Positions 1 through 64,000 of a stretch of DNA of 64,000 nt are shown one piece after another. Position 1 is the stretch's first letter. The number at the start of each line of letters is the position of its first letter. Source of the DNA: an uncultured Acidimicrobiales bacterium. Lineage in GTDB: Bacteria; Actinomycetota; Acidimicrobiia; Acidimicrobiales; SZUA-35. The translations under genes were made by a program, and so were the position numbers. Under the pieces are notes generated by a model. That model saw only the letters and a program-made list of their open reading frames with translations. It was not told the origin of the DNA and made no database searches. The stretch lies in assembly GCA_963775125.1 (NCBI GenBank), contig CAVZHQ010000004.1:7549-71548 (forward strand), given 5' to 3'.

Positions 1-1247
1 ACGGGACGACGTTCTCCGCCGAGCTCGCGGTGAGCGCGGCCGCGACCGACGAGGAGAAGTTCCTGATCGCAACCGTTCGGGACATCAGCGAGCGGAGCCA
101 CGCACTGCGAGCGCTCCAGACCAGCGAGGAGCTCCACCGTTCGGTGATCGCATCCCTCCACGAGGGCATCGTCGTCCACGGATCTGACGGGTCGATCACT
201 GCCTGTAATGAACGTGCCTCGGAGATCCTCGGTCTCCCGGTGGAGCAGATCACCGGAGCAGTGCCGACAGATCCGAACTGGCGCTGCGTCCGGCCGGACG
301 GCTCTCCGATGCCTGGGGGTGAGCACCCGGCATCGATCGCGCTGACCACCGGTCGGCCGTGTCCCGAGGTGCTGATGGGAGTGCACCGGCCGGCAGGTGA
401 CCTCCGGTGGATCTCGGTCACGGCTCAGCCCATGTCGACGTCTCCCGACGAGCTCGATGGTGTGGCGGTGTCGTTCGCCGACGTGACCGACCGAGTCAGC
501 CTCGAACGCATGAAGGACGAGTTCGTCTCCGTCGTCAGCCACGAGCTGAAGACGCCGCTCACATCGATCCGCGGTGCGCTCGGCCTCGCCGCCAGTGGCA
601 GGCTGGGTGCGTGTCCGCCTGAAGCGCAGCGGATGATCGAGGTCGCACTGTCCAACACCGAGCGGCTCGCCCGACTGGTACAGGACATCCTCGACATCGA
701 GAGGATGACCGCCGACCAGCCGAACCTCGCGCTCCAGGCCACCGACGTCCGATCACTCGTGGACCAGGCCATCGACCTGATGGGGCCCATGGCCCGGGCG
801 GCATCGGTGACCCTCGGCTCGAACTCGGCCCCGGTCCCGCTGTGGGTCGATCCCGACCGCATCCTGCAGCTGCTTACCAACCTGCTGAGCAACGCCATCA
901 AGTTCTCCGCTCCGGGTGGACAGGTCAGGATCTCGACACTCGTCGACGGGGACCGACTCCTCGTTCGGGTGGCCGACCAGGGGCGGGGAATCCCCGCCGA
1001 CATGCTCGAGCGGGTCTTCGGCCGGTTCCAGCAGGTCGACGCCTCCGACTCGCGCGCCAAGGGTGGCACCGGTCTGGGGCTGGCGATCTGTCGGAGTATC
1101 GTCGAGCTGCACGGGGGGACGATCTGGGCAGAGTCCGAGCTCGGTGCCGCTAGCACCTTCTCCTTCACGCTTCCGATGCTCGGCCGGGTGCCGGCAGGCG
1201 ATGGGTCGAGGCCGACCGATCAGCGCGACCAGGTGGTGGCGACATGA
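1..1247 (+). CDS. PAS-domain sensor histidine kinase, 5-prime partial
   Basis: ORF 30..1247. In-frame codons 3..29 (GTTFSAELA) continue a PAS-like segment with no stop, so the gene starts left of the window. Second PAS-like block SEELHRSVIASLHEGIVV, H-box HELKTPLTSIRG, ATPase motifs DQGRGIP and GGTGLGLAICRSIV. Confidence 0.85.
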   Translation, partial: GTTFSAELAVSAAATDEEKFLIATVRDISERSHALRALQTSEELHRSVIASLHEGIVVHGSDGSITACNERASEILGLPVEQITGAVPTDPNWRCVRPDGSPMPGGEHPASIALTTGRPCPEVLMGVHRPAGDLRWISVTAQPMSTSPDELDGVAVSFADVTDRVSLERMKDEFVSVVSHELKTPLTSIRGALGLAASGRLGACPPEAQRMIEVALSNTERLARLVQDILDIERMTADQPNLALQATDVRSLVDQAIDLMGPMARAASVTLGSNSAPVPLWVDPDRILQLLTNLLSNAIKFSAPGGQVRISTLVDGDRLLVRVADQGRGIPADMLERVFGRFQQVDASDSRAKGGTGLGLAICRSIVELHGGTIWAESELGAASTFSFTLPMLGRVPAGDGSRPTDQRDQVVAT

Positions 1248-1624
1248 CCCAGCCGACCGTGCTCATCGTCGACGATGAGGACGACATCCGCGAGGTTGCC
1301 CGCATGGCGCTCGAGGTGATCGGCGGATGGATCACCCACACCGCGTCGTCGGGAGACGAAGCCCGGCAGCTCGCCGCGACGATCCGACCGGACGTCGTCC
1401 TGCTCGACGTGATGATGCCGGGGCTCGACGGGCCTGCCACCCTGGCTCGCCTCCGCGACGACCCCGCCACCAGAACGATCCCCGTCGTGTTCCTCACAGC
1501 GAAGACCCAGGCATCGGATCTCGTGGCCCTCGAGGCGCTCGGTGCTCGGGGTGTGCTCTCCAAGCCGTTCGATCCGCTGACGCTGGCCGACTCGATCGCC
1601 GACCTCATGGAGTGGCGGAGGTGA
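1244..1624 (+). CDS. single-domain response regulator receiver (CheY-like)
   Basis: 126 aa with LIVDDEDDIREV, LLDVMMPGLDG, FLTAK and SKPF receiver landmarks. ATGA overlap with the kinase stop. Confidence 0.85.
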   Translation: MTQPTVLIVDDEDDIREVARMALEVIGGWITHTASSGDEARQLAATIRPDVVLLDVMMPGLDGPATLARLRDDPATRTIPVVFLTAKTQASDLVALEALGARGVLSKPFDPLTLADSIADLMEWRR

Positions 1625-3339
1625 CGACCGATCCGAGCCCGGCGGCCACCCTGGCCGACCTATGGGAGCGTCACCGGGGTACCAACCTGAGCCGTGTGGC
1701 CGTCCTCGAGGATGTCACGCTGGCCATCATCGAGGGCACTGCCGACGACGAGGCCCGCTCCCTGGCCCAGCGCGAGGCGCACAAACTGGCCGGCTCGCTC
1801 GGTACGTTCGGGTTCCATGAGGGGAGCCGTCTGGCCAGGTCGATCGAGTCGCTGCTCGAGGACGAACGGCCCGAGCCTCTGACGCTGGCCGACGCCGTGG
1901 CCCTGTTGGCGCAACAGCTCGACCCATCACCGGGTCCGGTCGGGGAAGGGGTCGACCCCGCTCCCCCCGTCTCGGACGGGTCGGGTCAGGACGTTGAAAC
2001 ATCCGGGGCGACCCCCGCCTTCGACGGTCGTCGTCGCGTCGTGGTGCTCTCGGCCGACGAGATCCTGATCGGCCGACTGGCCGATGCGGCGAAGCGAGTC
2101 GAGCTCACCGTCACCGACTCCGCCGAGACGGCCCGCTCACTGGTCGAGACCGGCGGAATCGACACGGTGCTGGTCGATCTCGACGGCGATCACGGGATGG
2201 AGCGGTTCGAGGCGATCGTGCCGACCTCTTCGAGCACGAGGTTCTTCGCCTTGACGGGCTCGGATGACCCCGATCATCGGCTGCGGGTCGCCCAGGCGGG
2301 CGGCCATGGCTACTTCCCGCGTACGTTCGCCGCCAGTCGGCTCTTCGATCCGACAGAGGCCGGACTGACATCGGAGCGGTATCCCGGGGCGCGGATTCTC
2401 GCCGTCGACGACGATCCGACCCAGCTCGACGTTCTCGACGTGATCCTCGGGGGCGCCGGCATGACCGTGACCCCACTGACTGAGCCCCTCCGGTTCTGGG
2501 AGACGTTGCAGGAGGTCCGACCCGATGCGGTGATCGTCGATGTCGACATGCCGGGGGTCAGCGGGCTCGTCCTGTGCCGGATGGTCCGCAACGACCCCCG
2601 CTGGCACCGGCTCCCGGTCCTGGTGCTGACCGCAGGCCACGATGCGACGGCCATCCAGTCGGCGTTCGCGGCCGGAGCCGACGACTACATCGCCAAGCCC
2701 ATCGCCTCGCCGCAGTTCGAGGCAAGGGTTGCGTCCCACGTGGAACGCCACCGTCTCGTGAGCCGTCTGACCGACGTCGATCCGCTCTGCGGCATCTGGG
2801 GCCGCAGGAGCGCGGAGCAGTCGCTGGGCGACCTCGTGCGGCTCGCCGGCCGGCAGGCCTCGCCCCTGTCGCTCGCCATGGTCGATCTCGACCATTTCCG
2901 CCGGGTCAACTCCCGCGGCGGTCACCTCACCGGCGATGCCGTGCTGCGAACCGTCGCTGACCTCATGCGTCGGCGCGTTCGCGAGGAGGACGTGGTCGGG
3001 CGTTGGGGAGGCGACGAGTTCGTCCTCGGCTTCTACGGCCTGAGCAGCGCGGTCGCCGTCGAACGGCTCACCGACATGCTCGGGGAGATGTCCTCGTCGA
3101 GGTTCGCCGATCTCGACGGGCGTGACTTCGGAGCGACCTTCAGCGCCGGTGTGGCCGAGTTCCCCCGCGACGGGACCGACCTTCCGGCACTGATCGGTGC
3201 GGCCGACGCCGCCCTCTACCGGGCGAAAGCCGTGCGAGCCACGGTGCGCGCCGCCTCGTCGCTCGGCGCCGCCGACCAGGGTACCGAACGGGTGGACGTG
3301 GTGGTAGTGGACGACGACGCAACCTCGTCGATCTGCTGA
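1621..3339 (+). CDS. Hpt - receiver - GGDEF diguanylate cyclase
   Basis: Start chosen at GTG 1621 (GTGA overlap with the receiver stop); the longer ORF from 1327 overlaps gene 2 out of frame. Hpt motif HKLAGSLGTFG, a degenerate receiver-like region, a canonical receiver (ILAVDDD, DVDMPGVSG, AKP) and a GGDEF domain (RWGGDEFVL). Confidence 0.8.
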   Translation: MTTDPSPAATLADLWERHRGTNLSRVAVLEDVTLAIIEGTADDEARSLAQREAHKLAGSLGTFGFHEGSRLARSIESLLEDERPEPLTLADAVALLAQQLDPSPGPVGEGVDPAPPVSDGSGQDVETSGATPAFDGRRRVVVLSADEILIGRLADAAKRVELTVTDSAETARSLVETGGIDTVLVDLDGDHGMERFEAIVPTSSSTRFFALTGSDDPDHRLRVAQAGGHGYFPRTFAASRLFDPTEAGLTSERYPGARILAVDDDPTQLDVLDVILGGAGMTVTPLTEPLRFWETLQEVRPDAVIVDVDMPGVSGLVLCRMVRNDPRWHRLPVLVLTAGHDATAIQSAFAAGADDYIAKPIASPQFEARVASHVERHRLVSRLTDVDPLCGIWGRRSAEQSLGDLVRLAGRQASPLSLAMVDLDHFRRVNSRGGHLTGDAVLRTVADLMRRRVREEDVVGRWGGDEFVLGFYGLSSAVAVERLTDMLGEMSSSRFADLDGRDFGATFSAGVAEFPRDGTDLPALIGAADAALYRAKAVRATVRAASSLGAADQGTERVDVVVVDDDATSSIC

Positions 3340-3455
3340 CGGAGACGCTTCGAGCCCGAGGACTGGCCGTGTGCGACCTGACCGATGGCCAGGTCGCGGC
3401 CGACCGGCTGGGGGTCGGGCCCTGGCACCCCCGAGTCCACGAGCTGACGTCGTGA
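3286..3455 (+). pseudogene. truncated receiver-domain fragment, out of frame with the cyclase 3-prime end
   Basis: The last cyclase codons read ERVDVVVVDDDA. Shifting frame at about 3322 continues NLVDLLTETLRARGLAVCDLTDGQVAADRLG, a receiver N-terminus, then stops at 3453-3455 after about 55 residues. Confidence 0.45.
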
Positions 3456-3642
3456 AGCTCCGCCGGCCGTCGCCTCCGCATTGGTCAACGTCGCCCCACG
3501 GGGGATGATGGCGAAGATATGCACTTGGCTCTGCAGTTCGTGGTGGTCGGTACCGGCCAACTCCCCACGAGGTGACACATCCATGTGAAGCGACCGAGGT
3601 CATGTCCATGGACCGAAGCCGACGCAGAGCAGGAGCGGGTGG

Positions 3643-3681
3643 TGTCGGAGGGGGATTGCCGCCCTTGACACACGCCGCCGG
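3643..3681. repeat. tRNA-Leu 3-prime-end-like remnant, copy A (most diverged)
   Basis: TGTCGGAGGGGGATTGCCGCCCTTGACACACGCCGCCGG. Same orientation and same opening motif as copies B-H. Confidence 0.5.
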
Positions 3682-3948
3682 ACTAGGTTCGACATTCGTC
3701 GATCCAACGCCGTCGCCAGGGATCGGCCCGCTCCTTTCCCGACCGCTCTGAGCGCCGGCCTGGCACCGACGAGCCTGGTGGTCGCCTGCCTCTATCCCGC
3801 CCTCGGCTCCTGAGATCAGCGATTCGCCCGATCGGCGGAGCGGGACCTTCGCCTCTGCCCAACTCGAGCTGGACCTCACAGAATGGATCTGCCTCCGAGA
3901 GGCGACCGAATGAGAACATCGATTCAGAGAAGCCATGAGGTGGCAGCG

Positions 3949-4278
3949 ATGACGAAGACCGATGTGAAGACTGCGTGGAGCAAGGTAGGAGACGAGCTCT
4001 CCGGACTCGGGCTCAAGCTCAAGTACCACATACAGGGAGAGTTCGCCGACGATGAGGACGGCGACGAGGTCAAAGCCGCGCTCAAGCGCCTCGCTGACGC
4101 CATCGACGACACCGTCGACGCCGCTGGAAACGCAGCCAAGGACCCTGCGGTGCGCGAGGACGTGAAGAACGCCGGCCAGTCGTTGATAACTGCTCTCGCC
4201 ACAACAATGAACGAAGCAGTAAAGGCGTGCCGGTCAGCGAGTAACGAAACCGGCCGCAATAAACGAGACGACAACTGA
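3949..4278 (+). CDS. small acidic hypothetical protein
   Basis: ATG 3949 preceded by GAGGTGG. 109 aa (MTKTDVKTAWSKVGDELSGLG...) with helical, protein-like composition. No family recognised. Confidence 0.45.
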   Translation: MTKTDVKTAWSKVGDELSGLGLKLKYHIQGEFADDEDGDEVKAALKRLADAIDDTVDAAGNAAKDPAVREDVKNAGQSLITALATTMNEAVKACRSASNETGRNKRDDN

Positions 4279-4765
4279 CGCCCAAACGTGAGCTTGACCG
4301 CCGGCACCTTCTCGAGCGAGGGCCTTGAGCTTGGGATGCATCTGCCATCGCCGCCACCGCGAGCATTCCGAGCGTGACGACAGTGATGTCCACCGCGACG
4401 ACCTCTGCGGATCGCCATCGATCGAGCGCAGCGATCGAGCGCCGACTCCCGCACCGGGATCGACTACGACCGCTGGTGCGCCATCAATAGGGCTGGCGGC
4501 CAGGTCGGTCGCCCTCTCGACAATCGGATCGGGAGTGAACAAGGTCCCGAGACGCCGACAGCCGACGTCCTCAAGAGCTCGCGGCAACTCGCCCGTTCTG
4601 TCGACAAGCCAGGTGCGGTGGGCTCGAGCAAGATATCCGTTAGGCCGCTCCACGCGCCACCATGGTGCCGATCGCTCCTTGCGTTCACCAACCGCGTCGG
4701 CTTCAGTTCCAGTCGGGACCTCCGGCACTATGCGGGGTTGCGGGATGCGGCGAGACTCTGCTTCG

Positions 4766-6438
4766 ATGGTTGACTCAACGTTCGAGGCATCCGGTCGCCG
4801 TCCCGGTGAACCGGCCGACCCGTCCCACGACAGCAGTCCTGGTGGCCTTTCGCGCTCCCTCGGCCTGGGCCAGATCACCGCAAGCGGGGTCGGGATCATC
4901 ATCGGCGCCGGGATCTATGTCCTACTCGGGGCCGCCACCGCCGAGGCGGGCGCCGGGGTGTGGCTGGCGTTCCTCGTCGCCGGAGCCCTCAGTGCGTTGA
5001 CCGCGCTCAGCTACGCCGAGCTCGCCGCCATGTTCCCCAACGCCGGCGCCGAATTCGACTACACCCGTCGAGTCGCCCCCGACTGGGCCGCCTTCGTCGT
5101 CGGTTGGGTCATGATCCTCGGACTTGTCATCGCTGCCGCAGCGGTATCGCTGGGCTTCGCCAGCTACCTCCGATACTTCATTGACCTTCCACAACGCGTC
5201 GGCGCATGGGGACTGCTTGGCTTCATCACCATCGTCGCCCTCGCCGGAATCGAACAATCCGCACGACTGACCGTTGCCTTCTCCGCGATCCAGGTCGGCG
5301 GACTCGCCGTGATCGTGGCGATCGGCATTCCCCACATCGGCGACCACAACCTTGTCGAAGGCTCCTCAGCGTCCGGTGTCATCACCGCCGCGGCGTTGGT
5401 GTTCTTCGCTTTCGTCGGCTTCGACGAAGTCATCACGCTCGCCGAAGAGACAACCAACCCCGCCCGGACAGTGCCCCGAGCCCTCCTCCTCGCGTTGGCA
5501 ATTTCAACCATGCTCTACGTTGCCGTAGCGATCGCCGGTATCAGCGTCCTCGGACCCGTAGCGCTCGCCGAATCCGAACAACCACTCGCCGACGTAATGA
5601 GCGAAGCGATCGGCTCCCAGTCAGCGAAGGTCGTCGCACTCGTTGCGTTGATCGCCACGACGAACACCACCCTGCTCGCAATAACCGCAGCGTCTCGCCT
5701 TCAGTTCGGTATGGCGGACACGGGCGCGCTCCCCGCTTCGTCGGCCGCCTCAGCGAGCGACGCTCGCCATGGGTCGCAGTACTCACAGCAGCGGCCGTCG
5801 CCGCGGGCTTCGTCGCAATCGGCGACCTCCGACTCGTCGCCAGCATCACCGACTTCGCGGTCTACCTCGTCTTCATTGCCGTGAACGTTACGGTCATCCT
5901 CTTGCGCTTCTGGCAGCCGAATCGGCGGCGGCCATTTGCCATACCCGGCACGATCGCGAACGTCCCGATATCCCCCGTGCTCGCGCTCGCCACCATCGCC
6001 GTCCTCCTGCCGTCGCTCGAACCGACAGCGATCTTCCTCGGTGCGATCGTCGTAGCCATCGGACTCGCTGTCTACGCTTCGCTCCGACACTTCCGACCGG
6101 CACAACCACAACCCCAGCTACTGCCCGAGGACCCCATGAAGCCACGCACCCGAATACAGCGCAGCGAGGCGACCCTCGTATCGGAAATCCTCCGCATCGA
6201 CTTCGCCGCCGTCGAATTCGATCTCGACCAGTTTCATCAGGGAATGGGTGTCGAACTCCAGCACGGGACTGGCGACCCCGACACGAACGTCACCAACGAC
6301 GATCTCATCACAATCGGCAAGCTCGCACTCGCCCACCTCAACGAAATCCCCGACTACTACACCCGCCTCGCCGCAATGCAAGCCCAGGCCCAAGCCCAGG
6401 CCCAGGCCCACAAGAGAATCGATGGGCATTCGAGGTGA
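4766..6438 (+). pseudogene. APC-family amino-acid permease with a non-membrane C-terminal extension; frame broken at 5731-5734
   Basis: Frame 1 reads GLGQITASGVGIIIGAGIYVLLG ... RLQFGMADTGALP. Frame 2 continues RFVGRLSERRSPWVAVLTAAAVAAGF ... to 6438. One extra C in the CCCC run at 5731-5734 would restore a continuous permease. Confidence 0.8.
6379..6411 (+). repeat. hexanucleotide repeat (CARGCC)x5 encoding QAQAQAQAQA
   Basis: CAAGCCCAGGCCCAAGCCCAGGCCCAGGCCCAC, read directly, at the extreme 3-prime end of the permease frame. Confidence 0.9.
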
Positions 6439-6612
6439 TCAAGGGTCGCACACACTTCTCGCCGAGCCCGAACCGAGTCAGCTCTCGGCGCCGTTGAGCT
6501 CACGTCCCGACCGGCTCCAGCCCCGCCGACTGAGGTGGACAACCGTTCTGTCGGCGTGACCTCGCAGCGAGCTGAACCTAAGTGGTCCTTCGCGGAAGTT
6601 CGTGGGTGTTGG

Positions 6613-6946
6613 TCAGGTCCAGGCGGTGGGGTCGTTGAGGTAGAGGCCGCAGGCGCAGTCGAGGGCTTGTTCGGGGGTGCCTGTGAGTCGGCCGTTGGGG
6701 AGGATCGAGTTCTCGTAAGCTGTCGTGGCTTGCGAGATAGATCGCGAATCCCCACAGCTCGGCGTTTTTCTTGTAGGTCAGCCGACAGAGCGGCATCGGG
6801 TCGCCGGTGAAATCGGTGCTGGTGAGGTAGACGAAGTCACCGCGGAACCGGATGCTGAGTTCGGCGAGGTTCGGCCAGCGTTGGTGGCGGTGGGTGTCGA
6901 GGCGGCGGGTGAGCAGTCGGCGGGTGTTGTCGGGGATCGCCATCAC
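6613..6946 (-). pseudogene. small conserved actinobacterial hypothetical protein, frame broken near 6717
   Basis: MMAIPDNTRRLLTRRLDTHRHQRWPNLAELSIRFRGDFVYLTS...CRLTYKKNAELWGFAIYLASHDS. After removing one T (AGCTTACGAG to AGCTACGAG) it continues YENSILPNGRLTGTPEQALDCACGLYLNDPTAWT and stops at 6613-6615. Confidence 0.5.
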
Positions 6947-6966
6947 CCGCTGATGGTAGGTGGTGG

Positions 6967-7131
6967 TCAGGCGGCGGGTCGGTGTGCGTCGATGCGGGCG
7001 CAGAGCTTGTCGAGGTCGTCACGCCCGAAGTTCCAGTCGAACGGGACGGCGCGCTGGTTGTAGCGCTCCTCGAACCTGGCGGGTCGTTCGGTGATTTCGT
7101 CGAGAGTGTTGACGTCCAACTTCGAGATCGC
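6967..7131 (-). mobile_element. IS630-family transposase C-terminal remnant
   Basis: Only the tail is present: LDEITERPARFEERYNQRAVPFDWNFGRDDLDKLCARIDAH. This matches the xYNxxAxPFxWxFTRxDL ending I know from IS630 transposases. No DDE core lies upstream. Confidence 0.5.
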
Positions 7132-7501
7132 CTGCGGCACCACCAATGACCCCGACACCATCGCCGGATTCACCCGGCGCATCGAAAGCGCCCGCTCGGA
7201 ACGAAACGGCGCCGAGATCCGCTTGCGGCGAGCAACCAGCGGACGGGGCCTCACCGAAGCCGAGATCCGAGCGGTCGTCAGCAACCTCGCTGATGCGTTG
7301 GTACTCCTCGCCAACGCATCGCATCAGGATCGGCGACGGGTCTACGAGGCGGCACAACTCGAGGTTCTCTAAGATCACGAAAACAACCGGGCCCAGATCT
7401 CGGTCGCCCCGAGGGTTACTGGTGGTGTCGGATGGGGGATTACAACCCTTAACCCACGCCGCCACAGCAGGTGGATCCCGTTGGCGACAGAGGCAGCGTG
7501 A
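7091..7501 (+). pseudogene. large serine recombinase C-terminal remnant (in-frame TAA at 7370-7372), running into repeat copy B
   Basis: FTRRIESARSERNGAEIRLRRATSGRGLTEAEIRAVVSNLADALVLLANASHQDRRRVYEAAQLEVL resembles the coiled-coil tail of actinobacterial large serine recombinases. After the TAA the same frame stays open through copy B to TGA 7499-7501. No catalytic domain is present. Confidence 0.45.
7426..7501 (+). repeat. ~72 bp repeat family, copy B
   Basis: TGTCGGATGGGGGATTACAACCCTTAACCCACGCCGCCACAGCAGGTGGATCCCGTTGGCGACAGAGGCAGCGTGA. Plus-frame translation VGWGITTLNPRRHSRWIPLATEAA*. Confidence 0.8.
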
Positions 7502-7552
7502 GCGACCCTTACCGGCCGCCCGTGGCAACGGGCTGGACCGCTCGACATTACT

Positions 7553-7579
7553 CGTATGCAATACGTATACTGAACGTAT
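7553..7579 (+). promoter_or_regulatory. candidate operator: CGTAT x3 at exact 11 bp spacing upstream of the RHH antitoxin gene
   Basis: CGTAT at 7553, 7564 and 7575 inside an AT-rich patch (TCGTATGCAATACGTATACTGAACGTATG). The last copy overlaps the ATG at 7578. RHH antitoxins typically bind tandem repeats. Confidence 0.3.
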
Positions 7580-7829
7580 GACGCAGACGTTAAGCTTCCG
7601 AGCCGAAACCTCACTCGCCACAGAACTCGATGCCGCAGCGGCCGAAGCAGGCGTTCCGCGGAGCGACCTGCTCAACCAGGCTGTCCGCGAGTTCCTCTAC
7701 CGCCTCCGATGCGAGCGCGACGCCGAGCGGTACGCCCTGCAACCGTTCACCGCAGCCGAGACGGCGGCCTGGCCGAACGAAGCATGGCCAGACGATGACA
7801 CCGACTGGACCGAAGTGTTCAGCCAATGA
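7578..7829 (+). CDS. ribbon-helix-helix antitoxin (MazE/CopG-like)
   Basis: 83 aa, MTQTLSFRAETSLATELDAAAAEAGVPRSDLLNQAVREFL (RHH pattern). ATGA overlap with the downstream toxin gene. Confidence 0.7.
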   Translation: MTQTLSFRAETSLATELDAAAAEAGVPRSDLLNQAVREFLYRLRCERDAERYALQPFTAAETAAWPNEAWPDDDTDWTEVFSQ

Positions 7830-8143
7830 AGCGCGGCGAGATCTGGTTTGCCGATATCGGACGAGGCGGGGATCGCCCCGTCCTCATCCTCACACGCGAT
7901 CCCGTCGCCGACCGTATCGACGCAGTCGTCGTAGCCCATCTGACAACGACAATTCGCGGCCTGACATCGGAACTGCCACTGGGCCCCGCCGACGGCCTCC
8001 AACGGGACTGCGTCGTCTCCTTCGACAACCTCCACACGATACCGAGATCGTCATTTCGCCGACGCGTCGCGGTCCTCCGCCCGTCACGACTCGACGAAGC
8101 ATGCGACCGACTGGGCGACGCGCTGGGCTGCGGCGACCACTGA
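7826..8143 (+). CDS. mazF: MazF/PemK-family endoribonuclease toxin
   Basis: 105 aa, MKRGEIWFADIGRGGDRPVLILTRDPV...VVVAHLTTTIRGLTSELPL...CVVSFDNLHTI. Typical PemK-fold signature. Confidence 0.85.
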   Translation: MKRGEIWFADIGRGGDRPVLILTRDPVADRIDAVVVAHLTTTIRGLTSELPLGPADGLQRDCVVSFDNLHTIPRSSFRRRVAVLRPSRLDEACDRLGDALGCGDH

Positions 8144-8336
8144 CGACCAACTCACGTCGATGCAGCGACGATGATCAGCGTCGCGCCCGCCTTGTTCTCG
8201 GGCGGTGACGACGCCAAGAACCTCGTCCGGCCCGTTTCGTTCACAGTGGCCTGTACAAGTGCCCCGGCGGCCGTGACCTGCTTCAGTGGTCTGCCCCATC
8301 GACTTCACTTGCGGCGGTGCCGGACCCGGATACGGG

Positions 8337-8455
8337 CTCTGGCCACTCGACCACACCATCACCTGGACCGAGCGGCAACTCGAACGCCGCGTCATCGACC
8401 ACATCCAGCACGAAGACGCTCACCCCGCCACCCGCTCGACGCAGCAACCACCCAC
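8337..8455 (+). mobile_element. integrase-core (rve) transposase C-terminal remnant
   Basis: LWPLDHTITWTERQLERRVIDHIQHEDAHP resembles the ECLDH..I....HL.R.L.EY..HYN..RPH tail. It is paralogous to the remnant at 13306-13407. Confidence 0.3.
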
Positions 8456-8883
8456 ATACAAACCAGTCGCACTTCGGCGATGGCCCCGGATCCGGCTCGA
8501 CTCCGAGCTGTCATTGGTTGCTGCGGTAGGTGCACTCGGGATCGGCGCTGGCCGACACGCCTGGCGGGAATCGCGTGTCAGGGTCGTACCCAATGCTGGC
8601 TCGGGCCCCGCCGAGGAGATCGACGTGGCTCACGTTGAGACGGGCCGCAGCAGCAGAGATCGCCTCAATCTCTGACTCTGACACGCAATCAATCGGGTCG
8701 AAGACGACGCAATCGGCGATGCCACCCCCGAACAGGTCGGTAAACAGCACCCCCCTCCGCCCTCCAACGACGCCTCGGACATCGGACCACACGGGCGGGA
8801 GGCCACCCTGCACTCGAGGCGGCGCAGGCCCAGCGAGCTGCACCGCCCATTGCAGGAAACCGATGGACGAACATCTGTTCCTA

Positions 8884-8956
8884 TGTCGGAGTGGCGATTA
8901 CAAACCTAAACCCACGCCGCCGAAGCCGGTGGATCCCATTGGCGCAAGCGGCGTGA
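8884..8956 (+). repeat. ~72 bp repeat family, copy C
   Basis: TGTCGGAGTGGCGATTACAAACCTAAACCCACGCCGCCGAAGCCGGTGGATCCCATTGGCGCAAGCGGCGTGA, translating as VGVAITNLNPRRRSRWIPLAQAA*. Preceded by CGAACATCTGTTCC, which resembles the flank of the real tRNA. Followed by the stem-loop GCGGC-TTCG-GCCGC at 8968-8981. Confidence 0.8.
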
Positions 8957-9083
8957 CAACCTGGTGGGCGGCTTCGGCCGCGCAATCGCGACGGCCTCAT
9001 CAACGAATACCCACATGCCGCCTGACCATCCACGACGCAATATCAGGCACCCACACGGTTGGGCCCGTCGGGTCTGCTTTGGG

Positions 9084-10165
9084 CTATCTGGCGATGACGT
9101 ACCAGTTGTTCTGGATGTCGTGTTCGAGTTCGTTCGTCTGTATCGACGTGAAACCGGCTTCGGTCAGGTACTCACGAGTCTTTTCCTCACCCCACATCGC
9201 GCCGAGACCTTCGCCTCCCTGAGCGAGCGAGACAGTCATGCAATGCATGCACGACACCGTGTAAAGAAGTGGTCCGATGGGGTGATCGATGTTGTTGTGC
9301 GGGAACGTCGACCCCTTGATGTCTTGCATCAGGTACACCCCGTCGGCCTTAAGGGCGCGATTGATGCCCTTCAGCACGTTGAGCGGCTGGGCCTGATCAT
9401 GGACAGCGTCGAACGTGGTGATGAAGTCAAACTCGTCAACGGGTGCCGTGACGTCGAAGTCGCTCAGATCGCGAGCGACGAACTCCACGTTCGACAGCCC
9501 ACGCTCGGCTGCCTGCGACCGCCCATAGGCGATCGCTTCGTCGGAGAGATCGAGGCCGACGAAGCGGCTGTTAGGAAATAGTTCGGCCAGTCGGGTGATG
9601 ACGCGGCCCTGGCCGCAGCAACATCGAGCATGCGGATGCCCGCCTCTAGTCGCTGCGTCAGTCCGGGAATCAACGGCAAGATGTCACTCTCGAGTCCCGA
9701 CATCACGGTCAGGGCGCTCTCCTCGGCCATCACGGTGTGGAACCGTGGATAGCGGTCGTACGGCACCCCGCCGCCGGCTCGGAAACACTCAGTGATGTCG
9801 TCCTCGACCGCGCCGAGCAAGGCGATGTACTGGGCGAACATCGCCATGTTGTCGGCGCCGGCTGCACGGGCCAGGAATGCCGAATGCTCGGCCGGCAGAC
9901 GGAACGTCAAACGGTCTTGGTCGACCACGTCGACAACCCGGGAGGTCACCATCGCCCCCAACCACTCCCGCACGTACCGCTCGTTCAGCCCGGCCGCGGC
10001 TGCGATCTCGGTCGAGGTGGCCGGCTCCATGCCGTTCATCGTGTCGAACAGACCCGTGCGATGGCCGATCGATGCCATGAGACACAACGCACCGTCGTTG
10101 AGCGCGCCGACGAAACGTTCGGCGAACGCACCAGCCCTGTCGTCATCGAAGCTCGGCACGCCCAT
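9084..10165 (-). pseudogene. class I SAM-dependent methyltransferase with N-terminal winged-helix/dimerisation domain; frame broken near 9619
   Basis: The N-terminal ORF reads ...GIRMLDV then goes off frame. Restoring one base (GTTGCTGC to GTTGGCTGC) gives DVGCGQGRVITRLAELFPNSRFVGLDLSDEAI (SAM motif I) and joins ORF 9084..9488 (FDFITTFDAVHDQAQP...). Confidence 0.8.
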
Positions 10166-10473
10166 CGATCACCTCCATGTGACTGGATCACCTCTCTGCT
10201 GACACCGGGATTGTAGAACGCGCTCTCAACGGCGTCATCACCGCCACAGTACTGAGACGCCCGGCACAGGCCCGGACGCGATTTTCGTGCGCAACACCCA
10301 GGCCACGCAGGAACACTCTGCCGACCACGCCCTCGGACCAGGGATCTGCACCCACAACGCCCGGATGGGTTCGACGCACTCAGCCCCGAATCGAGCGCGA
10401 CGGCACACAGGCATAGGCGACCACCTGGCGCCGGGCCCTCCCAGTGCTTGCCCTCGCTGGCCCCGGGAGTTAG

Positions 10474-11007
10474 TTCGTCGCAGCCATCATCCGTGCTGCC
10501 GGCATCGCCAGCCTTGACGGCGAACTCAACTGGAACAGCGGCCCCGAGGGGGTCGTCATGTCGCTCGGCGTGTCATTCTTTCCCGCGACGTACACCCTTC
10601 TCGGCCTCGTCATCACCCGCCGCGCCGTCCGCACCGGCGTCGCCGTGACCGGCCTCGGCCTGCTCGGCCTCGGCGCATTCGCCGGCATCGCATTCTTTCG
10701 CGTCTTCATGGCCAAGTTCACCGACGAAGGACTCGACCCCAACGCGATGAACCAGGCCTTCGAAGCGACCCACGTCGGGACATCGCGGCAATCATCAACC
10801 TCGTCAACTTCGCCGCATGGCTCACCGTCGGAATCGCCATCCTTAAGACGACAGTCGAACCTCGCTGGGTCGGAGCGTCCTGCATCGGCGGCGTGATCGC
10901 AGCGCTCCTCGCCAATCGCGTTCGAGTTGCTCTGGCCACTCAGCGCTGGCCTCTGGCCTGGAGCGACCATCGGCGTTGCACGTGCTTGGACTCGCACCGC
11001 CAAATGA
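10474..11007 (+). pseudogene. decayed small membrane protein (at least two frame breaks)
   Basis: Hydrophobic segments are spread over three frames: SLGVSFFPATYTLLGLVITRRAVRTGVAVTGLGLLGLGAFAGIAFF / DIAAIINLVNFAAWLTVGIAIL...GGVIAALLA / IAFELLWPLSAGLWPGATIGVA. No family recognised. Confidence 0.3.
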
Positions 11008-11148
11008 GACGCCCCGCCCAGATCGCCGACCCAGCGGCGGCCCGAAGTCTCGGTATCGGAACAACTACCGGTCCTACGATATGACCCACGGGCCACCAGG
11101 CCCCGTCTGACCAGGAGAAACGGCGGCTCCGTGGGGGTTAAACTCGGG

Positions 11149-11430
11149 TGTCGGAGGGGCGAGTCTAGCCCCAGTCTAGCCCAACGTACATCCGGCCCCT
11201 GGGGCGTCGAATTGCGAGTTGCATGAGCGTTCTAGCTGGTCAGAGGCCCTCTGGTGTCACCAATCGTCCTGGTCAATGTCGCCGAGGATCGTCGCAAGGT
11301 CTTGCGCGTACGCAAGCAGACGAACGACATCGACGTGGTCGACCCGCTCGAAGTAGAACCACCCGCATGGAAACCCTTCGAACCGGCGGGATCGCAGGCC
11401 TGGGACACCGGACAGCTCACCGATCCGCAG
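11149..11430. repeat. long direct repeat, copy G (tRNA-like remnant plus 3-prime half of parE)
   Basis: Starts TGTCGGAGGGGCGAGTCTAGCCCC. Shares CCCCTGGGGCGTCGAATTGCGAGT, CATGAGCGTTCTAGCTGGTCAGA and the parE codons for LRIGELSGVPGLRSRRFEGFPCGWFYFERVD with 22804-23073. Confidence 0.8.
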
Positions 11431-11586
11431 TGAGCCAGCGCCCGGCATACGCTCGACCACACCCAGTGACTCGATCGCGGCGTTGAAGAACCGTCCAGCG
11501 AGCTGTTCACCGCCTTCGGACCGGTAGTACCTGGTCCGCTCCACCAGGTCGGCCTCCGCTAGCGGACGCAGCCGAACTGCACTCAC
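11257..11586 (-). CDS. parE: ParE-family toxin
   Basis: 109 aa, VRLRPLAEADLVERTRYY...FEGFPCGWFYFERVDHVDVVRLLAYAQDL. 4 bp overlap with the upstream antitoxin gene. Confidence 0.85.
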   Translation of the reverse strand: MSAVRLRPLAEADLVERTRYYRSEGGEQLAGRFFNAAIESLGVVERMPGAGSLRIGELSGVPGLRSRRFEGFPCGWFYFERVDHVDVVRLLAYAQDLATILGDIDQDDW

Positions 11587-11834
11587 ACCTCAGGACCAAG
11601 GGCCCGACCCCGAAGCTCATCGACCACCTCGTCCGTCAAAGGACGACCCTCGCCAGACGCGATCCCGTCCGCCATCAACAATCGAAATCGGCGAGCAGCC
11701 TCGGCACTCTGATCGCGCCGGATCAGGTCGCGCAGATACTCGCTGGTGTTGCCGTACTCGCCCGAACGAACACGTTGATCGATGTAGTCCCGCAAGGACT
11801 CGGGGAGCGCGAAGCTCATCGTGTTCCGACTCAC
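11583..11834 (-). CDS. parD: ParD/CopG-type antitoxin
   Basis: 83 aa, MSFALPESLRDYIDQRVRSGEYGNTSEYLRDLIRRDQ. Typical ParD-family N-terminus, located directly upstream of parE. Confidence 0.8.
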   Translation of the reverse strand: MSRNTMSFALPESLRDYIDQRVRSGEYGNTSEYLRDLIRRDQSAEAARRFRLLMADGIASGEGRPLTDEVVDELRGRALGPEV

Positions 11835-12505
11835 CTGACCATTGTGTGCTCTTTATCAACTGTTGTCAATCGTCAGGAACTGACCCCCTCCAGTGGTCCA
11901 GCACGAGGATGCATCACGTCGCCCAGACCCTTCCTGCACCGCGACGTGTCCTCAAGACGAAAGGCGACGGCGTCATCAACCAGTGCCGAAATGCGACCTG
12001 ACCAGCCACGACCCAATATTCGGCCCCCACAAGGAGTACCACGAAGCCGTGATCGCTCATGACGAAGACCGGTCAATTACCGTCGTGGGGAACCTTTCGA
12101 GGGAAGGCACGATCAGTTGGCTTTACGACGCCCGTCTGCGTCAATCACCTCCTGAAACGCTACGTCCATCTGGTGCGCTGCAGGGAGAACTGGCGGAGCA
12201 CGAACACGGCGAGTGACTCCGCCTGAGCTCGAATTTGAGCAGAGAACTACATCGAGGTGACGTGGCCCAGCGAAGTTTCGACTAGCCAGCGAGACAACGA
12301 CAGTCGACCATCCGGCCCGGAACCGCATGTCAGCTCACGATTGCCACCGGGACTCGCTTCAGTGACTCTGCCACTTCGCCTCGATGAGGCCGCACGCACG
12401 ACCTATTTCACGCCTACTTCACAATGTTCAGTTTTAACTGATGACAAGTTATTGACATCTGGCCGAAACGCGGAATCCCCAGGCCGGTGACCTGGGGAAA
12501 CGTTG

Positions 12506-12578
12506 TGTCGGAGGGGCGATTACAACCCTTAACCCACGCCGCCGCAGCAGGTGGCTGGAGCTCGTCGCCGCGGCGTAA
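12506..12578 (+). repeat. ~72 bp repeat family, copy D
   Basis: TGTCGGAGGGGCGATTACAACCCTTAACCCACGCCGCCGCAGCAGGTGGCTGGAGCTCGTCGCCGCGGCGTAA, translating as VGGAITTLNPRRRSRWLELVAAA*. Confidence 0.8.
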
Positions 12579-12606
12579 CGGGCGAACGTTTCTGTGGGCG
12601 GCTGGC

Positions 12607-12909
12607 TCACCCGGCTTGGTCCGGGAAGCCGTCGATCCAGATGTCGACCGCGTAGACCACAAGAGAATCGGGCCTGGGATCGAGTTCGTCACCCGTGGCG
12701 AAGAGATGGAACGCGCCAACCGTGATGCCCACGACGGTCAATCGGCGACCGCCACCGTGCTCGGGCAACGAGTCCCAGACTCCCTCGCGAGACAAGAGAG
12801 TGAGAACCGAGGCCAGATCGTGCCGCCAGAAAAGCTCCGCCCTATCGGCATCGAGTTGGGCAGCGATTTCTTCCTCGACCGTCGCTCCGACCCGAACCGG
12901 TCGCCTCAC
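12607..12909 (-). CDS. hypothetical protein, downstream member of a TA-like gene pair
   Basis: 100 aa ORF with a 4 bp overlap with the upstream 81 aa ORF. No family recognised (..ELFWRHDLASVLTLLSREGVWDSLPEHGGGRRLTVVGITVGAFHLF..). Confidence 0.35.
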   Translation of the reverse strand: MRRPVRVGATVEEEIAAQLDADRAELFWRHDLASVLTLLSREGVWDSLPEHGGGRRLTVVGITVGAFHLFATGDELDPRPDSLVVYAVDIWIDGFPDQAG

Positions 12910-13151
12910 CTACCGAGGGCCCGCAAGCGACGCTGCTCCAGGTCGGCGAGGGGAACCCGGTTGATCGTCTCAGCTGACAGTTCGGCATCGGAGACGATTC
13001 GGAGCAGGTCGGCCTGGTGCTCGATGTCCTCAGCACTCGGGGCACGCGGAAGGGGGTTGCCCAGTCGATCGGTGGCCTCGGGCGTGGTCGGTATCGCCAT
13101 GGCTGCCATCGTAGTTGGCACCAGTGACAGCGGGTGGCGTCTCGCGGACAT
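12906..13151 (-). CDS. hypothetical protein, upstream member of a TA-like gene pair
   Basis: 81 aa or fewer (internal Met codons available). The acidic C-terminal half is EDIEHQADLLRIVSDAELSAETINRVPLADLEQRRLRALGR. Overlaps the next ORF. Confidence 0.35.
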   Translation of the reverse strand: MSARRHPLSLVPTTMAAMAIPTTPEATDRLGNPLPRAPSAEDIEHQADLLRIVSDAELSAETINRVPLADLEQRRLRALGR

Positions 13152-13305
13152 CGCCGGCGAGGTGATGACACCGCGTGTGGGGGCGCCGCCAGATCGACCG
13201 ACCCACGCTTAGCGACGACGACCGCGGCCGCACTCCCCCTGCCTCACCGAACCCGCTAGATCGTCACCCCCGACGCTCTGCTCCGACTGGCAGCGGCGCG
13301 GCTCG

Positions 13306-13407
13306 ATCCGCAGTGAACTCCTCGACCCCACGATCATCTGGAGCCAACAACAACTCGAACGCGTCGTCATCGACTACGTCGAGCGCCACAACACCTACCG
13401 GCCCCGA
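13306..13407 (+). mobile_element. integrase-core (rve) transposase C-terminal remnant
   Basis: IRSELLDPTIIWSQQQLERVVIDYVERHNTYRPR. Only the tail is present. It is similar to 8337-8455 (TITWTERQLERRVIDHIQH). Confidence 0.4.
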
Positions 13408-13457
13408 TGTTCGCGCCTCGCCTGCCATCACGACGCTCGCGCCCGACATCCCGAGGT

Positions 13458-15234
13458 TCAGCCTCCGTCCGTCGGTACGCCGTCCTCTGCCGTCAGCGAC
13501 GCAGCTGCGCGCTCGGCCAGCACGTGTTTGCGGATCTTCCCGGTGGTCGTCATCGGCAGGTCACCGGCATCGACCAGAAGCACATGAGCGGGCACCTTGA
13601 ATCGAGCGAGCCTCTCTGCGCACCAGCCGCGCACCTCGTCGGGGTCGACGGTTGTGTCCACGGTCGGCACGATCCATGCGCAGCCGACCTCCCCCAGCCG
13701 TTCGTGCGGCATCGGCACCACGAAGGCCTGCGCGATGTCCGCTCGGCTGGTCAGCAGGTTCTCCACCTCGAGCGGCGACACTGTCTCGCCGTAACATCGG
13801 TACAACTCCTTGGCCCGACCCGTCAGTTCGACGTAACCGTCGGGGCGCAGGCGTGCCAGGTCCCCCGTCCGCAGCCAGCCGCCGGGGAGGAATGCCGCCT
13901 GCGTCTCGTCCTGCTTTCGGTAGTACCCGTGAGTCACCGTTACCCCCTTCAGCACGAGCTCACCCTCCGCTCCTGCTGGCACGTCGGCGGAATCGAAGGC
14001 GTCGACGATCCGGAATTCGAGCGAATGGTTGGGGTCAGAGCGTGTCCGAGAGCGACCCCGAGTCGAGCGGACGGCCCACCGTGGTGCTGTGCAGCACGAG
14101 TGGATCGGAAGGCTCGGTGAGGGTCGCCGGGCCGACGGTCTCGGTCATCCCGAATCCGGTACCGAGCTCACGCACCCCGAGCTCGTCTCCCACGCGTTGC
14201 CACAGCCGCTGGGGCGAAGCTGCGCCGGCGGAGAACACCGACCGCAAGCTCGACAGATCGCAATCAACGCGCCCGGGAAAGTCGAGGATCGCGGAGGTCA
14301 TGGTCGGCACCAACATGACGTCGGTTGGCCGGTGGCGTTCCACAGCGGCGCACGTGTCTTCCGGGGAGAACACGAGGCGAGGAATGATGGCGCCGCCGAC
14401 CTGCATCGATGCCAGCAGCCCGCAGATGTAGCCGAATGCGTGGTAGAGCGGCAGGGCGAACAGGCAACGGTCGCCGTCCGCGAGACCACGTTGGCGCGCG
14501 GTGAGGTACGCCTGCCGGACCTGCATGTCGTGCGTCCACACCACCCCCTTGGGGCTCCCAGTGGTGCCGGACGTGTACATGATGTCGGCCATGTCGTCGG
14601 GCTTGCCACGATCACTTCCCGGGATGATTCCAGCGGACAGGGCAGCACGTCCTCGGTCCAGGAGCCCCGTAAAGGACAACGCATCCGGGCGAGCATTGGC
14701 GCCGGTGTCGTAGACGACGACCCTGCGCAACTCCGGCAGTGCTTGCCCGCCGCCAGACGTCTCCCAACCGGGAGCCATCGAGTCCAGGGCGGCGAGATGG
14801 TCGAGGGTCCGCCATTGCGACATCACCACGAGCGCCCGGCTGTCCGACTGCTGGAGGACGTAGCGTAGCTCCTCGGTGCGGAGCAGGTAGTTGAGGTTCA
14901 CTGCGACGGCCCCGAGCCGGGCGATCGCGAACTTGAGCGCAGGCCACTCCGGGTAGTTCCCCAGCACGATGGCGACATGGTCGCCGGCCTGGACCCCGAT
15001 GTCGGCCAACCCGGCCGCGAGGATCACGGACATCTCCGCTACCTCGGCGTAGCTGATCTCGCGGTCGTCTGCGACCACGAGCGGGCGATCGCCGTAGCGT
15101 TCCGCTTGACGATCGAGGTACCCGCTGAGGGTCGTCTCCCTCCACGGGGTGTTCGCAGCGTCCAACGCCGCACGCCGTTCCGCAACGGCTGGAACGGCAC
15201 TATCCGTTTGGGTGCTCATCGATGAGTTCCTCAC
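13458..15234 (-). pseudogene. AMP-dependent acyl-CoA synthetase/ligase; frame broken near 14037
   Basis: The N-terminal ORF 14035..15234 has IMYTSGTTGSPKGV and GFGMTE and ends ...TVGRPLDSGSLSDTL*. The C-terminal ORF continues (DP)NHSLEFRIVD...GELVLKG...WLRTGDL...GKIRK. Removing one base in CTCTGAC joins them. Confidence 0.85.
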
Positions 15235-15258
15235 TGTCGGTCTATTCGGTCATCAGGA

Positions 15259-16044
15259 CTACGCTGTCCCCGGCGAGCGGGCAAAGGTCGGTGGACGCTT
15301 CTCGAGGAACGCCTGGACCCCCTCCGCCATGTCCGGGCCGCAGAGCGCGGCGACGACCAGTGCCTCGGACTCGTCGTCGGGTGAGACGGCTCCACCCGAG
15401 ATCTTCGCGATGATCGATTTCGCGCTGCGCTGCGAGAACTGCGACCGCTGCGCGATCCGGCCGGCCAATCCGGCCACGGTCGTGGCCAGGTCGCCGTCCG
15501 GCACGACCTTGTCGACGAGTCGGGCCCGCAGCGCTTCGGCCGCATCGACCCGGTCGCCTGACACGAGCAGGTAGGTCGCATATCCGGATCCGACGGCCTG
15601 CACCAGACGCCGGGTCGAGGTGAAGCTGTAGACCAGGCCGAGTTTGGCTGGGGTGATCGCGAAGGTGGCGCCTTCTGACGCGACCCTGAAGTCGCAGCAC
15701 AGGGCGAGGGCGCACCCCCCACCGATACAAAACCCCTGCACCATGGCGATCGAGGGGGTCTGCAGCGCGGCGAGGGCGGCCGTGGCGCGTTCGGTCCGCT
15801 CGTGCGTCTCTCGCGCCGCCCGTTCGTCGAGCCCGCCGGCAAAGTCTCGGATGTCCGCTCCCGCGCAGAAGTTCTCCCCGGAGCCGCGCACCACGAGCAC
15901 TCGGACCTGCGGGTCGGCGTCCACGTCTGCCAGCAGGTCCGGCAGAGCCGCCCACATCGAAGCGTCGACCGCCGGAGATTCGAGTACCAGCTCCGCAACG
16001 CCGGACTGGCGGGTGACGGTCCATCCGTGCGGCGGCCGGGTCAC
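15259..16044 (-). CDS. enoyl-CoA hydratase/isomerase (crotonase) family protein
   Basis: Start at GTG 16044 (GTGA overlap with the upstream stop). VLVVRGSGENFCAGADI, IAMVQGFCIGGGCALALCCDFRVA and MAEGVQAFLEKRPP are crotonase signatures. Confidence 0.85.
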   Translation of the reverse strand: MTRPPHGWTVTRQSGVAELVLESPAVDASMWAALPDLLADVDADPQVRVLVVRGSGENFCAGADIRDFAGGLDERAARETHERTERATAALAALQTPSIAMVQGFCIGGGCALALCCDFRVASEGATFAITPAKLGLVYSFTSTRRLVQAVGSGYATYLLVSGDRVDAAEALRARLVDKVVPDGDLATTVAGLAGRIAQRSQFSQRSAKSIIAKISGGAVSPDDESEALVVAALCGPDMAEGVQAFLEKRPPTFARSPGTA

Positions 16045-17354
16045 GATCCCGTCACCTCGGGTGTCCCAGCAACGGCCATGACCGCGTCCACGATGCCCCC
16101 GTAGCCCGTGCAGCGGCAGAGGTTGCCGGCCAGCTCGGCGCGCACGTCGTCGCGGCTGAGATCTGAGCGCGTGCGCAACAGGTAGAGGGCCGACAGCAGC
16201 ATCCCGGGGGTACAGAAGCCGCACTGCAGGCCGTGATGCTCGGCGAACGCCTCCTGCAGGGGATGGAGGTCCTCGCCCGAGGACAGGCCTTCAACGGTCG
16301 TGACCCGGGATCCCTCGGCCTGCACGGCATACATGAGGCAGCTTCGCACCGGCACGTCGTCGACGAGGACGGTGCACGCCCCGCAGGCTCCCTGCTGGCA
16401 CCCGATGTGCGTCCCGGTGAGTCCGAGTTCCTCCCGTAGCGCATCGGCGAGGGTGCATCGTGGCTCCACGTCGATCCGCTCGTCCTGGTCGTTAACGGTC
16501 AGTTCTACCTTCATGCGACTTCCCTCGTCTCCTGGCGTACGGCCAATGGCCGCGACCAAGGCGCGTCGGACCATCTCGAACGTCAAGGCACGGCGGTGGG
16601 CGCTCGAGGCACGCAAGTCGTCTTCGGGGGTCACGCTTTCCATGGCCGCGTGTGCCGCGTCGGCGATCCGTGCGTCGTCGAGCCGACCGGTGAGCCGAGC
16701 CTCTGCCGCACCGAGGCGGACGGGCGTCCCTGCGACTCCGCCGACCGCGATTCGCCAGCTCCCGCCAACGTCGCAGACGGCAACGGTGAGCAGGCTGCGG
16801 TCGTGGTGGCGGCGGCCGAACTCGGCAAATCCCCAGCGGTCCGGGAATGGGACGTCGATCCCCGTCAGGACCTCGGCCGCCCCCAGGGTCGTCGCCGACG
16901 GCGCAACGAACAGCTCCTCGATAGGCATCGTGCGTGCGCCTGCCGGTCCGCTGGCATGGATGACAGCCCCGGCCGCCAGTGCGGCTACGGGGAGTTCGGC
17001 GACGGGATCTGCGTGGGCCAGGCTGCCGCCCATTGTGCCCCGGGTGCGGATGGCTGGGTGGCCGATCCAGCTCGCCGCCTCTGCCAGCAGAGGGTGCCGG
17101 CGCTGCGCAACGAGCGCGGCGTGCCGCACCGTTGCGCCTACGTGCACGCCGGTCTCGGTCGGGCGAATCCGGCCGAGTTCTTCGATCCGGTTCACATCGA
17201 CCAGCAGCGCCGGCCGAACCTGGCGCATCGCCTGGAGCGGGACGAGGCTCTGCCCGCCCGCGAGGATCCTGGCCTCACCGTCGGCGTCGGAGAGCGCCCG
17301 GATCGCGTCGTCGAGGTCGCCGGCCAGGATGTATTCGAAGGGTGCCGACTTCAC
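16041..17354 (-). CDS. fused FAD-binding (CoxM-like) and [2Fe-2S] (CoxS-like) subunit of a xanthine-dehydrogenase-family molybdenum hydroxylase
   Basis: N-terminal half: ILAGGQSLVPLQAMR...TRGTMGGSLAHADP (FAD-binding 5). C-terminal half: MKVELTVNDQ...GCQQGACGACTV...CGFCTPGM...NLCRCTGY. The two halves lie in one frame with no stop between them. Confidence 0.85.
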   Translation of the reverse strand: MKSAPFEYILAGDLDDAIRALSDADGEARILAGGQSLVPLQAMRQVRPALLVDVNRIEELGRIRPTETGVHVGATVRHAALVAQRRHPLLAEAASWIGHPAIRTRGTMGGSLAHADPVAELPVAALAAGAVIHASGPAGARTMPIEELFVAPSATTLGAAEVLTGIDVPFPDRWGFAEFGRRHHDRSLLTVAVCDVGGSWRIAVGGVAGTPVRLGAAEARLTGRLDDARIADAAHAAMESVTPEDDLRASSAHRRALTFEMVRRALVAAIGRTPGDEGSRMKVELTVNDQDERIDVEPRCTLADALREELGLTGTHIGCQQGACGACTVLVDDVPVRSCLMYAVQAEGSRVTTVEGLSSGEDLHPLQEAFAEHHGLQCGFCTPGMLLSALYLLRTRSDLSRDDVRAELAGNLCRCTGYGGIVDAVMAVAGTPEVTGS

Positions 17355-19726
17355 GTGACCACCACCGGTTCACGCCCGACCTCCCGGGATCTGCTCTCGT
17401 TCAGCGCCGCCCAGATCACGCTCGGAGTCAACGGCAAGCCATCGATGTGCGTTCCGAGAGCGTCGGCCACCGCACCGGCGAGTACGGCCCCGGGGCCAAG
17501 CGTGCCGCCCTCCCCGACGCCGCGCACCCCCAGCGGGTTGTCAGCAGGAACCGAGAGGTGATCGATGGTCAGATCGGGAATCTCGACCGCGGTGGGCAGT
17601 AGGTAGTCCGTCAGCGTGGTGGTCAGCAGGTTGCCCTGCGCGTCGTAGACGAGCTGCTCGTAGAGCGCGGCACCGATGCCCTGCGCGATCGCGCCCGTGA
17701 CCTGACCCTTCACAATCACGGGATGCAGAACGCGCCCCACGTCCTCTACGCAGGCGTAATCCAGGATGCGGAGCTCGCCGGTCGCTCGATCGATCTCGAC
17801 CACTCCGGCTTGCGCCCCAGCGGCGAAGGCGCCCTGGATCGGGTCGTAGAAGCGCATCGCTTCCAGTCCCGGCTCGAAACCCTGCGGTAGCCGGTTGGTC
17901 TCGAAGTAGGCGACCCGGGCCACATCGCGGACCGACATCCGGGCGGTGGCCTCGGCGTCGACGAACACGTGTCCGCCGCGCACCGTCACCCGATCGACGG
18001 CGAGGTCGAGCAGGGCGGCAGCGAGCGCAAGTACCTGCTCGCGAACTGCAGTGGAGGCTCGCCAGGCAGCGTTGCCCGCAATCACGGCCTGACGTGACGC
18101 GAATGCCCCGAAGCTCCATGTGGACTCCGCTGTGTCGCCGATGCGGACGTTGACATCGTCGTAGGCGATACCGAGCGCCTCGGCCGCGATTTGGGCCAGC
18201 GTCGTCTCGAGGCCCTGACCCTGTGAGGTCACGCCGCTGACGACGACGGCGCGCCCATCGGGGTCGATGCGTACCGTCACCGCCTCGTGGCCCGTCCGGA
18301 ACGGCATGCGCGGTCCCGCCGATGCGGCGCGCCCCAGGCCGGTGAGCTCGTTGTAGCAGGCAATCCCGATACCGATGTCCGGTTCGCCGACGCTGCGGCG
18401 CCGGGCCTGCTCGATACGTACTTCGTCGTACTTGATCAGGTGGAGGACCCGGTCCAGACAGGCGCCGTACTGGCCGGACTCGTCCCGCAGCCGCGTCGGC
18501 ATCGTGTACGGGACGTGCTGGGGACCGATCAGGTTGCGGCGGCGGATCTCGACATCGGAGATGCCGAGGGCCCGGGCGGCGTCGCTGAGCAGGGTCTCCA
18601 TCGCATAGACGGTGGCGGGCCGGGACACCCCCCGGTACGGCCCGGTCGGTGCCGTGTTGGTGGTGATGCCGCGAACGCTGCAGTCGAAATTCGCCAACCG
18701 GTAGGGACCGGTAAGGAGTCCACCCGCCATGAGCGGCTCGGCCCCCGCCGTCCCGGGGTAGACCGAGTAGGCGCCGGCGTTGCACGTCACGTCCGCGCGT
18801 AGGGCCAGCAGCTCACCGTCTGCAGCGAAACCTGCCTCGAGCACGTATCGGTGATCGCGCGCGTGGGTCGCCGCCTGGATGTGCTCGACGCGGTCCTCGA
18901 CCCATTTGACGGCGATGCCTGGCATGCGGCGGGCGACCAGACAAAGTGCAATGTCCTCGGGGTAGACCGCAGATTTCGTGCCGAACCCGCCGCCGACGTC
19001 CGGAGCGATGACCCTGATGCTGCTCTCGGGCAGCTCGAGCAGGTCGGACAGCGCATTGCGGAGCAGGTGCGGACTCTGGCTCCCCGCCCAGTAGGTGAGC
19101 TTGCGGTCGGCCTCCTCCCACAGGGCGACACCGACACGGCACTCGAGTGGGTTGCCTGCCTGCCGGTTCGAGGTGAGGGTCCGTCGCACGACGACAGCCG
19201 ACGCGGCGAGAGCGGCCGTCACGTCGCCCGCCTCGAACCTGCGCTCGAGGAGCACGTTGTCCGGGGCATCGGCGTGCACCGGTTCGACCGGGACGTCCCA
19301 CGCACAGACCTGAGCGGGTAGCGGTTCGAGATCTACCGCGATGAGTTCGAGCGCGTCCTCGGCCGCGTACGCGTTGCGAGCGACGACGACTGCGATCGCC
19401 TCGCCGGCAAACCGGACCTTGTCCACGGCAAGGGCCGGCTGATCGGTCTCCACGTACGACGGCAGCGCGGACAACGCGCGCAACGCGATGCCCTGGAAGT
19501 CCTCGCCGGTGAACACGGCGTCTACCCCTCGCAGGGCGCGGGCCGCCTCTGCGTCCACACTGCGGATGCGGGCATGGGGGCTGGAACTGCGGAGGAAGGC
19601 CACGTGGCGCATCCGCGGTAGCTGGAGATCGCCGACGAACCGGCCCTGCCCGGTCAGCAAGCGCCGGTCCTCCTTGCGGCGGACAGCGGCACCGAGCACG
19701 GTCCCGGGCTGCTCACTCCCGGTCAC
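17351..19726 (-). CDS. molybdopterin-binding large subunit (CoxL/XdhB-like) of the molybdenum hydroxylase
   Basis: 791 aa intact ORF with GGGFG (DVGGGFGTK), GVSRPATVYAMETL, SQGQGLETTLAQIAAE and VRGVGEGGTLG landmarks. 4 bp overlaps on both sides. Confidence 0.9.
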   Translation of the reverse strand: MTGSEQPGTVLGAAVRRKEDRRLLTGQGRFVGDLQLPRMRHVAFLRSSSPHARIRSVDAEAARALRGVDAVFTGEDFQGIALRALSALPSYVETDQPALAVDKVRFAGEAIAVVVARNAYAAEDALELIAVDLEPLPAQVCAWDVPVEPVHADAPDNVLLERRFEAGDVTAALAASAVVVRRTLTSNRQAGNPLECRVGVALWEEADRKLTYWAGSQSPHLLRNALSDLLELPESSIRVIAPDVGGGFGTKSAVYPEDIALCLVARRMPGIAVKWVEDRVEHIQAATHARDHRYVLEAGFAADGELLALRADVTCNAGAYSVYPGTAGAEPLMAGGLLTGPYRLANFDCSVRGITTNTAPTGPYRGVSRPATVYAMETLLSDAARALGISDVEIRRRNLIGPQHVPYTMPTRLRDESGQYGACLDRVLHLIKYDEVRIEQARRRSVGEPDIGIGIACYNELTGLGRAASAGPRMPFRTGHEAVTVRIDPDGRAVVVSGVTSQGQGLETTLAQIAAEALGIAYDDVNVRIGDTAESTWSFGAFASRQAVIAGNAAWRASTAVREQVLALAAALLDLAVDRVTVRGGHVFVDAEATARMSVRDVARVAYFETNRLPQGFEPGLEAMRFYDPIQGAFAAGAQAGVVEIDRATGELRILDYACVEDVGRVLHPVIVKGQVTGAIAQGIGAALYEQLVYDAQGNLLTTTLTDYLLPTAVEIPDLTIDHLSVPADNPLGVRGVGEGGTLGPGAVLAGAVADALGTHIDGLPLTPSVIWAALNESRSREVGREPVVVT

Positions 19727-20493
19727 GGCATCACGTACCCGCCGTTGATCGACACGACCTGACCGGTGATCCAGGACGTCAGCGGTGAGGCCAGCATCAA
19801 CACCATGGGTGGGATGTCGTCGATGACGCCGAGCCGGCGCAACGGGTACTGCCGCAGCACTTTCTGCATCCGTGGGCTATCGATATCGCCGAACATGTGC
19901 TGTGTGGTGTTGGTCTCGACGAGGCCCAGCGAGACTGCGTTCGCCCGGATGCCGTAGCGCGCGAGTTCCTTGGCGAGGGACTTCGTGAGGCCGAGGGTCG
20001 TCGATCGCGTCGTCGCAGTGATCAGCAACCCGGCCTCGCCGGTACGGCCCGAGTCGCCCATCATGCTGACGACCGCTCCTCCGCCAGTCGCCGCCATGCG
20101 CTTGGTCACGGCGTGTGTGATCTGCAGGGTGCCGGTCACGGTGACGTCGATCTGGTCCTTCCATTCCGCGGGCGTGGACTCCAGGAACGGCCCGGGAAAC
20201 GTCCACGCGGCGTTGTTGATCAGCACGTCGATCGTTCCGACGCCTTGCTCGGTCTGATCGACCAGGCTCGCCACGGCCTCTGCATCGCGCATGTCCGCCT
20301 GCACGGCAATCGCGTTCACCCCGAGCGAACGCGCGTCGGCCGCCGCCTGCTCCGCCCCCTCTGCCGAGCTGTTGTAGTGAAAGACGACGTTGGCGCCCTC
20401 ACCTGCGAACGCGAGCCCGATGGCGCGTCCGGCGCCCTGACCGGCACCGGTGACCAACACCGTGCGCCCAGCAAGTTGCATATCCATGTTCAC
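19723..20493 (-). CDS. SDR-family oxidoreductase (FabG-like)
   Basis: 256 aa, VLVTGAGQGAGRAIG (cofactor motif), NNAA, and the typical C-terminus GQVVSINGGYVMP. Confidence 0.9.
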   Translation of the reverse strand: MNMDMQLAGRTVLVTGAGQGAGRAIGLAFAGEGANVVFHYNSSAEGAEQAAADARSLGVNAIAVQADMRDAEAVASLVDQTEQGVGTIDVLINNAAWTFPGPFLESTPAEWKDQIDVTVTGTLQITHAVTKRMAATGGGAVVSMMGDSGRTGEAGLLITATTRSTTLGLTKSLAKELARYGIRANAVSLGLVETNTTQHMFGDIDSPRMQKVLRQYPLRRLGVIDDIPPMVLMLASPLTSWITGQVVSINGGYVMP

Positions 20494-20529
20494 TCCTCGT
20501 TATGGGTTACGTAAGGGAAGGCGGACGGC

Positions 20530-21364
20530 TCAGACCTGGATGAACTCGCGGCGCGAGCCGACGGTCACCACGCGACCCCACGCCAGACCGGGTAGGTGGG
20601 CCGGCGCGACGACATCACCGGAGTCGACGATCTCCTCGCGCAGTGCGTCCCGTACCGCCCGGGCCGCGATGGGGTCAACATCGAACACCGCGTCCCAGTC
20701 CGCCTCGGTCAACTCGACGACGCTGTGGACGACATCGCCCAGCAGTAGTGCCCGGGCGCCGTCGCCGGACAGCGACGTAGATCGTGGTGCCGGGGGTGTG
20801 ACCAGGGGCAGCTCGGGCGTCGAGACCAGGCAGGACGGTGTGGTCACTGTCGAACGTCGCCAGCCGCTCGGTGAGGGGCGACAGCTTGCGGATCGCACCC
20901 GGCTCGGCGTCGGGTCCGGTCATGAAGTGGTCCCAATCCGCTTGGTGCACCCGATAGGTGGCGTTCGGGAACACCACTTCTCCGCGCTGCGTCGCCCATC
21001 CGACGTGATCGAAGTGGAGGTGGGTGAACAGTACGTCGGTCACATCAGCGGGATCGACCCCGAGCGTGCGCAGCGAGTCCAGGAACGCACCGCCTTCGGC
21101 GACGTCGGTGCGGATCGGTCCTGTCCCAACGTCCACAAGTGCGATCCGGTCCCCGGATCGCACGAGGAATCCTCCCATCGCCATTCCCAGGTGGCCTTCG
21201 TCATCCAGAAGGTGCCCGTGGCAAGCCCAGCCATCCTCGACACCGGAGCGGACGAGCACCTCCCGCGCCATCACACGGCCAGGGCCGTCGAAGACCGGGT
21301 CGATCCTCAGTCCAGCGAGCCGCAGCGAACCCGGTGAGCGGCCATCCGGGGTGATGTGCTGCAT
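20530..21364 (-). pseudogene. MBL-fold metallo-hydrolase; frame broken near 20775
   Basis: THLHFDHVGW (HxHxDH) and APGHTPGTTIYV lie in ORF 20675..21364. The frame shifts to SLSGDGARALLLGDVVHS...VAPAHLPG in ORF 20530..20898. Confidence 0.8.
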
Positions 21365-21560
21365 AGCGCCTCCCTAGCGATTGCTCGGACTGTTGGGTGC
21401 CAACCCTACGACAACTATGCGACGTACGTCAAGAGAATGTTGCATAGCGAACGCTTCACTCACTGACGGACGGGCCGCAATCGCGCAACGCTTCGGGGAC
21501 CTGTCCACTGCTAGCATCCATCCCTCGCAGCGGAGCCCGCCTGATCGGGAAGGACCGAGA

Positions 21561-22392
21561 ATGACCAGCGACGACCAAACGCCCGGCCGTACAGCGGTTG
21601 CGCGTCGCCCGCAGGAGCTGGTCCGAGCACTGTTGGGCGTCGTCGATGCCGACCTCGGCTGCTCGCAACCCATCCCGGTACGGGTGTACCTCGAGGTTTT
21701 GACTGAACTCGGGGTAAGCGAAGTGGCCTGTCGGGCAACCCTGAGCCGGATGGCCAAGAAGGGCGCGTTGGAGCGCAGCCGGGAGGGCCGGAGCGTCGCC
21801 TTCCGAGCGAGCCCTCGCACCCGCGACCTACTCTTCCGGGACCGGGAACGAATCCTCTCGTCGAGCCCTTTCGAGCACCCCGGCGACGGCTGGACCGTGC
21901 TCATGTTCTCCGTCCCAGAGTCGCGACGGGACGTTCGGCATCGCCTCCGCACACGACTGAGCTGGGCAGGGTTCGGACCGCTCGGCGACGGACTGTGGAT
22001 CGCCCCCGGCTCGCCGGACGTCGACGACGTACTCATCGTGGTCCAGGATCCGGCTGACCCTGGCTCCTCCATCACGGTCTTCGACGCAGTCCCACGACTA
22101 CCCACACGGGCGGAGGACGTAGTCGCCCAAGCCTGGAATCTGCCCGCCGTCCGTGGTGAACACGACACGTTCCTGCAGGAGTGGGAGGCGGTGGAGGAGA
22201 GCGAGCTCGAGCGCGTTGGCCACCCTCTCGGCGCTGAGCGTGGACTGGATCCGGCTCCTTCGAGTCGACCCAGGCCTTCCCGCTCGCTATCTCCCCCACG
22301 ACTGGCCCGCCGGGAGATCGACAGCGACCTATCGCCGGCACTACGAGCGGCTCGGCCCAGCGGCGCGCAGTCAGTTCACGGCCCTCGGCTGA
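21561..22392 (+). pseudogene. paaX: PaaX-family transcriptional regulator; frame broken near 22205
   Basis: ATG 21561. VYLEVLTELGVSEVACRATLSRMAKKGALERSREGRSVAF (winged-helix), WTVLMFSVPESRRDVRHRLRTRLSWAGFGPLGDGLWIAP. The C-terminal part continues in another frame: LSALSVDWIRLLRVDPGLPARYLPHDWPA. Confidence 0.75.
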
Positions 22393-22803
22393 GTCGGCGC
22401 ATCGAACGCACGAGGCGCACCTTCCGGGCGGCGTACAGGCGGGACCGGAGGTTCGAGCTCTAGTGCGAACCAACCACGTCGATGGTCGTGCCCTTGACCA
22501 CAAGAATTCCTTGGGCCCGCCGCCAGAACCCGACCGGGTCTCGGCTTGTTCGTCGCCGTGGGCTTCGACCTAGGCGACGCTTGGGTGGTCATTGACCCGC
22601 GACATGCAAGAACGTGTACCCCAGTCTCCGGCACCGGGACCTGGCCTCGTCCATGGACACGCCAATTCGACCCCGATATCACAGAATTCGATCGCGCGAG
22701 CCTGCGCAAGGCGCCTCCTGCAGCAGCCCCGGCGGCCAAACCAAGGACCCCAGTGGTCTGCACCGACATCTGCACCAACCGTTGAACGAACACTTGTTCG
22801 ATG

Positions 22804-23073
22804 TGTCGGAGGGGCGACTTTAACCCAAAGTACACGCGTCCCCTGGGGCGCCGAATTGCGAGTCACATGAGCGTTCTAGCTGGTCAGACGCTCTCTGGTG
22901 TCACCAATCGCCTGGCCAATGTCGCCGAGGATCATCGCAAGGTCTTGCGCGTATGCAAGCAGACGAACGACATCGACGTTGTCGACCCGCTCGAAGTAGA
23001 ACCACCCACATGGAAACCCTTCGAACCGACGGGACCGCAGACCTGGGACACCGGACAGCTCACCGATCCGCAG
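22804..23073. repeat. long direct repeat, copy F (tRNA-like remnant plus ParE-like 3-prime half)
   Basis: TGTCGGAGGGGCGACTTTAACCC... aligns with 11149-11430. Its left flank CGAACACTTGTTCGATG matches the flank of the real tRNA (CGAACATTCGTTCGATG at 30389-30405). Confidence 0.8.
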
Positions 23074-23235
23074 TTGCACTGCTCCCCAGATTGTGGCGGC
23101 CATAGAACATCGGGTGATCGCGCTCGAAGAGACCGCTTCCATCAGGAAGCGGACGGAATCCGTGTCGGTTTGAACAGACAACACCCAACTGTCGGGCAGA
23201 TAAACGTGCTCAGGTCCAGAAGTTGACTCGCTCAC
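22876..23235 (-). CDS. ParE-like ORF (C-terminal half nearly identical to parE at 11257, N-terminal half diverged)
   Basis: 119 aa. ...AVQLRIGELSGVPGLRSRRFEGFPCGWFYFERVDNVDVVRLLAYAQDLAMILGDI. Faint N-terminal similarity (RFLMEAVSSSAI vs RFFNAAIESLGV). The start GTG 23235 overlaps the stop of the upstream NTase gene (GTGA). Functionality uncertain. Confidence 0.55.
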   Translation of the reverse strand: MSESTSGPEHVYLPDSWVLSVQTDTDSVRFLMEAVSSSAITRCSMAATIWGAVQLRIGELSGVPGLRSRRFEGFPCGWFYFERVDNVDVVRLLAYAQDLAMILGDIGQAIGDTRERLTS

Positions 23236-24005
23236 CCGTGGTCACCGGCCCATATTCGTTGGTGAGCCCCGATGCACCACGCATCGATCTTCTCCCGTTC
23301 AGGTGTCGGGCGGATCGATTCGTCGTTGCCGATGGCTTCGAGCTGGCTATCGAGTTCGAGGCTGCGCTCCCACCACTCGTCGAAGTCGACCTTGCCGTAG
23401 CGAACGGCGCGAAGCCATTCAGCCGGTTCACCCTGAATCGGAAGCTCGAGCCTGCCTGTCGACAGAAGCTCGAGACACTGGAACCCAAGGCGTGCGCAGT
23501 GCATCGCGTACTTGGTGTCGTACCCGAACTCGTTGACCAACTCCTCGCGGCCGCCACTCCCCCGCTTACCGTGGCCGCCGCCAGCGACACCGAGTAGCCG
23601 GCGGGCCTGGGACTGCATGTACCCGCGGTAGCGAGGCACGACATGACGGCCAACGAACGCTTCACCGAGCGCTTGCAGCTCCTCGCCCATCGGCGTCGAG
23701 TACTCGATGGGTGCCCACATTGTCATCAAGATCGACGGGTTCCCGGCCGCCGCCATCCGGACGAAACGGCGCAACGAGTGCAGCGTCCGATCGGTGTCAC
23801 CTGGCCCGGATCGTGACCCCTCAGGTTGGGTGCGCTGCATCACCGTCTTGAAGCCGTGCTCGTCCAGGCCGAGTAGCTGTTCCGGTGTTTCAACGACGAC
23901 GGCCAGCTGGTCGTGATCCTCACCACCATCGATCCCGGTGCCGTCCGCGGTCGAACCCACCTCGACCATCAGAATCGTCGTCTCAGGCAGGGGCGGGATC
24001 TCCAT
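23232..24005 (-). CDS. nucleotidyltransferase, Pol-beta superfamily (COG3541 / Nuc-transf-like), paralogue 1
   Basis: Start at ATG 24005 (MEIPPLPETT). VGSTADGTGIDGGEDHDQLAVV fits the GS-x9-[DE]x[DE] NTase motif. The helical C-terminal half (YDTKYAMHCARLGFQCLELLSTGRLELPIQGE) matches my recollection of COG3541 proteins. Confidence 0.65.
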   Translation of the reverse strand: MEIPPLPETTILMVEVGSTADGTGIDGGEDHDQLAVVVETPEQLLGLDEHGFKTVMQRTQPEGSRSGPGDTDRTLHSLRRFVRMAAAGNPSILMTMWAPIEYSTPMGEELQALGEAFVGRHVVPRYRGYMQSQARRLLGVAGGGHGKRGSGGREELVNEFGYDTKYAMHCARLGFQCLELLSTGRLELPIQGEPAEWLRAVRYGKVDFDEWWERSLELDSQLEAIGNDESIRPTPEREKIDAWCIGAHQRIWAGDHG

Positions 24006-24162
24006 CACACCATCGTGGTCGACAAATTGCGTCACCGGGTTGAATTCTGCGCCGGAGTGGTCCCGTCGATGGGCACACACCGCCTCCGCGTGATGCGAGG
24101 TCACACTCAGGCGAGCAACCAGTGACGCCCATCGAGCGATGCTGCCCTGCCCTACAGACGCC

Positions 24163-24975
24163 TCACCGACTGGACCGCCGGAGTACCTTGTTGATCCTGA
24201 CCCATCGGGAGGGCTTCTCGACTTCGACGCCGCCCATGAAAGCATCGCCCAGTCGTGACCCACGGCTCGGTTCGCCGTCAATCAGTCGTCGTGCCGACTC
24301 CCTCACGGCATCGTCCACAGTCGCCTGGTCGCCCTGGATCACGCGGTCGTCGAGCATCACATACCAGTCGTCGAGCCCGGAGAACTCGGCGAGCTCTTCT
24401 CGGTAGTTCGAGTTCTGGTAGAGCTTCCACAGCTCGACCGCGAGCGCCCGGGCGGACCCGCCATTGTCCAGGAACCGCTGAGCCTCAAGGCGGGCGAGCG
24501 CAACGTATGCGTCCTCGGAGTGCTTCTCGGCAACAGTTAGCCCGAGCTCGTCAAAGACATCGACAGCGATGTCGCTTGCTTCCTCGTCAGCGAACCGCGC
24601 AGGCGCCCCAGCGAGAACCCGTAGCGACCGCGTGTCCAGCCCCTCCATCAACGCAGCGACCGCAGCGTCAACGAGCGGCTTCCCATACCCGGTTCCCGCC
24701 CACTCGATCGCGGCTTCTTCGAATCGACGGACAGCTCCTGCCGCAACACCGCTATGACCTGTTGCCGGTCCAGACCAAAGATCGACGTTGCCGGACTCGA
24801 GAAACTCGCCTACAGCGCCGGCGGCAAAGACAGGGTCCGCCGGATACTCTCCACCCAGGTACTCGACCAGCTCGCCCGGCAAGAACGGACCAAGCGACGT
24901 TACGTAGTCGTCGAACTCCGCTTGGACGGCGCGCCAGTCTGCGTAGCGCTTCTTCGTCAGGAGCATCCCGTGCAT
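24163..24975 (-). CDS. hypothetical protein (shares a helical domain with 28959..29489)
   Basis: Start at ATG 24975 (MHGMLLTKKRYADW). VDAAVAALMEGLDTRSLRVLAG...FDELGL aligns with VDAAVQALLAGVESPSFVPIAG...LDELNL in the other ORF. Confidence 0.5.
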   Translation of the reverse strand: MHGMLLTKKRYADWRAVQAEFDDYVTSLGPFLPGELVEYLGGEYPADPVFAAGAVGEFLESGNVDLWSGPATGHSGVAAGAVRRFEEAAIEWAGTGYGKPLVDAAVAALMEGLDTRSLRVLAGAPARFADEEASDIAVDVFDELGLTVAEKHSEDAYVALARLEAQRFLDNGGSARALAVELWKLYQNSNYREELAEFSGLDDWYVMLDDRVIQGDQATVDDAVRESARRLIDGEPSRGSRLGDAFMGGVEVEKPSRWVRINKVLRRSSR

Positions 24976-25019
24976 CGTGTGGACGATCGTGATTCGGTCT
25001 TCCGATATGACTGGTCCGT

Positions 25020-25253
25020 TCACCGGTGATCCCTCGGGACACAATCAAGATGGGCATCGCTCGGCGAGGGAGGGCGACCCGGGCAGTACGGGCACGAGGA
25101 ATCGCCGCACGCCGTCTCGAGCCACACATCGCACCGGACGCAGAAGAAGGCATCGAACTCTTCACAGAGCACGACCACGCTGCCACAGGTGTGAACCTCG
25201 TCGTTCACAATGACATCGAGGTCGCTCGGTGAGTGCCGACCGGATACGGACAT
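25020..25253 (-). CDS. small Cys-rich hypothetical protein (possible zinc ribbon)
   Basis: 77 aa, HTCGSVVVLCEEFDAFFCVRCDVWLETACGDSSCPYCPG with CxxC pairs CVRC and CPYC. Third-position GC looks coding-like. Could be spurious. Confidence 0.35.
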   Translation of the reverse strand: MSVSGRHSPSDLDVIVNDEVHTCGSVVVLCEEFDAFFCVRCDVWLETACGDSSCPYCPGRPPSPSDAHLDCVPRDHR

Positions 25254-25504
25254 ACATCCAGTATCGGCCAGATCAGCGGCGTGGGGACGAGCGATTTCGC
25301 CGCTGCTGGACTGGGTTCTCCGGGCTCGGCATTAGCAGAAGCATTAGCAAACTACACCCCAACCACCGAAGAACCCGCTGTTTACGCGGGTTTTGGCCTC
25401 TACCGAAAGGAGGGTGAAATGCAGTCACCCGTCCAACACCCCGAAATTCTTCGTGGCATCTAGAGCCCTGGAGCGGCAAATAGCGTCATCCAGTGACCCA
25501 AACG

Positions 25505-25577
25505 TGTCGGAGGCGGGATTACAACCCTTAACCCACGCCGCCGAAGCCGCTGGATCCCGTTGGCGAAGGCGGCGTAG
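25505..25577 (+). repeat. ~72 bp repeat family, copy E
   Basis: TGTCGGAGGCGGGATTACAACCCTTAACCCACGCCGCCGAAGCCGCTGGATCCCGTTGGCGAAGGCGGCGTAG, translating as VGGGITTLNPRRRSRWIPLAKAA*. Confidence 0.8.
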
Positions 25578-25596
25578 CGTCTGGCGTTTCGCCTGG

Positions 25597-26951
25597 TCAC
25601 GGCCCCAAAGATCCGGACGGCTTGCTTGGTCGCCGGCGGGAACGAAGAGTTGAGACCCTGTCCGAGTCAGCATCGCTTCTGCCCGCTGGGCCCGCGGCGA
25701 GGCCGATGTCTTGGATTTCGGTCTCGCAGTCGTAGAGGGCCGGCCTTGCGAGATCGGTGGGTAGGCGACCGCCGCCGGCTACCTCAAGAACCCGGGCCAC
25801 GCGGCACCGGGCGTAGGAGTACTCGGCTTGATCGAAGATCTCTGTGATCAGCCTGATGGGGATGTCGTCGGGTAGGCGGGCGAACGCGTCGATATAGCTG
25901 CACAGCCCGTAGAAGTCGCGATCTGCCCATGCGGCTTCAGCGCCGACGACAAGTACGGGGACGTCTCTGGACTCGGCGTAGTTGGCGAGGACGTTCTGGG
26001 CGGCGACGCGTCGTCCATCGTCTGCTCGCAGCCAAGACCGAGCCAGCGCCAGGGTGTGAACCGGACCGAGGTTCGAGACGTAGCGAATCGCCTCCAGTCG
26101 CTTCCGCCCCGACTCGTCGGCCGCAAGAATCCGCTCGGCTGCGGGCAACCCGCCGGGGTCGTCCAAGCGCGCCAATGCCTGGAAGGCGACGAAGCGCGCG
26201 CTTCCCTCGCGCTCCAGAGCAGCGAGAAGCTCGTCGCGCTCGTCCCGACGGAGCATGTTCGTGAGCCGGTGAAGGAGACGTTTCGGCGGGACACCCGGCC
26301 AATCGTGTTGGAGAAGGTCAGCTGCCGAGAGCTCCATCGACGGCAGCTCGGCGCTAACCCCCCGACGGCGGCGACGTTCGTCGAATTGGTCGATCGCTGA
26401 CTGGATCCAGGCACGACCCGCCCCGAGTTCCTCCCAGGGCAGCTGGTACCGCCACCGCTGAACAATGGCGACGAGTTCGTCGCCGTCGAAGCGGCCTTCC
26501 AGTACCTCGGGGAGCCTGCGGTGGAGATCGCCGGGCGTCTGCGAGATCTCGTAGATGGCGTCGTCCCACTGCTCGCCGATGCGGACGTGATCGAGCAGAG
26601 CGTCGCCTGCGCCTGTCATACCGTCGGCCGCCAGCTCGGCGAGGACGCCGACGACCAAGCGCTGATCGCGATCTGCCTGCGGTTCGGGGCAGTTCTGGGG
26701 GCGGAGGCGGTCCGGGTCGAAGTCACGCGGCGCGTGATGAGGTCTGCGTAGTACCGGTCTCGCGATTCCACTTGCTGATCCCAGCGGGGATCGTACACGA
26801 CACAGTCCCAGATCAGCTCAGCGGCCTCGCCCGAGGGGAGTGCGATGGCTTCCAGGAACCCGGCTCCGGTCCCCCGCTGCAGCTTGCCGAGCACGGTGTC
26901 CGGGTTGGCGAGCCACTCGAGCCCCGACGGCGACCCGTCTACTCCACTCAT
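25597..26951 (-). pseudogene. large helical-repeat-like hypothetical protein; frame broken near 26726
   Basis: ORF 26616..26993 (MSGVDGSPSGLEWLANPDTVLGKLQRGTGAGFLEA...RWDQQVESRDRYYADLITRR) continues in another frame as DFDPDRLRPQNCPEPQADRDQRLVVGVLAELAADG... (ORF 25597..26658). The ATG at 26951 overlaps the Barstar stop (TGATG). Confidence 0.45.
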
Positions 26952-27454
26952 CACAGTCCCCGTTTCGCGTTCAACCACTCCTTCGGGTTCCACGCGACTG
27001 GCTGGGCGGCTACTGGCGCCAGATGCAGCGCCGGATCATCGGACTGGAGGAAGGTGGCAAGTTGCCAGCCCCGCCGAACCGCTCCGATCCCGGCGCCAGC
27101 GAGTATGTCCACCACAGCCTGGGAAGCCTGCGGCTCTCGGCTCAGGAAGCTGTCGAAGTGTTCGACCACGATCAGACCAGCCGGCGCATGGCGACCGAAG
27201 CCGTAGTCGCCTTGAACGACGTCGTACATGCAGTCGTTGAGGGCATCGAGATTCCGGCCGTAGTAGTCCGGGAATGACAGAGCCTGCGCGAAGGCTGTGT
27301 GCATGTCCTCAGGAGTAGTCCAGCCCTTGGCGTTGAGGTGGACGATCTCCCACCCGGCTTTGCGTGCGTCCTCGACGGCTTCGTCGAGGATCTGGCGGTT
27401 CCAGAACAGCTGGACGAATGGAAGCCGATCCGGGTGCAGCTCCGTGCCAGCACT
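26951..27454 (-). CDS. Barstar-like (barnase-inhibitor family) domain protein; start codon unresolved
   Basis: AFAQALSFPDYYGRNLDALNDCMYDVV matches the Barstar core LALPEYYGENLDALWDCL. The domain clearly extends upstream of the first ATG (27304): EIVHLNAKGWTTPEDMHT. The frame is open back to the TGA at 27455-27457 with no ATG or GTG. Confidence 0.7.
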   Translation of the reverse strand, partial: SAGTELHPDRLPFVQLFWNRQILDEAVEDARKAGWEIVHLNAKGWTTPEDMHTAFAQALSFPDYYGRNLDALNDCMYDVVQGDYGFGRHAPAGLIVVEHFDSFLSREPQASQAVVDILAGAGIGAVRRGWQLATFLQSDDPALHLAPVAAQPVAWNPKEWLNAKRGL

Positions 27455-28078
27455 TCACGTGTCGCGGCCTTCGAAGGCGGCCGGTCCGTGGCGCAGAGCG
27501 TTCGCGGCGAGCGCCATTGCGGTTCTGAAGTCAGCGGCAAGGGAGCCGCTCGACCACTCCGAGCAGACGCAGGTGAAGGTCTCGTCGTGGAAGGTGATGA
27601 TCACCTGCCGGCTGGATAGTTCGACGGGGCGTACTTCGTGGGCCTGGTAGTGGACAACGCCGGACCCATAGAGAGGGTGTTCGTGCAGCCGTTCGTCGTT
27701 CGGAGGACCCATGCTGACTTCCCGAATGCCCTCGAACACGATCCATCCCAGATTGCGGATGGTGGCGTCCGCGGGGTCGACCACGGTGACCGAGGTGCCG
27801 TCCCAGTCCGGGTCCGGCTCGAGTCCGGCGTGGAAGACAAGGACCGCTCGCAAGCCATCGGTGACGAGATGCGGGACAGGAGCGCCCGGATCGATCGCCA
27901 CTCCCAGATCCACCGGCTCAGCCCATGGCCGCCCGGCTTGCGCCGCGGATCGTCGTCCCGCTGCTGCTTCCGCCTCGTATCCAGCCAGTGCCGCCGCGAT
28001 CGGATCGGTCCCGTGCCCAGCCGTGTGGCGACGCAGCGAATTCGCAAGACGAGCGATTCGGGGCCTGTCCTTGGTCAT
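27455..28078 (-). CDS. hypothetical immunity-like protein, same frame as the Barstar domain
   Basis: Start at ATG 28078 (ATGA overlap with the NTase-2 stop). Contains SMGPPNDERLHEHPLYGSGVVHYQAHEV, a motif I recall from uncharacterised actinobacterial proteins. Ends at a TGA that is in frame with the Barstar domain. Confidence 0.45.
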   Translation of the reverse strand: MTKDRPRIARLANSLRRHTAGHGTDPIAAALAGYEAEAAAGRRSAAQAGRPWAEPVDLGVAIDPGAPVPHLVTDGLRAVLVFHAGLEPDPDWDGTSVTVVDPADATIRNLGWIVFEGIREVSMGPPNDERLHEHPLYGSGVVHYQAHEVRPVELSSRQVIITFHDETFTCVCSEWSSGSLAADFRTAMALAANALRHGPAAFEGRDT

Positions 28079-28848
28079 CCGAGCCCGTCCGCCCACACCC
28101 GCTGGTGCGCGTCGATGCACCACCCATCAATGCGAGCGCGATCCGGTTCGGGCCGAAGTGACTCGTCGTCACCGATCGCCTCGAGTTCTGCGTCCAACGT
28201 GAGGCTGCGCTCCCACCACTCGTCGAAGCTGACCTCGCCGTAGCGAACGGCACGCAGCCACTCCCGGGGCTCGCCCTGAATCGGCAGCTCCAGGCCGCCG
28301 GTTTTGAGCAGTTCGAGACACTGGAAGCCGAGCCGGGCGCAGTGCATGGCGTACTTGGTGTCATAGCCGAATTCTGCGATCAGCTCCTCACGGCCCCCTC
28401 CACCTCGCTGGCCGTGGCCGCCACCGCTCAGACCCAACAGCCGCCGGGCCTGAGACTGCATGCACCCCCGGTAGCGCGGGACGACATGACGGCCGACGAA
28501 CGCATCACCGAGCGCACGGAGCTCCTCCCCCACCGGCGTGGTGTGCTCGACAGGCGCCCACAAGGCCATCAGGATCGATGGGTTGCCCGATGCAGCAAGC
28601 CGCACGAACCGGCGCAACGAGTGCAACGTTCGATCGACGTCGCCGGGACCCGACCGAGCCCCTTCCGGCTGCGTGCGCTGCATCACGGTCTTGAAGCCGT
28701 GCTCGTCCAGACCGAGCACCTGCGCTGGGGTCTCGACCACGACGGCGAGCTGATCCTGATCCTCGCCGCCATCAATGCCGGTTCCGTGCGCGGTCGAACC
28801 AACCTCGACCATCAGAATCGCCGTATCGGGCAGCGGAGGGATCTCCAT
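28075..28848 (-). CDS. nucleotidyltransferase, Pol-beta superfamily (COG3541-like), paralogue 2
   Basis: Start at ATG 28848 (MEIPPLPDTA). 257 aa, gap-free collinear with paralogue 1; 212 of 257 positions identical by my hand count. Confidence 0.65.
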   Translation of the reverse strand: MEIPPLPDTAILMVEVGSTAHGTGIDGGEDQDQLAVVVETPAQVLGLDEHGFKTVMQRTQPEGARSGPGDVDRTLHSLRRFVRLAASGNPSILMALWAPVEHTTPVGEELRALGDAFVGRHVVPRYRGCMQSQARRLLGLSGGGHGQRGGGGREELIAEFGYDTKYAMHCARLGFQCLELLKTGGLELPIQGEPREWLRAVRYGEVSFDEWWERSLTLDAELEAIGDDESLRPEPDRARIDGWCIDAHQRVWADGLG

Positions 28849-28958
28849 CACACAATGGTGGCCCAATCCCTCACCGACCGCTGCCATTTCCTCGGATCGT
28901 TCGGTGCCGGCCGGAGAGACTGAGTGCATGCGACGCAGGGCCGGTCCACCCTGGAGAC

Positions 28959-29489
28959 GTGACCGACCGATCCCTTGTCGACCACCCAGCGTTTCGCTAC
29001 TTCCTTGAAGAAGCGGCGCTGTGGCGCCGAGCCCAGACGCGCGCCACCACCGTCGTTGACGCAGCCGTGCAGGCCCTCCTCGCCGGCGTCGAGTCGCCCT
29101 CCTTCGTCCCGATCGCCGGACTCCGCGCAGCCGAGGCCGAAGGCGAACTCGGAGAACTCCTCGCCGCGGCGCTCGACGAACTCAACCTGAACTGCCTTCG
29201 CTACGGCGACCCCGAGAACGATGTGCTTGCTGCAGCCGCCCTGTGTCGCAGCTACCTCAACGGCCACCTCGAGGCCCCGCAGCTGACACAACAGATCCAC
29301 CGGGTCTACGGGCACGACTGCCACCCACTCGTCGAGCGCCTGTCGATCCTCGATGACTCCTTCGACACCCTCGGCTACACCCCGAACCCGACGCGAGTAC
29401 AACTCGAACGCAGCACCTACGAAGCCGCCCAGGCGCTCCAGATCGAGGCAGATGCCATCTACCGACGATCGAGTAGTGAAACCTCGTGA
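28959..29489 (+). CDS. hypothetical protein (paralogous helical domain to 24163..24975)
   Basis: 176 aa, divergent from the NTase-2 gene. See the alignment under 24163..24975. Confidence 0.5.
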   Translation: MTDRSLVDHPAFRYFLEEAALWRRAQTRATTVVDAAVQALLAGVESPSFVPIAGLRAAEAEGELGELLAAALDELNLNCLRYGDPENDVLAAAALCRSYLNGHLEAPQLTQQIHRVYGHDCHPLVERLSILDDSFDTLGYTPNPTRVQLERSTYEAAQALQIEADAIYRRSSSETS

Positions 29490-30380
29490 CCTGGCTGCGA
29501 ACGAACTTCGTCGGTCCTGTCGTCGATCTGCTCTCCGAACTCGAGGTCGGCGAGTCGCTCATCGATGCCGAGCACAACGCCTGCGTTCGCCTCTCCCTCG
29601 GGGTGGAGGGGCTGTTCCGCAGCGAGATCAGACATCGCTGGCCCGGCTGGCCACCCGAGTCGACCACTGATGGCAGCAGTGTCATGGTGTGCAGCCGCAT
29701 CGACAACGACACGCTGATCGTCGTCGGCTTGACCGACAGCGACTTCGCAGGCGAGCAGTTCCCGTTCCAGCTCGAGATCGCCATCGGGACCGGCGAACTG
29801 TCGGTCACCGTGCGCATTGGCCAACTTGACTCAACAGCGAGCGGGCCCCCTCGACTCCGCGACGCCGTCATCACCATCGGACGGAGTCACACCGCCGGTG
29901 GCATCCGCCCGATTCTCACGAACGGACGAATACAAGCCGAGGTGGAGTGGACCGAGGTCATCAGACTCGCCATACCTGTCGAGCCCGAACCGTCACCGCG
30001 CCTTGTTGCCCAGCGAGTTCCGGAATCGCATCATCGAGTACCTCGAACTCGCCTCGTCGTTCGAAGCCCAGCAGCACTACCGGGAACACGTCCCGATCGC
30101 CCACGTACCCAACGAAGTCATCAACCAGTGGGAAGACTGGGTCCCGACGCCACCCACGAACGCCGAGTGGGATGACGTCGTGTACTCGGCCGACGAACTC
30201 ACAGCCATCGAAACCTTTAACTCCACATGGGATCGGGTGGTGGCCGCAATGCCGAACGAGCTTCAAACGCTCGAACAGGTGCAAACGCTCGCCGAGTGGA
30301 CCGAACTCCGAGACGCCGCAACAGCGGCCAGCGCCGTCTTGAACCGTCGCGGGCAATTTCCAGAGGGCCAGGAGATCTAG
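29486..30380 (+). CDS. hypothetical protein(s): one frame-broken gene or two genes
   Basis: ORF 29486..30175 is protein-like up to about 29990 (..AEVEWTEVIRLAIPVEPEP). A second frame is protein-like from about 29995 (LLPSEFRNRIIEYLELASSFEAQQHYREHVPIAHVPNEVINQWEDWVP...) to 30380. The only start option there is TTG. Confidence 0.35.
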
Positions 30381-30388
30381 GGTCTGAT

Positions 30389-30402
30389 CGAACATTCGTT
30401 CG
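30389..30402 (-). terminator. short hairpin immediately 3-prime of tRNA-Leu
   Basis: CGAAC-ATTC-GTTCG. A compensated version (CGAACA-CT-TGTTCG) sits at the same position next to repeat F. Confidence 0.3.
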
Positions 30403-30405
30403 ATG

Positions 30406-30489
30406 TGTCGGAGGGGGGACTTGAACCCCCACGTCCTAACGGACACTAGCCCCTCAAGCTAGCGCGTCTGCCTATTCCGCCACTCCGAC
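30406..30489 (-). tRNA. tRNA-Leu, anticodon GAG, type II (long variable arm), no encoded CCA
   Basis: The reverse complement folds by hand. Acceptor GTCGGAG/CTCCGAC plus discriminator A, anticodon arm CTAGC-TTGAGGG-GCTAG, variable arm GTCC-GTTA-GGAC, T arm GGGGG-TTCAAGT-CCCCC. Confidence 0.9.
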
Positions 30490-30530
30490 GTGACCGGGAA
30501 ATCTTAGCGGGTGACTCCCCGCTTCCTACG

Positions 30531-31994
30531 TTATTCGAGGCTTGTCACGTCAATTGATCCGTCGGGCCGCACGGCCAGTGGCGAGTCCTGCGCTCGCTGC
30601 ACCAACCCGTTGTGCGCGGTGGCCACGGGGATCACGGTCCACTGGGCCAGGGCCGCACTCTCGGCGTCGGCCAGCAGCTTCCATCGAGCCTCGTCGTCAC
30701 CAGTCGTCATGGCCTCGGCAATCAAGGCGTCGACCTCGGTCGACACCAGGCGGGTCACGTTGAGCGGGCTGACCGAGGCGAACAACGGTGGAATCACCGC
30801 GTCCATCGAACTGGCCGGGGTGGGCCAACCGAACGAGAAGATGTCAACCGTGCCGGCGCCGATCATGGCCGTCAGCTGATCGGCGGCGACTTCCTGCACC
30901 GTGGCACCGAATCCGGCGCGGGTCAGGCTCTCGCCGATCGAGGCCGCAGCCGCCGCTTGGTCAGCACCCACATAACCAACGACCAGCGTCGGGGCGACAC
31001 CGACCTCGGCCAGTTTGGCTGTCGCACCACTCGGGTTGTAGACGCAAGCCGAGGCGCAGGCGCCGTAGCGGAACCCGGCAAGCGACGAGGCGGCAACACC
31101 GTCGGCCGTGAACCCGGACGTCGTCAGCGCCCGCATCGCCCCTGGCCGATCGACTGCGGCGAGCACGGCCTGACGCAACCGCGAATCGTAGAGATTGGGC
31201 GAAGCGAGATTGAGTCCGTAGAAACGAACCAGCGAACGGGCCGAGGGTTGCTGGCCGAACCGGCTGGCGGCATCGCCGGTCAGCGTGGCGTCGACAATGG
31301 CTGCGTCGGTCTCGCCAAGCGTCAACTGGTCGTACGCCGCTTTGGTGTCGGCAGCCCAGGCCACCTCGATCGTCCGGTATTGCTCGGACACGAGGGTCAT
31401 GCCAACGGCGTCGGTCGATTCGATGGCGTAGGGGCCGGTCGGTTCGTCGCCATGAATCGAGTACTGCACGCCCGAGAGCAACCAGGCGAAACCTGCGTTG
31501 GGATTGCGGAGCGTGAACATCACCGCCGAGTCGCCGGACGGATCGATGGTCTCTACGTCGTTCAACAACGCAACGGCCACCGATGCGGGCGCAGTTTCTC
31601 GGAGCCGGGCGAAGCTGGCGGCCACGGCCTGAGCATCGACACCGTCGCCCAACTCGAACGTCCACTGGCGGAAGTCGGCGCTGGCGCTCCAGCTCTCGGC
31701 CAACGCGGGACGAAGTTCGCCTTCGGCCGAGGCTTCGGTCAGACCGTCGTACAGCAGGTCGGCGAGTAGGACCTGCGCCTGGTTGCCTACCGAGATCGCT
31801 GCCGGATCCCACACGTCGGTCGTGGTCAGCGTCAGATGCAGCGGACCGGAAGGCTCAGCGGCGAAGGGAAGACTGGAAGGCACCGAATCCAGGTCGGTCT
31901 CCGGCGCAGCGGCCTCATCTCCACCCAACAGCGAGCACGAGCTGCTGAGCAGGCCAATCGCGAGAAGTGCTACAGAAGTACGTCCATACGACAC
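30531..31994 (-). CDS. ABC transporter substrate-binding lipoprotein, family 5 (peptide/nickel type)
   Basis: 487 aa intact ORF with lipobox LLSSSC. DGLTEASAEGELRPALAESW is typical of SBP family 5. Confidence 0.8.
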   Translation of the reverse strand: MSYGRTSVALLAIGLLSSSCSLLGGDEAAAPETDLDSVPSSLPFAAEPSGPLHLTLTTTDVWDPAAISVGNQAQVLLADLLYDGLTEASAEGELRPALAESWSASADFRQWTFELGDGVDAQAVAASFARLRETAPASVAVALLNDVETIDPSGDSAVMFTLRNPNAGFAWLLSGVQYSIHGDEPTGPYAIESTDAVGMTLVSEQYRTIEVAWAADTKAAYDQLTLGETDAAIVDATLTGDAASRFGQQPSARSLVRFYGLNLASPNLYDSRLRQAVLAAVDRPGAMRALTTSGFTADGVAASSLAGFRYGACASACVYNPSGATAKLAEVGVAPTLVVGYVGADQAAAAASIGESLTRAGFGATVQEVAADQLTAMIGAGTVDIFSFGWPTPASSMDAVIPPLFASVSPLNVTRLVSTEVDALIAEAMTTGDDEARWKLLADAESAALAQWTVIPVATAHNGLVQRAQDSPLAVRPDGSIDVTSLE

Positions 31995-32060
31995 CGACTC
32001 CTATCGGCCGCTCCACTCGAGTTCATGAGAACCGGGGGCGACCGGGAACCGTGCGGAGCA

Positions 32061-32291
32061 TCAGGTTTCGATGAGGAACGCCAACCCCACGGTGAGGAAC
32101 AAGAAGATCAAACCGAACAGAACCGTGAGGCGATCGAGGTTGCGTTCCATCGACGTCGACCCGGCCGCCGCAGCGCCCATGCCGCCGCCGAACATGTCGG
32201 ACAACCCGCCGCCTCTTCCGCTGTGCAACAGCACCAACACGATGGTGACGAGTCCGATGAAGATGTACAGGGAACCAACGAAGTAGATCAT
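32061..32291 (-). CDS. secG: preprotein translocase subunit SecG
   Basis: 76 aa from ATG 32291: MIYFVGSLYIFIGLVTIVLVLLHSGRGGGLSDMFGGG... Canonical SecG signature, in its usual position after tpiA. Confidence 0.85.
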   Translation of the reverse strand: MIYFVGSLYIFIGLVTIVLVLLHSGRGGGLSDMFGGGMGAAAAGSTSMERNLDRLTVLFGLIFLFLTVGLAFLIET

Positions 32292-32314
32292 GACAGCATC
32301 CGAGGCTAGCAGGG

Positions 32315-34217
32315 TTACTTGAAGCTGAAGTCGACCACGTTGGCCAATGGGCCGGCCGCGTCGGCGTCGGAGGCGATGCCGGCGCCGGACAACACGCTCG
32401 ACGCGTACCCGTAGAACGAGGGCTTCTGGGTGATAGGGATGACGACCAGCCCGTCGGGGCCCTTCTCGAGGGTCGTCAGGTACCGGTCGAGGTCGTTGTA
32501 GCAGGCGGCCCGTTCGACGTTGTCGAGGGTCGTGTCGCACAAGGGGACCTTGGCGTCGAACTCGGCGTTGGCAAAGGCGTAGGGGTTGCTGCTCCGGCCC
32601 GACAGGTAGTTCTCGGAGTTCGCTCCCGGCCACGGACCGCCTGCCCACGCGAATTGGGCGATGTCCCAAAGCCCGGGGTTGCCCTGGGCTCCCCGGGTGA
32701 CCGATGCGAGCAATGCGTCCGTGGCAAAGGGTTGCGCCAGGAAGTACGCATCGCCATCGACATTGTCCGGCACGATCTCGATGCCGGCGAGGGCCAGTTG
32801 GGCGGCCAGGATCTGCTGTTGGGCCTCCCGCAGTTCGTTGCCGCCGGTGGTGCCGACCCGCAGGGACAGTCGTCCACGGTCGGGATGGGCGTAGACGCCA
32901 TCCGCGCCGAGCAGGTATCCGGCGGCCTCCAACAACGCTTTGGCCTGATCGATCTGGGCCCCGGCGTACAACAGCTGATGGTCCTCGTAGGCCCGCTGGT
33001 TCGTCATCCAGTAGGTGTTGCCCAACCCGGTCTCGGGCAGCACCGCCCCGAACAGCGGCTCGTACAACTCGTTGACCAGCGCTGCCTTGTCGACCGCGTA
33101 GGCGATGGCTTCACGCACGGCAGGATCACCCAAGTGAGCGTTCAGCAGGTTGAAGCCCCAGTGCTCGTAGACCGGCCCCGCGGCCGACGCAACCGTGAAG
33201 TCGGTTCGTCCCGCCAGCCGCTCCCCCAACACCCGCTGGGGCTGCGCCATGATCACCTGAGCTTGGCCCCCCTCGATCGCCTGGATGGCCTCGTCGATCG
33301 TGGGTAGGAACCGGATGAACACACCGTCGACCGCTGCGACACCACGGTTCCTGGCGTCAGGACTGGCCGAGCCGTGGTAGTTGTCGTTACGGACCAGCGC
33401 CAGGTGGAAGCCCCGCTCCCATTCGCTGAACAGCATGGGCCCGGCCGAAACCAACGGCTGACCATCTGCCGTACGCCACTCGGCCAGAGCCGCGTTCACA
33501 GCCGCCGCGTCCACACCGAACGACGGGTGGTACACCTCGTCGAAGAGGCCCCGCCAACCGGCGTAGAAGCGGGACATGGAAATGGTGAACTCGGTGTCGG
33601 AGACGACCGTGAGGCCGGTGATGAGATCGAGCCCGGTCCGGCTGCTGGCGGTGTAGACACATCCCGAGCCGTCGGCGATCGATCCGTCGGGATCGAGCGC
33701 GCAGCCTTCCTTCCAGATGTTCCACGTGTACTCGACGTCGCTGGGCGGTCAACGGGTCGCCGTTCGACCACTGCAGGCCGCTACGAAGCATGAGGGTGAT
33801 GACGACCGAGCCGTCCGGATTGGCGACCACGGACCCTTCCTCGGCCAGGAGCTCGGGGTAGTACTCGGTGGCGCCGCTCACCCCGTAGAGACCTTCGAGC
33901 AACGACCGGCGTATCCACGACGTGACCGCCAGCCGGTCGGCGGGGTCGTCGTAATGCAGGCTCGTCGGTTCGACATCGTGCACCCACACCAAGGTGTTCG
34001 GGCCCACGTCCTCGAAGCCGCGAACGGGCAGGGTCGACGGCACGCCGCTGGAGTCGGCGCCACCAACAACGGTCGAAGTCGTCGTCTGACCGCCCGCCGA
34101 GCCGTCCGAGGTGTCGTCGCCTCCTGGAGTGCAGGCCGCGGCCACCAGACCGACGGAGCAGAGCGCCGCCAGCAGGCGGCCGCCGATCGGCAGGCCGCGA
34201 ACCGTCCAACCGGGCAC
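32315..34217 (-). pseudogene. ABC transporter substrate-binding lipoprotein, family 5; frame broken near 33745
   Basis: ORF 33387..34217 (lipobox VAAAC; ...LRSGLQWSNGDPLTA) continues in the frame of ORF 32315..33577 as DVEYTWNIWKEGCALDPDG...SMSRFYAGW... Confidence 0.8.
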
Positions 34218-34222
34218 CTCGG

Positions 34223-35011
34223 CTACTCGGCCAACCGATACTGGATGATGCGACCGAACGACTCGGCTTCGAGGCAGGCGCCGCCAACCAGCGCACCATC
34301 GATATCGGGTTGGGACATGAGTTCGGCTGCGTTCGACGGCTTCACCGAACCTCCGTACTGGATGCGGACGTCGTCGGCTGCGGCCTCACCGCAAGCCTCG
34401 GACACCGTGGCCCGAACGTGGGCGCACATGGTCTGCGCGTCCTCGGCTGACGCGGTCTTGCCCGTGCCGATCGCCCAGATGGGCTCATAGGCGATGACCA
34501 TGCCGCCGACCTGTTCGGAGCTGACCCCGGCCAGCCCGGCGATGATCTGCCCTGCAACCTTGGCTTCGGCCTGGCCCGCTTCGCGCTCGTCGAGCGTCTC
34601 ACCGCAGCAGAGAATGGGGGTCATTCCGTTGGCAAGCACCGCCTTCACCTTCAGGTTCACCATCTCGTCGGTCTCGCCGAAGACTTCCCGCCGCTCGGAG
34701 TGCCCAACGATCACGTAGGCCACGTTGAGCTTGGCGAGCATTGCCGGCGACACCTCGCCCGTGAAGGCGCCGGACTCTTCGTAGTAGCAGTGCTGGGCAC
34801 CCAACGAGAAGGGCAGGCGATCCGACTCGATGACGGTCTGCACGGTTCGAATGTCGGTGAACGGCGGGTGCAGGGAGATGTCGACCACGTCGACGTCGTC
34901 GCGCGACACCTGATAACTGAGCTCCTGGACCAGCTTCAATGCTTCGAAGTGGTTCAGGTTCATTTTCCAGTTACCGCTGATCAGCGGTTTACGCATGCTC
35001 ATCTCTTTCAC
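34223..35011 (-). CDS. tpiA: triose-phosphate isomerase
   Basis: KPLISGNWKMN, VIVGHSERR and AYEPIWAIGTG. GTG 35011 overlaps the pgk stop; ATG 35002 or 34996 are alternative starts. Confidence 0.9.
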   Translation of the reverse strand: MKEMSMRKPLISGNWKMNLNHFEALKLVQELSYQVSRDDVDVVDISLHPPFTDIRTVQTVIESDRLPFSLGAQHCYYEESGAFTGEVSPAMLAKLNVAYVIVGHSERREVFGETDEMVNLKVKAVLANGMTPILCCGETLDEREAGQAEAKVAGQIIAGLAGVSSEQVGGMVIAYEPIWAIGTGKTASAEDAQTMCAHVRATVSEACGEAAADDVRIQYGGSVKPSNAAELMSQPDIDGALVGGACLEAESFGRIIQYRLAE

Positions 35012-36180
35012 GCCCCCATTGGGGCATCAGGTGAAGGGGCATCAGGTGAAGGGGCATTGGGTGCACCCCGCAGGGCCTCGAGGCCCGGCAGGTCTCCTTG
35101 CTCGATCAGTTCGAGTGACGCCCCACCACCGGTGGACACGTGATCGACGTCTCGGTCGATCCCGAACTGCTTGGCCGCTGCGGCCGAGTCACCGCCGCCG
35201 ACCACGGTGAATGCCTTGGTCTCGGAAATAGCCACCGCGATCGCACGAGTGCCTGCTTCGAAGCGAGGATCCTCGAAGACGCCCATCGGGCCGTTCCACA
35301 GCACGGTGCCCGCTTCGTGGATGATCTCGGTGAACACCGCAGCTGTTCCGGGGCCGATGTCGACACCCATCCAACCGGCAGGCAGGTTCACGCCCGCCTG
35401 GCGCACCTCTCCCCCGGCTGCGGGGTCGAACAACTTGCCGCCGTGCAGTGCGGTGACGTCTTCGGGCAGATGGATGGTGGCGCCCGACGCCAGCAGACGG
35501 GCGCAGGTCTCGACCATGTCTTCTTCGAGAAGCGAGTCGCCGATCTGATGGCCTTGGGCCTTGAGGAACGTGAAGGCCATGCCCCCACCGACGATGATGC
35601 TGTCGACGATCTTCAGCAGGGCCTCGATGACCCCGAGCTTGTCGGACACCTTGGCCCCGCCCATGACCGCGACGAAGGGCCGCCGGGGCTGGTTGCGGAC
35701 GCCCAGGAGCACCTCGACTTCTCGGGCCATGAGGCGCCCGGCGGCCGATGGCAACGTCTGCGGCGGGCCGACAATGGACGCGTGGGCCCGGTGTGACGCA
35801 CCGAACGCATCGTTGACGTAGGCGTCGTATCCGGCGACGAGCTCGGCGACGAACGCCGGATCGTTGCCTTCCTCACCCGGGTTGTACCGAAGGTTCTCGA
35901 GCAACGTGACCCCAGGAGCAACCTTGGCCAGATGGGCTCGTACCGGCTCCATCGAGAACTCGGGGTCGACCTTGCCCTTGGGCCGGCCGAGATGCGAACA
36001 GGCGGTGACCGACGCCCCCTGTTCCTGCAACCACTGCAGGGTCGGGAGCGCGGACTTGATGCGGAGATCGTCGGTGATCTCGCCGTTGCGGATGGGGACG
36101 TTGAAGTCCACCCGCACCAGCACCGACTTACCTTGTAGATCCCCGAGGTCTTCCAGTTCGGGGACGCCGAAAACTGCCAC
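35008..36180 (-). CDS. pgk: phosphoglycerate kinase
   Basis: Start at GTG 36180; the 610 aa ORF upstream of this overlaps gap out of frame. VLVRVDFNVP, SHLGRPKG, GGAKVSDK and VVGGGDSA. Confidence 0.9.
   Translation of the reverse strand: MAVFGVPELEDLGDLQGKSVLVRVDFNVPIRNGEITDDLRIKSALPTLQWLQEQGASVTACSHLGRPKGKVDPEFSMEPVRAHLAKVAPGVTLLENLRYNPGEEGNDPAFVAELVAGYDAYVNDAFGASHRAHASIVGPPQTLPSAAGRLMAREVEVLLGVRNQPRRPFVAVMGGAKVSDKLGVIEALLKIVDSIIVGGGMAFTFLKAQGHQIGDSLLEEDMVETCARLLASGATIHLPEDVTALHGGKLFDPAAGGEVRQAGVNLPAGWMGVDIGPGTAAVFTEIIHEAGTVLWNGPMGVFEDPRFEAGTRAIAVAISETKAFTVVGGGDSAAAAKQFGIDRDVDHVSTGGGASLELIEQGDLPGLEALRGAPNAPSPDAPSPDAPMGA
35021..35065. repeat. 15 bp tandem repeat x about 3 in the pgk 3-prime end
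   Basis: GGGGCATCAGGTGAA GGGGCATCAGGTGAA GGGGCATTGGGTGCA. Encodes the APSPD-APSPD tail of Pgk on the minus strand. Confidence 0.85.
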
Positions 36181-36194
36181 CGGTACGGTCCGCC

Positions 36195-37217
36195 TCAGCC
36201 CTTGTTGGCGGCGCCGACGATGAGCGCCATCTCGACCAGACGGTTCGAGTAGCCCCACTCGTTGTCGTACCAGCCGAAGATCTTGACCAGGCTTCCCTGG
36301 GTCATGGTCATCCCGGCATCGAGCGTGCAGGACGCAGGCGAGGTGACGATGTCCGAGCTGACGATGGGCTCCTCGGTGTACTCGAGCACTCCGGCAAGAC
36401 GGCCGGACGAAGCGGCCGCGGCGAACGCGGCGTTGACTTCGTCGACCGTGGGCTCGCCGTTGACGACGGCCGTGAAGTCGGTGATCGAACCGGTGGGGAT
36501 CGGGACCCGCAACGAGGTGCCGTCGAGCTTGCCCTGCATGGCCTGGAGTACCAGGCCGGTCGCCCGGGCTGCTCCGGTGGAGGTGGGGACGATGTTGATG
36601 GCAGCGCCACGGGCCCGGCGGAGATCGGAGTGCGGGCCATCGACCAGCTGTTGGTCGCCGGTGTAGGCGTGGATGGTGGTCATGAGGCCCTGCTTGACGC
36701 CGAACGCATCGTCGAGGACCTTCACCATGGGGACGAAGCAGTTGGTGGTGCAGGACGCGTTGGAGACGACCTTGTCCTTCGCCGGATCGAAGGTGTCCTC
36801 GTTGACGCCGACCACGAAGGTGTTGTCGGCCGCAGTACACGGCGCCGACACGACGACGAACGGAGCGCCACCTTCGAGGTGGGCGGCGGCCGTGTCACGG
36901 CTGGTGAAGATGCCGGTCGATTCGATCACGACGTCGACACCGAGATCGCCCCAGGGGAGATCCTTCGGGTTCCGTTCGGCCAGGACTTTCAGCAGGTCTC
37001 CATCGACCGAGATGCCGCCATCGACGGCCTTGATGTCATTGGGAAGGCGGCCGAGCACCGAGTCGTACTTGAGCAAATGGGCCATGGTCTGCAGCGAGCC
37101 GAGGTCGTTGACCGCGACGAAGTCGATGTCGGCTCCCGTCTGCTTGGCGGCACGGAAGAAGTTCCGTCCGATACGACCGAAACCATTGATACCGACTCGG
37201 ATGGTCATGTGGGGCAT
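36195..37217 (-). CDS. gap: type I glyceraldehyde-3-phosphate dehydrogenase
   Basis: INGFGRIGRNF, SNASCTTNC and WYDNEWGYS. Confidence 0.95.
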   Translation of the reverse strand: MPHMTIRVGINGFGRIGRNFFRAAKQTGADIDFVAVNDLGSLQTMAHLLKYDSVLGRLPNDIKAVDGGISVDGDLLKVLAERNPKDLPWGDLGVDVVIESTGIFTSRDTAAAHLEGGAPFVVVSAPCTAADNTFVVGVNEDTFDPAKDKVVSNASCTTNCFVPMVKVLDDAFGVKQGLMTTIHAYTGDQQLVDGPHSDLRRARGAAINIVPTSTGAARATGLVLQAMQGKLDGTSLRVPIPTGSITDFTAVVNGEPTVDEVNAAFAAAASSGRLAGVLEYTEEPIVSSDIVTSPASCTLDAGMTMTQGSLVKIFGWYDNEWGYSNRLVEMALIVGAANKG

Positions 37218-37223
37218 TGCCTT

Positions 37224-37254
37224 TCTCGGATGTACAGCCCTCTCGGATGTACAG
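37224..37254 (-). promoter_or_regulatory. 14 bp direct repeat x2 (each containing the palindrome TGTACA) just upstream of the gap start
   Basis: TCTCGGATGTACAG at 37224-37237 and again at 37241-37254, with a 17 bp period. It lies 7-37 nt upstream of the gap ATG on the coding strand. Confidence 0.3.
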
Positions 37255-37308
37255 GGGGTAGAACTGGCTTGAAACGGGAGGGGGTGCGGGCGTGATTGCG
37301 GCTCAACC

Positions 37309-38175
37309 CTAGTGGCTCAGCAGAGCCTCAAGGATCTCTCCGAGCTTCTTGGGATCATGTTGATAGTTGTCGACGTCAGCGACGTCGGCGACGACGACCC
37401 TGGCGTCGACCTCGTCCACCCGGAACGTGCCCGGTGCCGCCACGACCGCGTCCATGACGATGCCATGCTGACGAAGCGTCTCGATGTGCTCGGGGAGGTC
37501 GAAGCCCATGGCCTGTCCCCGGTCGTTGGCGACGTTGGCGACGAACACTCGCTGGGCGCGGGTGTGCAGGAGCGCTACCCGGATCGCGGGAACCACCGCC
37601 GCGGCCAGTACCGAGGTGTAGAGCGAACCGGGCCCGATGATGACCTGATTGGCGTCGAGAATGGACTGGACCGCGGCCTCGGGTGAGGTGGGGTTCGCGG
37701 GGTCGAACCGGACGTTGCGAATGTTGGAGCCGCGCTCGATGGACACCTGCCCGCACAATTTGCCCTGGTCCGAATCGGCCAACAGGGTCACCGGCTCACG
37801 GGTCGCGGGGTAGATCTCGCCCTCGGCCCCCACCAGCCGGGCCACTTCTCGGACCGCGGTCTCGAAATCACCACACGCGCTCGTCAGGCCGGCGATGAGC
37901 AGGTTCCCGATGGGGTGGCCCTCGAGGGAGCCCCGATCGAATCGGTGCTCGAGTGATCGAGCCAAGAGCGAGTTGTCGCCGGCGAGCGCCGACAAGCAAC
38001 GTCGAAGGTCACCGGGAGCGGGGACGCCGAGCTCGCGTCGAAGCCGACCACTGGAGCCGCCATCGTCTGCGACCGACACGATGCCGACGATCTCCCCGGC
38101 ATAGAAGCGGGCAGCCCGAAGAGACGCCGCGAGGCCATGGCCTCCACCGAGTGCCACTACAAGAGGTCCGTTCAT
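37309..38175 (-). CDS. yvcK: YvcK/CofD-family gluconeogenesis factor
   Basis: Start at ATG 38175. VALGGGHGL, VADDGGSSGRLR and IIGPGSLYTS. Confidence 0.85.
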   Translation of the reverse strand: MNGPLVVALGGGHGLAASLRAARFYAGEIVGIVSVADDGGSSGRLRRELGVPAPGDLRRCLSALAGDNSLLARSLEHRFDRGSLEGHPIGNLLIAGLTSACGDFETAVREVARLVGAEGEIYPATREPVTLLADSDQGKLCGQVSIERGSNIRNVRFDPANPTSPEAAVQSILDANQVIIGPGSLYTSVLAAAVVPAIRVALLHTRAQRVFVANVANDRGQAMGFDLPEHIETLRQHGIVMDAVVAAPGTFRVDEVDARVVVADVADVDNYQHDPKKLGEILEALLSH

Positions 38176-38179
38176 GTGA

Positions 38180-39031
38180 TCAGCGGTTGATGTCTCGATG
38201 ATTGACTCTCGGCGTCCAGCCTCGCCGTTTGAGCAAATCGCCGACGGTTTCGGCAATCACCACGGAACGATGGCGGCCGCCGGTGCAACCGAACGCAATG
38301 TTCAGGTACGAACGGCCCTCCTCGGCGTGGGCCGGAACCAATTCGTCGAGCAGACCCATGAGTCGGTCGAGGAACCGGTCCGTCTGCTCTCGTTCCAGGA
38401 TGTAGGCCCGGACCTCGTCGTCAAGGCCCGACTGTTCACGTAACCCTTCGACCCAGTACGGATTGGGCAGGAACCGGCAGTCGATGATGGTGTCCACGTC
38501 GAGCGGCACTCCGTGTTTGAACCCGAACGACGACACGGTGATGCGCATGCCCGACGCCTGGTCTTCGGATCCGAACTCGCTGGTGAGTCGGTCGCGAAGC
38601 TGATGGGGGTTCATGTCGCTCGTGTCGATGACGAGGTCGGCTGCCGCCTTGACCGGGGCCAACATCTCCATCTCCCGGGTGATGGCGTCGACCAGACTTC
38701 CCTCGGACAACGGGTGGCGTCGTTTGGTGCTCTCGTAGCGGCGGACGATCACGTCGACCGAGGCGTTGAGGTAGATGATGCGGACGCTGCCGATGGAGGC
38801 TCGCAGACCGTGGATCTGGTCTTCCATCTCCTTGTCGTACCCGGCCATGGCCAAGGCGACGCGGTCGTACCGGCCCGACCCCGACGACGCCAGCTCGAGC
38901 ACTTTGGGCACGAGCGCCGCCGGCAGATTGTCGATCACGAACCAACCGAGGTCGTCCAGCACCCCGGCCGAGGTCGACCGACCCGCGCCGGAAAGTCCCG
39001 TGATCACCAACAGCTGTTTCATGTCGACCAT
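38180..39031 (-). CDS. rapZ: RNase adapter protein RapZ (YvcJ)
   Basis: ITGLSGAGRST (P-loop), FLDA-type middle region and AFGCTGGRHRSV. Confidence 0.9.
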   Translation of the reverse strand: MVDMKQLLVITGLSGAGRSTSAGVLDDLGWFVIDNLPAALVPKVLELASSGSGRYDRVALAMAGYDKEMEDQIHGLRASIGSVRIIYLNASVDVIVRRYESTKRRHPLSEGSLVDAITREMEMLAPVKAAADLVIDTSDMNPHQLRDRLTSEFGSEDQASGMRITVSSFGFKHGVPLDVDTIIDCRFLPNPYWVEGLREQSGLDDEVRAYILEREQTDRFLDRLMGLLDELVPAHAEEGRSYLNIAFGCTGGRHRSVVIAETVGDLLKRRGWTPRVNHRDINR

Positions 39032-39035
39032 TCTC

Positions 39036-39860
39036 TCATACGATCCTGCCGGTCTTCTGAAGCCGCAGCGCCAACAATCGTGGCACCGTGGCCGCGTCGA
39101 CGAAATCCGGTGCCTGGGCCAGGAACCCAGGGGGAGGCGCCGGCTCGTACATGTGGGCCAACGTCAATCCGTTCGCCACAAGCGTGTTGAGGTAGCGCGA
39201 CAGCGGTCGATGCACGAACCGAACCCAGACGTCGCGCTGAACCTGCTCGACGGTGGCCTGTTCGATCAGGTACGGACCGATCCGCCAGTACTGCTCCGGT
39301 GGGTCGAGGATCTGGTCGTCGATCCATCCGCTGCCCGGCGTCTGAAGCAGCGGATGGTTCAGCAGGAACACGAAGCGGCCGCCGGGACGCAGGACCCTCG
39401 AGACTTCGGCGATGGCCTCGTCGACATCGTCGATGTGCTCGAAGACCAGGCAGGCAACGACGGCATCGACGGAGCTGTCGGCCAACGGGATGGCTGCGGC
39501 CTCGGCCAATGCGTACCTGGGCCCCCCGCCTCTGCGCTCGGCTTCGTCGGTCTGCGCGGGGAACGGATCGATGCCGATCACTCGTGCCCCCGCCTCGGTC
39601 AGCGCCCGAGCCACTTGACCTTCACCTGTCCCGACGTCGAGGACCACGTCGAAGCCGCGGAGCTCATCGAGAATCAGCGGCAGGATCTGTTCGGTGTATT
39701 CCGGGTCGACCCCGTTGGTGAACTCGCGCTGCCACCATTCGGACAGCGCAGGATTCGACCATTCGGCCCCGTCCTCGTCGATCGGATCCAACTCGCCTTG
39801 TTCGGTCACGGGCATCTTTCGCAATGGGGCTGTCAAATCGGGAGGGAGGTCGGGGCTCAA
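39036..39860 (-). CDS. class I SAM-dependent methyltransferase
   Basis: VLDVGTGEGQVARAL (motif I) and RVLRPGGRFVFLLNHP. Confidence 0.8.
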   Translation of the reverse strand: MSPDLPPDLTAPLRKMPVTEQGELDPIDEDGAEWSNPALSEWWQREFTNGVDPEYTEQILPLILDELRGFDVVLDVGTGEGQVARALTEAGARVIGIDPFPAQTDEAERRGGGPRYALAEAAAIPLADSSVDAVVACLVFEHIDDVDEAIAEVSRVLRPGGRFVFLLNHPLLQTPGSGWIDDQILDPPEQYWRIGPYLIEQATVEQVQRDVWVRFVHRPLSRYLNTLVANGLTLAHMYEPAPPPGFLAQAPDFVDAATVPRLLALRLQKTGRIV

Positions 39861-41709
39861 TAGCCGTGCGTCTTGGCGAACACGGCCTCGGCGACAGCAT
39901 CGGGCAACCAGGGCAGAGCTTTGAGACGTTCCATGCTGGCTTTGCGGACGTTCTTGACGCCGCCGAGCTCACTGACCAACCGCTTCTTTCGGGTCGGGCC
40001 CAGCCCTGGGATGTCGTCGAGCACCGACTTGGTCATCCGCTTGTCCCGCAGCTGACGGTGATAGCTGATGGCGAACCGGTGGCTCTCGTCTCGGATCCGT
40101 TGCAGGAGGTACAGCGCTTCGGACTGCCGTGGGATGCGTATGGGTTCGCTGCGATGCGGGAGGTAGACCTCCTCGAACTGTTTGGCCAGGGAACAGACCG
40201 GGATCTCATCGGTCAGACCAAGTTCGTCGAGGACCCGAACCGCCACGCTCAGCTGGCCCTTTCCGCCGTCGACCACCAACAGCTGCGGCGGGTACTGGAA
40301 CTTGCCTCGCTCGGCGATCGGCTTCGCCTTGTCGACCACGTAGCTCTGCAACCGACGGGTGAGCACCTCCCCCATCGCTGCGAAGTCATCGTTCTGATCG
40401 ACGGTCTTGATCTTGAAGCGCCGATACTCCCGCCGGGCGGCCACCCCGTCTTCGACGACCACCATCGAGCCGACGTAATCGGTCCCTTGCAGGTGACTCA
40501 TGTCGAAGCACTCGATGCGTAGCGGCGCCTCGGGCAGACTCAGCCATTCCTGGAGTTCGTTGAGCGCCTTGGCCCGGGCGTTGTGGTCGCTGGCGCGACG
40601 CAGCCGGTGCCGGGTGAACTCCTCCTCTGCGTTCTGCGTGACCGTTGCCAGCAGCTCGCGTTTTCGCCGCGCTGGGGAACTCGGATCTCGACGTTGCTCC
40701 CGCGGAGCAGGCTGAGCCAATCCTGGTAGAGGGTGGCGTCGGTGCACTCGTGCGGCACCAGCACCGCCTTCGGCATGCCCTGGATCGGATCTTCGTCGTA
40801 CAGGCCCTCGAGGACCTTGTCGATCAGTTCGTCGTCATCCAGGCGCTCGACCTTGTCGAGCACGAAGCTCTGGCGACCGACAACCCGACCCTTGCGGACG
40901 AAGAACACGAAGACCAACGCCTCGAGGTCGTCCTGGGCGATGCCGACGACATCGAGGTCTTCGCTCCGTTCGGCCACCATCTGTTGTCGTTCGACTGCTT
41001 TGCGGACCGTGGCCACCCGGTCGCGCAGGCGGGCAGCCCGCTCGAACTCCAGGTCGGTTGCGGCGGCGCGCATCTCGAGTTCGAGCCGCTCGATCACGGG
41101 CTCGGTGTCGCCTTCGAGGAACTGGGTGAGGTCGTCGACCATCTTCTGATACTCGGTCGGCGTCACCTCACCGACACACGGTCCCGAGCACTTCTCGATG
41201 TGGAACAGCAGGCAGGGCTTACCCAGCTTCTGGTGGCGGCCCAGCTTCACGTCGGTGCAGGTGCGAATGGGGAAGGTCCGAAGCAACTGATCGAGGGTCT
41301 CGCGGATGGCGTAGGCGTGGGCATACGGTCCGAAGTACTTGGTGTCCTTGCGTTTTGCTCCCCGCATGACCCGTGCGCGTGGCCATTCGTCGGAGACCGT
41401 CAGCGCCAGGAACGGGTAGCTCTTGTCGTCGACCAGGCGGACGTTGAACCGGGGACGATGCTCCTTGATGAGGTTGAACTCGAGCATCAACGCTTCGACG
41501 TCGTTGCGGACCTGCATCCACTCGACCGTTTCGGCCGTCGCGACCATCTGGGCGGTTCGGGGATGCAGGTTGATGGGGTTCTGGAAGTAGTTGGACAACC
41601 GAGACCGAAGCGACTTGGCCTTGCCGACGTAGATGACCCGGCCGGCAGCGTCCTTGAACTGGTAGGAGCCGGGCGCGTCGGGAATCGAGCCGGCGGGGGG
41701 ACGCTTCAT
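39857..41709 (-). pseudogene. uvrC: excinuclease ABC subunit C; frame broken in the T4 run at 40661-40664
   Basis: N-terminal frame from ATG 41709: GSYQFKDAAGRVIYVGKAKSLRSRLSNYF (GIY-YIG)...IRVPQRGE. The second frame continues (K)RELLATVTQNAEEEF...ECFDMSHLQG...GGKGQL...HhH tail. GAAAAC where GAAAAAC would restore the frame. Confidence 0.9.
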
Positions 41710-41829
41710 TGCCGTAAGTGTAGGGACCCACACGGTCCGGGCAGGACGAGGGGCATCAAGTCGGGCCGATTGCGGCCGATGGATACCCAGCACTCGCCGT
41801 TCCCGAACCATCACCCGGGGTACTCGTCC

Positions 41830-43293
41830 ATGGAAACCTGCCAACGCTGCCAAAGCGTCCTGCCACGCACCGCTCATGTGTGCCAGGTATGCGGAACGCC
41901 GGTCGGCCTGCTCGCGCCTGGCGATCCGAGGAGCGCAGCGTCGTGGCGATCGCACGAGTCATCGCGGCCGGCGACCATCGATGCCGACACGTTTCTCAGC
42001 GACCTCCTCGACGAGCGGCCGTCCGACCCGGCACCGGAGGTGGCCTTCGATCCGTCGAGCTGGCAGATCGCCCAACCCGAGTCCGGGCCCGGGTTGTCGA
42101 GCCGCGAACTCGAAACGCAGGACCCCTTCACCCTCACCCCCGAGCAGCGGGTCGCGCTGGCCCACCAGCCGACCCGGCCACAACCACCGCAAGCGCCATC
42201 GACCCCGGACGCTCCTGAGCACCTCGGCGCGCCCTGGCAATCTCTGGCCGAGGAGACCGGCCTCGCCAACCGAGAACCAGACATGCCGAACGACGGGCCC
42301 AGCCTCGAATGGCAGGAAGCCGGGTGGGACGAGACCAGTCACGACGCAATGCACCCGCGCCGAACCGGCCACGACGGCGCCCGACCCCGGACAGAGTCCG
42401 ACAGCTACTCTCCGGTTCCCGAGAGCACGATGAGCAACCCGATCGAGGAGTTGCCCACCCGCGCCGTTTCGGCAATCTCGAATCGGGTGGACGCCGACAT
42501 CTCGGTCGGGCCCCACGAGAACCATCGCCTGGTCACCATCGGGTCGGCCGTTCTGGCCCTGCTCATGTTCGTCGGCAGCACGGCCGCAATGCTCTTCACC
42601 GAAACCGGAAACAACGCCCTCACCGCCTCGGCCGCGGTCGGTCAAAACGCCGAGAACGAACTGGCCTATGTCGAAGATCCCGACTCGGTGGTGAGGCTGC
42701 TCAGTCCTGGTCTGGTCCAGGTGACGTTCACCGGATGCAACGGCGTACCCACGGTGTACGGCGGGGCGATGGTGACCCAATCGGACACGATCATCGTGCC
42801 CCTGCCCGTGAACCCCGAATCGGCTCAGGTCATGGTTTCGACCTCGGCCGGCGACGTGATCGGCACCGTGGCCGGATGGGGGTTGAACGAGCGGATGGCG
42901 CTGATCCAGCTGCCGTCGCCGCTGGCTGCCGATCCGCTCGTGTGGGGCTCGGCCAACAACCTCGCCAAGGACAGCGAGTTGACGCTCATCACCCTCCAGG
43001 CCGGCAGCTGGACTGCCGGCCCCGCCCGAACCGGCACCATCGTTCGCAACCGCGACGGCGTCTTCAGCAACGTCAAACTTTCGGATGGAACGCTGATCGA
43101 TGGCGCGCTCGTCATCAGCGACGGCAACCTGGTGGGCATGGTCAAGCCGTCCGAGGCGACCAGCATCGTCACCGCAGACATCCTTCGATCAGCGGTCGGC
43201 AGAATGCTCGTGGACCGATCGTGGACACCGACACCGTGCGCCGTCGACCCGGCGACATCCACCACCGCCATCCCAGCGCCGCCCGGCGGCTGA
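41830..43293 (+). CDS. zinc-ribbon / disordered linker / TM / trypsin-like-fold hypothetical protein
   Basis: Start at ATG 41830; the 882 aa ORF upstream of this is antisense to uvrC. CQRCQSVLPRTAHVCQVCG, a long Pro/Glu-rich linker, the TM helix LVTIGSAVLALLMFVGSTAAMLF, then a beta-rich C-terminal domain. I did not identify a catalytic triad. Confidence 0.5.
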   Translation: METCQRCQSVLPRTAHVCQVCGTPVGLLAPGDPRSAASWRSHESSRPATIDADTFLSDLLDERPSDPAPEVAFDPSSWQIAQPESGPGLSSRELETQDPFTLTPEQRVALAHQPTRPQPPQAPSTPDAPEHLGAPWQSLAEETGLANREPDMPNDGPSLEWQEAGWDETSHDAMHPRRTGHDGARPRTESDSYSPVPESTMSNPIEELPTRAVSAISNRVDADISVGPHENHRLVTIGSAVLALLMFVGSTAAMLFTETGNNALTASAAVGQNAENELAYVEDPDSVVRLLSPGLVQVTFTGCNGVPTVYGGAMVTQSDTIIVPLPVNPESAQVMVSTSAGDVIGTVAGWGLNERMALIQLPSPLAADPLVWGSANNLAKDSELTLITLQAGSWTAGPARTGTIVRNRDGVFSNVKLSDGTLIDGALVISDGNLVGMVKPSEATSIVTADILRSAVGRMLVDRSWTPTPCAVDPATSTTAIPAPPGG

Positions 43294-43316
43294 GCGGCAA
43301 CGGGCCGAGCAGGGCA

Positions 43317-46167
<2,851 letters not shown>

Positions 46168-46186
46168 GCCGGGGAGCCTACCGGCG

Positions 46187-47971
46187 TCACCCCCCTAGAA
46201 CGTGTGTTCGTTCGAAGAGAATGAGCCGGCTGTCGAAGAGCTCGAGGTCGCCACGAACCTCGGTGGCGCGGAACTGATCCGCCCATTCGGGGGCGGGCGC
46301 GTCCGGATCGAACCCGAAGGCATCGGGAGACACCAGCAGGAAGCTTGTTTCGCCGGCCGCCGCGAGCGCGACGACCAGTTCGGGGAGCGCCTCGACGTCC
46401 GGCGCCGACAGCCAACGGCGATCGAGCGCGAGGGGCCCGGCCTCACGGGCGTGGTGCCCGTCGAGGAAGACCACGACCGTCTCCTCTGCCGAGGCCTGGA
46501 CCAGGGTGTCCCAGTCGTTCATCACCAGGTCCGAGCGATGCACCCTCCAGGCAACGCCGTAGATCGTGGCCAGAAGTCCGGCGACGGCGATGGCCGAGAC
46601 GACCTGACGGTGCGCGTCGGACACGAGGGCCACCGCAGTCACGACCAGCAGGGCGCCCGAGGCCAGCAGGTAGCGCCCGCCCCACTGGGCGTAGGCGCCT
46701 TCGGTGAACTGCACCGCGAGCACCAAGGGCACGGGCGCCAACGCAAGTGTCCCGATGAGCACCTGTCGGTGTCGGACGAGTGCGACCGCTCCGACGACCG
46801 CCAAAGGTGTCGTCGGAACAAGGCCGGGCACGAACCGCAGCCCGAACAGTAGCCAGACAACGCCGACGCACAGAGCCGCCGCTCGAAGGACCGACGTCGG
46901 CAGGGTGTTGGCGCTGCCCGACAGGCGGGTCGCAGACCACCACAGCAACGCAGCCAGCAGCCCCAAGCCCAACACATAGGACAACGGGTGCTCGTCGTTG
47001 AACGGAAAGACCAAGGTGATCAAGCCGACATGGAGCCGTTCGACGGCTCCTGCACCGGCCCCGCTCGCGGTCCCCACCGCTCGGGCACCTCGAAGCGAAC
47101 CGCCGGTCACCGCGATCTCGAGCGCCGAGTTCGCACCCATCATCGTTGCGAAGCCGACCAACATGGCCAGCCCCCGGAGTACCCCAGCCGTCATCGACCG
47201 GCGACGGACCAGGGTTGCGCCGAGCACGATGCCGGCGACAAGACCGTAGACCAGCGCCTCTTGGCGCATGGTGCCGGCGAAGCCGAAGGCCAATCCGGCG
47301 CCGAATGCGGCCAGTGCTTGCTGCCGGCCGCTGGTGGCGCGCCAGGGCCCGCCGCCAGTGCGGGAACTGAGGGGCCCGATGGCTTCGAGCGTCAGCACCC
47401 ACCCAGCCAACACGCCGGCCAAACCCAACGAGTGTTCCCAGAAGTCGAGGGCGTAGACCGCAACGGGTGTTGCCACGCCGACGACCACGACCGATCGGAA
47501 GCCGGTGCCGAAGTCGGCGAAACCGGCCAAGGCCCGAATGCGTCGTTCGAGCGCGCCTGCTGCCAAGGCAGCGCCAATGGCTCCGACGAACGGAAACAAC
47601 AACACCGCCCGTTCGCCGCCAAGACCCAGCCGCTCCCCCGCGGCCCACACGGGCCGAGCGGCCAGCACCATGGTCAGGCTCGTGGTGTTGAGCCACTGGC
47701 CGTCAGCGGTCTCGAGCGTGTTGGCGAAGGGATGGAAGCGACCTTGCGGGTCCTGGTCGGCGAACCAGTACCCGATGTCTGGGTTCCAGCTGTCCGCAGC
47801 CGCCATCGCCGCCACACTCGCTGTCTTCCCACCGGTGTCGGTGCTGAGGTAGCCGCCAGGCCGGACGAAGAGACCTGCCGCGGCATACATCAACAGCAAC
47901 GACAAGGCAAGCACCGGCCAGCGTTGCCACGTCTCTTTCACGAGCGATCCATCGGCCGCGCCGTCGGTCAA
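46187..47971 (-). CDS. polytopic membrane protein (possibly a GT-C-type glycosyltransferase)
   Basis: 594 aa intact ORF with many hydrophobic helices and a soluble C-terminal domain. Family not recognised with confidence. Confidence 0.5.
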
Positions 47972-48014
47972 TCAAGGACCTCGGCCCCATCAGGCAGCGA
48001 CTCGTGGAGCAGCC

Positions 48015-50042
48015 TCAGACCATCTCCCGCAATTCTCGCCGTAGATCACGGATCTCGTCCCGGAGGCGAGCGGCGTACTCGAAGCGAAGATCGGCCGACG
48101 CCTCGTGCATCTCTTCTTCGAGGGTGAGGATGAGTCGATTGAGATCGTCCTGAGGAAGTGCGCTGAGTTCTTTGATCCTGGCTTGCTCCTCGGGCCGCCG
48201 ACGGCGCTTGTCGCCCGCCTTGTTCGGTGTGGGAGCGGTTTCGCTGGGACGGATCATGGCCAAGATGTCGGTGACCGCCTTGCGGATGGTCTGCGGGTTG
48301 ATGCCACGCTCGAGGTTGTAGGCCACCTGGAGACCACGCCGACGATTCGTCTCCGAAATGGCCCGCTGCATCGAGTCGGTGATCTGGTCGGCGTACATGA
48401 TCACCCTCCCTTCGACGTTTCGGGCGGCTCGTCCGATGGTCTGGATGAGCGACGTCTCGGAGCGGAGGAAGCCTTCCTTGTCGGCGTCGAGGATGGTGAC
48501 CAACTGCACCTCGGGAAGGTCGAGACCCTCGCGCAACAGGTTGATGCCGACCAGCACGTCGAACTCACCCAGCCGCAAGCCGCGCAACGTCTGGATGCGT
48601 TGGATGGTGTCGATCTCGGAATGGAGGTAACGCACCCGAACCCCCTGCTCGAGCAGGTAGTCGGTGAGGTCCTCGGCCATCTTCTTGGTGAGCGTGGTGA
48701 CGAGCACTCGGCCGTCGTTGGCGACGACCTTGGTGATCTCTTCCAGGAGGTCATCGATCTGGCCCTTGGTGGGCTTGATGATGACCTCGGGATCGATGAG
48801 GCCGGTGGGCCGGACGATCTGTTCGACGATCTGGGCGGAATGGGAGATCTCGTACGGACTGGGGGTGGCCGAGAGAAAGACCACCTGACCGGTTCGCTCG
48901 AGCCACTCCTCGAACCGCAGGGGGCGGTTGTCGACCGCTGAGGGAAGCCGGAACCCGTGATCGACCAGCGTCTCCTTGCGGCTGCGGTCTCCCGCGTACT
49001 GGCCGTGGAGCTGGGGAATGGCCACGTGGCTCTCGTCGATGACCGTCAGGTAGTCGTCGGGGAAGAAGTCGAGCAACGTGAACGGCGGCTGGCCGGCCAC
49101 CCGACCATCGAGGTGACGGCTGTAGTTCTCGATGCCGTTGCAGAAGCCCATCTCGGCCATCATCTCGAGGTCGTACTGGGTGCGCATCCGGAGCCGCTGC
49201 GCCTCGAGCAACTTGTTCTGACCCTCGAACTCGGCCAGCCGCTCTTGGAGCTCGGACTCGATGGAGCCGATGGCTCGCTGCATGAGCTCGTCGGAGGTGG
49301 TGTAGTGCGTATTCGGGAACACGACCACCTCGGCCAGATCGGCCAGGCGTTCGCCGGTGAGGGGATCGACGGTGGTGATGGATTCGACTTCGTCGCCGAA
49401 CAGCTCGATCCGGACGATGAACTCTTCGTAGGCCGGATGCACTTCGATGGTGTCGCCCCGCACCCGGAACTTGCCCCGAACGAGGTTCATGTCGTTTCGT
49501 TCGTACTGCATCCGCACCAGGTCGGCGAGGATCGACCGCTGGTCGTACTCCTTGCCCGCCTGGACGATCAGCAGCTTGTTGCGGTATTCGTCGGGGGAAC
49601 CCAGGCCGTAGATGCAGCTGACCGAGGCGACCACGATGGTGTCCCGGCGGGTGAGCAGGGACGCCGTGGTGCTGTGTCGGAGGCGATCGATCTCGTCGTT
49701 GACGGACGAGTCCTTCTCGATGTAGGTGTCCGAGGAGGGGATGTATGCCTCGGGCTGGTAGTAGTCGTAGTAGCTGACGAAGTACTCGACCCGGTTGTCG
49801 GGGAAGAACTCTCGGAACTCGTTGGCCAGCTGGGCGGCCAAGGACTTGTTGGGAGCGAGCACCAGCGTTGGCCGCTGCACCTGCTCGATGGTCCACGCGA
49901 TGGTGGCCGACTTTCCCGAGCCGGTGATGCCGAGCAGTGTCTGCGCCTTGTGCCCTTGCTCGATGCCGTGCACCAACTGTTCGATGGCCTTCGGCTGATC
50001 GCCCGCGGGCGCGTATTCGGTGACCATCTTGAACGGCGGCAT
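48015..50042 (-). CDS. uvrB: excinuclease ABC subunit B
   Basis: 675 aa intact. [12 protein letters not shown], beta-hairpin region [10 protein letters not shown] and the UVR domain at the C-terminus. Confidence 0.95.
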
Positions 50043-50073
50043 TGAAGCAGCCTACCGATGGCCAGTGACAGCC

Positions 50074-50694
50074 TCAGGGCGCGGGAGGCCAGGGTGTCGG
50101 CTCGAGCGACTCGATCCATGCCCAGCACCGGTCGACCTCGGCGTCGAGGGCCGCCAGATCGGAGCCGTTGTCGATGACGAAATCGGCCAGAGCGAGGCGG
50201 GCCTCGCGGGTGGCTTGCGCGGCGATGCGCGCCTCGGCATCGGACTGGTTGAACCCGCGGAAGGTCATGAGACGCTGCACGGCGACCTCGGTCGGGCAGT
50301 CGATCACGATGACCGCTGTCGCCCCGTGTCGATTGCCGGTCTCGACCAGCAGCGGAATGTCGAGAATGACGACCCGATCACTCCCGGCGTGCGCCTCGAC
50401 CCGCGCCTTGGTCTCGACCTTCACGGCCGGGTGGACCATCTGGTTGATTGCGGCCAACTCGGCCTTGTCGCCGAACACGATCGAGGCGACCTCGGCCCGA
50501 TCGAGCGTTCCGTCAGCGGCGACGATGCGGTCGCCCCAGCGATCGACCATGGCCACGAACACCGGTCGTCCCGGCTGCTGAAGTTCGCGTACGAGGAGAT
50601 CCGAATCGACGACGACGGCACCCCGTGCGGCGAGGCGTTCGGACACCGAAGACTTTCCTGAGCCAATACCGCCCGTGAGTGCAATGAGACGCAT
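50074..50694 (-). CDS. coaE: dephospho-CoA kinase
   Basis: Start at ATG 50694: MRLIALTGGIGSGKSSV...ILDIPLL. Confidence 0.85.
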   Translation of the reverse strand: MRLIALTGGIGSGKSSVSERLAARGAVVVDSDLLVRELQQPGRPVFVAMVDRWGDRIVAADGTLDRAEVASIVFGDKAELAAINQMVHPAVKVETKARVEAHAGSDRVVILDIPLLVETGNRHGATAVIVIDCPTEVAVQRLMTFRGFNQSDAEARIAAQATREARLALADFVIDNGSDLAALDAEVDRCWAWIESLEPTPWPPAP

Positions 50695-50845
50695 GGCCCG
50701 GGACCGTAGCCGCGGCAGCAGGTCGGATGCCTCATGCGTCGGCGGACGATCTGCACCAAATGACTCAATTCTGGGCCGAACGAACCGATCGAAAGGTGTA
50801 CCCACCCACCCATTCGTTCGCTGCGCCCGACACCGACTGGTTCTG

Positions 50846-52606
50846 ATGTCCGATACGTTCGCTGCATCCCTCACTGCCTCCCCGCCAGGCGAGAACGAGA
50901 ACACCGGCGCGCCGCTCAGTCGGCTTCGCAACGCCGGCGGTTCGGACCACGAGGGCTTCCTCCCGTGGGTCTCGGTCGGTGCCACCGACCGGTTGGCCCC
51001 GTTCAACCCCGCGATCCTGGCGGTGCGATGGTCGTCGACCGTGGCCTGCTTTGCGCTGGGCGCCGGAGCGTTCGTCGAGCAGGACTACTCCATTGTCCCC
51101 TGGATGGTTGCGGTCCTCGCCAACACCTTCATTCGGACGCTCAGCCCACTGGTGTACGACGGCAGCACTCGTAACCTGGTGAACTTGCTGGTCGAGATCA
51201 GCTTGTACGTGTTGGCCGTGATCGCCACCGGCTTCTGGTCGTCCCCGCTGGTGTTCTCCCTGGTCAATGCGATCATCCTCGCCGGCTTCGCTCGCGGATT
51301 CGCCTTCGCCATCCGCATCGCGGCCGCATCGGGGGTCGCGGTATCGCTCCCCCACCTCAGCGAGTCCAACTTCTCGTGGGCTGCCATCAGCACCGCAGCA
51401 CAATGGCTGACGGTCCTGCTCCTCGTCGGCATCGTCGCCGGATACTCACGCCGCATCAGTGGCGAGGCAACCCGCCAGCACTCCATCGCCATCGATCGGA
51501 TGAACCGGCTCGCCGACGCGAACTCGTTGCTGTTCAATCTCCATCGCATCGCCCAGACCATGCCGGCCTCGTTGAACCTGAACGAGGTTCTCAGCTCGAC
51601 CATCGTTCGCCTGCGGACGCTCATCAACTTCGATGCCGCCTGCATCCTCATCATCGACGAGACCGACGGCAGTTGGGTGGTGTCACGTCGTCAGGCGATG
51701 CGGATCGGGCAGCTCATCACCGGCGATGAGTTGCCGGGACCCGCTCGTTCGGCCGTCACCTCGAAAGCGACCGAACTTCGCTCGGACCTGGCGGTCAACG
51801 GACCCGGATTCAACATCGGTTCGATGTGCGGCGTCTACGCCCCACTACGAGCCCGCGGCGCGCTGATCGGGCTCCTCGCCATCGAGAGCAACCAGTCCGA
51901 CCGGTTCGACGAGCGAGACCGCCAGGTGCTGGAAAGCTTCGTCGAACCCGTCGCCCTCGCCATCGACAACGCGCGCTGGTTTGCTCGCTTGCGCACGGTT
52001 GGCGCCGATGAGGAACGCACCCGTATTGCTCGAGACCTGCATGACCGCATCGGCCAGTCGCTGGCGTACCTCGGGTTCGAGATCGACCGAGTGATCGCGC
52101 ACGATCTCGAGGACCTGCCCGTCACCGACGAGCTCGAACAGCTCCGAACCGACCTTCGTGGGGTGACGACCGAGGTCAGGGAAACGCTCTACGACCTGCG
52201 CACCGACGTGGGCAGCGAAAAGGACTTCGTCGACACCCTCGAGGAATTCTCGAGACGTGTCGCCGAACGTAGCGAGATCACCATTGATCTCGACTGTGAA
52301 GCGACATTCAGACTTCCCATTCTCCAAGAACGGGAAATGTGGCGCATCGCTCAGGAGGCATTGATCAACGTCGAACGGCATGCCGAGGCCGGCCGGATCG
52401 ACGTTCGTTGGCGCTGCGAGCCGGGCCTTGCCTCGCTCGAAGTGATCGACGACGGCCGCGGCTTCGCGGTCGGCAAGACAGGACGCCAGGATTCCTACGG
52501 AATTCTGGGAATGCGCGAAAGGGCGTCGAGCATCGGCGCCTCGTTGGAGTTGACCTCCACACCAGGAGAAGGGACAACACTAAGGTGCATCCTCGCACAG
52601 GGGTGA
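50846..52606 (+). CDS. membrane-bound GAF-domain sensor histidine kinase (HisKA_3 / NarL-partner type)
   Basis: Start at ATG 50846. N-terminal TM helices, a GAF-like region (ALIGLLAIES), H-box ERTRIARDLHDRIGQSL and an ATPase domain (EALINVERHA, DDGRGF, GILGMRERA). Confidence 0.8.
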   Translation: MSDTFAASLTASPPGENENTGAPLSRLRNAGGSDHEGFLPWVSVGATDRLAPFNPAILAVRWSSTVACFALGAGAFVEQDYSIVPWMVAVLANTFIRTLSPLVYDGSTRNLVNLLVEISLYVLAVIATGFWSSPLVFSLVNAIILAGFARGFAFAIRIAAASGVAVSLPHLSESNFSWAAISTAAQWLTVLLLVGIVAGYSRRISGEATRQHSIAIDRMNRLADANSLLFNLHRIAQTMPASLNLNEVLSSTIVRLRTLINFDAACILIIDETDGSWVVSRRQAMRIGQLITGDELPGPARSAVTSKATELRSDLAVNGPGFNIGSMCGVYAPLRARGALIGLLAIESNQSDRFDERDRQVLESFVEPVALAIDNARWFARLRTVGADEERTRIARDLHDRIGQSLAYLGFEIDRVIAHDLEDLPVTDELEQLRTDLRGVTTEVRETLYDLRTDVGSEKDFVDTLEEFSRRVAERSEITIDLDCEATFRLPILQEREMWRIAQEALINVERHAEAGRIDVRWRCEPGLASLEVIDDGRGFAVGKTGRQDSYGILGMRERASSIGASLELTSTPGEGTTLRCILAQG

Positions 52607-53305
52607 TGCCGCAAGGCTTCCCCACACAGAACCCGGCCTACCGCCCCATTGTCGGTGGGGCTTCGAACATTCGGCTCATGTTGGCCGACGACCATCGCAT
52701 GCTTCGCGAAGGCCTCCGGCGATCGATGACCGAACGAGGCTTCCAGGTGGTCGGTGAGGCCCGAGACGGTGCCGAAGCCGTCGAGTTGGCTGCCGCCCTT
52801 CGCCCGGACGTGATCCTGATGGACGTCACGATGCCCGAAATGGACGGCGTCGAGGCCACTCGCCAGATCAAGGCCCGCCACCCGGAAATCCGCATTGTCA
52901 TGTTGACGATGCACGCAGACCAGGACGTCCTCGCCGAGGCCATCCGGGCGGGCGCCAACGGCTACCTGGTCAAGGACTGCTCGACCGATGAGATCTCCTC
53001 GGCGATCGAAACGGTCGCCGGTGGCGAAACCGCGTCTGTCACCCCGCCTGGCAGCGTCGATGCTGGCCGAGGTCCGCCGTGGCGACACGGGCGGAGATCA
53101 CGATCGAGTGATCACCAAACGAGAAGAAGAGGTGCTCCAGCTCATCGCCAACGGGTGCAGTACCCCCGAGGTGGCCGAGCAGCTCTACATCAGCCAGAAG
53201 ACGGTGAAGAACCATCTGGCGTCCATCTACCAGAAGCTCGATGCCCGCGACCGGACGCAGGCGGTCTTGGCCGCGGTCCGAATGGGCATCGTCACCCTCG
53301 ATTGA
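52606..53305 (+). pseudogene. NarL/LuxR-family response regulator; frame broken near 53030
   Basis: ATG 52606 (TGATG overlap with the kinase stop). IRLMLADDHRMLREGL...ILMDVTMPEMDG, then a shift to LSPRLAASML...ITKREEEVLQLIANGCSTPEVAEQLYISQKTVKNHLASIYQKL (ORF 52988..53305). Confidence 0.8.
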
Positions 53306-53412
53306 GCCGAGAAATTGGGACGTTGGACCTATTCAGTCGAGGTTCGGAACGCCCGATCTAAGAAGTATCAGCCCGAGAACGGGACCGAGTAACAACCACC
53401 GGAGAGATCCAC

Positions 53413-53598
53413 ATGCTTCACTACGAATTCATCGCCGCTTGGATGCGGGCCCAGGCCAAGACCGAACGAGGCGCCTCACTCGTCGAGTACGCCCTGCTCG
53501 TCGCCCTCATCGCCGTCGTCTGCATCGCAGCCGTCACCCTGCTCGGCCGCAACGCCTCGACCAAGTTCAGCTCGGTCTCCTCCAGCATCGGCAGCTGA
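53413..53598 (+). CDS. flp: Flp-family type IVb pilin
   Basis: 61 aa, ...KTERGASLVEYALLVALIAVVCIAAV. The G/ASLVEYAL processing and hydrophobic motif is typical of Flp prepilins. RBS GGAGAG. Confidence 0.8.
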   Translation: MLHYEFIAAWMRAQAKTERGASLVEYALLVALIAVVCIAAVTLLGRNASTKFSSVSSSIGS

Positions 53599-53793
53599 TC
53601 CGAACTGGCCTCGGCCAAGTCACGCTCGAAAGAGCAGAAATGGCGGGAGCGCTCAGCGCTCCCGCCATTCGGCGTTTTGGACCGACCCCGACTGGAGCAA
53701 TTGATTCCAATTACCCAGAAAGCATGTCCCGATTCTGCCGATGAACAAGTATCAGCCCATCGGGACCGAGTAACAAACACCGGAGAGATCCAC

Positions 53794-53979
53794 ATGCTTC
53801 ACTACGAATTCATCGCCGCTTGGATGCGGGCCCAGGCCAAGACCGAACGAGGCGCCTCACTCGTCGAGTACGCCCTGCTCGTCGCCCTCATCGCCGTCGT
53901 CTGCATCGCAGCCGTCACCCTGCTCGGCCGCAACGCCTCGACCAAGTTCAGCTCGGTCTCCTCCAGCATCGGCAACTGA
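53794..53979 (+). CDS. flp: Flp-family type IVb pilin (duplicate)
   Basis: Identical to the first copy except the last residue (N instead of S). Confidence 0.8.
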   Translation: MLHYEFIAAWMRAQAKTERGASLVEYALLVALIAVVCIAAVTLLGRNASTKFSSVSSSIGN

Positions 53980-54013
53980 TCAACCGCCTCCAAGCGAGTA
54001 GGGATCATCTCTG

Positions 54014-54199
54014 ATGATGCACTACCAGTTCATTGCCGCTTGGGTGCAGTCGAAGGTCGAGGCCGAACGTGGCGCGAATCTCGTCGAGTACGCGCTGCTC
54101 CTCGTTCTGATCGCCATCGTCTGCGTCTCGGCCGTCACGGTGCTGGGTCAAGCCACGTCGACGCCGTTCAGTAACCTAAGCGGCTCCGGACTGCAATAG
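54014..54199 (+). CDS. flp: Flp-family type IVb pilin (diverged third copy)
   Basis: MMHYQFIAAWVQSKVEAERGANLVEYALLLVLIAIVCVSAV. Confidence 0.8.
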   Translation: MMHYQFIAAWVQSKVEAERGANLVEYALLLVLIAIVCVSAVTVLGQATSTPFSNLSGSGLQ

Positions 54200-54216
54200 C
54201 GACGTCCGAAGCGTCT

Positions 54217-54252
54217 GAAGGGGTGGTGACGCTGCTGCGTCACCACCCCTTC
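54217..54252. terminator. perfect 16 bp stem / 4 nt loop hairpin between the convergent flp and LLM genes
   Basis: GAAGGGGTGGTGACGC-TGCT-GCGTCACCACCCCTTC, read directly. No long T tract. Confidence 0.55.
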
Positions 54253-54307
54253 TCGCGTCGGGTCGGTGGTTCGAGGTTGGGTTGGGTTGGGTCGGGTTGG
54301 CGGACGA

Positions 54308-55453
54308 CTATTGGAACCGAGGCATGACGCGCTCGGCGAAGAGTTCGACACTCGCGTTCAGCTGCGCCGGCTCGTGAATGCCCTGGGGAATGAGCATCAT
54401 CACCTCGTTGATGGGCACGATGTCGAGCGCCGCCTCGATCTGACGGGTGATGGTGTCGGGGCTGCCGACGAGCAGTCGTGCGATCGGCTGCCCGAAGGGC
54501 AGGGCCCAGGTGTCGAAGAACCACCGGACGTCCTCGAGTTGCGCCATGGCCTCCTCGTCGGTTTCGGCGCAGATCATCAACCCTCCCCAACAGGCCTGTT
54601 CGCCGGGGACGACCGTTCGGCCGTACTGCTCGGCTGTCCGATCGTAGGACGACCAGATGGCCTTGAGCAGCTCGGGACCGCCTCCCAGCACGATGGACTT
54701 TCCGCCATAGCGACCCCAGAAGCCGGCAGTACGGGCCGACCCCGTGAAACCCGAGTAGATCTTGGGATGTGGGGTCTGGAAGGGCCGTGGCGCGATGCCC
54801 GTCTCGTGCACGGTCATGTCGGCGTCGAAGCCCGCCCCGTACTTGGTGTAGACGTCGTGGGGATGCGGGTTGCGTTCGAAGTTGGGGAAGGTCCAGAACT
54901 CGCCTTCGTAGCTGAAGGTCTCGTTGTTGAGGGCGGTGTAGACGATGTCGACGTACTCCTCGAAGTACCGGCGGTTGATGTCGTCCTCCTCGGTGTCCTT
55001 GTTCCACGGGCCCACCGGTCCGACATTTTCCCGCACCTTGAAGTTCTCGACCCAGCGGGCTTGGTAGCCGCGGACCAGGCCGACCGCGAAACGTCCCTGG
55101 TGCATGTGATCGAGCGTCGCGATGTTCTCGGCCACCCGCAGTGGGTTGTGGGTGGTCGAGACGTACCCGCAGGTGAGAATGGTCATGCGCTCACGGTGTT
55201 GGCCGAGGAACATGGACATGATGCCGGGGTCGTTGATGATCTCGAAGCCTTCGACCTGCAGGTGGTGCTCGGGGTGGCCCAGTGCGCTGTACCCGGCTTG
55301 GTCGGCGACCGTCACCAGGTCGGCCATCTCACCGAGGAAGCGCTGATACAGATCGTTCCGTAGCCCGGCCATCCCGGCCTCGAGCTCGTGACGACGGCCG
55401 ATGGTCCCGTAGACGAAGAGGTCGAAATCGAGGGGCGCTGACGAACGAGGCAT
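54308..55453 (-). CDS. LLM-class (luciferase-like) flavin-dependent oxidoreductase
   Basis: 381 aa intact. GHPEHHLQVEGFEI and LDHMHQGRFAVGLVRGYQ are patterns typical of luciferase-like monooxygenases. Confidence 0.8.
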   Translation of the reverse strand: MPRSSAPLDFDLFVYGTIGRRHELEAGMAGLRNDLYQRFLGEMADLVTVADQAGYSALGHPEHHLQVEGFEIINDPGIMSMFLGQHRERMTILTCGYVSTTHNPLRVAENIATLDHMHQGRFAVGLVRGYQARWVENFKVRENVGPVGPWNKDTEEDDINRRYFEEYVDIVYTALNNETFSYEGEFWTFPNFERNPHPHDVYTKYGAGFDADMTVHETGIAPRPFQTPHPKIYSGFTGSARTAGFWGRYGGKSIVLGGGPELLKAIWSSYDRTAEQYGRTVVPGEQACWGGLMICAETDEEAMAQLEDVRWFFDTWALPFGQPIARLLVGSPDTITRQIEAALDIVPINEVMMLIPQGIHEPAQLNASVELFAERVMPRFQ

Positions 55454-55546
55454 CCCGTCAGACTGCCAAATCCGGCGCTCCGACGGTAATCGAAGCCCCG
55501 ACGGGCCCCTGGTGGTCAGCGAGCGGGTGGTCAGCGGTCGCGGGTG

Positions 55547-57082
55547 TCAGCTCTGGCAGGCGGGCACGACGTCGGACCCGGCGCGGCAGGCGACGATCCA
55601 GGTGTGCCCGGATCCGTCACTGTCACTGGACGCCGAGCTGCGATGGGCGACGAACCACTGGTCGTCGCCTTCGATCCAATCGGAGAACAGCGTGTCGCTC
55701 CGCCAGAGCACGACGTCGATCTGGTTCCGGTCGACGATCTCCTCGAAGTCGCCGCCGAACACGAGTCGGTCGAGATCGTCGAGGACCGACTGGGGGTAGA
55801 AGTCGAACCGATCATCCACGAACACGTTGGCCTCGCCTCCGAATCGAAGCTCGAGGTAGTTGCCATCGGTCTCGCGGGTCAGCAGACGGATGTCGGGATC
55901 GGCCACCAGGCCTCGCTCCTCGAGCCAGGTGACCTCGTCCTTGGGATAGGTGCGAAGATCCAGCGCTCCCTGTTGCATCGAGACGGCGGCCGCAACCACG
56001 ACGACACAGCTGCTCAACCCGAAGAGGGCCTTGGGGAGCAGCCCGGTGGCCGCTCCGTCGAGACTGAGCCGACCTTGTCGACCGAATGCGGGAGCAGCGG
56101 CCCAGACGAGCACGATTGCCGCCGGCCCGACGTTGCGAATGGCGAGGAGTCCGGCGACCACGAAGAGAAATCCTGGAACCAACGTTCGCCAGGACGCGCC
56201 CAGCTTCGCAGCGACGAGCAGCGCCGCGACGAGCGCGATGAAGCCGAACTCGGCGGGTTCCTTGAAGTTCGGAGCCGACCACTCGATGACGTTCCGCAGC
56301 GCCTCCTGCTTGCGCAACAGCTCGACGGGGAACCACAAGAGCCTGGGGCCGAGTGGGTTCAGGGCGCCGAGCGCGATGCCGGCGGACGTCCAGCCGAGGA
56401 CCTTGGCTTCGTGGGACCTCGCGACGTGCAGGATCCGGGTCGTCGCTCCCCCGTTGCCGTCGAGCACCTGGCCCAACAGCACGGCACCGAGCAGGACGAT
56501 GGCCAACGGGAAGGAGCCGTGGGTGTTGACCCACACCCACATGATGGGCAGCAGACTCCACAACGGCAATCGCTTGTCGATGGCGAGGACGATTGCCACC
56601 ATGCCCAGGAGGCCGAACAGCAATGGCCGAGGCGACCACAGCAACGTTCCGAGCACGATCGCCGGCGCGACGAGGGCGACACGCGGGAGGACATGCCGGG
56701 CAGGAGTGGTGAGCTTCCACAAGCCGACGGCGAGCAGACCGCACAGCAAGCCGTTGAAGACCCGGAGGGACCACTCGCCGACGAACTCGTTGAGGCCGGC
56801 GTAGACAACGCTGGCCAGCCAGCTCTGGACCGTGACGGGGTCGCCGGCCGCGGTGAAGGAGAAGGGGTCGACCCGGGGGATCCCCGATCCTTCCCAGAAC
56901 AGTCGGCCGTTGGCGAAGTGGGTGAAGAAGCTGTTGTCCGAAATGGGTCGGCTGCCGATGAGGAAGCCGGCCATGGCCAGCAACGCGCCGACAGCGGCCC
57001 CGAGCGTGACGCCCTGACGAGAGGGCGACACGGGCGAGCCGCTGACGGCCGGTGCCGGCCGTTGTCCGAGCTGAGCGGTCAA
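55547..57082 (-). CDS. polytopic membrane protein, function unknown
   Basis: 511 aa intact ORF with more than 10 hydrophobic segments and a soluble C-terminal domain. The long opposite-strand ORF 55544..57916 is rejected as antisense. Confidence 0.5.
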   Translation of the reverse strand: MTAQLGQRPAPAVSGSPVSPSRQGVTLGAAVGALLAMAGFLIGSRPISDNSFFTHFANGRLFWEGSGIPRVDPFSFTAAGDPVTVQSWLASVVYAGLNEFVGEWSLRVFNGLLCGLLAVGLWKLTTPARHVLPRVALVAPAIVLGTLLWSPRPLLFGLLGMVAIVLAIDKRLPLWSLLPIMWVWVNTHGSFPLAIVLLGAVLLGQVLDGNGGATTRILHVARSHEAKVLGWTSAGIALGALNPLGPRLLWFPVELLRKQEALRNVIEWSAPNFKEPAEFGFIALVAALLVAAKLGASWRTLVPGFLFVVAGLLAIRNVGPAAIVLVWAAAPAFGRQGRLSLDGAATGLLPKALFGLSSCVVVVAAAVSMQQGALDLRTYPKDEVTWLEERGLVADPDIRLLTRETDGNYLELRFGGEANVFVDDRFDFYPQSVLDDLDRLVFGGDFEEIVDRNQIDVVLWRSDTLFSDWIEGDDQWFVAHRSSASSDSDGSGHTWIVACRAGSDVVPACQS

Positions 57083-57094
57083 CGGAATGCCGGG

Positions 57095-58039
57095 TTACTT
57101 GAACGCTTCGGTGATGTTGATGATGGCCGGTCCCAGTACGACGACGAAGAGGGCAGGGAAGATGCAGAACACCATGGGGATCATCATCTTCACCGGGGCC
57201 TTCTGCGCCTTCTCCTGAGCCCGCTGGCGGCGACGGATACGCATCTCGTCGGCCTGGGCACGGAGCACACGGCCAATGCTGACACCGAAGGTGTCGGCCT
57301 GGATCATGGCGAGAACGAACGAGCGGACCTCGGGGGTGTCGCATCGCTCTTCCATCGAGCGCAGGGCATCCGAACGAGAAGCTCCCGCTCGGCTCTCACC
57401 GAGAACCCGGGCGAATTCGTCGGAGAGCTCGCCGGGCACGTTGGCGATGACTCGATCGAGCGCCTGCTCGAACCCGAGTCCGGCCTCGACCGAGATGACC
57501 AGGAGGTCGAGGACGTCGGGCAACGACCGCTGGATGGCGGTCTGGCGAGCGCCGACCTTCTTCTTGAGCGTGGACATCGGCCCGAGGGCGCCGATCATCG
57601 CGCCGAGACCCAAGATCGCCCACAGCGAGATGCCCTTGAAGTTCAGCGGATTGATGATGAGGTGGAGCAGGATCCAGACCGGGATGAAGACCAGCCCCAT
57701 GAGGCGCATTGCGAGGAACCGTTCGACCTTGTCGGGCGAATTGATGCCGGCCTGCACGTGCAGCTTGCGGATCTGCTCGATGTATTCGGGCGGATTGAAC
57801 CGGCCGCCGAGTTTGCCGACCTTCTCGCTGAACCCCCCGAGGACGCGGTCCTTGAGGGGGATGAGCAACTCTTTGTCCCGCACGTTCTCGACTTCGTAGT
57901 CGTCGAGTTGGCGTAGCGAGGAGCGAAGCGTCGCCCGTTCTTCGAACTGAGCGAAGACGAAGTACAGGGCCAACCCGACACCGAGTCCGAGTGCGCCGAC
58001 GAGGACCTGAGGTCCGAGCTGTGCTAGCAGATCAAACAT
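57095..58039 (-). CDS. tadC: type II secretion system F-family protein (TadC-like)
   Basis: 314 aa. A T2SSF domain (LPDVLDLLVISVEAGLGFEQAL) between TM segments. 8 bp overlap with the upstream gene. Confidence 0.8.
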   Translation of the reverse strand: MFDLLAQLGPQVLVGALGLGVGLALYFVFAQFEERATLRSSLRQLDDYEVENVRDKELLIPLKDRVLGGFSEKVGKLGGRFNPPEYIEQIRKLHVQAGINSPDKVERFLAMRLMGLVFIPVWILLHLIINPLNFKGISLWAILGLGAMIGALGPMSTLKKKVGARQTAIQRSLPDVLDLLVISVEAGLGFEQALDRVIANVPGELSDEFARVLGESRAGASRSDALRSMEERCDTPEVRSFVLAMIQADTFGVSIGRVLRAQADEMRIRRRQRAQEKAQKAPVKMMIPMVFCIFPALFVVVLGPAIINITEAFK

Positions 58040-60014
58040 TGATCGTGATCACCTTCTTCATCCAGGCCATACCAACGGCGGCGGCAACGAATCCGAGTCC
58101 CAGGAAGATGTGTCCCAGGGTTCGTTGGAACAAGATCTCGATGTAGGCCGGGTTCATGATCCACATGACCACGCCGAGGCCGGGCGGCAAGCCGCCGAGG
58201 ATCATGGCCGACATCTTGCCTTCAGCGGTGAGTGCGGCGACCTCTCCCCTGAGGCGCTCGCGGGCGATCATCGTGTCCGACACGGTCATGAGCAGCTCGT
58301 TCAGGTTGCCGCCGACCTCACGCTGGATGCCGATGGCCATGACGGCCCAGGCGAAGTCGGCGCTCGACAGCCGTTCGGCGGTCCCACCGAGGGCGTCCTC
58401 GATCTCGCGACCGAGACGGGCCTCGGTCATGACTCGCCGAAGCTCGTAGCCCATGGGGTCGGAGATCTCGTGGCTGACGGCCTCGAGGCCCTGGGGCAGG
58501 GAGTAGCCGGCGCGGAGTGTGCCGGCGAGAAGCTGCAGCGTGTCCGGGAGCTGCTTCTCGAAGGCCCGCATCCGTCGGGTGGCCTTGAATCGGACGAAGC
58601 CGATGATGCCGACAGCGATCAGCACCGTGAGGATGAGCGTGAGGAAGATGCTCCGGGTGAAGATGAACGAGAACGCCGAGCCGAAGAAGACGGCGGCGAC
58701 ATAGAACGACATCGCCTCGCCAGGACGAAGCGGCATGTTCGCCCGTTCCAGCATCTCCTCGATCTTGGTGAGGAACCCCTTGTCCTCGGCGAAGCTCTCG
58801 GAGAACTCCACGGCTCGGCGGACGAGGGCAGTCTGGACGAGCGCTTGCTCTTCGTCGTTGAGCTCCTTGCCCCCCTGTTCGCCGCTGTAGCGGTCCAGCA
58901 GACCTTCGAGCGACGTTTCGCCCGACAGGAACAACGTTCCTCCGGCGAACACGGCGAGGCTCAGACCGACGAAGGCGAGCGCGATGGCGAGGTACAGACC
59001 GAGGCGGGTGCGGAAGAATGCCGGGCCACCAGGGTCGGCCGCGACGACCGGTCCGAGGCCGACGACACGATCCTGCAACAGGCCGCCGGGGTAGGAATAG
59101 GCAGTCTGCGCCGATCCGATGGTGAGCACGGCATCACCGCGGACGCTTTGCGAGGTTGCACCGGGGTAGCTGATGAGCAAGCGATCGGCGGCCATGCTGC
59201 TTGCCTGGTCGATGGCGCCGGCGATCTCGGCGGCGCTGCCGGCACCGAAGGTTGTCCCGCCGCTGCTGGTGACGATCTCGCTGAGGCCGGCTTCACCGCC
59301 GGCGAACCGAACGGCGACCAGCTGGGTGGTGTTGATGGCGAGTGACCGGGCTGCGTCGAGGCTGCCGATCTTCGAGCCGATGTCCGGTCCGCCGGACACC
59401 GCAATGACCGTTGCGAATCGCCCGTCGATGTCACTGACCAGCGCGGCGGCCCGGTCGATGGCGTTGAACATGACCGCGGTCTCGGAGAACGCAATACCTT
59501 CCACCGCGAGGGCGGCCGCCTCGTGATCGGAGGTGGGAGCGATGGCCACTTGGGCCGAGTCGCCGGCGACCACGACGCCGACCTTCACGCCGGCGCCAAG
59601 ATTCCGGATCGCCGCTGCGACGCTTGCTTTCATCGTCGCCAACACATCGCCCTGGGCGAGGCGGCGGCTGCTGTCGATGACGTAGACCACTTCGACCGGG
59701 CGCTCGGCCTCGGTGGCCCGGCGGACCGACGAGAGCTCGACGGTCTTGTCGTCTTCCACCAGGGTGACGGCGCCGGCTCCCAGTTCGTAGTAGTCGGCCA
59801 TGACCGCGGCCTCGACCAGTTCGCCCGAGGCGTCGACCCGATGCACGACCAACACCGACGGGCCCTGGGCCTCGGACTGGCCGTCCTGTTCCTGCGCCCC
59901 GACCGAGGTCGGGAGCCACGAGAACGAGACGAGAGCCAGCAGGAAGGCGAAGAGCACCCAGGCCGATCGTTTGGGTCCCGACTCGACGTTGCGAAGGTGG
60001 GGATATGTGGTCAT
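58032..60014 (-). CDS. tadB: signal peptide + VWA-like domain fused to a TadB-like T2SSF domain
   Basis: 660 aa. N-terminal signal/TM, VEVVYVIDSSRRLAQGDVL...VGVVVAGDSAQV (VWA-like, MIDAS incomplete). The C-terminal 300 aa are TadB-like (LPDTLQLLAGTLRAGYSLPQGLEAV). Confidence 0.75.
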   Translation of the reverse strand: MTTYPHLRNVESGPKRSAWVLFAFLLALVSFSWLPTSVGAQEQDGQSEAQGPSVLVVHRVDASGELVEAAVMADYYELGAGAVTLVEDDKTVELSSVRRATEAERPVEVVYVIDSSRRLAQGDVLATMKASVAAAIRNLGAGVKVGVVVAGDSAQVAIAPTSDHEAAALAVEGIAFSETAVMFNAIDRAAALVSDIDGRFATVIAVSGGPDIGSKIGSLDAARSLAINTTQLVAVRFAGGEAGLSEIVTSSGGTTFGAGSAAEIAGAIDQASSMAADRLLISYPGATSQSVRGDAVLTIGSAQTAYSYPGGLLQDRVVGLGPVVAADPGGPAFFRTRLGLYLAIALAFVGLSLAVFAGGTLFLSGETSLEGLLDRYSGEQGGKELNDEEQALVQTALVRRAVEFSESFAEDKGFLTKIEEMLERANMPLRPGEAMSFYVAAVFFGSAFSFIFTRSIFLTLILTVLIAVGIIGFVRFKATRRMRAFEKQLPDTLQLLAGTLRAGYSLPQGLEAVSHEISDPMGYELRRVMTEARLGREIEDALGGTAERLSSADFAWAVMAIGIQREVGGNLNELLMTVSDTMIARERLRGEVAALTAEGKMSAMILGGLPPGLGVVMWIMNPAYIEILFQRTLGHIFLGLGFVAAAVGMAWMKKVITINV

Positions 60015-61387
60015 CGTCTCCGTCCCTGTGATGGCGCTGACTCGACTCCCGTCGAGAACATTTCTGGGCCCAACCGGATGCCGTGGTCGGCAAGCTTCTG
60101 AGCGAACTTCGGTCGGACGCCGGTCGGCTTGAGCTGACCCTTGAAGCGACCCTGCTCATCGACACCGGCGCTGTAGTCGAACAGGAAGACGTCCTGAAGC
60201 GTGACCACTTCACCTTCCATACCCGCGACCTCGGTGATGTGGGTGATGCGCCGGCTGCCGTCTCGGAGGCGCTGGAGCTGCACGATCATGTCGACGGCGC
60301 TGGCGATCTGTTCGCGGATGGCTCGAACCGGGAGGTCGTATCCCGCCATGAGCACGAGCGTCTCGAGGCGGCTCAGCGTGTCACGAGGGTTGTTGGCATG
60401 CAGTGTGGTCAACGAGCCGTCGTGTCCGGTGTTCATGGCCTGGAGCATGTCCAAGGCCTCGCCAGAGCGGCACTCTCCGACCACGATGCGGTCGGGCCGC
60501 ATACGGAGCGTGTTCTTGACCAGGTCCCGGATGGAGACCTCGCCCTTGCCTTCCACGTTCGGTGGGCGAGTCTCGAGCGACAGAACGTGGTCCTGCGCGA
60601 GCTGGAGTTCCTTTGCGTCCTCGACGGTGATGATGCGCTCGTCGGAGGGGATGAAGGAGGACAGCACGTTGAGGGTCGTGGTCTTACCGGTGCCGGTGCC
60701 GCCGGCGACCACCACGTTGAGCTTGCCGACGATGCAGGCCTGCAGGAACCGAGCAGCGTGCACGCTGAGCGTGCCGAAGCGGATCAGGTCGTCGATGCGC
60801 AGCGGATCGGCGGCGAACTTTCGAATGGTGAGGAACGGTCCGCCGACCGCCAGCGGCGAGATGACCGCGTTGACTCGGGAACCGTCCGGGAGGCGGGCGT
60901 CACAGAGCGGTGAGGACTCGTCGATACGGCGGCCGACCTGGGCGACGATCTTGTCGATGATGCGACGGAGGTGCATCTCGTCGACGAAGGTGACGTCATC
61001 GAGGGTGAGCTTGCCGCTGCGCTCCACGTAGATCTGTTTCGGACCGTTGCACATGATCTCGGAAACGTCGTCGTCGCGGAGCAGCTTGTCGATCGGTCCG
61101 TACCCGAGGATGTCATCGGAAACGTCCTGGATCAGCTGCGCCTTGTCGGCGGCCGAGAGCGGCGTGCGTTCCTGGGCGATGGCGCTGTGCAGGGCCTCGT
61201 GGACCTTGCGTCGCAGATCATCTTCCTCGAGACGCTTGTCGTAGAGGATCGGCCCGAGCTCTTCGATGAGCGCCGAGTGGACCCGATGCCGAAGCTCGTC
61301 CAGGCCGGGATCTTTCCGATGACTCAACGGCGCGGACCCACCACCGGATCCGCCTCCCGTTTCGTGAAGTCTCTTGTAAAGCGACAT
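60011..61387 (-). CDS. cpaF: CpaF/TadA-family pilus assembly ATPase
   Basis: 458 aa. Walker A GGTGTGKTT, Asp box, Walker B and His box (TGHDGSLTTLHAN). Confidence 0.9.
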   Translation of the reverse strand: MSLYKRLHETGGGSGGGSAPLSHRKDPGLDELRHRVHSALIEELGPILYDKRLEEDDLRRKVHEALHSAIAQERTPLSAADKAQLIQDVSDDILGYGPIDKLLRDDDVSEIMCNGPKQIYVERSGKLTLDDVTFVDEMHLRRIIDKIVAQVGRRIDESSPLCDARLPDGSRVNAVISPLAVGGPFLTIRKFAADPLRIDDLIRFGTLSVHAARFLQACIVGKLNVVVAGGTGTGKTTTLNVLSSFIPSDERIITVEDAKELQLAQDHVLSLETRPPNVEGKGEVSIRDLVKNTLRMRPDRIVVGECRSGEALDMLQAMNTGHDGSLTTLHANNPRDTLSRLETLVLMAGYDLPVRAIREQIASAVDMIVQLQRLRDGSRRITHITEVAGMEGEVVTLQDVFLFDYSAGVDEQGRFKGQLKPTGVRPKFAQKLADHGIRLGPEMFSTGVESAPSQGRRR

Positions 61388-61472
61388 CTTGTCCTCAGCC
61401 CACTCTCACTTGCTCGATCATTGGGTCAGTCCCGTACTCGGTCAGGGAACCTGGTCTCCGAGGAGATCCCGG

Positions 61473-62804
61473 TTAGCCCCGCTTGAAGAGGCGGCGACCG
61501 CCTGGTGTATTGGTCGGCCGTTGTGCGGCTCCGTTGAGGAAACGCATGGCCAATTGCTCGATGGCCTTCGCCACCTCGCTTCGTGGCGCCGACAGGACCA
61601 CGGGAGATCCCTTGTTCACCGAAATCGGCACCACGACGTCGGACGGCACGTGGGCCACCGCGTGGATGTGAAGCGTCTTCTCCACCTCGGCAACATCGAG
61701 CTTGACCTTGGAGTCGGCTCGGTTGAGTACCAGCTGGACCTTCTCCATCGGAACGCTCAACTGCTTCAGCGTCGTCAGGCCGATCTTGACGTTCTTGATG
61801 TTCGGGATGTCCAGGCCGGCGACCAGAATGATGTGGTCGCTCACCTCGAGGAGGCTCAGCACCACATCGTTGAAATAGGCCGGGAGATCGATGATGACGT
61901 GGCCGGCGATCGAGCGGACGAGCTCGACCAGGCGAACCATCTGCTCGCCGTTGATCTGATCAGCGAACGTCGGCTCGGTCGGCGCCGCCATCACCAGCAG
62001 CCCCGAGGGCTCGTGGACGGACATGAGGTCTCGGAGCAGCGCCGCATCGAGTTTGTCGAGCTGGGAGATCGCGTCGACAACGGTGTGCTGCGGCTGGATC
62101 TTCAGCATGACCGCGTCATCACCGAACTGCAGATGGCCGTCGATCAGTACGACCGGCCGATCCGACATGCGGGCCAGCGCAACCGCCACGTTCGTCGCGA
62201 TGACCGACTTGCCCGACCCGCCCTTGGTCGAGAAGACCGTGATGACCTCGCCCGGCTCGCCGTCGATGAGTTCCACCGGTGCTGCCTGTCCCGACGCCAT
62301 CATCGTGCGAGGAGCGCCAAAGCCGCCGAGGCTCTCGGCAACACGGCCGACGGTGTCGATCAGCTGCATCTGGTCGATCGGTGCGGTCAGCACGTCCTTG
62401 ACACCAGCGCGGAGCGCCGTGTGCAGCAGGGTAGTGGACAGCTCGCTGGTCACCAGGATGGCGCCAACCTCAGGGTTCGTTCGACTCCAGCGTTCCACCA
62501 CGGCCAAATCGGTCGGGTCGATACACGAGGGACCCAGGATCACCACGATCGGCGACATACCGAAGCGGCTCTCGAGTTCGAGCAGGGTGGTGGCGGTAGC
62601 CACACCCTGCCCGAGCTGCTGAGCGAGGTAGTCCCGGACCGCTTGATCGGCGTCGACCACCGCGAGCGCTGCGCCGTTCGGGAGGCCAATGTCCGCACTG
62701 AAGTCATCGGCATCGGACGGCGTTCCGTGGCCATGGCCCGGATCATCGAAGGACGAGAAGTCGTCGAGTCCGAAGCTGTCGAAGTCAGTGAAGTGATCGG
62801 TCAT
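61473..62804 (-). CDS. cpaE: CpaE/TadZ-like protein (receiver-like N-domain + MinD/ParA-type ATPase)
   Basis: 443 aa. Deviant Walker A FSTKGGSGKSVIATNVAVALA and an acidic N-terminal tail. Confidence 0.8.
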   Translation of the reverse strand: MTDHFTDFDSFGLDDFSSFDDPGHGHGTPSDADDFSADIGLPNGAALAVVDADQAVRDYLAQQLGQGVATATTLLELESRFGMSPIVVILGPSCIDPTDLAVVERWSRTNPEVGAILVTSELSTTLLHTALRAGVKDVLTAPIDQMQLIDTVGRVAESLGGFGAPRTMMASGQAAPVELIDGEPGEVITVFSTKGGSGKSVIATNVAVALARMSDRPVVLIDGHLQFGDDAVMLKIQPQHTVVDAISQLDKLDAALLRDLMSVHEPSGLLVMAAPTEPTFADQINGEQMVRLVELVRSIAGHVIIDLPAYFNDVVLSLLEVSDHIILVAGLDIPNIKNVKIGLTTLKQLSVPMEKVQLVLNRADSKVKLDVAEVEKTLHIHAVAHVPSDVVVPISVNKGSPVVLSAPRSEVAKAIEQLAMRFLNGAAQRPTNTPGGRRLFKRG

Positions 62805-62872
62805 CGTGATTTCTCCGCGGGCGTTGGTGGGGGGTACGTCTGAAGGACAGGGGCCGGGGCGGCCGCCGTCTA

Positions 62873-63790
62873 CTACTGGTCGGCGTTCTCGTCGGACTCG
62901 GGGGTGGGCGCAACGATCTCGATGCCGAGATACGGCGTGAGACGAGCAGCGTCCTCACCAGGAAGCACCGACTCTTCGAGCGTCAGCGGCGGGATGGGCC
63001 GCGGGGTGTAGGTCGACGGGATCAGCGAGAGATAGATGTTCTCGGTCCCGACGCCCAGGATGCGCTGCACGGCCTCTGGCGGAACCGCCAAGGTGATCAG
63101 ACCCTGGTTGGCCGGGGCCTGCCCGGCGACTGGGGTGCCGTCTTCGTTGGTTTCCACCGAGGCACCGAGGTCGGCGGTGAGTACACGGTCGACGGCCAGT
63201 ACCTCGACCCGCTGGTACAAGTACCGCACGTCGGTGGTGTACGGACGAAGGCGAGGATCGGTCGGGGCAGCAGCGGCCGCGGGATCGACTTCACCGCTGC
63301 CGGCGGCCGACTTGACCAACACGTTGACGAAGTCACCGGGTTCGATCATGTAGGCAGCTGCGCCGACCTGGTCGAGCGACATGGTCAAGGTGGTCATGTT
63401 CTTCTCCTCCAGTCGGTCGGTGACGCCGGTGGCGACGACGCTCGGGGCAACGAACTGGCCGGCCACCAAGATGGTGTTGGCCGGCAGCTCGGTGACGGCA
63501 ACCAAGCCGGCGAGCTCGGTCGCCGGGTCCTGGATGGCCGTGGCCGGGAAGAAGTTCACGGGGATCTCTTGCTGGACGATCAGGTTCGTCGCCAGGACCT
63601 GCGCTGCCGTGGTCCCCCTCGGGATGGGCTCGTTCACCATCCAAACCGTTTTCAACTGTTGACCCTCTTCAGCCGCGGTCTCGAGTCCGCGAACGTAGAA
63701 GAGCAAGCCGACAGCCGATAGGGCTCCGACAGCGATTGCTACTAGAAGGATGATTACTCGTCGTGAACTCACGCCACGCTCCTGGTCCAC
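62873..63790 (-). CDS. cpaB: Flp pilus assembly protein CpaB/RcpC
   Basis: 305 aa. An N-terminal TM helix, then SAF/RcpC-like beta domains (EPIPRGTTAAQV, LPANTILVAGQF). Confidence 0.75.
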   Translation of the reverse strand: MDQERGVSSRRVIILLVAIAVGALSAVGLLFYVRGLETAAEEGQQLKTVWMVNEPIPRGTTAAQVLATNLIVQQEIPVNFFPATAIQDPATELAGLVAVTELPANTILVAGQFVAPSVVATGVTDRLEEKNMTTLTMSLDQVGAAAYMIEPGDFVNVLVKSAAGSGEVDPAAAAAPTDPRLRPYTTDVRYLYQRVEVLAVDRVLTADLGASVETNEDGTPVAGQAPANQGLITLAVPPEAVQRILGVGTENIYLSLIPSTYTPRPIPPLTLEESVLPGEDAARLTPYLGIEIVAPTPESDENADQ

Positions 63791-63895
63791 TCACCGGGTG
63801 GCTTTCACCCGTTCCGTACTGACTCAGGAGTTCATGTCGGCCGGAGTGGGCCCTCGACTTAGAAGTTCTTGATCAAATGTTCTCCGGAATACGGC

Positions 63896-63932
63896 AAAGG
63901 CCCCGGACCTGGGTGACAGGTACGGGGCCTTT
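63896..63932 (-). terminator. stem-loop upstream of the cpaB operon, possible terminator of the preceding minus-strand gene
   Basis: AAAGGCCCCG-(17 nt)-CGGGGCCTTT. Short T/A runs on both sides. Confidence 0.3.
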
Positions 63933-64000
63933 GGGTGCGAGAACAGCAACCGAGGCGAGCGCTCGGTCGAGTGTCCTCAGGTGAAATCAGACGAGATCAG

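Follow-up and report, generated by a model that had tools for sequence, protein, structure and literature searches.

A long array of repeats on the 3' side of a tRNA-Leu(GAG) gene in an uncultured Acidimicrobiales bacterium probably arose through a long series of site-specific insertions at the 3' end of this gene, followed by decay, with an AICE-borne integrase as the chief agent. The recombinase is a large serine recombinase (LSR), not an enzyme of the usual tyrosine type. The original prediction of repeated integration at a single tRNA gene followed by decay is supported by the restriction of the repeats to this locus, the variable 3' side of the tRNA gene, the intact integrases of relatives and an LSR remnant in the array. 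The source genome is a 90%-complete MAG, and the window, that is, the entire stretch of 64,000 nucleotides analyzed here, belongs to a contig (C4) that ends 1.7 kb past the last copy of the repeat.

The anchor of the array is an intact tRNA gene, which was predicted on the minus strand and is placed there by both ARAGORN and Rfam:

30386-30405: hairpin flank GATCGAACATTCGTTCGATG, preceding the plus-strand complement of the tRNA-Leu(GAG) 3' end
30405-30489, minus strand: intact tRNA-Leu(GAG) (ARAGORN and Rfam)

The plus-strand complement of the tRNA 3' end, which starts at 30406 (TGTCGGAGGGGGGACTTGAACCCCC), is the chromosomal half of the attachment site. Seven co-oriented copies of this sequence are present where they had been noticed, at 3643, 7426, 8884, 11149, 12506, 22804 and 25505, all of them on the 3' side of the tRNA gene. 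Between 3340 and 30489, there are 7 exact plus-strand matches where the genome-wide density predicts 0.9 (Poisson P = 4e-5), with TGTCGGAT at 7426 as an additional copy; in the whole window, TGTCGGAG occurs 12 times against 4.6 expected, a count reached in none of 100 shuffles. The earlier expectation of one such 8-mer per strand per 64 kb was too low, the observed density being about 2.1 per strand in a genome with 66% GC; the enrichment is nonetheless real because the copies share extended homology. When the copies were aligned to every tRNA-Leu gene, the tRNA-Leu(GAG) 3' end was the best match for each (14-21 of 23 bases, compared with 11-17 of 23 for the other tRNA-Leu genes). The hairpin flank CGAACAnnTGTTCG recurs, as reported, at 8884, at 22804 and at the tRNA itself. 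A further co-oriented copy lies at C4:1677, 5.9 kb to the left of the window start, so that position 3340, initially taken as the left boundary, is not the outer one; the array reaches at least C4:1677 and includes at least 8 junctions over at least 36 kb.

The copies consist of a constant core around which classes of left and right arms are shuffled. Right arms are of type A (3643, decayed; 7426; 8884; 12506; 25505) or type B (11149, with an 11-nt internal duplication; 22804):

3643-3751, plus strand: decayed type A junction copy with a 1-nt deletion, loss of the tail frame and 14/23 bases of the tRNA end
7426-7501, plus strand: junction copy with a type A arm, the left arm being the LSR 3' end (CCCCGAGGGTTACTGGTGG)
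8866-8956, plus strand: junction copy with hairpin left arm GACGAACATCTGTTCCTA, core at 8884 and a type A arm encoding YVGVAITNLNPRRRSRWIPLAQAA and a stop
11127-11266, plus strand: junction copy with left arm CCGTGGGGGTTAAACTCGGG, core at 11149 and the decayed type B arm
12478-12578, plus strand: junction copy with hairpin left arm CCCCAGGccggtgaCCTGGGG, core at 12506 and a type A arm encoding CVGGAITTLNPRRRSRWLELVAAA and a stop
22783-22870, plus strand: junction copy with a hairpin left arm, core at 22804 and a type B arm encoding CVGGATLTQSTRVPWGAELRVT and a stop
25505-25577, plus strand: junction copy with a type A arm encoding RVGGGITTLNPRRRSRWIPLAKAA and a stop

The copy at 7426, in which the LSR frame encodes the tail GVGWGITTLNPRRHSRWIPLATEAA and a stop, is an attP-like P-O-P' junction. 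The hairpin left arm of the copy at 22804 shows 89% identity over 44 nt to the tRNA flank plus 3' end, and the tail of this copy is a diverged version of the family consensus, in which the end reads ...APWS.ELVAA and a stop; the hairpin at 12506 also follows the genuine tRNA in two relatives (G013 and G009).

The sequence next to the copies had been described as T-arm-like; it is not decayed tRNA but encodes an integrase tail and represents an attP arm. Both A and B arms encode an alternative C-terminal tail of approximately 22-24 codons, usually ending in -AA. Among 52 unique A arms, 35 are exactly 24 codons long and 34 have an -AA end, three stop codons being in use, and the entropy by codon position (1.27, 1.09 and 1.60) is greatest at the third position; 9 of the 13 B arms encode ..TQSTRAPWS.[ED]L[VA]AA, although they differ in their stops and in synonymous codon choice. 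In a metagenomic LSR (P0123/L093), the reading frame extends into a B-like tail; no full-length LSR with an A-type tail was detected among 5.8 billion proteins. Rather than tRNA pseudogenes, the copies are att junctions of LSR elements, and their right arms are protein-coding in the LSR frame. The host tmRNA tag is ANKADFALAA, and the -AA endings of the tails, a putative degron, resemble its ..ALAA end.

The arms contain hairpins and often lie just 3' of minus-strand genes, as would befit a family of dispersed non-coding repeats, terminators or small RNAs that has nothing to do with integration. Such an origin is extremely improbable given the protein-level conservation in the LSR frame, the absence of any Rfam match except the tRNA itself and the invariable co-orientation and clustering of the copies near tRNA-Leu(GAG). 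The A and B repeats and the 14-nt core are confined to contig C4 of the 5.04 Mb genome, so the repeats are not dispersed genome-wide in the source genome, and this locus restriction rules the dispersed-repeat reading out.

The link to the integrase comes from a gene remnant that leads directly into one of the cores:

7094-7425, plus strand: C-terminal LSR remnant of about 110 codons with one internal stop at 7370-7372 (tblastn)

The remnant reads ...DRRRVYEAAQLEVL, stop, DHENNRAQISVAPRVTGG and continues in frame into the core at 7426 and then into the A tail (7094-7501). In tblastn comparisons, it matches intact LSRs of two relatives (G110, 37.5% over 112 aa, E = 3e-14; G015, 38.6% over 88 aa), and it clusters with the intact LSRs. 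This is the sole serine recombinase trace in the whole genome, in agreement with the predicted lack of an intact integrase in the region. In relatives, intact LSR genes encoding 545-556 aa read into the core and end in ...VGGGT and a stop, their last codons being the complement of the tRNA 3' end. Such genes end inside the core in G024 (L046:14292-15962) and G015 (L047:14264-15910), where the products contain the Resolvase, Recombinase and Zn_ribbon_recom Pfam domains, and abut the genuine tRNA in G027 (L011) and G110 (L090); the N-termini, which show the catalytic serine motif, include YGRVSTEDQ (G015) and YGRVSTEDR (G110). The VGGGT end is present in 90 of the 120 closest database homologues, with longer tails after VGG in 8 of the 120, and in most of the 3420 database proteins assigned to the family at E <= 1e-30. 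The attP site thus lies inside the LSR ORF: the integrated form ends in VGGGT and a stop, and the attP and tandem forms run into A or B tails.

One relative carries a complete element of this kind, a 7.9 kb segment between two cores (G024:C172 22238-14310) that encodes an FtsK/SpoIIIE protein, RepSA (E = 5e-98) and the LSR; this is a full AICE, and its tail ends in ..SSDR, that is, without -AA. No RepSA or FtsK-type matches to the proteins of this genome were found in the window or in the whole source genome. Lacking an intact integrase, RepSA and FtsK, the window therefore holds remnants of AICE-type elements, not an AICE.

Because the ORF crosses the attachment site and the arms encode tails, each copy of the tRNA 3' end is a recombination junction, composed of a left arm (the integrase 3' end or a terminator-like hairpin), the core and a right arm (an attP half-site and integrase tail). 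Under the mechanism that we propose, the main recombinase would be the LSR of AICE-type (pSAM2-like) elements of Acidimicrobiales, with the integrase gene located at one end of the element and reading across the attachment site; the codons with which this gene closes (..V G G G T stop) are complementary to the acceptor and T-arm of the tRNA. In the attP configuration, the ORF would continue into right arm A or B, yielding a tail of 22-24 residues, usually ending in -AA. The exchange would occur in the invariant core GTGTCGGAGGGG, probably around G8-G10, judging from the center of the flanking inverted repeats, which, read by eye, are GCGTGTACT and AGTACACGC, centered on core position 9, and, in the G024 element, GGTGGCTAATGG and CCAGTTGCCACC, centered on 8.5. 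After insertion, the backbones (int, rep, tra) would have been lost and the cargo modules retained, leaving three toxin-antitoxin-type pairs, nucleotidyltransferases, a catabolic cluster and signaling genes, along with the integrase stump at 7094-7425.

Serine integrases normally recombine attP with attB only, and because of this specificity, tandem insertion beside an occupied tRNA, with its P-O-P' junctions, is unexplained by canonical LSR behavior, and no candidate for a recombination directionality factor came to light; the order of the insertions and the way in which serine integrases could enter an occupied site repeatedly are inferences. Most modules of the array contain no integrase remnant, and the left arms of the hairpin, CTGACCAGG and GTGGGGGTT types have no integrase gene linked to them. 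Part of the array could stem from other recombinases because a tyrosine integrase in G015 also uses tRNA-Leu(GAG): it adjoins this gene, and a direct repeat of 53 nt identical to the tRNA lies at a distance of 10 kb. For tyrosine systems, there is good documentation of tandem accretion (PMC3218068), and classical tRNA island accretion by such integrases as the main source of the array would make the LSR remnant incidental. This scenario is very improbable: the PF00589 signal is absent from the contig even at E = 1e-3, the tRNA identity of the copies ends after about 23 nt as opposed to the 53-nt block of the tyrosine element, and the A and B arms, when read in the frame of the LSR, yield LSR tails.

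The segments between the junctions carry diverse genes, with insertion sequence remnants among them:

1-3455, plus strand: sensor kinase, response regulator and Hpt-REC-GGDEF genes with an extra receiver N-terminus
3752-7093: module 1 (GC 64.3%), amino-acid permease (4325-5884), DUF5661 protein (5881-6438) and other ORFs
7578-8143, plus strand: module 2, RHH antitoxin and MazF/PemK toxin
8346-8456, plus strand: C-terminal remnant of an rve-family (IS) transposase
9084-10165, minus strand: module 3, Rv2258c-like winged-HTH and methyltransferase gene split into two ORFs
11257-11834, minus strand: module 4, ParE toxin and ParD antitoxin
13300-13482: second rve-family transposase remnant
13458-22463: module 5 (10.3 kb, GC 68%), catabolic cluster
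22876-25044, minus strand: module 6, ParE-like ORF, RlaP-type nucleotidyltransferase and a further ORF
25597-30380: module 7, Barstar-like gene, second RlaP nucleotidyltransferase and small ORFs

The genes at 1-3455 lie inside the array, between the copies at C4:1677 and 3643, and the truncated receiver-domain gene noted at the left is indeed a frameshifted, truncated receiver N-terminus at about 3300-3450. Module 5 encodes a split acyl-CoA ligase, an enoyl-CoA hydratase, a three-domain molybdenum hydroxylase, an SDR, an MBL-fold protein and a PaaX-type regulator, and two ORFs of module 7 have homologues in the G024 array. Among the recombinase remnants expected in the interior, those of the rve family, with matching transposase 3' ends (..GLINEY..AA and a stop) at 8988-9059 and 11964-12034, and of the serine recombinase were recovered, and that of IS630 was not confirmed.

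Some of these features are compatible with an origin of the region from one or two large islands that were later rearranged by deletions, IS activity and duplications within them, most of the copies being duplicates and not separate insertion scars: rve fragments adjoin cores, the RlaP paralogues are 80% identical over 300 nt, and the copy at 11149 opens a 255-nt repeat (11177-11431) shared at 92.5% identity with 22821-23074. Yet the five A arms differ pairwise by 8-24%, the left arms of the A copies differ and each has counterparts in other genera, the GC content of the segments spans 60.4% to 68.0%, and the alignment suggests that the window copies are not a clade. Since, moreover, the same mosaic logic with different contents is seen in many genomes, such scrambling is an improbable source of the array.

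In relatives, synteny is seen on the tRNA side only (gap-pgk-tpiA-secG-SBP5-tRNA); each genome has a different 3' side, and the 27 kb content is not conserved at the locus. Neither an empty site nor a conserved distal flank turned up in the relatives. Genomes of the same genus are fragmented at the locus. The array recurs across the family and the order, relatives having the same architecture with different contents: A-type repeats are present in 38 of 88 family genomes, in co-oriented clusters with a spacing of 0.8-5 kb, and in G049 the cluster lies directly 3' of tRNA-Leu(GAG). Across 185,579 species genomes, there are 27 exact repeat matches, 24 of them in MAGs of the Acidimicrobiia lineage and the other three in genomes labeled Acidobacteriota (2) and Microbacterium (1).

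The free recombination of left and right arm classes raises the question of whether the locus is a working cassette platform, integron-like or CIME-like, in which modules are captured, excised and reshuffled in trans by the LSR of a visiting AICE, each small integrase-less module carrying complete left and right att half-sites. The modules are small (0.77-2.6 kb in G097, G041 and G003; 1.4-4.9 kb here), many consist of single TA pairs, and the arms are intact (24 codons, -AA) though the integrase bodies are lost; G062 harbors a 1403-bp duplication with 99.2% identity that starts 28 nt to the left of two cores, and the MazEF stretch of module 2 shares 91% nucleotide identity over 580 bp with its counterpart from another genus (G046). 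However, this shared homology does not stop at the repeats, arm pairing within modules is no tighter than across junctions, gene orientation is mixed with no attI or promoter logic, and the source genome lacks an intact LSR of this family. A platform of this kind would also need recombination between attP-like sites, and we know of no LSR that recombines such sites with each other. A working platform therefore appears unlikely, and we favor stacked insertions followed by decay.

Integration of serine-recombinase AICEs into tRNA-Leu is already known from Mycobacterium, and tRNA-anchored islands are a known kind in general. According to Ghinet et al. 2011 (PMC3218068), a single tRNA-Leu gene is the integration site of eight Mycobacterium AICEs that carry serine recombinases, and serine-recombinase integration into tRNA genes is called rare. 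The likeness to these AICEs is one of gene set and site: a pSAM2-type RepSA, an FtsK-like translocase, an LSR and the tRNA-Leu 3' end, exactly the set found in G024. Unlike them, the locus described here belongs to an Acidimicrobiales host, and the window contains scars and cargo, not an element; the available text of that paper describes no integrase ORF spanning attP, alternative tails or long scar arrays. As in tandem AICE and CIME accretion (Fean5518/5534, Sav3708/3728 and SXT/R391 arrays, cited in the same text), elements lie head to tail at one tRNA gene with att repeats between them, and, like CIMEs, integrase-less derivatives are still flanked by att sites. The tandem AICE and SXT cases in that text involve two or three elements and tyrosine recombinases. 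Here, by contrast, there are at least 8 junctions over at least 36 kb, modules mostly of 1-5 kb and a serine recombinase with strict attP x attB directionality.

The tRNA-proximal islands and tycheposons of Prochlorococcus are similarly hypervariable, with repeated tRNA integration, many partial tRNA repeats and cargo-only satellite modules. They belong to another phylum and rely on other recombinases, and their repeats are true partial tRNA copies, whereas in the array only about 23 nt are tRNA-like and the remainder is the integrase-coding arm. Integrons and CALINs share with the array small, often TA-bearing modules and a recurring recombination site, often with no integrase nearby, but the array has no IntI, folded attC-type site, attI or Pc, its genes point in both directions, and its recurring site is an LSR att junction derived from a tRNA. 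Identity with an integron or CALIN was rejected, the contig being free of PF00589 and the arms being coding tails, not attC palindromes. In mycobacteriophage BPs, attP lies inside an ORF so that integration swaps the C-terminus; there, it is the repressor gene that is split, and a tyrosine integrase is used (PMC4557955; Broussard et al. 2013). The position of attP inside an ORF is the same here, with free-form tails ending in -AA in 34/52 A arms and 9/13 B arms; unlike in BPs, attP splits the gene of the serine integrase itself, and proteolysis of the tails is putative.

What appears to be new is the integrase gene that spans attP, together with the many small integrase-less modules. We tentatively consider the possibility, itself doubtful, that the LSR is an integration-dependent switch and that the half-sites of the cargo let visitors reshuffle modules, as a serine analogue of the integron. 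The free circular element would make an integrase with an extra tail of about 17 residues bearing a putative ssrA-like -LxxAA degron, and the integrated copy, completed by the tRNA complement and ending in VGGGT, would escape degron control; the alternative tails may thus have a regulatory role. Two features could be of interest for the study and engineering of LSRs: the ORF crosses attP to give two alternative C-termini, and an occupied site apparently tolerates insertion more than once. Both suggest that the fate of the integrase is coupled by design to its state of integration and that the site logic is relaxed. In genome annotation, the junctions mark hypervariable islands rich in TA and defense-type genes, and it is because of these repeat junctions that assemblies break at the tRNA-Leu locus. 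With the enzyme family behind the integration identified, LSR integration into tRNA genes, described as rare in PMC3218068, is represented here by a large family of 3420 proteins, and what looked like a string of tRNA pseudogenes can now be read as a history of the mobile elements that passed through an uncultured and little-studied order of actinobacteria.

The window contains a single tRNA-Leu(GAG) gene, located on the minus strand as the original prediction had it (30405-30489; ARAGORN and Rfam are concordant), and the 8-mer TGTCGGAG, the complement of the acceptor 3' strand of this tRNA, is found 12 times in the window versus 4.6 expected (0 of 100 shuffles gave 12). Its density per 64 kb, counted on both strands, is 4.25 genome-wide versus 12.4 on the source contig C4. 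The predicted excess of co-oriented motifs within 3340-30489 was recovered, with 7 exact plus-strand matches versus 0.9 expected (P = 4e-5), in addition to the variant TGTCGGAT at 7426. Each copy, named here by the start of its core, is an att-like junction that consists of a left arm, a core complementary to the tRNA 3' end, and a right arm. Right arms of type A share 50-75 nt among copies 7426, 8884, 12506, 25505 and the decayed copy 3643, and the type B copies 11149 and 22804 have approximately 255 nt in common, with 92.5% identity. When the copies were aligned to all tRNA-Leu genes of the genome, tRNA-Leu(GAG) was the best match for every one of them; the downstream flank of the tRNA is indeed present at copy 22804 (22783-22826, 89% against the tRNA flank plus 3' end). 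The repeats do not form a genome-wide dispersed element: blastn and a pattern search over the entire 5.04 Mb assembly place the 14-nt core and both arm types (A and B) on contig C4 alone.

The source genome is a 90%-complete Acidimicrobiales MAG in which the distal end of the array lies off the contig. The left boundary that had been placed at 3340 is not the outer one, given that an extra copy is located outside the window at C4:1677 (5.9 kb to the left of its start), with the contig ending 1.7 kb farther left. Window positions 1-3339, with their sensor kinase, response regulator and GGDEF genes, are therefore inside the array. This outer copy is a co-oriented junction (TGTCGGAGGGAGGACTTGAACTCCAGCTCCACAGGC..) with a type E arm, also found in the related genome G062, and a left arm that is a diverged 3' end of a large serine recombinase (LSR) gene; between it and the window start lie a membrane GGDEF protein, a signal peptidase-like gene and two secreted proteins. 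The truncated receiver reported at 3286-3455 is real. It is a frameshifted receiver N-terminus (about 3300-3450), cut after about 45 residues, which marks an internal breakpoint; the Hpt-REC-GGDEF gene ends ..RVDVVVVDDDATSSIC* and, one frame over, the receiver N-terminus reads NLVDLLTETLRARGLAVCDLTDGQVAADRL.. (window 3286-3455).

As anticipated for an accessory region, related genomes do not have the same content at this locus: the tRNA-side flank gap-pgk-tpiA-secG-SBP5-tRNA is kept in the family, and the 3' side is unrelated between genomes. A search of the relatives for an empty site or a conserved distal flank found neither. A-type repeats are present in 38 of the 88 family genomes, as co-oriented clusters, for example five copies spaced by 0.77-1.7 kb in G097, with comparable clusters in G041, G062 and G024; the single-contig genome G049 carries four copies directly 3' of tRNA-Leu(GAG). 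The recurring right-arm classes are A, B, C, E and the true tRNA, and the left arms fall into the following classes:

hairpin CGAACAnnTGTTCG
GACGCGTGTACTAAyrAGTG
CTGACCAGG
GTGGGGGTT
CCCCGAGGGTTrC

Left and right arm classes are freely combined about the invariant GTGTCGGAGGGG, which is the outcome that exchange within the core would produce, and both junction pairs and within-module pairs (right arm versus next left arm) are well mixed, a pattern that does not separate mobile modules from chance. Within CTGACCAGG-type left arms, an opposite-strand tRNA-end-like copy (TGTCGGAGGGGTGG..) lies 40-110 nt left of several cores (L040, L041, L045, L046, L050 and L054). Contig G062:C11 (L037) contains a 1403-bp duplication (5025-6427 and 14448-15850, 99.2% identity) that begins 28 nt to the left of two cores and has the appearance of a module duplicated or re-inserted not long ago.

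The absence of an intact integrase from the array was confirmed; tyrosine integrase signal is absent from the contig, and the sole integrase trace in the window is one stump. The link to LSRs came from clustering all predicted proteins of the arrays, which placed the window ORF 7106-7372 in the same cluster as two full-length LSRs:

G024, L046:14292-15962, 556 aa, Resolvase + Recombinase + zinc ribbon
G015, L047:14264-15910, 548 aa, Resolvase + Recombinase + zinc ribbon

Both genes run toward a core and end inside it (..TGT GTC GGA GGG GGG ACT TGA, that is, ..C V G G G T stop), with the stop codon within the complement of the T-loop. Intact homologues adjoin the genuine tRNA in G027 (59% identity, 501 aa) and in G110, from another family of the order. 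Among 3420 homologues in the protein database at E <= 1e-30, the VGGGT ending is found in 90 of the closest 120. The left arms GACGCGTGTACTAA.. and CCCCGAGGGTT.. are the 3' termini of the genes of two LSR subfamilies. Two cores in G024 enclose a 7.9-kb segment that encodes FtsK/SpoIIIE, a pSAM2-type RepSA (E = 5e-98) and the LSR, which is the module set of a pSAM2-type actinomycete integrative and conjugative element (AICE). The serine-recombinase remnant of the original prediction was likewise recovered: the frame 7094-7501 reads ..DRRRVYEAAQLEVL*DHENNRAQISVAPRVTGGVGWGITTLNPRRHSRWIPLATEAA*, an LSR C-terminal remnant followed by the core and an A tail, and alignment of the remnant with the G110 LSR gives 37.5% identity across 112 aa (E = 3e-14). 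In G013, contig C5 (L048), a 742-aa ORF (13305-15533, minus strand) enters a core from a CTGACCAGG-type left arm and ends ..FEKRVGGGT*. It has no recombinase domain in Pfam, and may be spurious or a protein of another kind with the same trick.

The right arms themselves are coding. In the LSR frame, type A arms read xVGG[GA]ITTLNPR[HR]RSxW[LI]xLxxAA*; the set comprises 52 distinct copies drawn from many genomes, 35 of them with a length of precisely 24 codons and 34 with an -AA ending, and the stop is TGA, TAG or TAA. The other frames show nothing comparable beyond the forced effect of nucleotide conservation, and across the variable distal half the first, second and third codon positions have entropies of 1.27, 1.09 and 1.60. 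Nine of 13 type B arms read VGGA[TS]LTQSTRAPWS[AV][ED]L[VA]AA*, with codons that differ synonymously and with stops that vary. Minus-strand coding, as a gene C-terminus ending at the TAA in CCCTTAACCC, was rejected: the peptides preceding ..GVG* are unconserved and the ORFs range from 8 to 166 codons. The coding strand of the A arm is the plus strand. A structured RNA or attC-like hairpin was also considered as the cause of arm conservation; local hairpins do fold, yet coding constraint is the better explanation, and Rfam detected no RNA family other than tRNA in the window. Because the arms are coding in the LSR frame and 7094-7501 reads as described, the integrase ORF crosses attP. The metagenomic LSR P0123 (at least 377 aa, contig L093) continues in frame across a site resembling L2-core-B (an L2 left arm and a type B right arm) into ..CVGGATQTLSTWNPWTGSYVAA*. 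This was the one result of the B-tail search; the corresponding search for an A tail on a full-length LSR, across 5.8 billion proteins, gave none. The free or tandem form of the integrase carries the longer tail, and the tRNA-adjacent form ends in VGGGT. Integrase tails that differ with integration state would parallel the integration-dependent immunity of mycobacteriophage BPs (PMC4557955). The -AA tails may resemble a degradation tag, a likeness suggested by the genome's own tmRNA tag, ANKADFALAA; it is not universal, as the G024 element tail ends ..SSDR.

The segments between copies, with GC of 60.4%-68.0% versus 66.1% for the genome, carry a permease with a DUF5661 gene; an RHH-MazF pair; a split Rv2258c-like methyltransferase; a ParDE pair; a 10-kb cluster of acyl-CoA ligase, hydratase, molybdenum hydroxylase and PaaX; a ParE-like ORF with an RlaP nucleotidyltransferase; and a Barstar-like gene with a second RlaP paralogue. 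The following were noted among them:

9084-10165, minus strand, Rv2258c-like winged-HTH and methyltransferase domains in two overlapping ORFs, probably a frameshifted gene
14035-15234 (AMP-binding) and 13458-13982 (AMP-binding_C), minus strand, acyl-CoA ligase in two parts, probably a frameshift or pseudogene
26951-28123, minus strand, Barstar-like immunity gene, with no barnase-type toxin in reach

The MazEF module (7707-8286) is 91.4% identical at the nucleotide level to L043 (G046:C43, 15651-16230), from a different genus; this exceeds core-gene identity between genera (TpiA, 76-80% aa), pointing to probable recent horizontal transfer. The repeats are not where this homology stops. Far outside the array, a tandem duplication occupies 53380-54171 (221 nt, 99% identity, 381-nt period, third copy 75%). 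Short rve transposase remnants are present as claimed, whereas an IS630 remnant drew no support from Pfam or from tblastn with a relative's DDE_3 transposase. Their shortness puts the rve and LSR remnants below the reach of Pfam, and only queries with relatives' proteins detected them; Pfam, applied in all six frames to the intervals that had no assignment (3340-4330, 6438-7580, 8143-9090 and 10165-11260), gave no match. In several genomes, transposase 3' ends (..GLINEY..AA*) with IS termini are found at a distance of 35-110 nt on the left side of cores, which suggests that an IS481-like element favours insertion beside array junctions:

window 8988-9059
window 11964-12034
L037 14370-14442
L035 11251-11313

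The array is not an integron, with neither IntI nor attC and with mixed gene orientation. On the best reading, AICE-type elements would have been inserted repeatedly by an LSR at the tRNA-Leu(GAG) 3' end, possibly with a contribution of tyrosine-integrase elements, as in G015; element backbones would then have been lost and cargo kept, in particular addictive TA modules. Inverted repeats flank the core (GCGTGTACT and AGTACACGC; in the G024 element, GGTGGCTAATGG and CCAGTTGCCACC), and their symmetry centre, at core positions 8.5-9, suggests exchange within the GG at positions 8-10 of the core TGTCGGAGGGG. For canonical serine integrases, attP and attB are the only pair of sites that recombines. 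Recurrent insertion at an occupied site could proceed via element multimers, relaxed half-site recognition, or recombination between neighbouring elements.

Serine recombinases were reported by Ghinet et al. in 19 of 144 AICEs, including eight Mycobacterium elements in one tRNA-Leu gene, and tandem AICE pairs were listed, with serine-recombinase integration into tRNA genes termed rare (PMC3218068). The Mycobacterium elements and the tandem pairs mean that this kind of system is already known. The window itself contains no AICE, only the integrase stump. What appears new is the lineage; the scale, with at least eight junctions over at least 36 kb, recurring across the family and beyond; the many 1-5 kb modules that lack an integrase and keep both half-sites; and an integrase ORF that spans attP, with conserved alternative tails.

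Follow-up and report, generated by a model that had tools for sequence, protein, structure and literature searches.

Integration into tRNA genes by serine recombinases is called rare in the work on actinobacterial integrative elements (AICEs) of Mycobacterium that use such enzymes to enter a tRNA-Leu gene (Ghinet et al. 2011, PMC3218068). The ssrA-specific islands of Dehalococcoides have a CcrB-like serine integrase, DsiB, and a second small recombinase, DsiA; they insert in the T-loop region of the tmRNA gene and lie in tandem, with short direct repeats of 20 bp at their borders, many without an integrase, the integrase gene adjoining the target gene (McMurdie et al. 2011, PMC3146451). A recombination site within the integrase's own ORF, with a tRNA target, is known from the SSV-type 'suicidal' tyrosine integrases of archaea, whose gene is split by integration into two inactive pseudogenes that evolve separately (Badel et al. 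2020, PMC7253208). In mycobacteriophages with integration-dependent immunity, such as BPs, which have a tyrosine-recombinase integrase and a tRNA target, attP lies within the coding sequence of the repressor and integration strips an XXXAA-type C-terminal tag, with free and integrated genomes encoding differing forms of the protein; Int is likewise C-terminally tagged (Broussard et al. 2013; reviewed in PMC3694055; M. abscessus prophages in PMC8092301). Canonical large serine recombinases (LSRs; A118/LI, Bxb1, phiC31) use an attP of about 50 bp that forms an imperfect inverted repeat; relative to this site, attB has its outer (zinc-ribbon) motif shifted 5 bp towards the centre (Rutherford et al. 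2013, PMC3783163).

Our analysis of a 64,000-nucleotide stretch from an uncultured Acidimicrobiales bacterium (the window) revealed repeats that are very probably the stranded 3' ends of serine-integrase genes from elements inserting into tRNA-Leu, each representing the right-hand part of an LSR att site. The element family is common in Acidimicrobiia-like Actinomycetota and is mobilised by the LSR, with the reservation that no recombination was observed. Like the Mycobacterium AICEs, it pairs an actinobacterial LSR with a tRNA-Leu target, in Acidimicrobiia instead of Mycobacterium; such integration is thus already reported, whereas the searched passages of that report are silent on an att site within the ORF of the recombinase, on a swap of C-terminal tails and on arrays of orphan tails. 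An earlier note on this DNA had seen no description of the arrangement; of the ORF overlap and the tail swap no published account was found in the literature. The Dehalococcoides islands are similar in the T-loop insertion, the tandem, often integrase-less units and the position of the integrase gene; they differ in target, repeat and second recombinase, and neither a site/ORF overlap nor a coding tail was reported for them. The likeness to SSV-type integrases lies in the site within the integrase ORF, the tRNA target and the separate evolution of the parted fragments, but in the present LSRs the exchange is confined to about 20 disordered residues at the C-terminus, and the ~550-aa ORFs stay intact when integrated. 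With the BPs-type phages the family shares an attP within coding sequence, a tRNA target and the loss of an AA-ending C-terminus on integration, with differing protein forms in the free and integrated states, whereas the split gene is here the serine recombinase itself, and degradation of the tailed form has not been shown. Domain architecture and attP form are those of canonical LSRs, which differ in having a shared core shorter than the present 14 nt; a tRNA gene as target and a site within the ORF further set the family apart, the latter meaning that the protein is altered on integration.

Copies B (S1, 7426..7501), C (S2, 8884..8956), D (S4, 12506..12578) and E (S6, 25505..25577), all on the plus strand, lie where the earlier note had placed them. 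A profile built from these four copies scored each at E 1e-20 to 1e-23 in a search of the window, and a 38-nt consensus allowing up to three mismatches recovered three of them and nothing in 100 shuffles. Each comprises an att core, a P' half-site and a coding tail (ITTLNPRRHSRWIPLATEAA, 20 codons, in B; ITNLNPRRRSRWIPLAQAA in C; ITTLNPRRRSRWLELVAAA in D; ITTLNPRRRSRWIPLAKAA in E); the translations, the stops (TGA, TGA, TAA and TAG) and the Arg codons before Trp (AGG, CGG, AGG and CGC) were also correctly given there. Three weaker copies were found besides, all in the same orientation as B to E and the tRNA-Leu gene: the outermost, degenerate S0 (3643..3687, plus strand; nhmmer E 1.8e-4 and sequence), with the att core and the start of a type-1 tail; S3 (11149..11226, plus strand; profile search and BLASTN), a decayed type-2 tail of the VGGATLTQSTRVPWGAELRVT-stop type with an 11-bp internal duplication; and S5 (22804..22870, plus strand; sequence and profile search), with the core and a type-2 tail, VGGATLTQSTRVPWGAELRVT-stop. 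S3, together with ~250 bp after it, is a duplicate of 22804-23074, and the GTACAC motif of S5 mirrors the attP left arm.

The link to a recombinase gene is most direct at copy B. The plus-strand pseudogene fragment at 7148..7425, identified by BLASTP and by tblastn with seven LSR queries, represents the C-terminal ~95 codons of an LSR, carries an in-frame TAA at 7370-7372 and continues in frame into copy B. Read through this TAA, 7148-7501 aligned with the C-terminus of P0051 at 39% identity over 119 aa (BLASTP, E 4e-19), tail included, which substantiates the in-frame recombinase-like fragment proposed earlier despite the absence of a Pfam match for ORF 7091-7372. P0051 is an LSR C-terminus without the catalytic N-terminal domain and ends in the type-1 tail ...ACTNECVGGAIATLNPRSRSPWLQLAEAA; in L022 and L026 recombinase ORFs run directly through the repeat. 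Type-2 tails are the C-termini of the LSR proteins P0046, P0007, P0013, P0017 and P0349, some terminating in -IT, -VT or -AS. The genes ending with the peptide, sought since the earlier note, are therefore LSR genes. As its left flank is recombinase coding sequence, copy B is attP-like; the 20 nt 5' of copy D are also still recombinase-end-like (..GKRCVGGA), and tblastn with P0051 matched 12486-12575.

Full-length relatives revealed the other form of the gene. The family has Resolvase, Recombinase and Zn_ribbon_recom domains, and in most relatives of ~550 aa the C-terminus is ...VGGGT and the stop codon falls within the T-loop, read antisense, of an intact tRNA-Leu; this ending is the integrated form. 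Of 136 relatives with 530 aa or more, 88 have the C-terminus ..GGGT/I; GGLEPPRP and RGDLNPH, the endings of others, are the T-arm antisense in other frames. Junctions read directly in L030, L033 and L036 have intact ~550-aa recombinases overlapping a complete tRNA-Leu in antisense, with the stop in the T-loop. The attP is an imperfect inverted repeat of about 51 bp (GCGTGTACTAACGAGTG-TGTCGGAGGGGSGA-TTRCAACCCTTAACCCACGC) that falls wholly within the final ~30 codons of the recombinase gene and is followed by about 12 more codons and the stop, while attB consists of the tRNA-Leu(GAG) 3' end (acceptor stem and T-arm, antisense) and about 20 bp downstream. In the alignment P' has 5 bp inserted in the T-arm-like part relative to B', and the left arms of attP and attB, read from the sequences, show an equal 5-bp offset; this shift of the outer motif matches the expectation for LSRs. 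Together with the stop in the tRNA-Leu T-loop it places attP inside the recombinase ORF, as had been surmised. In the window the tRNA-Leu(GAG) gene occupies 30405-30489 on the minus strand (30385..30489 with its 3' flank; ARAGORN and Rfam), and the stretch from 30385 to about 30432 is arranged like an unoccupied attB, namely B left half, 14-nt core and T-arm as B' right half, as judged against the attR junctions in L030 and L036.

Recombination of attP with attB joins the LSR body to the tRNA, so that the ORF ends in ...VGGGT with its TGA in the T-loop, and the P' half-site with the last codons (ITTLNPR-x-x-S-x-W-hydrophobic-x-L-x-x-AA-stop) lands at the far junction, attL. With the site inside the integrase coding sequence, each insertion removes about 20 aa from the enzyme, and the ~20-aa disordered -AA tail is exchanged for ...GGGT. 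The AlphaFold2 model of P0051 stops folding near residue 377, and residues 378-406 (the att-encoded stretch and tail) have pLDDT 29-36; we infer that the free form of the enzyme carries the tail as a disordered peptide at its C-terminus. The tail is most likely an ssrA-like degradation or regulatory tag (...AA-COOH), an inference resting only on the ...AA ending, which some type-2 tails lack, and on predicted disorder, degradation not having been shown; as a tag it implies two integrase forms, from excised and integrated elements. Neither excised circles nor free replicons bearing attP were seen, and the tail-bearing genes found are all in chromosomal-looking contigs or at contig ends.

Some 40 additional copies, from metagenome contigs of Acidimicrobiia type, showed that the unit has two parts. 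The first ~35 nt are conserved at all codon positions, with codons 1-7 invariant at all three; hence the initial ~11 codons are under DNA constraint, as a recombinase half-site, and not under protein constraint. The next ~36 nt vary codon-wise (...R-x-W-hydrophobic-x-L-x-x-A-A-stop), with an in-frame TGA, TAG or TAA at codon 18-21 in 32 of 37 copies. Over 27 copies of equal length, diversity in the last 12 codons was 0.41/0.31/0.53 at positions 1/2/3, variation in the two final Ala codons was nearly confined to position 3, the tail ended in ...AA in all but one, and pN/pS was 0.63 in frame against 0.93 and 1.50 out of frame, a value that indicates only moderate constraint. The coding-like evolution described earlier is thereby upheld for the later codons and not for the first ~11. 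Similarity does not always cease at the stop codon, as had been thought, since a short motif, GGTAGGCG or CGTTTCGCCTGGTCA, follows it in related loci.

It is very improbable that tyrosine-integrase islands carrying a tRNA 3' half left the repeats behind as ordinary displaced 3' fragments of the tRNA, with a coding look due to chance. The repeats are tandem, oriented like the tRNA-Leu gene and begin with its 3' end, and such an island sits in the corresponding tRNA in L038. The tRNA likeness on which the earlier note had relied, however, is limited to the first 14 nt (TGTCGGAGGGGGGA), and the 5-nt insertion in the T-arm-like part makes the repeats unusable as tRNA halves; no tyrosine integrase occurred among the window ORFs tested, and this reading is contradicted by the frame, stop and codon-position pattern kept over ~30 independent copies and by the recombinase genes that run through the repeat. 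A structured RNA, such as a tRNA-like element on the minus strand or a toxin-antitoxin operon leader on the plus strand, is scarcely credible: apart from the resemblance to a tRNA 3' end it can draw on a ACGCCGCC...GGCGGCGT inverted repeat in the window copies, which is missing from divergent ones, and the covariation check with RNAalifold (22 copies) found no conserved structure on either strand (-5.9 kcal/mol plus, -3.5 kcal/mol minus, covariation term about 0), the true tRNA-Leu being the sole Rfam/ARAGORN match, with none on the repeats. Within the LSR explanation, it appears rather unlikely that the tail is a functional recombinase module (e.g. an autoinhibitory or coiled-coil-interacting peptide) instead of a degradation tag, its loss on integration altering directionality. 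The Trp and hydrophobic spacing conserved in both tail types, a weak helix predicted at P0051 residues 398-405 and the intactness of integrated ORFs at ~550 aa would suit such a role, but no structural contact is predicted (tail pLDDT ~30) and experimental data are lacking.

Two features are left unaccounted for by canonical LSR chemistry: the numerous attL-like sites within arrays, in which an attB-type left arm is paired with a P' right arm, and the intact attB of the window. The earlier idea that each integration leaves an orphan tail, part of an interpretation that was largely right, holds in that the tails are stranded LSR ends, yet alone it does not suffice for many tails lying beside attB-type left flanks when the tRNA-proximal site of the window is an intact attB. 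We infer that cassettes with conserved ends but no LSR are probably mobilised in trans or exchanged among arrays. It is possible, though only tentatively proposed, that the units are working recombination sites of such cassettes in an integron-like array at tRNA-Leu, which would supplement the stranding of LSR ends and not replace it. A cassette circle would bear an attL-like site, made up of an attB-type left arm, the core and P' with the tail, and its attL x attR insertion between an integrated LSR and the tRNA would restore the LSR tail and regenerate attB. Many interior sites indeed have an attB-type left half inside a conserved element of ~100-270 nt; in the window, attL-like copy C is preceded by a conserved cassette right-end element at 8809..8883 (plus strand; BLASTN to L002 and alignment) that ends in an attB-type left half-site (GACGAACATCTGTTCCTA), and S5 by one at 22727..22803 (plus strand; sequence, BLASTN and alignment) with TTGAACGAACACTTGTTCGATG as such a half-site. 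Cassettes of 1-1.5 kb with toxin-antitoxin pairs recur, the MazEF-like one occupies different array contexts in the window and in L001, tail-restored LSR remnants lie distant from the tRNA (window 7148-7501; L031 at 11149), and the tRNA-proximal site of the window is a complete attB. Against this, no circular form was seen, attL x attR recombination requires a directionality factor and none was identified, and homologous recombination between 70-170-bp repeats, or tyrosine-type islands supplying a new flank, could yield an equal pattern.

Between 3.6 kb and 30.4 kb the window holds at least seven integration events or remnants, adjoining the apparently free attB. The recombinases are gone save for the one C-terminal pseudogene fragment, while tails and cargo persist. 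The GC stem-loops noted earlier after copies B and C are present, but their stability does not exceed that of shuffled sequence (z -1.2 and -0.1), and they lack a T tract. An intact element elsewhere carries a TrwC relaxase, and the chromosomal context is conserved (SecG, TIM, PGK). The cargo comprises MazEF-like and ParDE pairs, RlaP paralogs, a barstar-like protein and a metabolic block. Pfam identified a ParE toxin (11257-11586) and ParD antitoxin (11583-11834) on the minus strand and, in the cassette after copy B, an RHH antitoxin (7578-7829) and a PemK/MazF toxin (7826-8143) on the plus strand. This MazEF-like cassette recurs in a differing array context in L001, between two repeat copies and 93% identical (BLASTN, window 7522-8196).

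Comparative analysis of the window supported the main points of the earlier note, namely that the repeats are composed of parts of a serine-integrase attachment (att) site and a gene tail, and represent neither tRNA halves nor RNA genes. The four copies B (7426-7501), C (8884-8956), D (12506-12578) and E (25505-25577), all on the plus strand, were present at the positions claimed: a profile made from them recovered each with an E-value of 1e-20 to 1e-23, and the 38-nt repeat consensus was absent from all shuffled sequences (window G+C 65.5%). Their translations, stop codons and Arg codons were as previously described. The same profile and self-BLAST revealed further copies in the same orientation, i.e., a degenerate one at 3643 and two with a second kind of tail (type 2, as distinct from the type-1 tail of copies B-E), at 22804 and, decayed, at 11149. 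Counting the sole tRNA gene of the window, tRNA-Leu(GAG) (30405-30489, minus strand), eight sites are spread over 3.6 kb to 30.5 kb. The proposed likeness to the 3' end of tRNA-Leu was only partly upheld: the copies are identical to it in the first 14 nt (TGTCGGAGGGGGGA) only, and their T-arm-like part carries a 5-nt insertion, because of which they are unable to replace the 3' half of the tRNA. A displaced tRNA 3' fragment of a tyrosine-integrase island was rejected on the same two observations, and the window ORFs tested yielded no Phage_integrase domain. The GC stem-loops reported after copies B and C exist as hairpins but are not significant. Short conserved motifs were observed 5-15 nt past the tail stop in subsets of copies from the window and from loci L001, L002, L005, L007, L015 and L031 elsewhere; they include GGTAGGCG, whose version after copy C is GGTGGGCG (8965-8972), and CGTTTCGCCTGGTCA after copy E (25578-25600), and may serve the elements in regulation or protein binding.

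The suggestion that the repeats evolve like the end of a gene was examined in 37 distinct pattern matches, three of which are chance matches. An in-frame stop codon occurs 18-21 codons past the ATT codon in 32 of the 37, exactly at codon 19 in 27, and no comparable stop pattern was present in the other two frames of these matches. Among the 27 copies of equal length, codons 1-7 (ATT RCA ACC CTT AAC CCA CGC) are near-invariant, with a diversity of 0.08/0.03/0.04 at positions 1/2/3, and this invariance at all three positions indicates a constraint at the DNA level. Codons 8-19 show a diversity of 0.41/0.31/0.53; variation in the two last Ala codons is almost confined to position 3, the stop codon is TGA, TAG or TAA, and pN/pS is 0.63 in frame versus 0.93 and 1.50 out of frame, as expected from coding-like evolution. 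The covariation check with RNAalifold detected no conserved structure on either strand, by which a structured RNA was rejected. The codon pattern and the absence of an RNA fold thus define a two-part unit, in which a DNA site precedes a genuinely coding tail.

The gene ending in the tail peptide is a large serine recombinase (LSR), as the earlier note had supposed: the C-terminus of the relative P0051 reads ...ACTNECVGGAIATLNPRSRSPWLQLAEAA. At two loci elsewhere (L022 and L026), reading continues in frame through the repeat as far as the contig edge, and the sequence upstream of the repeat is typical of the C-terminal region of actinobacterial LSRs. In searches with the L022/L026 fragment and relatives, MAGs of Acidimicrobiia and Actinomycetota yielded hundreds of proteins annotated 'recombinase family', and the clade as a whole comprises more than 1600 proteins at E below 1e-40; type-2 tails were also found at protein ends (..VGGATQTLSTWNPWTGSYVAA, and ..GVGGTTQMVTPRAATVGLLDVAA in the 618-aa P0349). 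Full-length members have ~550 aa and the architecture Resolvase, Recombinase and Zn_ribbon_recom; PF00239, PF07508 and PF13408 were identified by Pfam in the relatives P0171, P0181 and P0152, and the same three families are listed in precomputed annotation for P0297-P0404. The relatives thereby meet the domain-architecture criterion for LSRs, and the window contains a C-terminal fragment only (7148-7501), its sole recombinase remnant. This fragment, interrupted by one TAA, aligns to the P0051 C-terminus (39% identity, E 4e-19), and the alignment extends through the tail, in agreement with its proposed LSR origin; Pfam gave no match for ORF 7091-7372 or the overlapping minus-strand ORF, however, and the homology is visible only by direct BLASTP against a relative. 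A PDB sequence search with the LSR P0171 returned no match at E 1e-5. In the AlphaFold2 model of P0051 the fold ends near residue 377, and residues 378-406, comprising the att-encoded stretch and the tail, have a pLDDT of ~30 and a weak helix at 398-405. Since the att-encoded peptide is predicted to be disordered, the DNA site lies where a constraint at the nucleotide level would be easily tolerated.

The location of the att site inside the 3' coding end of the recombinase gene was confirmed, as an attP of ~51 bp lies wholly within the ORF, spans codons ...ACTNECVGGGI(T/A)TLNPR and is followed by ~12 codons. Read from the sequences, in the order left arm, middle and right arm, the chromosomal attB consists of GATCGAACATTCGTTCGATG, TGTCGGAGGGGGGA and CTTGAACCC-----CCACG, and attP of GCGTGTACTAACGAGTG, TGTCGGAGGGGSGA and TTRCAACCCTTAACCCACGC. 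In the aligned right arms the tRNA sequence GACTTGAACCC-----CCACG faces P' GATTRCAACCCTTAACCCACG, and in the left arms GTGTAC of P and CTGTTC of B are displaced by 5 bp relative to each other. The outer motifs (GTGTAC and (A)CCCAC/GTACAC in attP, CTGTTC and GAACCC in attB) are 5 bp nearer the centre in attB than in attP. LSR sites are short imperfect inverted repeats, and as a rule the outer motif, bound to the zinc-ribbon domain, lies ~5 bp further in at attB than it does at attP (PMC3783163); the sites read here conform to this geometry on sequence patterns alone, without a binding assay. Neither a free attP replicon nor a directionality factor, which LSRs need for excision, was identified.

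The form integrated at tRNA-Leu is represented by numerous relatives. Among 136 with a length of 530 aa or more, the C-terminus is ..VGGGT or ..VGGGI in 88 and ..GGLEPPRP.. or ..RGDLNPH.. in others; all these endings are the antisense tRNA T-arm translated in different frames. Direct reading of the junction at three loci (L030, L033, L036) showed that the recombinase ORF and an intact tRNA-Leu(GAG) overlap on opposite strands, with the ORF terminating at a TGA within GGGGGACTTGAACCCCC. SBP_bac_5, SecG, TIM and PGK are encoded downstream of this junction, and ORF translation of the window revealed at least an SBP-like ORF right of 30489. Many of the recombinase matches are N-terminally truncated because the contigs end at the element (e.g., L033), and others are frameshifted (L030). 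The recombinase of L036 is intact (550 aa), and its element encodes a TrwC relaxase and no phage genes; with this relaxase and an intact recombinase it resembles an integrative mobilisable or conjugative element. At another locus (L038, 11629-21647) a serine recombinase is joined to a 52-nt tRNA-Leu 3' fragment, and the island that comes after it has genes for capsid, Prim-Pol, HTH_17 and a tyrosine integrase; the same tRNA-Leu is therefore used by two different integrase families.

A pattern scan of representative genomes, a set not including the window's own genome, detected two loci only (L001 and L002), and a metagenome scan 26 further loci, nearly all with true copies. Copies in these genomes and metagenomes often form arrays with a spacing of ~1-1.5 kb and small cargo, e.g., RHH-MazF and RHH-PIN toxin-antitoxin pairs, and L001 has, between two of its copies, a cassette sharing 93% identity with the MazEF-like one that follows copy B. 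Both L001 and L002 (contigs CAVTWS010000012.1 and CAVTAI010000005.1) stem from MAGs labelled Acidobacteriota, whereas the window carries the 93%-identical cassette and all named protein relatives belong to Acidimicrobiia or Actinomycetota; the discrepancy could be due to faulty binning or labelling, or to horizontal transfer. Nothing in the phage collection matched the LSR at the protein level or, in any meaningful way, the repeat at the DNA level, and the pattern scan of viral_contigs gave nothing. The sole find in the plasmid collection was a frameshifted Mycolicibacterium aubagnense copy that stops at the core, without tRNA or tail.

Within the window, the sites at 7426 and probably 12506, with recombinase coding sequence at their left, are attP-like, those at 8884 and 22804, with an attB-type left flank, are attL-like, and the tRNA-proximal site is a complete attB. 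At many interior sites the half joined to P' on its left is of the attB type, and this left half often lies inside a conserved element of ~100-270 nt at the right end of the cassette (window 22727-22803 and 8809-8883; L031 16330-16584; L007 2855-3109), which has no long ORF and ends in the half-site. The GAACGAACAYYTGTTCGATG flank belongs to this element; frame analysis and alignment contradict its interpretation as plain chromosomal attB DNA or as the end of another gene. An array with many attL and no attR sites cannot be produced by canonical attP x attB recombination. One model compatible with LSR rules is that a cassette circle without recombinase, carrying an attL-like site, would insert by attL x attR between the integrated recombinase and the tRNA, which would restore the tail (as at position 11149 of L031 and window copy B) and regenerate attB, and that the cassette would leave by attP x attB in cis. 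Alternatively, RecA could have shuffled segments between the repeats, or new flanks could have been supplied by tyrosine-integrase islands, one of which occupies the same tRNA in L038; the origin of the arrays is unexplained. A 255-bp duplication (92.5% identical; 11177-11431 and 22821-23074), spanning a type-2 tail together with the 3' portion of a gene resembling parE, implies that array segments were copied within the genome.

With respect to the enzyme, the sequences show that integration at tRNA-Leu joins the gene body to the tRNA (attR), giving a protein end ...GGGT, and that the P' half-site and tail come to lie at attL; catalysis of attP x attB recombination by the enzyme, expected at a central dinucleotide, is inferred, without enzymology. 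Of the 27 equal-length copies, 26 have a tail ending in AA; the integrated form ends in GGGT, and some type-2 tails in residues other than AA. That the tail is functional in the free-form enzyme is likewise an inference. By its AA-COOH end, nonpolar C-terminus and predicted disorder, it resembles the ssrA-like XXXAA tags on Int and Rep of actinobacteriophage integration-dependent systems, in which integration removes the tag from Rep (PMC3694055; PMC8092301). Given this likeness, our preferred reading is a switch by which the state of the element, integrated or excised, would govern the stability or regulation of the enzyme, with proteolysis inferred by analogy; the main alternative would be a direct action of the tail in directionality. 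Only tentatively do we combine both proposals, a two-form enzyme switch and attL-like cassettes lacking the LSR that build arrays via attL x attR, and we consider the combination doubtful. Accordingly worded, the enzyme of the excised element would carry a ~20-aa disordered C-terminal peptide (W-hydrophobic-x-L-x-x-AA) that may mark it for proteolysis or alter directionality, the integrated element would encode a tail-less enzyme ending in GGGT, and the switch would extend to a large clade of bacterial serine integrases. Recombinase-less cassettes would insert between integrase and tRNA, with attB regenerated every time, resulting in integron-like cassette arrays at tRNA-Leu.

Archaeal SSV-type 'suicidal' integrases are tyrosine enzymes with an att site in their own ORF, inactivated by the split (PMC7253208). 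The present system shares this location; contrary to them, it employs a serine enzyme, and the integrated ORFs stay full length (~550 aa) and lose only the tail. Unlike in integration-dependent immunity, attP lies in the recombinase gene and not in a phage repressor; nor does the element look like a temperate phage, as the intact one lacks phage genes and no protein of the phage collection matched the LSR. An integron attC array was rejected, with no conserved fold on either strand and no tyrosine recombinase among the window ORFs tested; the likeness to integrons is confined to array layout and toxin-antitoxin cargo. A precedent for serine-recombinase islands in tandem is given by Dehalococcoides, whose ssrA islands lie at the T-loop of a tRNA-like gene and in many cases lack an integrase (PMC3146451). 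Serine-recombinase AICEs integrating into a tRNA-Leu gene have been noted in Mycobacterium, and the authors call such integration rare (PMC3218068). Searches of full-text literature, incomplete in coverage and therefore yielding absence of evidence only, gave no description of the arrangement, which the earlier note had not seen described either: no serine integrase with attP in its own 3' coding end, no tail swap and no orphan tail arrays were found.

Serine integrases are key tools of genome engineering, and how their directionality is controlled is under active study. A clade whose enzyme has its C-terminus rewritten by integration suggests an undescribed layer of control coupling stability or activity to the integrated or excised state. 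The system is also a bacterial serine-recombinase counterpart of the archaeal 'suicidal integrase' or 'gene capture' phenomenon. It is commonly assumed that serine integrases do not target tRNA genes, and Islander 2014 states that none is known to do so (PMC4383910); the data correct this assumption. For element mapping, a simple signature is an LSR ORF that lies antisense to a tRNA and ends in ..VGGGT*, ..GGLEPPRP or ..RGDLNPH. The finding accounts for a class of repeats resembling tRNAs, and for short ORFs annotated as 'hypothetical', in the genomes of Acidimicrobiia, and tRNA-Leu is indicated as an accumulation site for toxin-antitoxin and other cargo.

Cargo of the window includes a paralogous pair of RlaP-family nucleotidyltransferase genes in adjacent cassettes (23248-24018 and 28091-28861; 78% DNA identity) and a barstar-like gene (26951-27304); PADLOC gave no matches for ten cargo proteins. 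Directly 5' of the RHH antitoxin gene, a promoter-like site (7542-7577; TCGACA, 18-nt spacer, TATACT) overlaps the palindrome GTATGCAATACGTATAC and is probably the autoregulated promoter/operator of the toxin-antitoxin pair. Apparently split genes were observed inside the array at 9084-10165 and 13458-15234 (minus strand), i.e., an Rv2258c-like HTH ORF followed by a separate ORF that resembles a methyltransferase by eye only, and an ORF pair that, again by eye only, resembles a two-part acyl-CoA synthetase, which suggests cargo decay. Elsewhere in the window, a 241-bp direct repeat (53360-53600 and 53744-53981; 97% identical) is accompanied by a third, diverged copy (54014-54171; 76%) and two near-perfect palindromes (53639-53669 and 54217-54252), and small ORFs of ~61-68 aa overlap these repeats and palindromes (53360-54252).
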